This document shows, in pieces, positions 1 to 64,000 of a stretch of 64,000 nucleotides of DNA. Source of the DNA: Hormiphora californensis (taxonomy: Eukaryota; Animalia; Ctenophora); contig CM035354.1 of assembly GCA_020137815.1 (NCBI GenBank), positions 7,564,001 through 7,628,000 of the forward strand. Direction: 5' to 3'. Position 1 is the stretch's first letter. Every line of letters starts with the position of its first letter. A program made the position numbers and the translations under genes. The notes beneath the pieces were generated by a model. The model did no database searches and was not told where the DNA came from. It worked only from the letters and a program-made list of their open reading frames with translations.

Positions 1-232
1 AAGGTTGTTAAACCATAAATGGAAGATGTGAGTTATATGTACATGTACAGTGTGAATATGGTAATGTATTAATTGCACTGAACTGCTGTAGACATCACCC
101 ACTCACTTCATACACACACAACACCCACACACATGACCAAGCCTGTACGACAGGTTATTGATCACCGGCTGTATTACAGCACGAGAGAGCCGTCACTAGT
201 ATCGTGCAGTGATCCGAAGATCATGATAACAA

Positions 233-589
233 TTAATATGACGTGATCAACTGCTATAGCCCAACTGTTCATTCTGAGAATTCTGATACAAAGATATTAT
301 TTGCCGTACTGCTATATGAGGTAACTCCAACCCCCCAGTTTCATCTCCTTGTTTAACATGGGAGTTACCAAGGGAATCCACTGAGTTCGATTAATCTAGG
401 CACATACCCACTAGGTATGTGCCTAGATTAATCGAACTCAGTGGATTCCCTTGGTAACTCCCATGTTAAACAAGGAGATGAAACTGGGGGGTTGGAGTTA
501 CCTCATATAGCAGTACGGCAAATAATATCTTTGTATCAGAATTCTCAGAATGAACAGTTGGGCTATAGCAGTTGATCACGTCATATTAA
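233..589. mobile_element. Perfect foldback palindrome (176-bp arms, 5-nt loop) bounded by TTAA; probable non-autonomous DNA transposon
   Basis: 233-408 is the exact reverse complement of 414-589; loop CACTA at 409-413; TTAA at both ends; no ORF. Confidence 0.75.
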
Positions 590-882
590 CAGTGTGAATA
601 GTTTACATTGATCTTTACACAAATTTTACACTCAACACAGTCCAGCTGCTTCCTACTTTTCCCAGTTTTCGTCACAAACAAAATGTGGAGATCTCTCTTC
701 CCCCGCAACAATAATTTTCCTTTTCTGATATAGTTATCTGACATCAATCTAGCCCTGATTCCCCCGCTATGATAATAATTCTAGATACAGATCAAGTCAG
801 ATCACCCGTCACAGGACAACCTCATAACCCCGGTCATTATCAACTCAATCGACAGTTTCACCCGATACTTGCAGCGGTGATT

Positions 883-3205
883 TCACCCAACAATCATAGC
901 CTCACTAGCAGGCATATCAATTTGTGCAGTGAGCACAGGAGCATTCCTACCTCTCACATACACAAAGACATTGATAGAATCAGTGATACCCTGTTCGCTG
1001 GTACACCGTACCATTATATTAACAGTATAGGTTAGAGTGGGTACTAGCAGAGGCAGAGTTATGTAACATTTCTCTAACACATACAGATTATCATTTGTAA
1101 CAAGCATGATGTAAGCCCCTGTTATTGGTGTCGTGTTTGAGGTGTTCATAACTTCAATTGTCAGCCGAAACATTGGCCCTATTCCCTGAACATTTGCTGA
1201 TATTTTGAGCGGTGCTGCAGCGGTCAGAGATACCGGTGTCATCTTCTTCTGGAGTGCATTTACATAGTTCTGAGCGGTAGTCAGGCGGAGTTTGTAGAGG
1301 TCATGCTGGAACTGGCGGTGCATCGCAACACCGTTCTCCCTCTCTCTCATGGTCTGTTCAACAAAGGTTTTAGTTTTCCTGGGCACGTTCAGTTTCTGGT
1401 ACTGCTGGGGCGAGGGACCAATGGCTCCAGTAGCTATTCCTTGGGTTAGATCTGCATTTCGTTTCAGAATAAACACCACGAGGCCACCTGATTTTGTGAT
1501 CACTACAAGGGAGGACTCCTCTCTGTCGTACCGTCCAAATTGCATCATTGCAGGGGTATCAGGACAGGAGAGAGAGTCGATGAGGAACTTATCTCTGTAG
1601 AGACGTATCTCGTTGTTAGAGAACCCAACTAGAATACCTGAGGGAGAAAGGAGTGGTTAGAGAGAGAGAGAACTAATTGTCAGTACTTTGGTAGTTAATA
1701 TGATTCAATAATCAGGTTATAAGACATTAAAAAGTTGAAACAAAGCAAAAAATATACCTTTGAAGGTTTTAGCTTTGAAATCCATAGCAGCGACACAAGT
1801 AATCTGGTTATCGAAATTAATGCTCCACAGGTTCTTGATTTTGTTGCTATAGCATATCAGAGAGTTGTCCATTGTAGCAATTACAATATTCTTGCCCAAC
1901 CTCTCAATACCAATTGGGTGAGCATTGAGTGTGATGGAGAATTTGGGTGTCGAGAGCCCCTTTTTTAGCACCAAAACACTCCCATTTCGGCATGCTACCA
2001 GAATCCTGTAATCCACATCATACAAACCCGTTGATCGGATAAACACTGGCTCAGATGGGAGGCTCTGCCGAATCAGAACTGTAAAAGCCTCCGGGTCTAA
2101 AATGAAAAGCTCCCTATTTTCAGTTCCAATCAGCAGACAGCTGATGGCATCATCGTCAGCGTGAGACTTCCTCAGAGTGTCCAGAGATGTGATGACAGTT
2201 TGCCGCTTGAGGGGATTATCTCGGTATACCGCTATAAAGTGGGATCTCTGGTGGACGGAGGTCTGGAGGAACTTGGAGGAGAGAGGGGTGAGGGGCACGG
2301 CATCAGAATCATTCTTTATACTCTCCAACATATCGTATAACATCTGTACATCTATCTTATCGTTCTGAAACGAATTTATTATTTATTGGGCGCCAGGTGG
2401 GGGAGTGAAGACAAAGAGAAATAATATATAACGTTGATCAGCGAGAGATTGGACTCCAATGTTATATTAGCTTTCTGAAAGATAACAAGTAGAAAAGTAA
2501 CACACATACCTTAGCTTGTTCCCAAAGGTCTTGCTCCAGTTGATTTATCTCGAGAGAGGGGAGGGTGAACTTGAAGAAGGGACGTGTGTTCTTGTACACA
2601 TAAATGTAAGGTCCAGCTGCTAGTGCTAGGGCGGGTATACGGGGCTCTGTGAGGTCTACGTAGAAGGATACAATTGCTGTTGGAGTCTCAATGATATTTG
2701 TTTCAAAATTGAGAGATGTCCCGCTGTAGACCTGGGGAGAGAGGTATTACTAGGAGGGAAGTTTCTAATTAGTGAGGGGGTGAGGAGTGGGTGTCTAATT
2801 AGTGATAAATGGGGGGGGTGTAATCGGTGGGAAATGAGGAAGTGATTCAGAACTGAGCAACAATTGAACAAACATATACACACGGCAAACCTAAGGTATT
2901 GCCATACAACGGCCAAAGGGTAAACGGTGGTATAAAGATTGAGGTATAAAGATTGAGATATATAAAGCTACACGCATGTCGCAAGTGCAGTGTATTCAAA
3001 AGTCATTTGGTTTTGTATTAATTAGTAACAAATATGAAATTCAGTGCATTACCTTTAACTTTGGGGGCCATGAGAGGTTTCCATTGTCCGCTACAACAAA
3101 TTGATGTGTTGGTTGGCCGTACACATTTGTTAGGGAGATACAGGATTGGAATGTGTGAAGGTTGGCTACTGGGTCCGAATGGGCTGACAACCAGATCTCA
3201 CTCAT
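883..3205 (-). CDS. BBS1: Bardet-Biedl syndrome 1 protein (BBSome subunit), 4 exons, about 578 aa
   Basis: Exons 3205-3053, 2731-2510, 2364-1758 and 1637-883 with GT-AG borders splice in frame. N-terminus WLSAHSDPVANLHTF, plus GPYIYVYKNTRPFFKFTLP, LLIGTENRELFILDPEAF, FGRYDREESSLV and KLNVPRKTKTFVEQTMRERE match the BBS1 family. Confidence 0.96.
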
Positions 3206-3226
3206 GCTAGAAAATATGATGGGTTA

Positions 3227-3459
3227 AAGTTGGATTTTTTGAAGTTGTCACCACCCCCCCCCCCCCCCCCCCGGGTGCCGCACGAGTTTTTATTTGCACA
3301 CCGGAAACTTGTTATAGCTCTCACGCCTTTGTTTCTTGACCAATTCTTTCCGATGAAATGCGGCTTTTTTGCCGAAAAGTGAGAGGAAGTGGGGGCTGTC
3401 ACGCGCAAATACAACGCCTGCACACGTGAAATGGGGGTGACAACTTCAAAATCCGACTT
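3227..3459. mobile_element. MITE family A (TIR AAGTYGGATTTTTTGAAGTTGTCACC), TA-flanked
   Basis: Inverted termini at about 3227-3252 and 3435-3459; the same TIR recurs at 58679-58828. Confidence 0.7.
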
Positions 3460-4472
3460 TAGCTATCTTTAGTATAGGAATGTAAAATAACAAGTGTTTC
3501 TGCTCATCTATTTCTATCTACTCTGTCTCTAAAGTATACAATATACAACCTATACCCTGATAGCGACCAGTCAAAAAGTTCAAAAGCCATCAGGAGATCA
3601 GACTCGCCACAGTATGAGAGAACAAATTGCGATTAACTCCAAATTCCCCCTTTCTCTGTGAGGTAGCTTCTCCTCGGCTATCGAAAAATGATGCCAATCG
3701 GAGATGGGGTATTATCTTACCCACTGTAAGCACATTGTCAATTGTAGTTCGTTGGTTGCATTTATATTTCCGACAGAACGTTCACCTGCTTGCTCCATTC
3801 ATCTGACCCATCTAAAGTCAAATCAAATCAAATCAAATCAAATCAAATTAAATTTACACAATCTAAACGCGTGCGGATTTCCCAGCGAGTGGGTCCTCCT
3901 TGTCAAGTCTTAACTCAAAATATTAAAATCGAATCGCCCCGTCATGTGGTCAGTCATCAGCAAAATCACACACAGCAAAATCACACACAGCAAAATCACA
4001 CACAGCTAAGATTTCGCCGCCTGACTGAAGTCATTCGGGACCGTGGGGTACCTCTCACGGAGGCTGTCCTGTTCCTTGAAAGACCACTCTTAAACCTGCA
4101 GTCACAAAGGGTCACTCTCGGCGCCAAAAGTTTTGTCTTTAGTATTATGTAGTTTAGGACTCCTGTAAAATAGAGCGTTCCTGCCTCTGGTGACCTATCT
4201 AATCTCTCTTTCACTTGTCTCTGAAGTCTACAACCTAAACCCTGCTAGCGAGCTATAAAAAAGCCACAAGGAGACTTGCCTCAACATGATAGGCCATCCG
4301 ACAGTAACTCGTAGCTTTCACCTACTTGCTCCATTCCTCTGACCCATTAAAACGTTCAATTTTAAAGCAGACTTTTTTTTCAAATGTTCACCCCAAACTC
4401 GTGAACAATCCGTGCACGAAAAGGGGGGAGTGCCGAGTGAACTGTGAACATTGAACATTTGAAATAACCTAA

Positions 4473-4614
4473 AGTCTTTTTTTTCAACTGCTCCCCCAAA
4501 CTCATGAAATTGTGAAATTGGTAATTTTAGATACGCACACCACACGTTAACATGTGATAGGCACGCAAAACAAATCTGTGCACTAATTTAGGGGGAACAG
4601 TTGAAAAAATGGAG
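4473..4614. mobile_element. MITE family B (about 150 bp; TIR AGTCCATTTTTTTCAACTGTTCACCCC; core ACGTTAACATGTGATA)
   Basis: Homologous to copies at 57308-57455, 58831-58980 and 59023-59174; TA at both flanks. Confidence 0.75.
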
Positions 4615-4616
4615 TA

Positions 4617-5820
4617 TAACGGGTGATAACTAAAAATTGTTACTGATTTGAAACGGCTGTATAATTTTTCCCTTTGGAGATACAGCTTCAGGCCCGTAAT
4701 AGAACGATTTTTTAGACAATTTTGAATCAGAATAATATATCTTCAAAGAATAAAAAGTTCATTTTCATTGCGATATCGGGTCATTTTCTTTTGCCCCACC
4801 AATGCATGTAGTACGGAATATCTACACATTTTTCTAGCACCTCTAGCGCCTGTTCTGTTTGAGATACAGCTTCGGGATAGTGATAGAATGATTTTTCAGA
4901 CAATTTTGAACGGAATTAACTTTGGCAGGGACGGCGCTCGTGGGTGTCCGCGGACACCCAGACCAGAAAGACGGAAAGAGAAAAGAAGAAAAAATGGAAA
5001 AAAACAAAAAAATTGAAAAAAATCGATGAAAACTGCGAAATTTTGGATTTGCGTGCAGCCGGGTGACCGGAGCTCTGCCGGACACCCGGGTGCACTGCAC
5101 GCACCTGTAATGCACGGCAGAGCATAAAGAGGGTTCTTCCGCGCGCCACAGTGCATTTTGACGTGACCAGGGTGTCCGGTTCACCCAGAAAATTGTGTGT
5201 GCGCGCGGATGATTTTTTTCTCGTGATCAGGAAACTTTCATCTTTTATTCCATTTTACACAAAAGGAGTTCAGAAATGCTTAAAATCGATTAAATACGCC
5301 TAAAAATGTCCGAAATTTTCGGGGGGCTTCGCCCCCTCAACCCCCACCGGGGCTTGCAGCCCCTGGACCCTTGCCTTTGGTTCAGACAATTTCCTGATCA
5401 CAGAATCTTCTATAACAAACCCTCCAAAGCGTAGTTTACAGGTAATTTGAGAGATAACCATTTTTACGATCTCTTGAAACATTTTTGACGCAGAAAACCA
5501 ACTTCCTGATGAGCTAAAATGTTCAAACTTGGCAGTTATGTTGGTTATGTCATGAACAACCAAACTTCCAATTTTGAGAATCGGGAAGGGTGTTTCTGAT
5601 AGCATAGAAATTTCGAATATCCGTACTACATGCTTTGTTGGGACAAGAGGAAATGATGCGATATCGCAATGAAAATGAACTTTTCAGTCTTTGCCGTTAT
5701 GTTATTCTGATTCAAAATTGTCTGAAAGATCGTTCTAATACAGGCCCGAAGCTGTATCTCAAAAGGGAAAAATTATACAGCCGTTTCAAATTAGTAACAA
5801 CTTTTAGTTATCACCCGTTA
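4617..5820. mobile_element. Non-autonomous TIR element with about 200-bp diverged TIRs (ends TAACGGGTGATAACT / AGTTATCACCCGTTA)
   Basis: 4617-4820 is an imperfect reverse complement of about 5615-5820; TA at termini; the interior holds GC-rich mini-palindromes (TGGGTGTCCGCGGACACCCA, GGGGGCTTCGCCCCC); no transposase ORF. Confidence 0.7.
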
Positions 5821-5846
5821 CTTTCTCGGGCGCCGTTACGAGAAAC

Positions 5847-6265
5847 CCCAACCCTAACCCTACTTTAGCCCTAACCCTAAAAAACCGTTTGTCAGCACTC
5901 ACGAAACACCCAGATTTTAGCGCTGGCCTACTTTCTCAGACTGAGAATCTCTTGGCATGCTCTGCAGACCCCTAGGCCTAGTTTGCGTGTTTCCCACGGC
6001 TTTCATTGGGGACTGCAGCGTAAAGAGAATCTCAGTGACCTGGTCTTTTCACTTAGGGCTTGATTATAATCTGGGTGCCTTGCAGCCTGTTTACAGGTGT
6101 GCGCTACCAAAAGAGTACACTTAGACCGACTTTTTTCAAACGGCTATAGCCACGCAACCACATGGCCAATTTGAGTAAACTAAACGGTAACTGATAGAGA
6201 ATCGATAGCCCTAACCGATAACCCTAAACCAAACCCAAACCAGACCCTAACGGATAGCCCTAACC
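5847..6265. repeat. Dispersed repeat containing degenerate telomere-like (CCCTAA)n
   Basis: AACCCTAACCCTACTTTAGCCCTAACCCTAAAAAACCGTTTGTCAGCACTCAC at 5850-5902 recurs at about 58243-58299; GCCTGTTTACAGGTGTGCGCT occurs at both 6084 and 57973. Confidence 0.7.
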
Positions 6266-6336
6266 CGTTGCGTGCGCTAAAACTACGAATTGTTAGCAAT
6301 GAAAGGCACCCAGATTTTAACGTTTTCCTTTCACTT

Positions 6337-6488
6337 ATGAGGAGGCTCGGAAATGTTCATGTCATGCACATTCAAGTCACGCCTACCAATCACAGCTCAG
6401 AACGGCTCTTGCGATCCGCGCGTTCTGAGTTGTGATTGGTGGGCGTGACTTGAATGTGCATGACATGAACATTTCCGAGCCTCCTCAT
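6337..6488. mobile_element. Hairpin MITE containing CCAAT and GC-box-like motifs
   Basis: About 68-bp near-perfect inverted arms ATGAGGAGGCTCGGAAATG...CATTTCCGAGCCTCCTCAT. Confidence 0.65.
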
Positions 6489-6867
6489 TTCAAAACATTT
6501 TGGATCGGTCGGAACTCGGACGGAGCTGGGCCCCAACGTGTCCCTGTGCGTCCGGGCCAGGTGTGGCATCCACGGTAATAGTCAGGGGTATCGGGTGAAA
6601 CCCCCAAAAGTAGGACCAGGGGCGCACAGCGGGTGTACGGATCTGAGCCTCCGCGAATGGTAGCTTTGTTTAAGATTCATAAATTTTAAAAATGATAAAA
6701 AAATTCAAACCGCGCCAGCTCAGCTCAGCTCAGCTCAGCCAGTTTCAAGAAAAGAATTACAGATTTATGCGCTGCAATCCCCAAATGCGCGTGCGCGTTA
6801 CAATCCAGAGCTGAGTCCGACAAAAAAAACTGGAACCAGTTCCGAAAATTCAAAAGTGCGAAAAACA

Positions 6868-6986
6868 AGTTGGAATGCGCTGCAGCCCCCTCATGCGCGC
6901 ACCCCCGCAACGAGGGGACTGAAGGGAATGCCGCGCGCGCGTTTGGCCTGAGCTCAGGACGGGCCCGGCTGGGTCGAAGATAACTT
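6868..6986. repeat. GC-rich dispersed repeat
   Basis: Reverse-complement copy at about 58333-58440 (shared core GGAATGCGCTGCAGCCCCCTCATGCGCGCACCCCCGCAACGAGGGGACTG). Confidence 0.8.
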
Positions 6987-7800
6987 TGCGAGCGAAAAAA
7001 CGGCGGTGCTTATAACTTTGGCCCCTGAAGTCCGTTTTGCTTGATTCTTTCACTAGCTGTTAGATCTGACAATTATCTACCTTGCTGTTTTTGAGAGAAG
7101 TTAATTGGATTTAAGGAGGCTGAGCAATAGCCGTTGAAAGATGGGTTGTTTTCAAAAAGTGACGTCACAGATTCTTGCAGGGACACCTTTTTAAAAATTT
7201 CATTCAAATTTTGATTTTACCGCACTCGATTTTGCGGAGTTTGGTTCATATCTCCTGTTCCTGATAAGATAGAGACCTGAAACCGGTTGCATTTGAAAGC
7301 TGTTATCTTCCTCTTTCCAACGCTACCAAAACGATTTCTGTACCTTATCTGGAACCGGAGATATGATTGATTATGTATTCCCCCCAGCGCGGTATTCCCT
7401 CCAGGCCCCTTATATTATATTATAAGGGGCCTGCAACGTATGCCAAAAAAACAAGCTTGGCATGCGCTGCAGACCCCAAGTGCGCGCGTTTTCCACGGCT
7501 TCTAGGGCCTGTAGCATAGGCCAAAAAACAAGCTGTTTTCTTCCGGTTTCCAGTTGTCTAGGCACAAAGAAGTATGGAGGGGGAGTGCGTGAGCTAATTT
7601 TAGGGTTTGGTGAGCTCAAAGGCGTTGAGACCGATATTTTTTTGCCAAAATATTGTCCCCCGAAACCGAAAATTACACATTTCTGAGCGATAAAGTCTAA
7701 GATGCACCCTAAACCGCATCTCCATTCGATTGATTGCAATGTAATCTTGATAATCAATAACCATATTTTGAAAACTAAACTTAATGCAATAATTAGGGTC

Positions 7801-9461
7801 ATGGGAAACGTTGCAGCATCCGCCAAGTCACCAGATCCGTTCGCGTCACTCCCGGAGCTGACCGTGGAATCGCTGAGCGAACCTCCCAAAAGTGATGATG
7901 GCCCTTCAGCACCCGCATCAAAATCCAAAAACCCCGGATCTTTCGAAGAACTACCTCGACAGACTAAAGAGGTCTTTCCAACACCGTTCGAGGGATGCAA
8001 GTTTTCCTGGAATAAAATGATCACGGAACGTTTCCAAGCATCACATTCCATCATGATGTCCTCGTTTAAACCCCCTGCATACAAATTCGGAGCAACATAC
8101 GTTGGTGGCATGAAGCTGGGGCCCAACGAACAATATCCTGTGTTAATAAGGTACTTCAGCATTTGATCACATTTCACTTCTTGAAACGATGATTTAAACG
8201 ACATTATTTATAACACATTTCCCTCAGTGAGTATGGTGGCGGAATTGTTCAGTTCCAAGCTATTCACAGCTTCTCAAAACAAGTACAAGCAAAGGCCGTG
8301 GTACACGCAACAGATAAAACATGGTCAATGTACCAAGGTAAGCAGACATTAGTATATATCCCTGCCCTTTCTTAGTTCAAGTATGTTGGTGTATATCCCC
8401 TGTCCTTTTATTTCTTATTTCAAGATTATTCGTTTGTAATTGGTAATGGTAATGCATTATTATAACTCACTTTGTACCGTGTTTATACAGGTGATATTGG
8501 CTACAAGGGTAAAGATTTCTCAATGCAACTGACGGGTGTAAATGCCAGCATCATCAATCCTCAGGGAATCTGGGTCGCCCACTATCTCCAGGTAATGATA
8601 ATAGTATGATAGGTTTGCCTTGTTCTACCATCTCTGTGCGATGGCTGATGCCGAGGGTTAGAACAAGTTTAGATATATCGGTGGCACGATCTGTTTCTAT
8701 ATTCACCCCATGCTAGTGTATAATAAACATGACACATTTAATAACCGTCCATACGCTGTTTGTTTACATCTTCAGAAACTGTAAAGATTAAATCAGCAGT
8801 TAAGTAATTATCCAGACTAATATTTTATATTTGTATTTTCAGTCGGTAACGGATAAATTATCGCTGGGTGGAGAGTTGTTGTTCCAGCATGGTATGGGTG
8901 CCAAGAATGCTGCTCTAACATTGGGTGGCAGGTTTAGGGATGGAGATACAGAGTGTAAGTGATGTCTTCCTGGATCTAGAGACACTTCCCAGGCTCTCTA
9001 TCTTTCTCTCTTAAATCGGTTTCGTACTTCGTAGTGCTGATACTTTTGCTCACTTACAACACTAAAATGTATTTCGTGGTTCGTTGTTTTGTCAATTCCC
9101 TGCAATGTACTACATTTTCTCAGTCTAGGTCTAACAATCCATTTCCCTCAGTTATGGTAAAGACGGGGGAACAATCAACAAACATTAGGTTTCTACGTAA
9201 AGGGCAATGAACAGGTTGAGTGTGCCTGTCGAGTTTGAGTACGTGAAACAGATGGGAGAATCAATAACCTACACTCGGGCTACTTGTGTTGACCTACCCA
9301 AGGGACTATCCAAGTTCAGGGGCTCCATTGACACCGACTGGTCCGTAGCTGGTGTTCTTGAAAAACGATTCGAGGCATTCCCCTTCGCGTTCACCCTATC
9401 GGGACTGTTAAATCATAAGAAAAACCAAGCGAAGTTTGGGATAGGGTTTACTATTGGGTAA
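7801..9461 (+). CDS. TOMM40: Mitochondrial import receptor subunit TOM40, 5 exons; last exon has apparent indel errors
   Basis: Exons 7801-8150, 8228-8337, 8491-8591, 8843-8954, 9152-9461. Motifs NPGSFEEL, FQASHSI, YKFGATYVG, HYLQSVTDKLSLGGEL and GSIDTDWSVAGVLEKR...AKFGIGFTIG. The frame is broken at about 9165-9230. Confidence 0.94.
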
Positions 9462-9801
9462 AGACGGTGTGTGACTCCTCTCTCTTCCCCCTTCCGTGAC
9501 AGCTGAGATGATTTTGTAAATTTTATATCGCCATATCTTTTAAGTTATTATTAGCGCCCTTATATTTTTTAATCTCCGTGTCGAATTTCTCGTGTTTTCC
9601 TCTCTCTTCCCTCCACCTGTCATGTTGTAGACGGTACAACTGTCCATTTCCTCCTTTTAACCCTCCCCATATTTGGCGTAATAAATGTTAGGTCGTTGCA
9701 GAAAGATCTTCATTTCCCAATATTTTCTTTCTGGGACCACCTAATGCTGTATATATATGCCCAGTCCCCTTCTAACCCTCCCATTTCTGCAATCTCTAGA
9801 T

Positions 9802-12780
9802 ATGCCAAGTGTTAGCGAAAGCTCCGAGGGGGCCGGTCTTGCCCAATTTGACACACCACGAGTGGTAAACAACCCGGTAGGATGGGGACCAATCTCTATT
9901 CCGGAGCGGTTCAAGGATATTCCCTATCAACCGTTTAGCAAGAGTGACAATCTTGGACAGGTGCGTGACGTCACGCAATTTAACTAGCCAATCACATGCG
10001 AGAATGTGTACTCGTGTAATAATGTCCGAGTGAACTATCCTACTTTTCTCTATCCATTGTGTAGTAGGGAGACTCACCAGAACAATACAATATCATATGC
10101 TCACGACCGGCCACTCTACTCAGTATAATAGTTGTCTTTCCGTTATATAATCCTACTATCGTGAATTAGGATTATGATAATTTCTAGCATAATTGCCTAC
10201 TTATGCCTTTTAGCTCTTGGACTCACATCATTGTATTGTTAGTCCTCCCCGTGTAGTAGACAGTGTACTCATTCTTTCTAAGGAAATCTCGATTCATTTC
10301 TCTCTCTGTTTCGGCTTTCTTTATGATGCGTAAGAGCTGTATTGTTCTGCGTGAGAGAGAGTCTAAATAAGTCTAGTACACTAAAGCCCTTACTTCTCGA
10401 GAAGAGATATAATTCTCTTGAATTCTCTGTCGGTAGTTTTCGCTTTTGTCGTATCTCTCTCCCTGACCGCAAATCATGCCTTTATAGAACCGTCCATGTC
10501 TCTCATTCATTCTGTTTGTTATTTTGTTCTACATCGCCTGACGTCGGTGCGCCTCATGTGCTCTCACAAGTTACTGAGTAAGCAACCTCTTGACCCTCTC
10601 TATGTCTCCTGACAGTTGACACACCTCTCTGTCTCCTGACACCTCCCTCTCTGTCTCCTGACACCTCCCTCTCTGTCTCCTGACACCTCCCTCTCTGTCT
10701 CCTGACACCTCCCTCTCTGTCTCCTAACACCTCCCTCTCTGTCTCCTGACACCTCCCTCTCTCTGTCTCCTGACACCTCCCTCTCTGTCTCCTGACACCT
10801 CCCTCTCTGTCTCCTGACACCTCCCTCTCTGTCTCCTGACACCTCCCTCTCTGTCTCCTAACACCTCTCTCTCTCCCCAGATCACTGACTGGACTGGCAG
10901 TCTCCTGAACGAGAGGTCCAAGTACCGATCTAACTACCACCAGCAGTTTGGTAGTGGAGCTCACTACAGTTATTATCATGAGGAGGATGATAACACTTTC
11001 CAGTTGGTCGACACTACCAAACCCCAGAGGAGTCTTTACCAGAGGTACTGGGAAGATAGAGGGAGAGATAGAGATATGAGATAGAGATACAGAGTGATAC
11101 AGAGAGATACAGTGAGAGAGAAGGGGGATAAATGCCAACAAGTTTATACCGGTTTTCTAAACCTCGCGATACATTTACTAGAGCTATTATCAGGGCATCA
11201 TCGTCTTGCCTCTCAGTTATTGTTCCTAATTTACCCTAGTTTGGTAAAAAAAACCCTTACTTTTTGTTAGTGCTCCTACTTCCTAGTATTTAACTCTGAC
11301 TGGTTTTCAGGTCTCGAGCCAGGTACCAGAATAGGAGGAACCAGAGGCCCACACAGCGTGTCCAGGACCCCAAGACTGGTAGGATGACGGTGCAGCCGAA
11401 ATACAACAACACCAGGAGGAACCATTGGAACTCTAGGAACGATAACAAGAATCAGGTATGGTGCTGTTGTTACTCTCTCAATAATAACCTTCTCTAGTCT
11501 TAATGACTCCACGGATGTAAAGTGAGATTTTTACTTTTACTAGAAAGAGCACGAGAATCAAGATTTCTTGTTCCCCACTGTACACGTTCGGCGTTTTTAC
11601 TCCCCAACTCTCATCCACAGGTCAAGCTGAAGTCCTCGGTTGAGGTTCGAAAGGATTGGGAGCTGAATGTGGAGATCGAGTTCTCTCAGATCTCAAAACT
11701 CCAGCTTCCCTACCCCGCCAAGGAGGTCGTCACTCTGGCCGAGTGTGGTACTGTCGAGTACTATGACAAGAGGTAAGAGCCTGGCACTACTTTCTCTATT
11801 TGAATTTGAGAGGAAGAAGAAGTAAGATGCTGGCTCAGAAATTTTTGATAATTCTGGGAAATCTAGGTTTTCAGGTGAATGCCCTTATATAGTACTTAGT
11901 TGTCGTAGTAGTGCTGAAAAAAGTAAGGTTTTAAACCCATAAAACCTGTAAGATATGTTATATAAAAGTTAGTCACATATATCTCTCATGGTATGATGGG
12001 TTTCTTCCCCTGCCTAATTTCCTACACACGTCACACACATAGTATAGTAAGGGATAAACACTGTTTATAAAGAGATATCTGGAGAGGCGCTGATAAACAT
12101 GATTACACATTCGATCTCGTGTAATTACTCTCCTGATTCATCTCTCCTACTAAATGTATCATTTCACTCTAACCTTATATATTTTTCTCTCCCTCTCATT
12201 TCCCCTCTCTCTCTCGCCATGTAATATATCCTCTCCCTGCTGGCGCCATGGCTCTCTTCTTTCCGGGTTTATATTGGATTTCTGGTACACGTACATGCAA
12301 TGAACTCCAATTGTTGTACAATAATTATAGGAGGAATGTATAATACCCCTCCCCCTCCCCAGGTATGATCGTATCACGACTAAGGCGGAGCGACCGCTCC
12401 AAACCACTAACCGTCTGTTCCACAACATTTCCACTGCTGATGATCCTGTGATCCGAGAGCTGGTGAAGGAAGCCCAGGTGTTCGCTACTGATTCCATCCT
12501 CTCTACTATCATGACGTGTCCCAGGAGTTACTACAGTTGGGATATCATCATCCAGAGGATTGGGAGCAAGTAAGTTGGGAATGTGGGGGATAAAACTGGA
12601 GCTGGAATGTGAGGGGAGGAGTTGAGAGGAATTTTCGAGATGAATAGTTCGAAATGATCGATTAGGTTGCTTGAGTTGTGTAGCCTGGTACCATCTTGTT
12701 AAAGTGATAGGAGATCGAAAAAACATAATGTGTTTGTCCCGTAGTGAACTTTCCCACAGCTCTCTATTTTAGGAGACAGT

Positions 12781-12856
<76 letters not shown>

Positions 12857-14623
12857 GAGAGAATAGTAGTTGGAGAGAAAGGTAGTTAGAGAGAAAGGTA
12901 GTTAAAGAGGGAGAGATAGCGAAGGTAAGAGAGAGATAGAGAGAGTGGCCGGGGAAGGGGTAATAGTGTTGTACCTCAAGTTTGTTTGCGTGTGCCTCTC
13001 TCTCGTACACTTTGAGTTTGCTACGTTAAGTGTAGATCATTACCCTCTAACGTTATATTTAATTGAACCCCTTACTTTACCCTCTAACTTTATATACCCT
13101 TCCTTCTAGATTGTTCTTTGACAAGCGAGACGACTCTGATTTTGATCACCTGACCGTTAACGAGACTGCTAATGATCTGCCCTCGGGAGATGGCGGTACC
13201 AACTCCATGCACAAGCTCGGTCTGGAGGCTACCTGGATCAACCAGAACTTCAGCCAGCAGTGCCTGAAACGGGAACAGAAGACTTTCTCCCGACCTAATC
13301 CCTTCATCAGCAAAGAGGACAAGGTGGAGCCCAGTTCTGTGTGTTATAGGTAAGGAGGCTTGATAGGGAGCGGATGGGGGTTCTATTGTAATAAAGGGAG
13401 TGGGGCGAGGTGCCAATATAGCACACATGAATAGAAGGAGGGGTGCAATTAGGAGATGATGTCAAACGCTCTCAACGCTCAGCTCGAAATATATCCGTGT
13501 TCTCTATCTACCTATAATTACATAGCTCTATCTAGCATATGATATCTCGATCTATCTCGAATGATATCTCCCCTTCTCCTCTCTATATTACTGTATCTCC
13601 AATCTCCATCTGATCTCCCTCGCGACTTGTAATACATAGCAGGTGGTCATGGTAATACATACTACTGTAATATTGGCTCCCCGCTGACGCAGATGATGTT
13701 GTCCTCAGCACGCTATTCGTACGAATTTCTACCACATCGTCTCATCTATGTATTTCAGTTCTTTATCTCCTCTCCTCCCCACTCTCTCAATCCCCCAATA
13801 TCCAGTTCCCCTACACCATTACCACCCCACCAGGTACCGAAAGTTCCCTCTTGGTGGACCTGGCGAGGCTTACACTGTCATCTGCCGAACTGAGATCGAT
13901 GCTGTGACCTCTTCTTCCACGGGCGAGGAGCAGCTGATGTGCATCAAGGCACTCAATGAGTGGGATCTCAAGGGAGGAAACAGGTACGAGTATAGAGAGT
14001 AATTCTTGGTATGATGTGTTAGTTTGAAACTTTCTAGAATTTCCCGTGAGTTCTAAATTTCTAAAAGTAGAGCATACTCAAGAAGCAGTTTCATGATCTA
14101 AATCTGTATCTTTGATCTATATCTGTATCTCATGAGACAAATCTAGATCTGTACTCATTAAATCTAGAGTTATCCATGTTTATCATTACATCGTCCATAA
14201 CACTGACCCCCCCCCAGTGAGTGGAGGCAGAAGTTGGATACCCAGCGGGGCGACATCCTCACCACCGAGATGAAAAACAACAAATGCAAGTTGGCCAAGT
14301 GGACTGTGTCCTCCATCATTGCAGGAGCGGACCTCCTCAAGTTCGGTTACATAACCCGATCCATGCCAAGGAGCTCTGGAGAGTCCATCGGTCACTCCAT
14401 CCTCTCTACACAGCAGTTTATTCCCAAACAGTTTGCTGCCCAGATATCTCTGGACATGAACAACGCCTGGGGAATTCTCAGGGTCATTGTCGACAAGTGC
14501 ATGGCGCTCAAGGATGGAAAATATGTGCTGTACAAGGAACCCGCCAAGCCTGTTCTGAGGATCTACAAGGTCCCCCAAAATACCTTCGAAGAAAACGAAG
14601 ACTCCGAGGAAGATGATGATTAG
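9802..14623 (+). CDS. EIF3D: Eukaryotic translation initiation factor 3 subunit D, 8 exons, about 540 aa
   Basis: Exons 9802-9960, 10881-11044, 11311-11455, 11621-11772, 12363-12569, 13110-13349, 13834-13983 and 14218-14623 join in frame. Motifs [54 protein letters not shown] and [11 protein letters not shown]. Confidence 0.97.
10603..10872. repeat. 21-bp minisatellite (CTCTCTGTCTCCTGACACCTC-C), about 12 copies, in EIF3D intron 1
   Basis: Direct tandem copies visible, ending just before the acceptor at 10880. Confidence 0.9.
12782..12862. repeat. (AG)n microsatellite, representative of many in the window
   Basis: Similar tracts at about 16400-16482, 17817-17872, 19740-19795, 28774-28817, 31105-31203, 31717-31820, 31913-31970, 32361-32432, 51504-51628 and 55152-55226. 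Confidence 0.95.
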
Positions 14624-15066
14624 GAAACTCCAAGTTTTCCCCCGGAATTCCCTGAATTTTGATTCTTTTTTCCTGTTTTTATCATTTTGGTTGATGCCAA
14701 AGCTTTTTATTTTTCTTTGATTTCCCTTTTTCTTCGTGTACACTCCATTTCTCTCTCTGTCCTGGTTAATTCCATGCCTAGTTAGGGCATGGGGTTATGA
14801 TGAGGGTTAGTGCGGTGGGTACTGTGCTGGGAACATTCTACATTTGGGGTGGGTGAGGGAGGGCGCGGCGCGCGCTCTACATGTAAAGTACATTTGTTAG
14901 CATTTGAAAATTACGAAACTTGAAATTGTTCGAGGGTCACCTCTCCCAGCTCCTGTCAACTTCCACTACCTCCTATCCCATCTGCTCCCCTTACCTCCCC
15001 CAACCTACCATGCTATTTTATGTACCGCCACCACTCTAACCCCCTCCATCTCCATCTAGCTGTAGA

Positions 15067-15396
15067 ATGAACAATGTGATGACAGCGGCGGGGGACGACT
15101 CCACCAATCTTCTTCAGGAGAGCATTCTAGAAAATGAGTTGAGAAACAGGAAACCGGAGGCAGGGAAATCCATTCTCACATCACCAGCTAGCAAACAGAG
15201 ACTCCTGTCGCAGAAATCAGTGAACTGGAAGAAAGAGTTGGTTGATATCCGGTATATTGAGGGCAAGAAATCGAGAGATAGCAGTGTTATCCGATGGGGA
15301 AACATATTTTATTGTGTGGCACTGATAGTTTCATCTTATGCCATCTATTACATTTTACATAACTTGGGACTATGGCCTAAAGCCCACCGGAGGTGA
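15067..15396 (+). CDS. Small 109-aa membrane protein with C-terminal TM helix and putative PP1-docking motifs
   Basis: Non-repetitive ORF; TM segment WGNIFYCVALIVSSYAIYYILHNLGLW; KSILT and KSVNW motifs; acceptor with CTAAC branch point just before the ATG; AATAAA downstream (about 15438 and 15523). Confidence 0.65.
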   Translation: MNNVMTAAGDDSTNLLQESILENELRNRKPEAGKSILTSPASKQRLLSQKSVNWKKELVDIRYIEGKKSRDSSVIRWGNIFYCVALIVSSYAIYYILHNLGLWPKAHRR

Positions 15397-16396
15397 GGCA
15401 TGAACAGAAAATGGGGAGAGATGTTAAATTTAGAAAGAATAAATTTAAGTTAACGTTTTAAAAAACTGAGACATATGTATGTTTCTTTTTTTGTGCTATT
15501 TCATTTACCGTTTTGTGTTTACAATAAATGGATAAAGATAACTATAATTATGAAGCGCTCTTAAAATGATAATAATTGTATTGCCAGAAAATTGACTGAG
15601 CGAGTGAGTGAGAGCATTCTTTGTAAAATACATTGGGAATATACATTGTGTACACTGTTTATGTATTTTTACAGACGTAAATTGGATGTTTCACTGTTCA
15701 AATTGACAGAATAAAGTCGAAAAGGCAAGGAAGTAGAGAATCTTTATGTGAGATTCGATATTTCAATAACAAAGGCTCTCCTCCTATTTTAGCACACACT
15801 CGAGTCTCCAAAGAATGGCTGATCTAAAAGTGGAAGATGGATTTGAGAAAGAATTACAAATTCGCAACGCGGCGCTTCATTATCTGAGAAATCCAACTAC
15901 TCCTATCAGGTTTCTACTTTTCTAGTGTGTTAGTGTACCCTGCTTTTTGTCAGTGTCTTTGGATGTCTGTGTTTTTGTCTGTTCTTCATGAATGTCCTAT
16001 GTTGTAGTTTTAATACAAATATTGTCGGACATGATTCGGATTGTTTTTTATGCTTGACTGATTTTTATTTTCTCTCTCTGATCTGTCATTCTCTTTCTAC
16101 CTCTACCCGATGTGTTTAGTGTTTGGAAGTCAATGATTCATTGAATCAGTGAAATGAATGAAAATTCCAGGTGGCCGTCTTGAGAGTAATCACAGAAAAT
16201 AAACCTTAGAAAACAGTCATAGCTCTATATATGATAACATGGAGTGATATTATGTTTATTTGGTAGAAACTAAAGGTCTCTCAAAGCTTCATCAATCATC
16301 ATCACGCTCAGTCCGGTTTCTCTGACGCTGGTTGAAAACCGTATCAGTTTCACCATCTGCTGACTCTTCCACAGTCCACACTGTTAAATATTTATT

Positions 16397-16487
<91 letters not shown>

Positions 16488-17811
16488 CCATTCTTCCTAC
16501 ACGGAAATACGCACTGATTAATCACTATTCGCTCTTTCTTGGCATGAATTCTGTTCAATTTGTCTGTCTTTCTTTCATTTTCTCCCTTCCTGAGTGAAGC
16601 AGAGTGGGTTTACACCACACACACTCACCCTTTTCCTCAGTCCAATATTCCTTTCTGGCTGAGTGGTGTCTACTTTTCTCTCTCTCTCTGTCTTTTCATG
16701 GCACCTGTACTTGATGCGGTTTGTATAAGTTTGTGTGACACCACGTGCTATACAGTGTGGGTGGTCCTCATGAACTCTACATAATAATAATCATGACTAT
16801 ACTGCAGAATATTACCATGAACCCCCTCAGCCATCACTCTATCTCACTCCCTCCCTCTATCTTACTCTCCCAGTCTCATGTGAAGTCATCTGAGCTATGC
16901 AATCTAGAATGCACACTCTTTGTGACTCACGTAGTATAAGTGTTACGGACCTTCCTAGTATGATAGGGCGGGTAGTTTTTACTTGTAGAGTGTGTCCTAA
17001 GTTGTACACTATTTTTTATAAAATTGAATATACATGTGTCTATAATCGTAAATCTTACTATCTCGAGGACCATTAGCGAAGCATTAACGGATTGATCCAG
17101 ATAAATCGTACACAATTTCTCTCTCTCTAGTTCCTGTTGCCCTTGTATTGCATCATCACTTCTCTCTTAGCAGTCCTGGTACCACCTCTATCTAATTCCC
17201 TTTCTAGATCTAACACGACTTCTCTCTTGATTCCTTGCATTACTTCTCTCTCTCTTGAGTCCTTGCATTACTTCTCAGTTCTCTCTGTGGTTCTATCATT
17301 GCTCTAATGATTATAACTCTATACAACGTGCTATTGGTAGTTCTAGTTAGTTATTGGCACAGCTCCATTACGAAAACACCTGCCCCACAGCTCCCCCTCA
17401 TTGCCATACACCCTACCACACTATACTATTAGGGTCCATATCATCATCACCATCAACAACTCTATCGTGACAGTGACACATTCTTCCTAGCATCATCTAT
17501 ACAGGGTCCCTTATAGCATATAATCCAGCTAGATTTGACCTATAGTGCCCCCCCCCCTTGGAATCTGGATCTACGAATTCTGTTCCTAGTCTCCCACAAT
17601 AATATAGGCGGTGGGTGGGTGTGTGTGAGATAGAACTTGAGATTTTGTAGTATGTTGTGTGTGTATGTGTTTTTCCAGTGTACTTCTTTCACTCCCTGCC
17701 TAAAATCTGAAGTGTGTCTCATAATTCTGAAACATCCTCTTCTTCCTTCTCTTCAGCTTTAGTGTCTCTTTTTAGCTTTCTCTCACACACCTCCTTTTGT
17801 CTACTTTCCTG

Positions 17812-17876
<65 letters not shown>

Positions 17877-18093
17877 ACTCTCTCTCTCACTCACTCACTC
17901 TACATCACATGTAGGCCAGCTGTCAGAACGTCTGCTGTTGAAGACGGAACAAGCCCGGTCTGCCACACGCGAGTCTGTCCGATGTTGTTGGTAGTTGTCC
18001 TCTTTCTCAGAATATTCTATCTATTTGTGTTCCTCACTCACTCTATTCTGTTCATTTCTTATTGGCTGTGTTTTCTCTGTTCTGTTTTTAATG

Positions 18094-18320
18094 ACAGTGG
18101 TCATCCGACATAATTGCCATACCTCGACGAGAAATCCGACCTGAATCTCGACCTGGAATGAGACGCGCATTCGTAGTGAGAGAGACATAAAGACTAACGA
18201 GAGAGAAGAGTTGAAGCGCGACATCATTTGCTTACTGCGGCACATCTCTCTGATGCGCGGCTCATTTCTCGTCGGATTTCTCGTCGGATTTCACGTCGGA
18301 ATATGTCGGAGGGCCACTGT
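18094..18320. mobile_element. MITE-like element with CAGTGG/CCACTG ends and internal TCCGAC repeats
   Basis: ACAGTGGTCATCCGACATA ... TATGTCGGAGGGCCACTGT inverted termini. Confidence 0.55.
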
Positions 18321-19261
18321 GACTGGTTTTCTTTGTTTTAATTTACTTCTTTCTCTCCACTGATATCTCTCTTTATTTCTCTCTCTCTCTCTCTCAAGAC
18401 TCAATCTACCTCTCTTTCCTTCTCTCTTAATCTCCCTCTTCCTTCTCTCTATCGTTATGGTTGACACAAGCATATCCGGACACATATTATAATGTTTGAA
18501 CGTTCTAGGTTTGTATACTCTCTTGATCATCTCAACACGTCCGTACTATTATTTACACACAATATATCCTGGTTGTATTTTAAGATACAAAAGCAAATAG
18601 CTTTCTACATCATCATTCCTTCTCATTGTCTCAGTTAGATTTATAGAAGATTAAAACTATCCTAATGAGTAATGATGTTGGCTGGAACAGCTTAGCATCT
18701 AAGTGGTTATAATAGTCATTCAGCCTTCAGTACATAATATAATCATGATAAGATTGTCTGTGTTATTGTGTTAGTTGTCTATTGTTAAAGCTCTTATAAT
18801 GTACATGTTTATATTAGTTTGTGAAGCTCGTTGTTTGACAGAAAGACAATGCCAGATACCAAGCCTCCATGTGTGTTTATGTGACAGTGTTTATGTGTGT
18901 TAAATTCTGTGTTTGTCTGTATTAGATACACGTGTTTACATGTGTGTTTATACTTGTCAGATACACACTGCCAAAAGAGAGATATTGTTTACGATCGGTC
19001 TGCTGTTGTCTGACGTAGCTGGTGTATCAGAGAGACAACACCGAGACTGAGAGAGACAACATGTTGTCTGACGTAGCTGGTGTATATTTTGACGTCTGTT
19101 TCCTGGCAGACAACTGTTATACCTGCCATCATACGTCGTTTGTCTTTTTAGTTCTAATTCTAGTTATAAGATTATAGCTCTAAACTGATATCTCCTAAGA
19201 AATAATTTGTCCCAAAGATGATCACTGAACTAACAATCCCCCCAATGTCCCGCCAGTTGTT

Positions 19262-19736
19262 ATGACGAAGGAGTTTGCGACTGTAGTTGCCACCCATGAT
19301 TTTGATCCGGCCTCAGTAGGTTTGAACAAGGCCAAGTCTAGAACACTTCTTCTCAAGAAAGGTAAGGTTGATGATAACATGGAAAAGTTTTGATGTTCTC
19401 ATCATTTGAAAAACTAAAAAACATCGTATTCGTCATCAACTAAGATTGATATAGAATGCTGCTCTTTATGTTCTTGTCCAATACAAATTCGTTTTGAATT
19501 AGCCTAGTATTTTTCTAGAACCTACTTTTACACCACGCCCCACATAATTATCATTTCATTGAGTTACTTCTCGGAGCGATATATCACATTTCTAACTTGA
19601 TTTACCTGCAGGGGACCAGTTTAGTGTGTTTAACGTGGGAAATAGGGAATGGTGGGGTGCCCGGGCACATCTGAACAACGTCATCGGTTATATACCATCA
19701 GCTTACGTCAGACCACAGGTGAGCAGTGGGAGAGTG

Positions 19737-19803
<67 letters not shown>

Positions 19804-21522
19804 TGGGAGAGAGAGAGAGTGATTGAGAGAGAGAGGGAGAGATGAGTTAGTGAGCGAGGAAGTAGGAATGTGCGTAACCTGTGACTTGAGCATTGTGCCC
19901 TTTCTGTTATACAGCATTTCTGTGTCATCTCATCTATCGACAGTCTTGTGGAGTCTCTCTCCCTCCTCTTTCTCTCCCTCCTCTTTCTTTCTCTCTCTAT
20001 CTCACTCCCTCATCGTATAACCCCACATAGCTTTGTGTGTAGAGTGTAGATGTTACATTTTCCGGTCCACTATTTTGCTCAATTCTCATCGTTTTACATT
20101 GTGACCCCCTTAGTTCCACAGCTGTTATATCACTATACCTCAGTCCTCATAACAGCTGCTGCCATTTTGTTAGAGGTACTATTTCATGCATTTGTTGGAA
20201 TTCTTTCATGGCTCTTGAGTTTTGAAAGTATGTTTTGTTGGGTTCGTATAACAGTTGGTACGATAAGCGAGCTCTTTTTATCTTTTTATAAATTCTATAG
20301 AACAAGATGAGATTAGCGAGAGATGAGAAGGTCAGACAAGTCAGGGAATCTATTTATCATTTAGATTGCCTGAAAGATGTTTGGCGGCTCTAAAGAGACA
20401 GATTGAGATGTGAGAACTGTCAAGAATGACTGTGATGGGACAAAGAGAAGTGCTTATCGATAAATCGCTCTCTCTCTCGCTCTATCTATCAGTCTCTCTT
20501 TCTCTCACTCCCTCCCATATATCTCTATCATCATTTCTGTCACTATCCTATCTAACAGTTGTACTGATACAGGATCGTTTGTACGGCTCCGTATTCCATG
20601 TACTTTGTTCTCACCTTCCATCTAACTACATTTCCATTTTCTCTCATTCCCCCTCATTGTCTCTCTTCCCCTCATTTTCCCTCTCCCGCTCCTCCCTCTC
20701 ATTACGTCTCCAGCAGTATTATATATGCCTGGCCTTGTTAGGTATGGCTTTCTCTCAACAGTCGTGGCTCGAGTGTCACGTATTATATGTACCTCTAACT
20801 TAGGCTTCACTCTATCTTAGTCCTTCTGTGTTATCTATCTCCTCTTCGCGCGCGAGCTCAGCGCGCGCGAGAGCGGGAGCGAACCGCGAGCGCGCGCGCG
20901 CCTCTCGAGAGCGAGCAAGAGCGCGCACGAGCGGGAGCGAGACCACGAGGCGCGCCCGAAGGCCTAGGAGAGCAAATCCCACACAAGAGTGAGGGCAACT
21001 TCCATATAGTTTACAGGACACATAATAGAAATTCTTGATAGGGTCCAAAGTGGCAGTGAGTGGTGCTTAAAATTCAAATGTGATGAGGTCATTCCCCTCT
21101 CTGCTCTCTATGCCTCTCCGCTTCCACTACCACAACCATGCCAATTTTTAACTACAGGATTCTGGTTGCCGAAGTCTGCAACAGGTACTAAGGGAAATGT
21201 GACGATGGTATGTCGCCGGAGTTGCAGGCTCTCCTTGCGAAACGAAACAAAATCATTGAAGAGGTACAGTTTGGGTTTAGATCTGTCAGGCCAATGCAGC
21301 TCGACAGCTTGCATTTGCAGATAAAAATCGGAAATGTCTTGCCTTGCCTTGTTCGACCCTGTTTCCCTACGCTCTAGATATAATAGAGTAGGGTTAGAAT
21401 ATAGCAACTAACACCCCAACCATTTCCAGGACGAAGAACAGAAAGAGGCAGAAGATGCCAAGCCAGAGTTTCACAAGATAAACTTAAAGAAAACGACCGT
21501 TGAAGTCGAGGAAACGTCATAA
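19262..21522 (+). CDS. Small SH3-domain protein with a C-terminal LKKT motif; 3' exons tentative
   Basis: Exons 19262-19361 and 19612-19718 encode an SH3 domain (VVATHDFDP...LLLKKGDQFSV...EWWGAR...GYIPSAYV). Probable later exons about 21159-21263 (needs a 1-nt fix near 21192) and 21430-21522 (DEEQKEAEDAKPEFHKINLKKTTVEVEETS*). Confidence 0.7.
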
Positions 21523-21733
21523 TCACATCATGAATTTGAGTTTTGAACTACTAAAATCAGAGAGTTTTGCGGGAGTGTTTGAGAGAGATACAATTGTTTG
21601 ATATGAACTGTTATTAAACCCCAATGATGAACCAGCTGGCACCAAGTCAATATGATTGTGAGATTTCCGACTTTTTGACAGTGCAGTGACATCTGTCAGA
21701 GCGGAGCGCGCGAGAACTGTGGTCAGAGCATTG

Positions 21734-21955
21734 TAGTGGAAGCTCTTACGGTATTTCCCACGCCTCGTGGGAAAGTTTTTGACCGTGGGAAAGTTTTCAA
21801 ACCGTGGGAAAAGAGAGATACATACAATAACATACAAAAAATAATTATTTTTTTAAAGTTATTGTATGTATCTCTCTTTTCCCACGGTTTGAAAACTTTC
21901 CCACGGTCAAAAACTTTCCCACGGGGCGTGGGAAATACCGTAAGAGCTTCCACTA
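21734..21955. mobile_element. 222-bp palindromic MITE-like element with 8 CGTGGGAA motifs
   Basis: About 96-bp near-perfect inverted arms TAGTGGAAGCTCTTACGG...CCGTAAGAGCTTCCACTA; flanked by TTG on both sides. Confidence 0.8.
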
Positions 21956-23103
21956 TTGGCCTGACAGAGTGACATGCAATTCAACTGGTAACGCTAACTG
22001 CACGATTAACGATATGAATTCTTTTGAATTTTGAGATGTGAATAAAAATGGTTTACATGTTTTAAGTACTGTGTTATTCTCAAGCTTCAGGGGAAGAGCT
22101 GCATCAGATTTTCTGGTCGACATTTGATGCGGAATTTTTGGATCCAATTTGGGTACGCGCAAATACTATGCCGCGCATTACCCGTATTGGTAATGCGCGC
22201 TCACTTAAATCGAGTGCGGTGTCACTTTTTATGTCTTTAACTTTTTTGGTTTCTTCACTTTCTTTTTGGCTTTCTCAGTTTCTTGTCTTCGCCTGTAAGA
22301 CGCCGCCCTCCCTCAGCTGGATGACAGCAGTATAAAATACAGATTTCATACGAAGACCTGTATGAGTGAACCGCGGTACATTCAGACCTAGACAGGTTTT
22401 TGTTCATTTTAATTTTCAGTTTCACTCGCCAAATTCGGATTAGCCAACAGCCAAGAATAGGGAATAAAAATGCGGAGCTTTTCAAATTGATAAAACAAAA
22501 TTATTGTAACTTATAGGAACATTTCAATGAAAAAAACTGTAAAGATCAGTGGTAGCTCAAAGTGTTCATAAAGTGCAGCCAAGAATACACATTCAAAAGA
22601 GTTTCAATTCCTCCCTTTTTAGAAATATAACAGTTAAATTGCCGACTGTGCCACGGACAGATGCGTTCAAAAAGTGCCACGCAGCACGCCTTCGAAGTGA
22701 TGTCATACATCGTATAGAAGTTGCCATACGAATCATATGACGAGAAGGGGTGAATATATCACAGGTATTTGTAGGTTGAAGGATGTGGATAATTTTCCTT
22801 CGAAGGGTCGGCCCATCAGTATTGCTCACAATCTTCCTATCATGTCTGCTCTTCCTGTGAGGTGGGGAAGTTGTTAGCTAAGGGGCTAAAACCTCTCAGC
22901 TAGATGCTCTGTAGATTTCATAATACACAGACACGCATGCTACAACAAAATACAAATACACAAAATCGAGGGGAAAGCTTGGTAGTTGGGTTAGGGGTAT
23001 TGCATTAGCAAGGTAAAGACATGCAGGAAATCAATCAGCCATATCACAGAGCATCAGCCAGATACATTATCAGCTAGTTAGTACCTAACAAGCTAAGGCA
23101 CAC

Positions 23104-25238
23104 CTAGGCCACAACAGCTACTTCTGCTGTATTATTTTCCACTACTGCGGCCTCCGTCTTGGATTCTATGACAACGTTGGAGTCAGCTCCTTCCTCGACA
23201 GTGGGTGTATCATTAGCTACTGGCTCCTCGGCCTTAACCTCCTCGGCGGCAGGTTCCTCTGGGGTGTCGGCAGCGGGGGCTTCTTCTGTGGCAGCGGGGA
23301 CGGCATCATTGTCGGGGTTCTGAAAAGGGTTGATGTAGAGCTGTCTACTGGTCTGCAGGTTAGGTCTGTCTGGTGTGACTTGTCTGACGTGTCATAGAGT
23401 CTGTCACTATTTCCTGTTGTCTGTCACTATGTTCTGTTGTCTGTCACTATGTCCGTCCTGTTATCATTTGTTGATGTACCTCTGGTGCTTCCTCAGCTTT
23501 AGGCTCTGGAGCCTTCTTGGACTTCTTAAATCGTCCAAATAGTCGAGCAAAGAAACCAGCCTTTTTGACCTTGGGCTCAGCAGGGGCCTCTTCTGCGGCA
23601 GCTTCCTCCTGGACCTCTGGGGCGGCTTCAGGGGCGGCTTCCTCTGCTGGTGTTTCAGCGGGTTCGGTGGCCTCGGCAGCTGGGGCAGCAGCCTCTGCCT
23701 CAACCTTGGGCTCCTTGTTGGGGAGTGTTATTGCAGGAGATGGGAAATTACTAATTTGAGGGAGTTTTAGGAAGTTTTCAGGGGTATTTAGGAAGCTTTC
23801 ACACTTGCTTTCTCCCACACACACAACACACACAAATTCCCATGTTTAACTGCCAGCGATCACTCTTTCTCACCTATACTGTGTCCAATAAAACGGACTT
23901 TAAAATCACACTAACGCTCACTTCGCACCACTCTACAAGATTGTAATGATATTGGTGAGGCATTATCGATGCATACAGTTCGTGGAAAATGTGTGTTCAT
24001 GAACTGCTTTGGTTTGCCAAAGTAGATGAGAATGTGTCTTCTCCAGTGGCCGATAGTCAGAATTCGTGGAAAATTAATGATTCTGTGAAATATCTGAGTG
24101 AGCTCTTACCTTGGCCTTCTTCTTTCTTCTGAAAGAGTCCCTGATTTTGGAGAGAGTGCTTTGTCGTTTCACCGGTTCTCCCTTCTTTGACTCATCTTCT
24201 TTCTCCTTCTCACTCTGTTTCTCTTCTTTCTCCTGATCGAGGGATAAGGGCGGGGATTAGAAAACATGATTAAATATGCGGGTGATATGTCCTTGAATTC
24301 AGAGCTTGCAATAATCGGAGAGTATCATGAATCATTGAGAAAAAGACAAATATAAATCTCAGCTTAACATTCCACTACTCAAGAGGGAACCGACACACAC
24401 TGATCAATTAGTGTGGGCCTACTTTTGCTTTCTTATTTTTCTTATTTTTCCCCTTTTTAGCCTTTTTCTTTCCCTTTTTGCTGGCCTGGATCAAAAAAGA
24501 AGTGAATCAACGGAAAGAGTAGCTGTACAGCTTGGTATATATGGGAAGAAGATCACAAGATTCACAATTATACACGCTCACAGACACAAAAGAAGACCAC
24601 AATTCAATGCCCTGAACATCAGATAACGAGAATAAAGAAGTGGTGTGTGTAATGAAGAGAGAAAGACAATACACGATAACATACAGCCTCATCGGCGTCT
24701 ACATCCTCTACCACCTCCTTCTCATCGTCCTTTTTGGAGTCCTTGTCTGCCTCACTGGGAGCGGTTTCCTTGGAAACGAATTAGAGTGTTGCCATGGTAA
24801 CGCATGATGTTACCTATTACACATTTAATCTGCCAACCCGCATATATCTGATATATAGGACTAAATACTGCAGATGTGCATTCTACTAGAATTCTACTAG
24901 AATTTCTAGAACATTAGGATATGGCATAAATGACCCCTACTCTCGGATCCTCGGAATGCCTCAGGCTTTGGCTAGATTCCATCTATACGGTCTTTGAATA
25001 TTTTAGCCCAACATTAATATCCTTACCCTCTCCCCAAGTAGAAAGGGCAGGGCTTCACGAACCTCCCCTCCCTCCCCTCCCCGAAAAGATTAAAGAAGAG
25101 ATCACCCCCGACCTAAATGAAGAGTTCACAACCCCCTCCCTAAATAAAAAGTTTACACCCTTTCAAACAGCTCACCTCGACAGGTTCTGCCTTGGTTTCC
25201 TCTTGCTGTACGTCTGCTACTGGTGTCTCGTTATCTGC
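23104..25238 (-). CDS. Acidic Ala/Glu/Pro-rich disordered protein with two basic-aromatic clusters; start codon not located
   Basis: Exons 25238-25176, 24768-24685, 24232-24110, 23713-23480 and 23319-23104, all phase 0 and open; stop TAG at 23104-23106. Confidence 0.75.
24788..24801. promoter_or_regulatory. RFX X-box-like motif GTTGCCATGGTAAC (intronic)
   Basis: Matches the consensus GTNRCC-N(0-3)-RGYAAC; function unknown. Confidence 0.35.
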
Positions 25239-25275
25239 CTGTGAGGGGGGGGGGTGTCAAATGATAAGTTCTCAT

Positions 25276-25331
25276 AGTTATCTGCTCCCCATCTGACCAA
25301 ACTAGTTTGGTCAGATGGGGAGCAGATAACT
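25276..25331. repeat. 56-bp perfect palindrome without spacer
   Basis: AGTTATCTGCTCCCCATCTGACCAAACT-AGTTTGGTCAGATGGGGAGCAGATAACT. Confidence 0.9.
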
Positions 25332-26909
25332 TCTGGGTTGGCAACGATGTGGGGGGTCAAATGAGCTTGAAAAAGGAAAACAAGGAGAGAGATAATTAGA
25401 CCTGTATCTCTCTGCTTGCCTCGTGGTCCACAATTCACGTGTCTTACAAGTTACAGTGGTTCAGATAAGGGTGAGGGAGGGCAGGTATACGGTTCATAGA
25501 AAATCACGTAAAATAAAGAAAGCTCGCATCGGGGCACACACTGACATCACAATAGACAGCTTGTACTATTCACACACTACTGATCACACTGACTTGGTAC
25601 AACTTATACCGTACAAGCCATTGACACACGGTTAGTAATTCACACATACACACTACACACTGCATGCATATTGCATACTCTTCATACCATACTTCACAAC
25701 TGACTGACTTCACGCATGCAGTTCACCCAATACCGGTGGACCGAAAAGTTCCATGACACTATTGGTAGAAACCCACCGGTTCGATAGTGGAGTTAGAACC
25801 TCCGTGTTCAAGATATGCTGCCAACATGATGATGGTGTGTATTTTGACACAACGTATGAACAATTCAAAGTGAAAGAAAGAAAAAGGAACGTTCTCGAAA
25901 GGAGGGGTGTGATTGAATCTAAAGTGGGAAGGGTGCTCTCCATATGGAACACTAGACACCCATTACATACGGCCCGTCTACAACTGTGTGTGACGTGTCA
26001 TGGCGACTGCACATGTGTGTGTGACGTGTGTATCTCACAGAGTGTCAATTGCCCTCCTCCTCTATCTCAGAGGTTGGAACTGTGGCGGCCACCATGAGAT
26101 GTAAATAATATGGAGGGGAGTGACACACATGTTATATATTGTGTAAATATTGAGGGGGATCCATGATGAGACACTCATGTTATGGAGGGTGGGAAATTGT
26201 ACATGTCATATGTTATTGTGAGCCTGAGAAAAATGAACATGCATAATTTCGTGTGACTGAATGAATATAATGAATTATCCTATATGATCTCATTCATACA
26301 GTTTGAAGTGGCTGGTGATCTAAGGAGCTTTATTCTCCTAGTTCAATAAATCTAAATTCATCGTGCTGGGGGTTTAGGAGTTGGATCAGTCCTTCAATAT
26401 ACCCACATAATTCAACATTATATATTTTGTTTTATCCCACAATCCCTCTTGTTCTTCACTCTCTTGTTCTTCACTCATATTCCCGACTCATTCAGTATAT
26501 CGTAGTATTATTATATTATATGCCAAGATAACCGTTACCAAAGTTTAATGAGGTACCTTAACACACAAACACACCGACGATTATATAGGGATACTATCCC
26601 TATAATAGTCTGTGTTTATAGTCCCAAATTATGGTCAGCTTTCTAAAAATTCGTTTCAATCACTTCTCGTCAGGTGACTCCATTAAATTTAAAATCCTCT
26701 CGTGACGCATGCTGACCTGACTTTCATCAAATTTCACTTGAATTGTGACGCAGGCTTTTTATTAAATGCCCAATCTAACACAACAAATCACTTGCCATAA
26801 GGTGGTAACCAATGTCAATGCGACATGATCAACTCGCTCTCTGTCAGTTTCTTTAGCTGATCATGCTACTATAATTATACAATTTCATAATGGTAGTTTC
26901 ATTCAATCG

Positions 26910-27070
26910 CTCTCACTGTACTGCTGGAACACTCATCATTCTCTCACTGGAACACGCGTATCTCTTTCTCTCACTGGAACACGCGTATCTCTTTCTCTCA
27001 CTGGAACACGCGTATCTCTTTCTCTCACAGGAACACTTGTCACTTATCTCTCTCTCTCACTGGAACACTT
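26910..27070. repeat. 27-bp tandem repeat (CTCTCACTGGAACACGCGTATCTCTTT)
   Basis: Three exact copies plus degenerate ones. Confidence 0.85.
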
Positions 27071-28772
27071 ACGTTAGATCCCATTATCTTCTTAAAGCTG
27101 CTTCTAAGGTTACTGAGCGAACGGTTGACCTGGAAATGATAGCAAAGATATAGCAACAAAGCACAAAATTAAATGTATTTGAGGGCAAAAGATCAAAACA
27201 AGGTGTATATTTGATATCTGTGTCAGTATGGTTGTGTCTCAGTTCATTGTTTAACACATGTGTGTCAATACCATTTGACAGTTAGTCATACGATATGTCA
27301 CGATTACAGTGACATTTGTCACACGAGACACACAGAGTAGTAGCAGACAGTTACACAATAGACTTCAATGTTAGTGTCACACAGCTAGGGTTACTGATCT
27401 GTCACGAATCACATTTTATGTCACAAATCGTTACAAGATTGTCACAGAGAGGAGGAGGATCTGTCTATCACAAGCTAATATCATGATATCGTCACATAGA
27501 TCTATCTAAACTATATATAAAGTGTGGCACTATATACCTGTGAGTCTGATGGTGTGATGGTTTGGTAAGAAAAGAGGGCAGCTGTTATCGAGTGAGGGTT
27601 TTCTGTTACAGTTACGTCACGTGACAACTGTTCTCAGCCAATGAGCACCGTGTGATATAACTTGAGAGAGAGGGTATACACTAACACAGAAAGGGGAGTG
27701 AGAGTGGCTTGTTTAGAATAGGAGAGAGTGGGTGTTTCAAAAAAAGAGTTGGGAGAGAGAGAGAGAGAGAAAAGATTAAATAAGGCCCAACGAGATAACG
27801 GTATTCGATTACCGATTTAAGGTGAAGTGCAGACTTTACAGTGGTTTACGTGTCGCGTAGCAGGAAAGTTACAGACGGGGGTGTTCCCAATCAAGTACCG
27901 GCGAGCTAGACTGGCTGGATTATAGTGTATGACCTAACTTGTAACTTGGAAGGGTTTTTTAAATCGTTTCCCTATGGTACAATTTATAGAATCTAAGCAG
28001 AAAGTATCGTCGACCGTCGTGTTGAAACATATATGCACCAGAAGACCTGATAGGACAAGCTCTAACTGTGTACTAAGCGGGTTGACGGGCGCCGCGTTCA
28101 AGTGCTAATTACTCAGCTTGTTCAGACTCTCAACAGAATGAAAAGAGCAGGGGAGAAAGTAGAACTGGAGTAATGAGTAGTGTGTCAACTTGTTCCAAAA
28201 GTAAGGAACTTGGAAGTTGAAATGGAGATCTAGCTGGCGCCTTAAAGGAACTTGATTATATAGTTATACAGAAGTGAGGAAAGCACTGTATGGATTCTTT
28301 CTCTCTCTACTAAAGTCAACGGCAAACACAGTTGGCGTACGATACCATAAATATCAGTTCAGCACTGTATGGATCTCTCCTTTCCGCGCCCTACGTCAAG
28401 GCAGGGAGTACTAAACTAATGTATCGCTCTCACTTTTCTCAAAGGGGATAAAAGTGAGAGACATACTTTTACTAAAAAACCTTGTTAGAGGGGATCATAT
28501 CAGTATTCCCTTGGGACCATATATCAGAGAGAAAGGAAGATTGAGATATTTTTTTGAAACTGAGCAGCGTCCTTGCTGGCTGCTCTTCGATATTATCGCA
28601 CTGCACCGGTGTTATTGTCGGAAAAAATGGAGAAATAAAAAGTTCCATAGGTACATACGGGATTTTGATTTTGGACCTTAACACTTCTCACCCATCAATG
28701 TAGTTGTTGTTGAAAATATGTAGCATGTTAATGTATGTACATGTACTAACTTACACCTGATTTGTAACAGTT

Positions 28773-28821
<49 letters not shown>

Positions 28822-29291
28822 TCTCCCAAACAAGTAATGCACAGTAGCGTTTCAAAGGTGCCCCAAATGAATCTACTTATAAACTATAGAGACTCACTTT
28901 GTTTGAGACATGCTCATACGATCTACGACAAGACGCCAATTTGCTGTAACAGTTAACCATATTTTCGTTTTCTCAGTGCAGTGCTAGGTGAAAGAGTAAG
29001 AGAGTGATGGAGAGATAGTCCAGGGTCCAGAGAGAGAGAGAGAATGAGAGAGAGAGAGAGGGAGAGGGAGAGAGAGATGTCGACGTGTGTAAGAAGTACG
29101 TGTGTCACGTCTCCAGCTGTAGAGACCTATAACTCGTACGAGCTCGCTCTGTTCTACTCGTTCGCGGTAAGAGATAGAGAGAGGGGAAACTCAAGCACCC
29201 CAGCAAAGGAAGACACAGTGTACAATAATGCCGTGAAACAACGAAATGTTTTGCCGAATTCACGGCTTGGGACAATAAACCACTTTAATCA

Positions 29292-29647
29292 GGAAGCCGG
29301 ATAGTAAGTCTCCGGTGTCCAAAAACTACTGTAGGTATTGGACACCCGAGACCATATTATCCGGCTTCCGGGTGGGGGTGTTAAAGCACGTGTAAAACGT
29401 ACAAGAAATAGAGAGAAGGAGAGAGAGAAGGAGGGAGAAAGAGCAACCATTTCAAATCAGATATAAGTACATGGAATATCATCAACTGACACCCGGCGGG
29501 CAAGTGGCCGAGTAAAGTGTAAGCGAAACAACAACGAACTGGCTGCGCGTCCCGCAACGTTGCGCATGTGAATCTCTCCGGTGAGATCGTTATGCGCAAC
29601 CAATGCGCGACGCGCAGCCAGTTCGTTGTTGCTTCGCTTTCACTTTA
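29292..29647. repeat. Two degenerate hairpins, likely MITE remnants (29292-29369 and 29513-29647)
   Basis: GGAAGCCGGATA...TATCCGGCTTCC and TAAAGTG..CAACAACGAACTGGCTGCGCG...CGCGCAGCCAGTTCGTTGTTG..CACTTTA. Confidence 0.6.
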
Positions 29648-30192
29648 GTCAGGTTTATGGCTTAGACGCTTTTATGTCCCAAATCCAAGTACCGTATGTA
29701 AATTTGTCTTTTTTAAATTTTAATATTTCGACAATAGCACCAGTGCAGTGCGACTCTTTAAGAGTACTCCTCTTTAAGGGTACACCTAGCGTTTTTAAAC
29801 ATCGTTTGCCCAACCAAATGACTTCATAATACTCACAAGAGTTTAGCACATATAAAATGGACGTGAAATATGCAAGGATAGCCTTAAACTCATGGCTTGT
29901 GACAATAAATTACTTTAATCAGGGCGGAGGCCCCCTAATCAGGAAGCCCCAGTAATGTATGCATGTGGGGATAAAATCTTCTAATTCTCTCTCGGAGACC
30001 GATCATCTCTAACAAAGAGCGCACTACGAGAGCGGCGACTAGCGAAAGCCCTAGCAGAAGAGTCCATCGTCTCTGCTCTCTCTCTCTACTCTCGATCTCC
30101 TCTCGCTCTCTCTATCTCTCTCTAACATAACCGCGTCATTCTCTCAATCCTCACAATTAGAGGGAACGAGAAGGGAGAGAGGAGAGAGAAAG

Positions 30193-30225
<33 letters not shown>

Positions 30226-31103
30226 AGATGAGAGAGATGAGAGAGAGAGGGGGGAGAAATTTGAGATCACTACACAGTGTCTGTGAACGGGGAGGGAAAC
30301 CAAAGGGGAGAAGAGAGGCCCCCCCCCCCCTGCGCCGCGACGCAATTGGAGAGACTAAAAATTTCCCCTTTCTGAGTTACGCCAACTGGTTTTCCGTGAG
30401 GATTAGGTAACACTCTGTAATGGTACAAAGGGTGTTGTGTGCTATAATAAACAATGTGTGTTACTAATTGTCTCTCAACCCCCCCCTCTCCCCGTAGTGG
30501 AAAAGAAGAAAGGAAGAAAGAAAAGAAGCCGGGTTGCAAGAAAGAAAAAAGAAAAAATAAAAAAAGGGTCAATTTCCAGAGCTGCCCATTGGTCTCTTAG
30601 GCTAACAACCGGGTCCATTCACCAGTTAGTGAAGGAGAGAGAGAATTGAGGAAAAGAGAGAGGAGACGAGAACAGAGAAAAGAGAAGAGGAAACAAAAGA
30701 AAGAAAGAGATTACTGCCACAAAAAGGGTGAATTCTGGTAATGTTTGTGAATATATCACATCACCCCAATATGTCAGTGGATGCAACATGTGTAACAGGC
30801 GTTCTCTGAAGTGAAGGGGAGGGACATAGATACATTTTACATCAATCACCCTCGGCCCATCCGGCACATGCGGGGCCATCGGCAGGCATCACATCCCATA
30901 TGGCGGGACATTAAGAATAAGACAGGCATCCCGGAATAACGGCATTTAGCCTGGCCATATCGGCCATACGGCACGGCCATCATCGGCATCGGCCATCGGC
31001 ATTAAGGGAACATTCCTAAGAAAATACCACGTGACATGTAGGGCAGTGCTCCATTGGACTTATTACTAAGTCAACAAACACTCACATGTGTGCACCCCTG
31101 CTG

Positions 31104-31207
<104 letters not shown>

Positions 31208-31714
31208 ATCTCTCCTTGTTTCCGGTCTCCCTTGTTATCTTAACTGCTCCACAGATGCGACGGACCTCTTCCCCTTCTCAGGGTAATGACAGAATAAAAA
31301 GGGCTGCACGCGGTGACAAATTAGCAATAGAAGAACTGATCAAATTGGGGGACTAGGAAGTCGTCGGCTGGTTGGTGCAGTTACAGTCTATGGAAAGCTA
31401 CTAAAACCACGATTTCAAATCTTTCAGCAGTATTTTCTGGAGAGAAAAAGTTTACTTCCTCGACCCTCGTTAAAAGTCAAAACTCAAAACTGGTACTCTA
31501 AAACATTTACCTTAATCCTGTTCTTTATCGAGCGTGTTAACACAAACACGCAAGGAAGGTATAGTTTAACGTACAACAGCAACATGTGTGATAACACATA
31601 AATTTAGATGGAGGTCTTGGCTTAATGGCTCTGTGTCCGGGACGTGCAATTGGTCAAGGTGGTGAAAGAAAGCTTTAGAGGTCCAGGCACGAGATGAACA
31701 CAATATGAGTTGGT

Positions 31715-31824
<110 letters not shown>

Positions 31825-31909
31825 CCTCTCACTCTCTCTCTCCCTCTCTCTCACTCATTCCCTCTATCCAGTGTACACGCCTAGTAATATATTATGCGTA
31901 GGCTTTTCC

Positions 31910-31973
<64 letters not shown>

Positions 31974-32350
31974 ATGTCAGGCATTATCATTATGTGCATG
32001 GAGCGCAGGAAATCTCTACTGAGAGGGAGGGAGGGAGAGAGATAGAGAGAGTGAGAGAGTGAGAGAGAGAGAATTATATATTAGAGGGAAGGAACCGTTA
32101 TATAGACAAAGTGGTCATGTAGGTCCTGGCCACTAAGCGATGTCCACCGCTCCTAAATATAACTCAGGTGCAGCAGTTGGTGTAGAATTAGGATAAGGAG
32201 GGAGATAGAGGGATAGAGAGAGGGAGTGAGAGAGAGACAGAGAGACAGAGAGACAGAGATATATTGAGAGAAAATAGAAAATAGGACACAGTACATGTGT
32301 TGTAACGCTATAGCGTTTCTCTCTCTCTCTCTCTCTCTCCCTCGCTCTCT

Positions 32351-32437
<87 letters not shown>

Positions 32438-34363
32438 CCTCTCTCTCTCTCTCCCACTCTTTGATAACCAGCGATATTTATCACGAATTCGAGGCCAGCT
32501 GACGGCACTAGCTGAAGGAACTCACGAACACAAAGTCCAGATTACTTTATAATCAGGGTAGCAAGGTAGCCACTGTTCCAATGTATTCCCTTTCAAAAAG
32601 TTTAAAAATATAACCGCAGTAGCTTGGGTGCAACAAGGAGATTAGATAATATAGAGAGAGGCACAAATGGTTCTTTGGTACATATGAGATGGTAAAAAGG
32701 TGTTCTACATATTACATCAAACGCCTAATTTCTCTGCGTGACAGTCGTGACAAACTTGTTGGATGCACAAGAAAAAGAAAATAAGCCACACAAATCCTCA
32801 CACACGGACACGTAGTATACGCTGCTGTATCACCCTTGAAGGACTTCCTCCTCGCTCCCTATTGGTCCATTATGATCACGTGATATTTAACAAGCGCTCC
32901 TATTGGTCAATTTCCTCATCCATATATCTGGGTGTTGACGACCGGTGCTTCTTCTTCGGCCGTGTGAAGTGTCAGTGGTAAAAGGTGGGGTGAACAGAGA
33001 GAGAAAGAGAGAGAGGGGGAGGAGAAAGGACGAGAAGGAGACAGAGAAATAATGTATATCTGATCAACAAGAGGAGAGGCAAAAAAGAAAATCAATATCA
33101 TCTCTTGCAATGATGGCTAAAAATTGCTTCATGAGGGGATATAATATCGGCAAACTATGAGAGTAAAGAGCGGGAATTAGTGAGATAGGGGGCGGAGAAC
33201 CCTTGAGGGCTGAGAAAATGAGGAAGGATGGTGAAAAATAGAAGGGTGGAGACTAAGAGAGTGAGAGGGAGGAATAATGTATTCATATAGCATAACCTTC
33301 TATCACATATGCACATAATATATGTACAGCATACTCTCTCTATCCCTCCCCATCTTTCCCTCTCCCTCGCTCTCCCTCACTCCAATCACAAAAGAAGGCG
33401 AGAAAGGAGTGAGAGAGAGAGGGGACTCTGAGATATCATTTTATATTTCAGGGACTGAGGTGGTATAATATCGAACTAGCTGAAGAGAGAATGGTCTAGA
33501 AGTAAATCACACTGTGTCAGATGCGATGTGAGGACCAGATGGGTTGGGGGACGGGAGAGATGGGAAGGAATGGAGAACGATCAATTACTGCAGCGAGAGA
33601 AATAATATTGATGGATATAAGATAGGGAGAATATGTCGAGAAAAAAGAAAGAGAGCGAGAGAGGACTGATGTTGAACTCGAAGAATAAGATAGCCAGGAA
33701 AAGTTAGTGGACACGTGTCTAGCTGGTGGCAGCAGTGCTCAGACGCTCATGTACACACATGATGAGCCCGTGTGTGTTTTACCGAGAAAGACAGTCTAGG
33801 GATCTGTGTTGATTTTAAATGTCAAGACTTCAGAGAAAACCCAGAAAAAGTGCATCAATACAAAAGGGCTTCTTTGCACCCCGCCCATTTAGTAGCGGGA
33901 TGACGTCAACGCCTTGCATGGATAAATCCAAGAGAGAGAAAGAGAGAAGAGGAAGAAGAAATTCAATAATCATGTCAGAGCTATTACGAGTGATATTAAG
34001 TTGGATTTTGATCTCCCTAAACATTCCTAAACTCGTAATCGTTTCCAACTTGAGGGTATCTTCTGTATTGAATAGCGAACTGCCGCGTATATTTAACAAA
34101 CAATGACTTGTCTAACTTGGAACTGAGATCACATGCACAGAGCTATGTACACGTCTAGTAAACGAAACATAAAACATGAAACAAACGAGAAATACGAAAC
34201 ATACGAAAACGGTTTAAGATTGTAGATCATTAGGCCGGGATCTAGACATACAACCATAACATAAACATCTTGGGATCTAGACAAATATGGGATTTAGACA
34301 AATTATGCTGCTGTTTTGGGGGTCAATTGATTCAGCGGAAATCATTCACGCCCACCATGATTA

Positions 34364-36271
34364 TCATTCTAGGTACTTTACCTTTCGTCGTGACTTCCTG
34401 CCCTTCTTTCCTCCCTTCTTCAGGGGTCTAACAACCGTTTCTTCAGTTATAGTCACGATAACTTCCTTATCCCCCTCTATGAAGACCCTCTTGGATTTCT
34501 TGATGGTCCTGTCCTCACCAGGTTTTATGTTCTCTCCGTCCTTCTTCTTCTTCTTTTTTCTCCGCTCTTCCGCGGCCTGAAATTCATCAATTTAAGAACA
34601 AATCACTTTGAACGCTTGATGAATGAGTTTTATGAAATCTAAATCGTATAGTGTCAAATTCTTAATGTCATGTTTGTCACGTACGTCAACAGTGTCGTTA
34701 TGTCGTCGGAGGGTCTTCAGATAATCCGGATCAACCGTTTTCAGATCAGCAGCCACTGCATTCAGCTTTTCAATCTTCCTATCTGACATATTCCTAACCT
34801 TGCCTCTATCGCTACTAGACGTAGACGACTTGCTTCCTTTATTGCTTCCCTTACTCATCTTCCTCTCGTGCTCCTTCACAACTGCCTGCAGCTGTTCCTC
34901 AGTTTTCCCAACGTCACCAATGACAACCACCTCCCCTCCCTCCGATAGTAGACTCTTATCATCCAGAGTTCGGAGGTCATCCGCAGAGTTCTTCTTGTTG
35001 TTCAGGATTTTATCTGTTTCGGTCTGAACAGCTGCAGGTGGTAGGTGATGCAGAACCTTGTTGTTGTCTGAATCTGAGGATACGTTCTCCTTGGAAGGAG
35101 AGGTTTTCTCCGGAGAGTTTGACTTCGAGGAACTGCTTGAGGACGATGAACTATCTTTTTCTGGTGAACTATCTTTTTCAGGCGAGCTTTCTTTTTCTGG
35201 TGATTTTTCTTTTTCTGGTGAACTATCTTTATCCGGCGAGCTTTCTTTTTCCGGCGAGGCTTCTTTTTCCGGCGACTTTTCAGCCTCAGGAGTTGCCATA
35301 ACCATCGCTGCAACAGGAGCAATCTCTACAGCAGCGACTGGTGGAGGAGAGTCCTCTTTTTCGGGAGTAAATCCTCGCTCAGGAGACGATTCTGGAGAGG
35401 GGTCTTTTTCTGGAGAAGTGTCTTTTATCAGTTCCTTCTCGGGCGATGACTCGGGAGTTGATTCTTTCTCTGGCGAGTCCTCTTTTGCAGGAGAGTCGTC
35501 TTTCTCCGGTGTCCCTTCTTTCTCCGGCGACCCTTCTTTCTCAGGTGACCCTTCTTTCTCTGGCGATGATTTCTTGTCAGGTGATCCATCATCTTCACTA
35601 TCGGACGAGTCTGAGGAAGAAGAACTGGACGAACTGGACGAGGACGAAGATGATGAGGATGATGAAGAAGAAGAAGAAGAACTGTCGTCATTGTCAGATT
35701 TGTCGGGACTGTCAGTCACAGCCTGGTCAGTGGAATGTAGATCAGAATCAGCAAATAATTAAAATCTCAGCAAACTGAAACTATGGACAATATGGCGGAG
35801 AGAAATTAGTTGTGTCTCCCACCTAACTGGTGGCGCCAGATCCCTTTTTGATCAAGATCGCTGATCGGGTCGGCGCCGCCAGACAGCCCCTCCCACTATG
35901 TGGGGAGAATATAATGGTGCCTCCTACTAACCTGAGGGGGTGTGGTAGACTCGGTTTCTCCGTTAGCAGCATCAGATACCTCCTTGGACATATCTGAAAC
36001 AGTAAACACATGCAACTTAGCACACACTACACTGGGAGAAGACAGCAAATTGGTGACCTAAAGTACAAGTCGGCAGTGGTTAATTCAGTTCTTGGCAAGA
36101 ACGTTTTGCAACTATTTGTTACTAAGCTATGAAAAGAGTCAAGTTTGTGCCAATAATTGGTACAAGATACAATTTCACCTTTTTCAGAAACTTTGGTATG
36201 GTTTTCGGCAATTAAAATTAACAACGCTTACCGTCACTGGTCTGTCCCTCTGTCGTAGGCTCCTCAGACAT
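34364..36271 (-). CDS. Disordered Ser/Glu/Lys/Pro-rich protein with poly-Ser, about 20 (S/T)PxK repeats and a basic C-terminus; about 450 aa
   Basis: Exons 36271-36232, 35993-35932, 35722-34685 and 34576-34364 join in frame with GT-AG borders. Confidence 0.8.
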
Positions 36272-37489
36272 CTAAAAACACGAGGGAGAGAGAGATATGA
36301 AATAAAGGGAGAGAGGAACATACATTACACATAGAGAGTTAGAATTCAGGGGCTTTCCAAAAATGAGTTTGCGGTTGGGGTGTTTCTAATTAAAAGTATA
36401 ATTACGGAACTCATATAAAAAACTGCCGCACAGCACGGCGACTGCTGCAGTAACTCTAAATCGGCAGGCCAATTGCAGCTCTACAATAATCAGAAAAGTG
36501 CTCGACACACACACAAACATACCGAGGATTCTTGTTTTAATGATTGAAGATTGGCCTTTGTGGTTTTTGGTAGCCAATCTTTTGGGGCGGATAATGGTGC
36601 AACCATAATCAAAGAAGACTGAACAAACGTGCTGTTTGAATTGTAGTGTCTGTACTCCACGCTGTATGCCTCTAACTCAATTAGTATGGTGCACTTTTTA
36701 GTCGGCTAAAAATGTTTTTCTAACACATTATTCCTCAATGTCTCCCTCTCTTTCTATCTATCTCTCTATTTATTTCTCTCTTCCAAATTCTAAGTCCTAT
36801 GCTTTCTTCTCTCAGACACAAATAATATCCACTATGTTTCTCTCTTTAGCTGTCAGTTTCAATCGGCCCCGTTTAGCAGCACAAAATACTAAATTAACAC
36901 AAAAAAAACTCCCACGAAATTAAAACAGCGAACAGAAATTGATGTGAGTGCATCAAAGGCGTGTCTTTATCCCGAATTACCAAAACATGAAAAATATACC
37001 TGGTTATTGCAGCCGTTTCCCTTTTTGATTGAACCTTGATGAAACAAACCAGTCATAGTTTGGGGATAACTCAACGGGACGAGAACCAATATACGAAACG
37101 GTCCTATAACGAAACAGTGCAAAAATGGTCCATATAATATGTTTCTCTCTCTCCCAGTTTCTTTTCTCTTCCAAATTTAGCACCAAGCTTAATGAAGGGA
37201 AAAAATAATTCGAACCGCAACTCTCAGCACACACAGTTTCAATGTGACTTAACGATTTAAGCGTCTGATTTACCTCAGTGACAATACAAATCACTGAATA
37301 TAGGTATCAGCCGCACAGCTCAAGGAGAAATAAAATTGAAGAAAACGATAAACCACATTAGCAAAATGTTGCCTGATAGGTTTTCAAACGTAGCTTCGGT
37401 TTTATAGCGACAGGTATGACACCTCCACGACTGCATAATCCCAATGCGTGGCAGAAATAATATAGCCTATAAAAAACCTGAGTCATTCA

Positions 37490-37990
37490 TTACAGAGCTT
37501 CAGATAGTTGTCTATATACGTCTTCCATTTCCCGTTCATGTTCCTCTTCAAGCCGTTTCCGTCTCGCTCTCTCCAAGACCAATTCCCGCTCCAATTGAGC
37601 CACTTCTAGATCACTCACACCTCCCCTGCTGGGTGGTCTAGTGGTGAGATTCATCTGTACTGCCCGTCTGATTTCACCCAGTTCAAATATAATGGTGTTC
37701 AGGGTTCCCTCAGTTGACCTCCGTAATTCTGCAATCTCCTCTGCTAGCTGGACCTGGTTCATCCGCACTCTATCCACCGCCAACACTAGCCCACCTTGTT
37801 GAGTAAGGGAACAAAGCTCACCCCTGTTTTCTTGTACTACAGGAGAGATGGGAGGTAAGATGCTGGTGTAGTGGCTGTAGTCCTGTGCATCTACAGGGGG
37901 CTGGAACACCCCATCAAATGTATCGGTGTCAGGAGTCTGGGAGCGTTTGATTGGTTCCTTGCCCCGTGGGTGGTCGGGATGCCCTCCCAT
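37490..37990 (-). CDS. Unknown coiled-coil protein, about 166 aa
   Basis: Non-repetitive ORF with heptad-like segments (QVQLAEEIAELRRST, EVAQLERELVLERARRKRLEEEHEREME); splice acceptor just upstream; the start is uncertain. Confidence 0.55.
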   Translation of the reverse strand: MGGHPDHPRGKEPIKRSQTPDTDTFDGVFQPPVDAQDYSHYTSILPPISPVVQENRGELCSLTQQGGLVLAVDRVRMNQVQLAEEIAELRRSTEGTLNTIIFELGEIRRAVQMNLTTRPPSRGGVSDLEVAQLERELVLERARRKRLEEEHEREMEDVYRQLSEAL

Positions 37991-38361
37991 CACTCATTCT
38001 ATACACACAGAAGAAAGCAACACAAAGACTCACAAAGTTTTGCAGTCTGCAGCAGATTTATGTGTGTTGCATGTGTAAGCCTAACTAGGGACCCATACTG
38101 CTGCACTGCCCGCCGGCCTTCTTCCAGTGTGGCGGTACACAATAATAAAATGATCTTTCACTCTGAATGAATAGAGGGAATTAAATGGTACATGGCAACG
38201 CCAAATACAGTATACAATGGTATAAAATGTGTGAAACATGATAATATTTCCTCGGAGATCTTGTGCAGTACCACACACACATTTAAAGCATGCCCCTATC
38301 AAAAGCTGGTCTCTCTAATAACAGACAACAGTCCTATATTACACGTGTCTTGTTCCTAGTT

Positions 38362-41300
38362 TCAAATTGTAGTCGTCCTATCAATAACAGCAGTCTTTTT
38401 CTCAATATCACTTGCATTTATCTGGCCACCATTTTCAGTGTTTTGTCCATTTTTATTTGGGTGGTTCACGTCCTCAACAGCGGGATGCTCGGTAGGTGTA
38501 ACGTTTGCGAGGGATTTGCAGCACGGTAGTTTCCCAAGAACGGCTGATATCACCCGATCCAGTGGTTTCAGAGATCTCATCCACTCGGGGAGGAAGTACC
38601 AGCTTTTCAGCATCGGTGGTAACCTGAATATAGGGGGGTGGGGGTCATAAATATAGTTTCTAGTCTCCAAAGTAGGACTCTGTATCTAAATATTCTTTCC
38701 CATTCTCTCAACCTCACCCTCCTTATTGACTTTGGCAAGTATCCTCCCTATTTCTCAACCTCACGCTCCTCAACCTACCAGTGTGGGGCGTGAGTCTGGA
38801 TCAGGGTTAGAGTGACAATGAAGAGGACAACCAGGAACACAAAGCCAACCACTGCCAGAAGTAGAGCTGTGGAAATGAGAGACAGGCCGAGAAGGGACAT
38901 GGGTAGGAGTAGGAAGACAAGAAGTAGGTACACAACGGCAAACCATCTGGGGGAAGAAGTTAGTAGATTAGAGTTCTCAGTTTTACCACTCGGCTCAATT
39001 TTAAGTATGAAAATAACATGATTCATGAAGTCATGGTATTTCACAAGGGTGGTCTGGTATGACTATTGACTAGCAACTTGAGAGCAACTTACCTATATTT
39101 AGCAGTGGTGGTTCCCAGGAATTTGGCACCGGCTAATGGTAGCCTCCTGGTAAAGGGAATAGGGAAGAACACTAGAATACCAAATATATTGAACAACAGA
39201 TGACACACCTGCGGAGAAGAAGGGAATTGTTAAATCAAAAGTAAAAATATGATATATTGAAGCTGCGAAATAGTAGTGCTACAAACAACTACAGATCAGA
39301 ATAACTGAAGTAGCAGAGCAGCTCGTCAAGTCTAACTTACCGCTATTTGTACTGCCTCTTGTCGTGAGGCTGGATCTGATGCCATGGCTGCCAACATTAG
39401 AGGTAGTTGTAGTACCGATATTACTGCCCAGAGTTAGGGGGTACATTCTCTCCAGACTTAATCACACCGATGCCCACCAGGGGTGTGAGGGTAGATGTAA
39501 AGACACTTGAGCTTTGTAGTAAGAATGTCATTACCGTTCCGATAACTAAGGAATATGTACCTGAAATGAAGGGAGGTATTTAGTGGTGGAATACCTTTTT
39601 AGAAAGAAAGAATTCTTTGCTTTCGGATATATTTGGCGAGCTCTACTGGACAATGTGAGTGACTTGAAGATTGGTGCTTTATCTTACCCAGTAAGTGGTT
39701 TGAATGGTCCCGGTAGATTACTGTTGATATTCTTCTTCAGTTTCCCCGCTACCTGAACCCATTAGGAGAGATTGGAGGATCTTAACGAGAACGGTCAGAC
39801 AGAGGATCAACATGACGAGACTGATGGCGAGGAGTAATAATCCGGTCAGGAACGTCACTCAGACCTGGTGGGAGGATGAGGAGGGTTATATACTGAATGT
39901 AACATACTCTCTGTCACTAGATCTTATTTTTGGGGATCACCACACGAATTATCTTAGTTGGACAGCACGAATCTGTAGATCAGTGTCCGTGTAGAATTCC
40001 TGCATGAATCTATGCAATGGCTTCATCTAATAATAGTATAGACTATAGCATATATATATATTCTACTATAATAGCACAAATGTGTATACAATTGCTGAGT
40101 CTATCGCATATTAGGGAATGCTCTAACGGGTATAATGGTTATCGCACTTTCAGGAAAGACTGTCCCAGTTTACAAAAGCCCCACAGCTTTCTCTCAAGGA
40201 GAGCACTCCACTTTGTTATCTCATCACACCGTTATCGCATTAAATACTCACAACCGGAAGCTTAAAATAGAGCCATCTCAGGTTATGTGACCAATATGTT
40301 TCAGTGACCGCGAGAATTGAGCATTTCAAATGAAGTACGTTTCCAGGAATAATAACATGAACTTTTGGAATAATATGACTGACTTTACCTCGGTTAGAAA
40401 AAAGGAATCTGCAGTCCACTAACACATCACTGTTCCTTGCATCAGTACAGATCTTCATAAGAGTCCTGTCATTCCACATATCACAGAGAGTCTTATTGTA
40501 GCCGTTCTCATTTTCTGCACAATGCTGTAAAACAGAGCTGAGTTAATACACAATATTTAGGGATCTTTTGGAGTTGGAATTTGTTTGGAGCTGATAAGTA
40601 AACTAATACTTTCTAAAGAACTTGATCCTATTCACCTACCGCGGACTACCTACTATTGCTATTTTGTCGAGGACAGTCTTGGTGTCCATCTGTATGATCA
40701 GTGTGGTGAATGGATCAGTCAGGACGGAGAAGAAATCAGGACTTTCCTCCGATGGCTCTGAGTCAATGCCGCTCACAATGACGTGACTGAGCCTCTCGAT
40801 AGGGTGGAATATCGCCTCCAGTGGCAGGAATATCGATACACACAACCAGTTGAAAACAATCGTGAACTAGAAACAAGGAGAGGGAGAGATGAATAATGTG
40901 GATTTGGTATAACAGTGTCTCACGGGAAAGATTATAAAGCATTCATTCCCGTGATACCACTAAAGCTTTTTCAATAGTCACTTGACTTGTTCACACTGGT
41001 TCTTCTCCATGGAATTCTTACCAGTTGCCCCTGCGAATGCCCGTCTGAATTGCTTTCTGTCCATGGACTGTCCCAGACTGACGATGGTATTGGTGACTGT
41101 TGTCCCAATATTGGCTCCCATTATCAGGTTTACAGCTGGTCGCATCTCAATAACTGGGAGATTGGGTTAGTTACTGAGTGGGAGGTTGTTGAATAAGGGG
41201 TGGAAGGAGAGGGAGATTATAGTTATTCGACCTTTCAACCTACAGCATAGAGAGTATCAATGAAAATCGCCAATAATAGATCCATTCATAGCCATTCTAA

Positions 41301-43026
41301 ACTCTCTAATCCCACTATACTTACTTCCTGCTGCCACCATGCTGACAATGATACTAGAGGATGTAGAAGAGCTTTGAACCAGCACCGTCACTATCACCCC
41401 CATCATCAGTCCTACTATCGGATTCTGCATTATCTCAGCCTGACTAAACGCCTGGGAAGTTGGGATGGAGTTACAAGTTGTAACTTACAAGTGGGAATCT
41501 CGGGAAGCCTGGGAGGGATGGAGTTACAAGTGGAAGTTTGGGTAGTCTATGGTAGGAGAAGGGGCAGGAATTCAATATCATTTGAAGAAAAGACGGAGTT
41601 TTGTAGCACTATGACGTCACTCGTGACGTAACAAAGATAAGCTGGTGGTAGTAAATTATGGGTGTCCTCAATTCTCAAATCTGGTTTTTCTAGACGTACA
41701 GGGTCTGGATAAATTAGGTTGGTACTGAGACTAGACAAGATAGCAGTCATGTACAAACCAAGAACCCCCTCCCTCCCCCGGGTGCAGTTCACTTCAGACT
41801 GTATTTTAATTACCTTGCCGGCTTTCTTTCCTCCGAGCAGCTGGAATGCATTTGAAAGAAAATCGAGGGAACAAACAAAAAAGTAGAGAGAGCACAAAGC
41901 CAACAGGATCCTCCCAACAATCCAAGCTATTGTCAAAGCTTTCTCTCCCTCTGTTTTCTCTGTCCAATGAACACACTCTTCCTCTTCCTCGATGTCCTGA
42001 GTGACATCCCAGAAATCTTCAGTTCCACCTCGCCGTTTCCTTGGTAACGATTCCTCTGCCATCCTCAGATAGCTGGACCTCCTTCTGCCCTGTTGGAATC
42101 CATCTGGAACACCTTCCTCAACCGTGGCCGGGTTCCTGAATAGAGAGAGAATGGGGTTAGTTGGAGTAACTAATAACATACAATACACTCGGTGTGCTAT
42201 AAGCTATTCTTGCCTAAAGGTGAGAGCCAGGGAGCTGTTCGTTCTCAGCATATTGGTTAAAACCCCTTCTGCTAAAGACGGTACAATACTGGGTGACGCG
42301 TGACGGACAATTGAACTGAGAAACAACCAGACGCCTTGGATAGTTCACTCATATCAAATATCAAGCAACAGGTTATGCGAACAGGCATGCCCTAAATCTT
42401 TAAACAGTTTACCAACAAACTTAGTTCAGTGGTCACTGCAGATTGCAGTACATTCTGCTATTGTCCCGATGGAAAAACGCAAAAATATAATACTCAAGTG
42501 ATGCAGAGAGATCGAACTGTACAATTAGGATTGAGGGATTCAGGGCGGTTCTCTCACACACCTACAATATTTAGGGGTCACATCTGTAATAACAGACGTG
42601 TGTGACAAAGATGATCACGTTTGAATATATCTAACAGGCCTATAGTTGGTCTTGCAGCTAACGCCAAACAGGCCCTGCAGAGTCGATCAGAGAAAAGGAG
42701 ACAACAATCTTAAGCCCAGTCATGGTCATTTGAATTCGAGCACTCTTCGCAGATTTAGGGACATGATATACCCATTGAATCATAATATGAAGGGGGTTGG
42801 TGCAAACATTCCACACCTCTCATTTCTCGATATAAATATGGTACCTACCTTGACAGGAGAGAATCTACAACAACAATTAGAAAGTGTATTGAAAGAAGCC
42901 CCACAAATACTTCACGAGTACAAAACATATCCAGACAAACTGACAAACCGCACATACAAAAGACAAAACATCTGATAATAATAATAATAATAAAAATCCC
43001 TACCTTATGAAAGTTCCATCCGTCAT
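38362..43026 (-). CDS. SLC34A: Type II Na+/phosphate cotransporter (SLC34A/NaPi-II family), about 11 exons, with several +1 indels
   Basis: [21 protein letters not shown], two QSSS signatures ([17 protein letters not shown]; [19 protein letters not shown]), [38 protein letters not shown] and [12 protein letters not shown]. First coding exon 43026-43004 is tentative. Confidence 0.93.
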
Positions 43027-44809
43027 TGCCTGGAATTCCTCTGGTACCAACTAGTTGCTACTGAGCTATCTGGGTTGAAAGGGACAGGTAGTAGGTACTG
43101 GATAGTACTTTATCAGGGAACGAGCAAACTGAAGATGGAGAATGGCGAATGCCAACCAACAATAAAATATGGCAATCAAGTCCTGGTGGGTACGCGTTAT
43201 CTTTATCGCCCACTGTCTCCGTTTCTCCCCTCCCTGTCCTCCCCCTCCCTCTCTGTTGCCCTCCCCTCCCTCTCTGTTGTCCTCCCCTCTCCCTCTCCGT
43301 CTCTCTCCCTCTCGTCCATCTCTCTCCTTCTCCCTCTCTTTCCTCTCTCTCCGTCGCCCTCCCCCTCCTTGTTTCGTCAGTACACTGAGTGCTTATCACC
43401 TAATCACCTCATTCTCTCTCAAATCCGATTATTCAAGGAAACCAAGGTGGCTCCTGCATCTCCAACCCTCCCTCCTTTACCGAACCTCCCCAATTCATGG
43501 CGATAACGGGACATTGAATAATATTATTAATTAAGAAATGGCACATTATCGGGAGAAAGTAAGTGTGATAAAGTGTTAGAATTGCAGAAATAGGTGAAAT
43601 CTATGGGTTTCTGGGGAATCTTGCACCACGCACGTCGCCAAATCTTGCAGCGACATATCCGCCCGCCCCTGCTAAGACCAGGACTCTCATTATCATTGTT
43701 AACAATCATTGAGTAAGGTCAGGTCTATTAGGCCAATGCTCTAACCACAGTTCTCGCGCTTTGAAAGAAATGAGAATTATATAGGCTCAGGCCAATGCTC
43801 TGACAGGATCAAGTCATCATGAAGAAATCTAGCGTATTTGGAACGAGATGAACTTCAAAACAATACGACGCATAGTTCTTAGATTAGATGAAAAATAGTG
43901 ATCGTTGAGTCGCTACTGTTGAAATATATGGAGGAGAGAGAGAGGGAGGAGAGAGAGAGGGGAGGGAAAGAGAGAAAGAGGGAGAGAGAAAGATAGAGAG
44001 GTGAAGAGAATCTCGTTCCCGGTTCCAAGGTCATTACTCGAAATCGGGTTAATCTACGACTCGCACACACCATATGGCCCTGAATTTCAACCATAACATC
44101 ATTCAACACAAACAGTACTGAAAAAAGAACAGAAAATGTGACTGATGGAGGGATCAGGGTGGCAGCAGACAACAGATCGAGTTTGTCGATCAAATGAAGA
44201 AAATGAAACGTGAGATGAAAACTGGGTAGCTGACTTGAAATGAGCTTTCGTGAGGTGCAATTCGTATTAACTATTGTAGCTTTCGGGAATATTGCTATGA
44301 GTCCATGGCCAATACCCAATTTTACGGTCGTGAGTCAGAAATCTCGTTCCCGATCTCACCAGATCATTTTGCATCCGTCACACTTTGGGAGTCTGGTGAC
44401 GTAGACCTTGCGCGCGGCGCGTCTAATTAAGGCAATCACACAATTGTCAGTTGACAAAGTACAATCAAGAAATACACTGTGTACTATTTTACACACAACA
44501 ACTGCAACTCAAGTCATGCCACTGCTACAGCAGCTAAATTGGGGGTGTACTGTGCATTTGGTGATCGATGACCTGTCCGACCGGTTTATCACTTTTGTGT
44601 AGGTTCATATTTGGCATTGCACATGTTGACCTTGCCATCACCTCTCTCTTTCTATCAGAGAAAGTGCATCTCTCTTTCTCTCCCTCTCGGGACGCGCCCT
44701 TAGTACAAGTGTGCAGTGTGCCGACTTCTCAGAAAACCACTTTTCAACCAACCATGGTATGCAAGACGACAAGCAGTTTAAGCAAACAAATTCAGGATGT
44801 CGTGTATCA

Positions 44810-46149
44810 CACGGCGTGCCTGGTGAAACTTTAACACGACCTAGCATGCTACGGGAAACCACCACTTGTACGTGGTAGCTGAGGGTCTACAGAATGGCGC
44901 TACGGTGCGGGAAAAAAAATTCCATTGCCTAAAATCATTTTTTTTTACTTTTATTTGATTTGGGTCAAAATTGGCTATATTAAACGTGGTCCCGAAAAAT
45001 CCATAATGACTTAGCACACGAAATATGTCACCCCCACCTATTTTTGCACGTAGAATCGATTGCCGTTGAAGTCGAATCTCTAAAATGACTGTAAATTGGT
45101 CAAAAGTTGATTTTTTACCATTTTTGGAGGTTTTTGGCCCCTAAACCATTGAAAACGTTGAGATAGGAATTTGAAACTAGTGCCAATCGTTAAAATGGTC
45201 ATTTTTCTACCAAGAACCAAGTTTTCGTGTATATCCGATTTATGGTTAGATTTGGGCAAATTGTTGAAATCTGCCAACTAGGAGAACCGTAGCTTGATTT
45301 TTTCCTTTTTTATATTTTGGCATTTTTGACAAACTTCTGATTGAAATGGCCAGTCGGGACCATGCTTAAGTTGTTTATGGGACAATTTTCGACTAAAATC
45401 CAAGATTTCATACCAATCCAATAACAGATCGTTGATTTGTAGAAAATTTAAGTAGGCAAAACGGTCAAAATAAGCAAGAAAAGTTGTTATTTTGACCGTT
45501 TTGCCTACTTAAATTTTCTACAAATCAACGATCTGTTATTGGATTGGTATGAAATCTTGGATTTTAGTCGAAAATTGTCCCATAAACAACTTAAGCATGG
45601 TCCCGACTGGCCATTTCAATCAGAAGTTTGTCAAAAATGCCAAAATATAAAAAAGGAAAAAATCAAGCTACGGTTCTCCTAGTTGGCAGATTTCAACAAT
45701 TTGCCCAAATCTAACCATAAATCGGATATACACGAAAACTTGGTTCTTGGTAGAAAAATGACCATTTTAACGATTGGCACTAGTTTCAAATTCCTATCTT
45801 AACGTTTTCAATGGTTTAGGGGCCAAAAACCTCCAAAAAATGGTAAAAAATCAACTTTTGACCAATTTACAGTCATTTTAGAGATTCGACTTCAACGGCA
45901 ATCGATTCTACGTGCAAAAATAGGTGGGGGTGACATATTTCGTGTGCTAAGTCATTATGGATTTTTCGGGACCACGTTTAATATAGCCAATTTTGACCCA
46001 AATCAAATAAAAGTAAAAAAAATGATTTTAGGCAATGGAATTTTTTTCCCGCACCGTAGCGCCATTCTGTAGACCCTCAGCTACCACGTACAAGTGGTGG
46101 TTTCCCGTAGCATGCTAGGTCGTGTTAAAGTTTCACCAGGCACGCCGTG
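44810..46149. mobile_element. 1.34-kb foldback non-autonomous DNA transposon with CACGG/CCGTG termini and 4-bp TSD (Chapaev/CMC-like)
   Basis: Arms 44810-45473 and 45487-46149 are near-identical reverse complements with a 13-nt spacer; ATCA duplicated at 44806-44809 and 46150-46153. Confidence 0.85.
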
Positions 46150-46476
46150 ATCACACTCACATTATAACGGTATACAGATAAAACACTTGTAAAACTTTAA
46201 GTTCAATGAATCTATAATATCAGCTACGCTAGGTTTTGTAAAATTCCATCGGTTATTTTTTGATAGCTCACTAAAATTCACTACGCTATACTCATTGTTC
46301 AATAATTGTCCTAATAAATCCTAGATCTCTTCCTTGTTTTTTGTTGTGTTTTATACAGGTGGAGGAGACGGTACAAAATTAAAATCGCTAGGCACAGTGC
46401 CCTAAATAACAAGAATATCACGAAGCACAGTCTCTCTCTCTTTAAAATCTAGAATGTCTCTCTTGTTGGATGCACG

Positions 46477-54771
<8,295 letters not shown>

Positions 54772-55163
54772 CGCTATATCAGGGGAGGGAGGTTAGGGAT
54801 GAAATATCGCCATACAGCAGGGGAGGGATGAAACAAAGAGGTTTGGACCTGCATTCATTGGGACAAGAACTATATGATGGAGAGTTGGGGAGGTGGGGAG
54901 GGAATTAATAGAGTCATCTGGCGTCTGCAGGCCGCTGCAGTCGTGTGAGTGGTAACTCAACATTTCAACAACCAGTGGGAAAATTGTATGAAGCAGTTCC
55001 AATTAGTATGGTAGCTATGGAGAGATGGAAGCAGAGAGAGATAAAGCAGAGGCGTTTAAATTGGATAAGAGTTCTGTACATTCATATCTGACTAATTAGC
55101 GATGTAAAGAGACATGTGTATAACGACATGCAATAAATTAGATTCGCACTATCTCTCTCTCTT

Positions 55164-55229
<66 letters not shown>

Positions 55230-55334
55230 CTCCCTCTCACTCTGTACATTTATATACACAATATGTACACAACATTAACGCGTTATAACGATGCATGCTG
55301 GTCAACAGCACTGCACTACATTCAGACACTGACA

Positions 55335-56809
55335 CTATTTAACGGAATTCGTATGGCTCCGCATCATGTTCTTCAAATTCTCCTCCCTATCATTGAAACC
55401 TCCCAGCCGGGTATTAGTTGGGTAGGGAGGGTGAGGCATGCCTTCCATGGCTAGTTCCTCGCCATAAACAGGGCCATCGTTCCACATGAGATCAAACCCA
55501 CCCACCCTCTTCTCTTTCCCTGTTAGTTTCCCCTCCATGTCTATAACCGTCAACACATCGTGTAGCAGTTTGAATTTCAGATCATAATCCTGTTGATTTG
55601 ACGCGGTTAGGGAGGGAGAAGCGTTGATTTCCAGCAGCCACGGTTTCAGAGTCTCATCAATGAGAATGTCATACCCGTACAACTCGAAACAATGTTTATC
55701 ATTTATCATTATCTTCTGGGTGCTTTGTAGACTCTTTATAAAGATATCATCCATGGCCCGGAATAGGGTCTCTACCGCCTCTGGACCGTGTTTCGTCATC
55801 AAATACATCCGGAGTTGTATGAGCGACCATTTGCACCCCTTCTCAGGATCATAATCAGGAGCTGTCTTCTGAATTGCCACGTTGGTAAGATGGACATAGG
55901 TATCCTCAATAGCGTCCGTAGAATATCGACTATTAGACATTCGACCAAACCCACTTCTGTATAACCATACTTTTAGGGGTATGTAGGACGTTACTAGCAC
56001 ATAACAACGGATATCAAACTTCCTGCCGCCAATTAGATAAGGGTTGTCGATATATTTCTGGACCACGTAGTTCTCTACTGGTTCCCGATCGTCCCTAGTC
56101 CCATCAACCTTCCAGCTATCTTCCTTCTTCCACTCCATAATGTCCTTGAGTTTCCTAAACAGGAAGATTCCCTTGCCCTGGGATTTTGCGATGGGCTTCA
56201 TAATCCACGTAGAGTTCGGACATCGCTTGAATTCCTCTACAAAGATGTGATAGTCGGAGGGGAGCTCAAATGTTGTTGGGAAGAAATCACACTTAGCAGC
56301 TTCAATCTTCCCACTCTCCCGCTCGATAAACTTTCGGAGACGTTTCAAGTTTTTGGCCATAAGATTCTTCCGTGTCAGCTCGTAGTGGTTTCGAAAGTGA
56401 TTTAACCTCATGTGTTCCTCCATGTAACAATGATCAAACACTTCCCTCATCCAGCCCACATCGGCCCAGTAGAAATCCCAGTCACCTGGCGAGGGGAGGA
56501 CAATTAGCTACTGAATATACTAGATAGAGAGGGAGGGAATGAGATAGGAAAATTGAGGCTTGAGCAAGGTATTTAAAAGAACCATCATGGGGGGCAAAAC
56601 TCGGTAACTTTTAAATCTTCACGGCCATGTATCAAGCAAGATGGTTGTGCAGTAAGCTGGCTGATTGCCAGTTGGAACATACCTGATTCTTCTTTCACTT
56701 CTTGCCATCCCCGTGAGCGTAGCACGTCTGCGATTGTGTTCTGGAGGCTACACTTGAATCGAATAACTTTACTTTCGTTTCGGGCACCGCGGTTTCTGTT
56801 TGTATACAT
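55335..56809 (-). CDS. TTLL9: Probable tubulin polyglutamylase TTLL9, 2 exons, about 425 aa
   Basis: Exons 56809-56683 and 56485-55335. Motifs [87 protein letters not shown] and [16 protein letters not shown]. Confidence 0.95.
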
Positions 56810-57307
56810 CTATAATACATAGGATCAGAAGGTTATACACTACAAATGAGCAGTTGTAATGGATATTTTCTATTGAATAATGGATGGTAGAGTGATGAAT
56901 AATTATATTGATAGACTCTTAGTGTTAGTAGTTGAATTAACATGATTGAAGATGTGTAACTCATGGGCATTTCAAAACTCTCAGGCGATTTTACATAAAG
57001 TTGGACAGTGAATACAATTATGCCACCTGGTGTCACAGAGCCAGATGACCACGTACGCAGCTTCATTTCAAAACTTTGGATTCGGCAACTTTCACTTTTT
57101 ATAGTGCTACAGATTTTGCAACCACTAAACTCCGTTAAAATGACAACTTTTATTGGAATGATAGCTTAGGTCAATTCAAATCATCCCTGGGCAATTACCT
57201 GACAGGCTTTCATGACCGTCCCCCTGCCAGAGGCTATCACTCACTTCCCAATGATATTTCCCCTCAATGTGCTGTTGATGTCTGCTGATTGGCTGAGAGG
57301 TGATATA

Positions 57308-57455
57308 CTCCATTTTGTTCAACTGTTCACCCCCCAAAGTCGCGCACGGAATTGTTTTGCGTGTCTATCACATGTTAACGTGTAGTGTGCACCACGAAAA
57401 TTCCAAATTTCACTGAAATTTCAATTTTGGGGGTACAGTTGAAAAAAATGGACTT
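57308..57455. mobile_element. MITE family B copy
   Basis: Same TIR and core as 4473-4614; TA flanks. Confidence 0.75.
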
Positions 57456-58678
57456 TACGTGTTTAATTTATTTAGGTGGACCCACTAAGGGAAGGCCTGT
57501 TGTGTACACTAAAACTTTTATTGAAAACTTGTAAACTTGTAAACTTGATTGTTTTAAAAAAAACTTTCTGATATTGGGCTCCAAAATGGCGCTTAACTGA
57601 ATCAATGGGACATACCTCTAGATATTTATAAATTATAGCCTAAAGACTGAACACGGTGCACCAGAAGGATCGTCAACCTAAGGTTGAGCCCACAAAACAA
57701 ACTTCTCTTGGTGCGACCCAGGAGGCTCTCCCGAATCACTCTACGGTGCGGAAAAACTGGTTTTTGAATTTTGGTCAAAATCTGTGCATAAGCCTGGACA
57801 GCGCTGGACCCAAAATTTTTTTCGTGAATGAACGCCGCGCACCGCCCCTGATAAGCCATAAATTACATGACTGTCGTCTGTCGAAAAGAACAGGATCCAC
57901 GTTTCAGGAAGAAAAAAAAACAAACAAAAAGTGGGAAAATGACGGGTGCCGTTACGATCTGGGTGTTTGGTGGCCTGTTTACAGGTGTGCGCTTCCAAAA
58001 AAAGTTGATTCACTAAAGTCCGTTTCAAGCGACTTGACCCGTAATTCTTGGAATTTGGCGCATTGCGCGTGTATTTACAAAGGGGAAATCCTGAATTTCC
58101 AGGAATCTCAGGTCAAGTCCCGGTCAAGTCGTTTGAAACGCACTTTAAAATGGCTCTAAACGCCAAACCACTCAACCGTTTTGGCTAATTCAAAGTTAAC
58201 CTGGTAAGAAATGTCCACGACTAAACCTAACCCTAATCCGAACCCTAACCCTAACCCTACTTCAGCCCTAACCCTAAAAACCGTTTTGTCAGCACTCACC
58301 AAACACCTTGGCAAACGCCGCTGGCCCCCGATAAGTTATCTTCGACCCAGCCGGGATCAGGCCAAACGCGCGCGCGGCATTCCCTCCAGTCCCCTCGTTG
58401 CGGGGGTGCGCGCATGAGGGGGCTGCAGCGCATTCCAACTAAACACCCAGATTTTAACGCTGGCCGAAAATGACACGATTTTTGTTGAATAATTGGGAAA
58501 ATGAAATTTATAACGCGCGCCGCGCGTTAGCTAAAGCCGCGGCAGCGCTTGCCACCCATATTGGCCGCTTACATTTTCTGCTGCGCTTGATTCGCGTGAA
58601 ACAACGCCGCGCTTGGCACACCCGCGCGCCGGATACTTTTAAAAACAAGTTTTTATTTTATTTGTTTTGTTCCCCTAA

Positions 58679-58980
58679 AGTCGGATTTTTTGAAGTTGTC
58701 ACCCCCCTTCTCGTGCGCGGAATGTTTTTGCGCGTCACATCACATGTTAACGTGTGGTGTGCGCGGCAAAATTGATAAATTTCACACGCGCGGTCATTTT
58801 GGGGTGACAACTTCAAAAAATCCGACTTTAAAGTCCATTTTTTTTCAACTGTTCACCCAAAAACTGAAATTTGATAAAAATTAAAATTTGGGTGGCGCGC
58901 GCTACACGTTAACATGTGATAAACGCGCAAAACAATTCCGCGCACGACTTTGGGGGGTGAACAGTTGAAAAAAAATGGAG
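58679..58980. mobile_element. MITE family A (58679-58828) abutting MITE family B (58831-58980), sharing one TA
   Basis: Junction ...TCCGACTT-TA-AAGTCCATTT...; both carry the ATCACATGTTAACGTGT core. Confidence 0.8.
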
Positions 58981-58983
58981 TAT

Positions 58984-59431
58984 AGGGATCCCTAAAAAAG
59001 TTCAGTATTTACACAGCGTTTACAGTCCATTTTTTTTCAACTGTTCACCCCCCAAAGTCGTGCGCGGAATTGTTTTGCGCGTTTATCACATGTTAACGTA
59101 TAGCGCGCGCCACCCAAATTCTAATTTTTATTAAATTTCAGTTTTTGGGTGAACAGTTGAAAAAAAATGGACTTTACACAGTCTTTACACAGTCGTTACA
59201 CCCAGAGCGCCCGCGCCGCTCTGGGTGTAAAGACTGCGTCATTCGCACTCGATTTGCAGCGTTTTCGGAAACTTTTTTCGCCGCAGCGCTCAATTTACTC
59301 AATTGTGCAGCACACAATCCAATATTTTCTTAGAAAAAGCTGCAAAACGCAGCACGCGCCGCTCTGGGTGTAACGACTGTGTAAAGACTGTGTAAACGCT
59401 GTGTAAATACTGAACTTTTTTAGGGATCCCT
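58984..59431. mobile_element. TIR element (AGGGATCCCTAAAAAAGTTCAG ends) with a family B MITE (59023-59174) inserted in its left TIR
   Basis: The right arm gives the empty site GCGTT-TA-CACAG; the left arm has TA duplicated at 59021-59022 and 59175-59176. Confidence 0.85.
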
Positions 59432-59587
59432 CTTGATTCACACCTCACCGCTTTTTCGGTTTGTCGTTTCTGTTTTGCCGTTTCTGGGGTAGGCCGTAGG
59501 GGTGCTTCATAATCCCTGGTTACTATTTGCTGCAACAAGACGTGTTGTGTATATATTAATGAATTACTAACCTCATATTGCCTAGAA

Positions 59588-61447
59588 ATGGCCGAACCGT
59601 GGAAAGACAAAATACCAAAACCGATCAATGTAGGCCTGTTCGGAATTGATGATGCTGGAAAAACAGCATTTTTGTTCAGACTGAAGCTGGGTGAGATGAT
59701 AACGACCATTCCAACAATTGGATTCAATTTAGAGAGTGTTAAAGTGACTGATTTTTCTGTTGATGTTTGGGAAGTGGGTGGAGACGTGACGGTGAGACCG
59801 TTATGGAAGCACTACTATGATATCTTAGACATTATGCTGTATGTAGTAGACGGATCGGACATGGATCGTATGGAAGAATCACAAACTGAGTTGTTTAAGT
59901 TGTTCTCTGTTGAAGTTCTAAAGAATGTCCCTATTTGGTGTGTCGCTAGTAAATCAGACAACGCTTGGAGCCTCAGTGAAGAAGAGTTAGTGAGAGCGTT
60001 GCAGTTGGATAAAGTGGAGGGTAGAGAGGTTCGGTTATTTAAATGTTCCTCCCTAACCGGAGATGGGATAGCTAATTTGTTGGATAATGTAGCAGTTGAG
60101 CTGAAGAAAAGTCCTGATGTTATTGCTAGAATCGATCACAATGAAATATGTGAAAAGGACAGATTGGAGAAAGAAGCAAAAGAAGAGGAAGAAGCAGAGG
60201 ATGGTGAAGAAGAAAAAGAGGAAGAAAGGATAGAAGAGGAAGGAGAAGAAGAAAAAGAGGAAGAAGAGAACAAAGAAGAAGATGGTGATATATTGGACGA
60301 TGCCGAAATGGCCGAACCGTGTAAAGACAAAATACCAAAACCAATCAAAGTATGCCTGCTCGGAATTGATGATGCTGGTAAAACAGTATTATTGTACAGA
60401 ATGAAGCTGGATGAAATTATAACGACCATTCCAACAATTGGATTTAATTTAGAGACTGTTAAGGTGACTGATTTTTCTGTTGATGTTTGGGAATTGAGCG
60501 GCAGCATGATAATGAGATCGTTATGGAAACATTACTATAATGACTTAGACATTATGCTGTATGTAGTGGACGGATCAGACATGGATCGTATGGAAGAATC
60601 ACGAACTGAGTTGTTTAAGTTGTTCTCTGTTGAAGTTCTAAAGAATGTCCCTATTTGGTGTGTTGCTAGTAAATCAGACAACGCTTGGAGCCTCAGTGAA
60701 GAAGAACTAGTGAGAGTGTTGCAGTTGGATAAAGTGGAGGGTAGAGAGGTTCGGTTATTTAAATGTTCCTCCCTAACCGGAGATGGGATAGCTAATTTGT
60801 TGGATAATGTAGCAGTAGAGCTGAAGAAAAGTCCTGATGTTATTGCTAGAATCGAGCACAATGAAATATGTGAAAAGGACAGATTGGAGAAAGAAGCAAA
60901 AGAAGCAGAAGAAGCAGAGGAAGAAGAAGAAGATGACAGTGAAGAGGATGATATGTGGGACGGTGTGCCAAGGATTAAGATATACGGACAGGAAGGAGTT
61001 GGCAAATCTACTATTTTCTATCAACTTCTTCTGGGTACGGTGCCTGACATAGTCAACCCCGATCTCACATTTCTTAGGGAGGAAAACATCAAATTTCATG
61101 GCATGAAGTTTCGTTGTTTTGACTTTTCTGGGCATCGTAAATGTCAGAAACTATGGAAACAATACTACCACTCGTGTGATGCTGTGCTGTTTGTGGTTAG
61201 TGGTCGTGATAATAACTTAAGAAGCAGCTTGGACTTGTTGGTGGATATTATTTGTCACTTTGCCTTTCCAACTGAATCTCCTGTGGCTGTGCTAGTTAAC
61301 AATTATAACGGGGAAGGTAAAACTGCTACTGAGGTTGAGGAGATTTGGGGTGCTTCATTCAACCGCAGAGTAGCCTTCTTTGATGTAGATGCCATGGTGC
61401 CCGAGAGTTTAGTTGAACCTTTGAAGGTGATTATGGACAGTGTTTAA
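59588..61447 (+). CDS. Intronless protein with three tandem Arf/Arl-like GTPase domains separated by acidic linkers, 619 aa
   Basis: G1 GIDDAGKT (twice) and GQEGVGKS; switch-I TTIPTIGFN (twice); LWKHYY/LWKQYY; units 1 and 2 are a 720-bp tandem duplication starting at 59588 and 60308. Confidence 0.92.
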   Translation: MAEPWKDKIPKPINVGLFGIDDAGKTAFLFRLKLGEMITTIPTIGFNLESVKVTDFSVDVWEVGGDVTVRPLWKHYYDILDIMLYVVDGSDMDRMEESQTELFKLFSVEVLKNVPIWCVASKSDNAWSLSEEELVRALQLDKVEGREVRLFKCSSLTGDGIANLLDNVAVELKKSPDVIARIDHNEICEKDRLEKEAKEEEEAEDGEEEKEEERIEEEGEEEKEEEENKEEDGDILDDAEMAEPCKDKIPKPIKVCLLGIDDAGKTVLLYRMKLDEIITTIPTIGFNLETVKVTDFSVDVWELSGSMIMRSLWKHYYNDLDIMLYVVDGSDMDRMEESRTELFKLFSVEVLKNVPIWCVASKSDNAWSLSEEELVRVLQLDKVEGREVRLFKCSSLTGDGIANLLDNVAVELKKSPDVIARIEHNEICEKDRLEKEAKEAEEAEEEEEDDSEEDDMWDGVPRIKIYGQEGVGKSTIFYQLLLGTVPDIVNPDLTFLREENIKFHGMKFRCFDFSGHRKCQKLWKQYYHSCDAVLFVVSGRDNNLRSSLDLLVDIICHFAFPTESPVAVLVNNYNGEGKTATEVEEIWGASFNRRVAFFDVDAMVPESLVEPLKVIMDSV

Positions 61448-61659
61448 ATTGAGAGGGAACAACTGCAGAGATCGTTTTGAAAAAAATTGTGCACTTTTTT
61501 GTTTTCTGTATTTTGTAGATTTATTGATCATTTATATTTTGTACAATGTGTCATTACTTTTATATGTTTTATAATTCAAAAATTTTTGTGTTACGTTAAA
61601 CAATGTTGTTTGATTTCACCAGTAATATAATACCCACTTCCCCCCGACTTCCCTACAGG

Positions 61660-62726
61660 ATGCTTCTCTCTTCTCTCCTTCTTCTACTCCTCCCTACCGT
61701 CGCCCTTGGTTACAAAGATGCAGTCCCTGATCCAGACTTTTTGGTTGACATAACTGATATGGCACAAATAAACAACGAACAAACACTACCGGGTTATGTT
61801 AAACGGCTGATAAAGGAGGTCTTAGCAAGACCTGGGATCGAGCTGAGTGTGGTTGACAGATCCGTTCTACATAGGGCAGATCAAACGGACCCTCAAACTC
61901 TCGTTGACATTCTATTGAAGGTCTTGGATGATCAGAAACAGTGCAGTGATTCAGAAGAGGTTAGTATGGTGGAATCCCGACATTAAGATGTCCCTACCTG
62001 GTCCTATCATCCTCTCCCTTACCATCACAGGACTATTTCTCCTTTGCTACTTCTACAAGGCCGCCCGACGGTTCACAGCTCACCCTCCTCCTGTTTGTTT
62101 CATACTGTTACTCAGTCTACAGTCGTCTCCAACTGAACTATCTAGAGATGGTTAGCGGTAAAATGTCTGCACTAGAGAAGGATCTCCCTGCCCACTGCAG
62201 GAGCGAGTTCACCCTAACTAGTTGGTTGAGTGCAGTGTGGAGTACTGTCCAGGTTGGGGATCAGTGCAAGAAATACCACACTCAGATCATCTCAGATCCC
62301 CTCATGGGTATCAAACCATTTGAGAGTTTGTTTTACCCCCTCATGTCTCTACCCCTTATACCACTCACTGTGTTGGGTGAGGTTCTTGGGCCGTTCCTGG
62401 AGAATATTCTCGCTCCATTTTCCTTCCCAGTTCAGCTAACAGTTCTTGCCTTTTTATCCGTTCTAATATTCTCCGTCGCATATGCAGCAGTTTCCCTGCG
62501 ACCGACTGTATCACCACCTCCCCCTCCCCCTCAAGTCAGCCCTGAGAAACTGGAGGAGCTTCAACAGGCGGTACTGAGCCAGTTAGAAGAGTTGAAGTGC
62601 GAGTTCAGGAGATCAGTTGAGACTGATATCATGGTGATCAATGAACATGATTCGGTCTACGGGGGTGGAAGGGTCACTCAGCCGAGATTGTGTAGTCACG
62701 GTGACTCAGGGTGCAATGAGGAATAG
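61660..62726 (+). CDS. CLCC1: CLCC1/MCLC-like ER membrane protein, single exon with two +1 frameshifts
   Basis: Signal peptide MLLSSLLLLLLPTVALG; FLVDITDM motif; TM helices; W...DQCKKYH...DPLMGIKP...PLTVLGEVLGPFLENIL...QLTVL resembles the CLCC1 core. Three overlapping ORFs (61603, 61928, 62148) step through successive frames. Confidence 0.65.
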
Positions 62727-62973
62727 ATATTGTGGTTTTTCAGAAAAGTTTGTAAACCTTATTATGCGTGATCTGTGAGACGTTTTTAATGGACGTTTTT
62801 TTAAAGAATGTGAAGTGAAATATGTATCAGTTTTGAAATTGTAATATAAGAATTCATTTATTCATCACATCAACAATATGACAAGTAATGATCCCTGATA
62901 TTTAACTTAACATTCCCCTCTTGGTTAAAGCAAGCTTCTTCCTATCTAGCACCTGATTAGTTAGGATGACTCA

Positions 62974-63878
62974 ATGAGCGACTACTCCAGTATATTCAGT
63001 GGGTATACTGCATACCCTGGTTACCATGGTAGCGCTGCAGCAGTGACCCCTGAGCCAGCAGCCACTGCCAGCTACTACTAATGCCGGGTATAGTCAGGCG
63101 GCAGGGGCAACTGGCACTAACTACACAGCATACGGGACAGACCTATAACTAGTGGGTATGGGACCCAGCAGCAGGCCGGGGCAGCTAGTGCGGGAACCTC
63201 TGCCAGCAATTACAACTATGTAAGTACGATCCCCTTGCTGCCTATCCTATACCCATGAAGACAACACAGATATAATCGTTTTTGTGACTTGGTACTTTTC
63301 ATAAACATGATGATAAAACTCATCTAAACATTGTTATGGGTTGGTTCTATGTGATGCTGTTGAGGCTCTACGTCAGAGTCGCAATAGCATACATGTTAAA
63401 GATATTGTTTAGTCTATCGATTTGGTATTTATGGTTGACTAAAATTTAGGGGCACACCATCTCTCTTGTCGTTCTCGTATCAAAAACCATTCTACAACAT
63501 CAATTTATCACCAATCTGACACCCAGTACAGTGCAGTAGTAGCTCTCTAATTCCCTCCCCTCCCAGATGGATTGGGCCTCTGCTGCCACCGCTGCTGCAA
63601 TGTCAAGTGTAATCAGCGCCAACACCCCTGACCCCGCAGCCAGTACAATGTCCCACCACTCCAACAACAATAACAACAACTACAACAGGACCACCTATAA
63701 CAACAGTTCCAGAGGTGGGGGAGGTGGTGGTGGGCAACATTCCAAACCTTACTCCCGGCCAACTTGGGCCAAGAAGAAGCCCATTATTGCGGGTGGTGGT
63801 GCTGGTGGGGCTAGTGTGGTCGGTGCTAACGCTACCTACTACTGTGAGCTCTGCAAAATCAGCTGCATGGGATCAATG
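62974..63878 (+). CDS. 5' part of a ZFR-like RNA-binding zinc-finger protein; continues beyond the window
   Basis: Ala/Tyr/Gly-rich exon 62974-63219 (with apparent indels) and exon 63567-63878 ending YYCELCKISCMGSM|GT, the first half of a U1/matrin-type C2H2 finger as in ZFR. Confidence 0.65.
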
Positions 63879-64000
63879 GTTAGTAAAAATAGAGAACTAT
63901 CTGAGCTCTGGTGTAGTGAGCACTTGATTGAAATCAGAAAGCAGAAACACCGAGATTTTGTAATTAATCAATGATTTATTAAATCCGATAACAACTCTCG

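What the first reader, a model, noticed from the sequence alone, without database searches (positions are those of the whole stretch)
3203..62976. Nearly every start codon lies directly behind a 3' splice acceptor: signature of spliced-leader trans-splicing
Seen: BBS1 ttttctag|c-ATG; EIF3D ctaac..ctctag|at-ATG; 15067 ORF ctaac..ctgtag|a-ATG; SH3 gene ctaac..cgccag|ttgtt-ATG; SPEK gene tttttag|ATG; SLC34 ttccag|gca-ATG; CPT1 ctaac..atatag|cg-ATG; TTLL9 tattatag|ATG; triple-Arf ctaac..gcctag|aa-ATG; CLCC1-like ccctacag|g-ATG; TOMM40 aattag|ggtc-ATG (weak). Several have a CTAAC branch point and pyrimidine tract like the cis-introns here. Established: SL trans-splicing (nematodes, tunicates, flatworms, hydrozoans, ctenophores) uses unpaired acceptors close to the ATG. 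Inference: these are outron acceptors, not 5'UTR introns.
Basis: partly seen in the sequence, partly recalled or inferred. Interest (0 to 1): 0.82.

Follow-up and report, generated by a model that had tools for sequence, protein, structure and literature searches.

The report
Comb-jelly spliced-leader landing sites
In this comb-jelly DNA most genes have a splice signal just before the start codon, and RNA from related animals shows the known comb-jelly spliced leader joined there in two genes, so this is a process already described for these animals, though the tight same-strand gene rows may be operons, which is untested.

Summary
The window is ctenophore DNA (TTLL9 91% to Bolinopsis, next hit 72%). 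All 11 quoted AG-ATG motifs exist. 9 of 14 starts have an AG within 5 nt after an AG-free tract of at least 20 nt, against 162 of 2072 control ATGs. RNA contigs show the Hormiphora-type spliced leader joined exactly at the AG of TOMM40 (7795-96) and EIF3D (9798-99). The other nine named sites were not shown either way. The same leader heads 106 distinct public sequences, and a tandem SL RNA gene was found in a related contig. So SL trans-splicing holds, but it is published for ctenophores. 'Nearly every start' is overstated: leader-to-ATG median is 17 nt (24 of 95 within 5 nt), the named AG is probably wrong for SLC34 and ORF15067, and three starts were left out. Two leads remain. Six of ten same-strand gaps are 211-561 nt, with CpG-rich DNA mainly at the two divergent gaps (possible operons; the scan noted one elsewhere in this genome). 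Start-proximal acceptors are TAG (7 of 9) while internal ones are CAG (41 of 46).

The parts
3203..3208 (-). BBS1 start codon (3205-3203) and TAG acceptor (AG 3208-3207), 1 nt apart; likely trans-splice site
   Evidence: AG-free tract 99 nt, score 9.4; 5' end not covered by RNA
7795..7803 (+). TOMM40 trans-splice acceptor (TAG, AG 7795-7796) and ATG 7801; leader joined here
   Evidence: X5 contig has 21 loose leader letters before 7795
9798..9804 (+). EIF3D trans-splice acceptor (TAG, AG 9798-9799) and ATG 9802; leader joined here; 338 nt after the TOMM40 stop
   Evidence: X2 has 8 loose leader letters before 9798; X5 record 23 starts at 9798 with 23 unlaid letters (not printed)
15058..15069 (+). 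ORF15067 start; likely acceptor AG 15058-15059 (7 nt upstream) rather than the quoted AG 15064-15065
   Evidence: 11.5 vs 4.9; no RNA laid here
19255..19264 (+). SH3-gene start and CAG acceptor (AG 19255-19256); cis or trans unknown, 3.9 kb free upstream
27082..27131 (-).
   Evidence: L002; strong donor 407 nt upstream
36269..36273 (-). SPEK-gene start with TAG acceptor directly before the ATG
   Evidence: three exons join in frame; no RNA laid
37988..38000 (-).
43024..43071 (-). SLC34-like start (ATG 43026); likely acceptor AG 43071-43070 (43 nt upstream), not the quoted AG 43031-43030
54769..54775 (-). CPT1 start and TAG acceptor (AG 54775-54774), 561 nt after the TTLL9 stop
   Evidence: no RNA laid
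56807..56811 (-). TTLL9 start with TAG directly before the ATG (weak score 0.0; other AGs at -30 and -60)
   Evidence: no RNA piece shown reaching the 5' end
59584..59590 (+). Triple-Arf start and TAG acceptor (AG 59584-59585)
   Evidence: 5' end not covered by a shown piece
61657..61662 (+). CLCC1-like start and CAG acceptor (AG 61657-61658), 211 nt after the Arf stop
   Evidence: shown RNA piece begins at 61757
62948..62976 (+). ZFR-like start (ATG 62974; name recalled, no Pfam hit on the piece scanned); candidate TAG acceptors at 62948-49 and 62963-64, 223-238 nt after the CLCC1 stop
   Evidence: X5 contig has 50 unlaid letters before 62974, letters not printed
3206..7794 (.). Divergent BBS1|TOMM40 gap, CpG-rich, likely promoter region; shares repeat families with the other divergent gap
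   Evidence: 43.8 CpG/kb
56812..59583 (.). Divergent TTLL9|Arf gap, most CpG-rich gap in the window, likely promoter region
   Evidence: 51.2 CpG/kb

Best explanation
This is comb-jelly DNA in which the known ctenophore spliced leader is joined at the AG just before the start codon of TOMM40 and EIF3D, and most of the other start-proximal acceptors are likely trans-splice sites of the same kind. Mechanism: the pre-mRNA begins upstream with an outron or an intercistronic stretch (inferred). U2-type factors read the branch point, pyrimidine tract and first AG (inferred from likeness to the cis acceptors). A separate SL RNA donates a leader of about 44 nt through its GT donor (such a gene seen in a related contig; its use inferred). 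The mRNA then carries the leader plus a few nucleotides as its 5' UTR (shown for two genes).
For: Leader letters at 7795 (X5, 21 nt) and 9798 (X2, 8 nt; X5, 23 unlaid letters), two studies. They equal the end of the Hormiphora leader. No copy of the 21-nt motif in the window at 3 mismatches. In public contigs 116 of 121 motif hits are followed by AG and 108 of 121 lie within 28 nt of the locus end; 114 mRNA-like hits collapse to 106 distinct sequences. L089/L090 are two tandem copies of leader-GTAAG-hairpin-Sm-like site-hairpin, folding z -3.84. Acceptor enrichment at starts. No strong donor in any of the six short gaps. Start acceptors differ as a class from internal ones: TAG 7 of 9 vs 5 of 46, Fisher p 1.2e-4, post hoc.
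Against: Only 2 of 11 named sites were shown. The RNA comes from assembled contigs of related animals (93-98% identical), not from the assembled individual. In leader-bearing mRNAs an AG lies within 5 nt of the ATG in 60 of 95, but is the leader joint in only 22 of those 60, so nearness alone is a poor guide. The gene at 27084 gets its leader on an upstream segment in a relative. Flatworms share many acceptors between cis and trans splicing (PMC12582326, passages). The SL RNA gene was not seen in this genome because none is held.
Confidence: 0.88

Rival explanations
1. The organism trans-splices, but most of the nine unshown acceptors end ordinary 5' UTR cis introns, and the leader is added to an upstream non-coding exon.
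For: L002 shows this layout for the gene at 27084 in a relative. The window has more near-ATG acceptors (9 of 14) than leader mRNAs predict (24 of 101; p 0.0015), which cis introns could supply. SH3 and SLC34 have CAG acceptors and over 3 kb free upstream.
Against: Both sites that could be read are trans. The short gaps of 211-561 nt have no strong donor. Seven of nine are TAG, unlike internal acceptors.
Confidence: 0.08
2. The leader is a shared genomic first exon lying upstream of gene clusters and is joined by long-range cis splicing.
For: [quoted passage not shown] Only 7.8 kb upstream of TOMM40 is in the window.
Against: No copy in 64 kb. The same leader heads 106 unrelated sequences. A tandem SL RNA gene with donor and Sm-like site exists. 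The authors of PMC8527503 suggest the shared exons may be mapping artefacts.
Confidence: 0.03
3. The AG-ATG pattern is chance plus purine-rich start context and reader selection.
For: 36% of control ATGs have an AG within 5 nt. Position -3 is a purine in 91 of 101 leader mRNAs. This fits SLC34 and 27084.
Against: The strict pattern is 9 of 14 vs 7.8%, and RNA shows splicing at two sites.
Confidence: 0.01

Closest known systems
Ctenophore SL trans-splicing (Hormiphora californensis, PMC8527503; Derelle et al. 2010 as cited there, not read)
   Same: Same phylum; leader identical over the 23 letters seen at TOMM40; leader ends in TGAG; found on many unrelated mRNAs (56% of Iso-Seq reads in the paper).
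   Different: Nothing in mechanism. The passages read give no acceptor consensus, leader-to-ATG distances, SL RNA structure or operons (0 hits for 'operon' in the main text; supplements unreadable).
Hydra RFC140-flp operon (PMC3273482, passages)
   Same: Upstream stop 417 nt before a trans-splice AG; here 338 nt for TOMM40-EIF3D with the downstream gene shown to be trans-spliced.
   Different: Hydra was tested with reporter constructs. Here co-transcription is untested.
Chaetognath operons (PMC12460157, passages)
   Same: Defined as genes under 250 bp apart with a leader on at least one. TOMM40 RNA reaches 9585 and the EIF3D leader site is at 9799, a gap of 214 nt or less.
   Different: Genome-wide counts there; one supported pair here.
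Ciona outrons (PMC4691747, passages)
   Same: Unpaired acceptor near the start with a promoter upstream.
   Different: Putative outrons peak near 100 bp, which shows that a short gap can hold its own promoter; this weighs against reading every short gap here as an operon.

Membership tests
Spliced-leader trans-splicing | One common leader on the 5' ends of mRNAs of unrelated genes | tested here: met
   TOMM40 and EIF3D; 106 distinct sequences among 114 mRNA-like hits
Spliced-leader trans-splicing | Leader joined exactly after a genomic AG acceptor | tested here: met
   2 of 11 named sites shown (7795-96, 9798-99); 9 not shown
Spliced-leader trans-splicing | Leader not encoded upstream of the gene | tested here: inconclusive
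   Absent from the 64 kb window; DNA beyond the window not held
Spliced-leader trans-splicing | SL RNA gene: leader, GT donor, Sm site, stem-loops | tested here: met
   L089/L090, two copies 778 nt apart in one public contig; the Sm-like site is read by eye, Rfam gave no relevant family; not this genome
Spliced-leader trans-splicing | Hypermethylated cap and Y-branched intermediate | not testable with these tools
   Needs bench work
Eukaryotic operon resolved by trans-splicing | Same-strand genes with short gaps | tested here: met
   6 of 10 gaps are 211-561 nt stop-to-acceptor; 3 strand switches in 13 adjacencies, p 0.046
Eukaryotic operon resolved by trans-splicing | Downstream gene is trans-spliced | tested here: inconclusive
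Eukaryotic operon resolved by trans-splicing | One promoter and a polycistronic precursor | not testable with these tools
   Only contigs available; no shown piece bridges a gap (tables were cut)
Eukaryotic operon resolved by trans-splicing | Linkage kept in relatives | not tested

The most novel reading that the evidence does not exclude
Comb jellies transcribe rows of housekeeping genes as operons from CpG-rich divergent promoter regions (TOMM40-EIF3D-ORF15067; Arf-CLCC1-ZFR; TTLL9-CPT1; SLC34-ORF37990) and cut them apart with one leader. Trans acceptors are told from intron acceptors partly by UAG versus CAG at the splice site.
Probability: 0.3. Interest if true: 0.62.

Novelty: already known. 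Interest (0 to 1): 0.3.

Why it matters
As it stands it confirms, from raw sequence plus public RNA, a process published for ctenophores. It also gives practical rules for annotating these genomes: use the first AG after the tract, not the nearest one, and expect a 5' UTR of leader plus about 17 nt. It would matter more if the short-gap rows are operons. A 2021 paper (PMC7986045, passages) says operons had not been reported in ctenophores, and they would extend trans-splicing-dependent operons to one of the earliest-branching animal lineages. A UAG/CAG split would offer a testable clue to how a spliceosome tells trans from cis acceptors.

Tried and rejected
Own genome: none is held, so no genome-wide AG-to-ATG count and no search for this species' SL RNA gene.

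RNA on 1-10600: BBS1's 5' end had no cover in 4 of 4 runs. An X4 TOMM40 contig stopped at 7800 and an X1 contig at 7819 without loose letters, which is neutral.

RNA on 55260-64000 (X2, X3, X4, X5): no leader letters were printed for TTLL9, Arf, CLCC1 or ZFR. Telomere-like repeats crowded the tables (51 loose ends and 1383 pieces not shown). The ZFR contig's 50 unlaid letters are unread, so no verdict.

No tRNA and no Rfam family in the window; no part of the SL RNA gene unit either.

A homolog search with L026 used the 'longer' setting; it showed only that L026 is a proteasome beta subunit and did not place it taxonomically. The leader-bearing contigs are assigned to ctenophores by the leader and by L002's match to the window, not one by one.

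I considered that exon 36271 is an alternative first exon of the 27084 gene; rejected because it joins the SPEK exons in frame.

TAG in the first 12 nt after the leader is 3.7% vs CAG 2.8%: too weak to support the TAG lead. My palindrome check used inexact ends and failed; redone.

Rows dropped before counts. From 121 motif loci: 5 not followed by AG and 2 SL gene copies; 8 duplicates; 5 without a clear ORF; then 6 genomic or retro-like. From internal acceptors: 1 of 29 and 2 of 48, for wrong coordinates.

Derelle 2010 and the supplements of PMC8527503 could not be read; either may already give acceptor consensus or operon data.
Full report
Organism. The TTLL9 exon matches Bolinopsis microptera at 91% and the next listed hit at 72%. 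The window is therefore ctenophore DNA. The species was not determined, and no genome is held for it. Pfam supports BBS1, a porin-3 protein (TOMM40), eIF3d, TTL, Arf, MCLC/CLCC1, a carnitine acyltransferase and an SH3 domain (8 of 17 pieces scanned had hits).

Observation. All 11 quoted motifs are present at the stated starts. I found three further starts: 27084(-), 37990(-) and 62974(+). Against all 2072 other ATGs in the window, an AG within 5 nt is common (739 of 2072) and holds for 13 of 14 starts. With an AG-free tract of at least 20 nt added, it is 9 of 14 against 162 of 2072 (p 1.5e-7). With a score of 5 or more on a matrix from 28 intron acceptors, it is 7 of 14 against 35 of 2072. The pattern is real, though the p-values are optimistic because the starts were not chosen blind. 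For SLC34 and ORF15067 the quoted AG follows other AGs, and better acceptors lie 43 and 7 nt upstream.

RNA test. Seven runs were listed. Four, from four studies, were laid on 1-10600; all are assembled contigs. One X5 contig has 21 letters before position 7795 that lie on nothing in the stretch, and 7795-7796 is the AG before the TOMM40 ATG. One X2 contig has 8 such letters before 9798, the AG before the EIF3D ATG. An X5 contig also starts at 9798 with 23 unlaid letters that were not printed. The printed letters plus the shared AG equal the 3' end of the leader given for Hormiphora californensis in PMC8527503 (passages). The contigs are 93-98% identical to the window, so they come from relatives or other alleles. 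BBS1's 5' end had no cover. A second laying on 55260-64000 printed no leader letters for TTLL9, Arf, CLCC1 or ZFR. A ZFR contig has 50 unread letters before the ATG, which could be leader plus a diverged UTR or something else. The score is 2 of 11 shown, 0 refuted, 9 open.

Is it a leader? The 21-letter motif is absent from the window at three mismatches. 116 of 121 continue with AG, and 108 lie within 28 nt of the locus end. After removing 5 without AG and 2 gene copies, 114 collapse to 106 distinct sequences, 101 with a clear ORF. Two loci in one contig, 778 nt apart, read leader, GTAAG, hairpin, a U-rich Sm-like site (judged by eye), hairpin. They are identical over the first 423 columns and fold at z -3.84, with 0 of 200 shuffles as stable. 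This is the anatomy of an SL RNA gene as described in PMC7986045 (passages). Rfam has no matching family.

How general is 'directly behind'? After dropping 6 genomic or retro-like loci, the leader-to-ATG distance has a median of 17 nt, with 24 of 95 within 5 nt, 60 within 20 nt and 15 over 50 nt. The ATG was taken as the start of the longest ORF, which may inflate the tail. An AG lies within 5 nt of the ATG in 60 of 95 but is the leader joint in only 22. So the nearest-AG rule is unreliable, and the window is richer in very short UTRs than this sample (p 0.0015 on the 101-row set). One leader-bearing contig, L002, is the mRNA of the gene at 27084 in a relative (85-97% identical pieces). Its leader sits on about 140 nt that do not align in the window, ahead of the ATG exon. 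A strong donor lies 407 nt upstream of that exon's acceptor in the window. This is a likely cis 5' UTR intron, so both kinds occur.

Mechanism. Shown: leader joined at two AGs; same leader on many mRNAs; an SL RNA-type gene in a related contig. Inferred: trans-splicing at the other first-AG sites (BBS1, SPEK, CPT1, TTLL9, Arf, CLCC1, probably ORF15067 at -7 and ZFR); use of branch point and tract as in cis introns (branch-like motif in 7 of 14 starts under the strict rule and 18 of 28 introns); promoters upstream of the acceptors.

Lead 1, operons. The 14 genes form four strand runs (3 switches in 13, p 0.046). Six of ten same-strand gaps are 211, 223, 338, 363, 436 and 561 nt from stop to acceptor; the other four are 1.2-7.2 kb. 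None of the six holds a donor scoring above the lower quartile of 42 real donors, a cut that would miss a quarter of true donors. The two divergent gaps (4.6 and 2.8 kb) have 44 and 51 CpG per kb against 14-30 in the short gaps and 22-35 in the long same-strand gaps. They also share several repeat families. TOMM40 RNA reaches 9585 and the EIF3D leader site is at 9799, with an AATAAA 120 nt before the acceptor. This meets the under-250-bp working definition used for chaetognaths (PMC12460157, passages) and resembles the tested Hydra operon, 417 nt (PMC3273482, passages). Against: no shown contig bridges a gap, and putative Ciona outrons peak near 100 bp (PMC4691747, passages), so a short gap can hold a promoter. 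Searches for ctenophore operons (listings only, and 25 of 50 listed) showed no paper titled on it. PMC7986045 says none had been reported by 2021. The library lacks most subscription papers. The scan itself noted an operon-like cluster elsewhere in this genome (e1-10649461, unreviewed).

Lead 2, acceptor class. Internal acceptors are CAG in 41 of 46 and TAG in 5 (2 of 48 dropped). The nine strict start-proximal acceptors are TAG in 7, including both shown trans sites (Fisher p 1.2e-4). The likely cis site at 27130 is CAG. This is post hoc and from one window. Two searches and passages of PMC12582326 and PMC4691747 did not show such a split described, which is weak evidence that it is new.

Verdict. 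SL trans-splicing in ctenophores is in print: PMC8527503 reports the leader on 56% of full-length reads and cites Derelle et al. 2010, which I could not read; its supplements were also unavailable. PMC12221973 (passages) was read for promoter features and has no mention of operons or outrons in its main text. Class: already known. Interest 0.3, carried mostly by the two untested leads.

Noticed in passing
window 9190, 9225, 9270, 9276, 9284 (TOMM40 last exon); 61959, 62078 (CLCC1); 63079 (ZFR): The window has single extra bases that RNA contigs lack (two of the TOMM40 ones in 4 of 4 runs), and these genes read out of frame in the window. Probably assembly errors; allelic differences are not excluded.
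   Followed up: partly
window 3206-7794 and 56812-59583: The two divergent gaps share several repeat families: a 150-nt element (4467-4618, with copies near 57304, 58829, 59020), a GC-rich 119-nt piece, and a telomere-like CCCTAA tract with its flank. They are the most CpG- and GCGC-rich gaps. Possibly promoter or loop-anchor elements of the kind in PMC12221973; that motif was not tested.
   Followed up: partly
window 233-589: Perfect inverted repeat, arms of 176 nt at 100%, 5 nt apart; RNA contigs of two runs cover part of it. May be an element or an assembly artefact.
   Followed up: no
window 44810-46149 and 21734-21955: Long palindromes (about 1.3 kb, arms 91-99% alike; and 111-nt arms at 96%), foldback- or MITE-like.
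   Followed up: no
window 59588-61447: Single-exon protein with three Arf domains; the first two come from a recent 629-nt duplication at 92.7% identity.
   Followed up: no
L089 and L090 (one contig, 778 nt apart): Tandem SL RNA gene copies with identical upstream 300 nt and transcribed part; no Rfam family covers them.
   Followed up: partly
L030, L041, L044, L066, L073, L083, L087: Leader followed by long non-coding stretches, several with other sequence upstream of the leader; they may be leader-headed retroelements like those in earlier scan notes.
   Followed up: no
window 10624-10874: 22-nt tandem repeat (11 copies) that repeats the branch-point and pyrimidine region just before an EIF3D acceptor; like the splice-junction repeats noted elsewhere in this genome.
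   Followed up: no
window 62966-62977 and 37997-37929 (-): Short upstream ORFs just after the candidate acceptors of ZFR and ORF37990; 18 of 101 leader mRNAs also have an upstream ATG.
   Followed up: no
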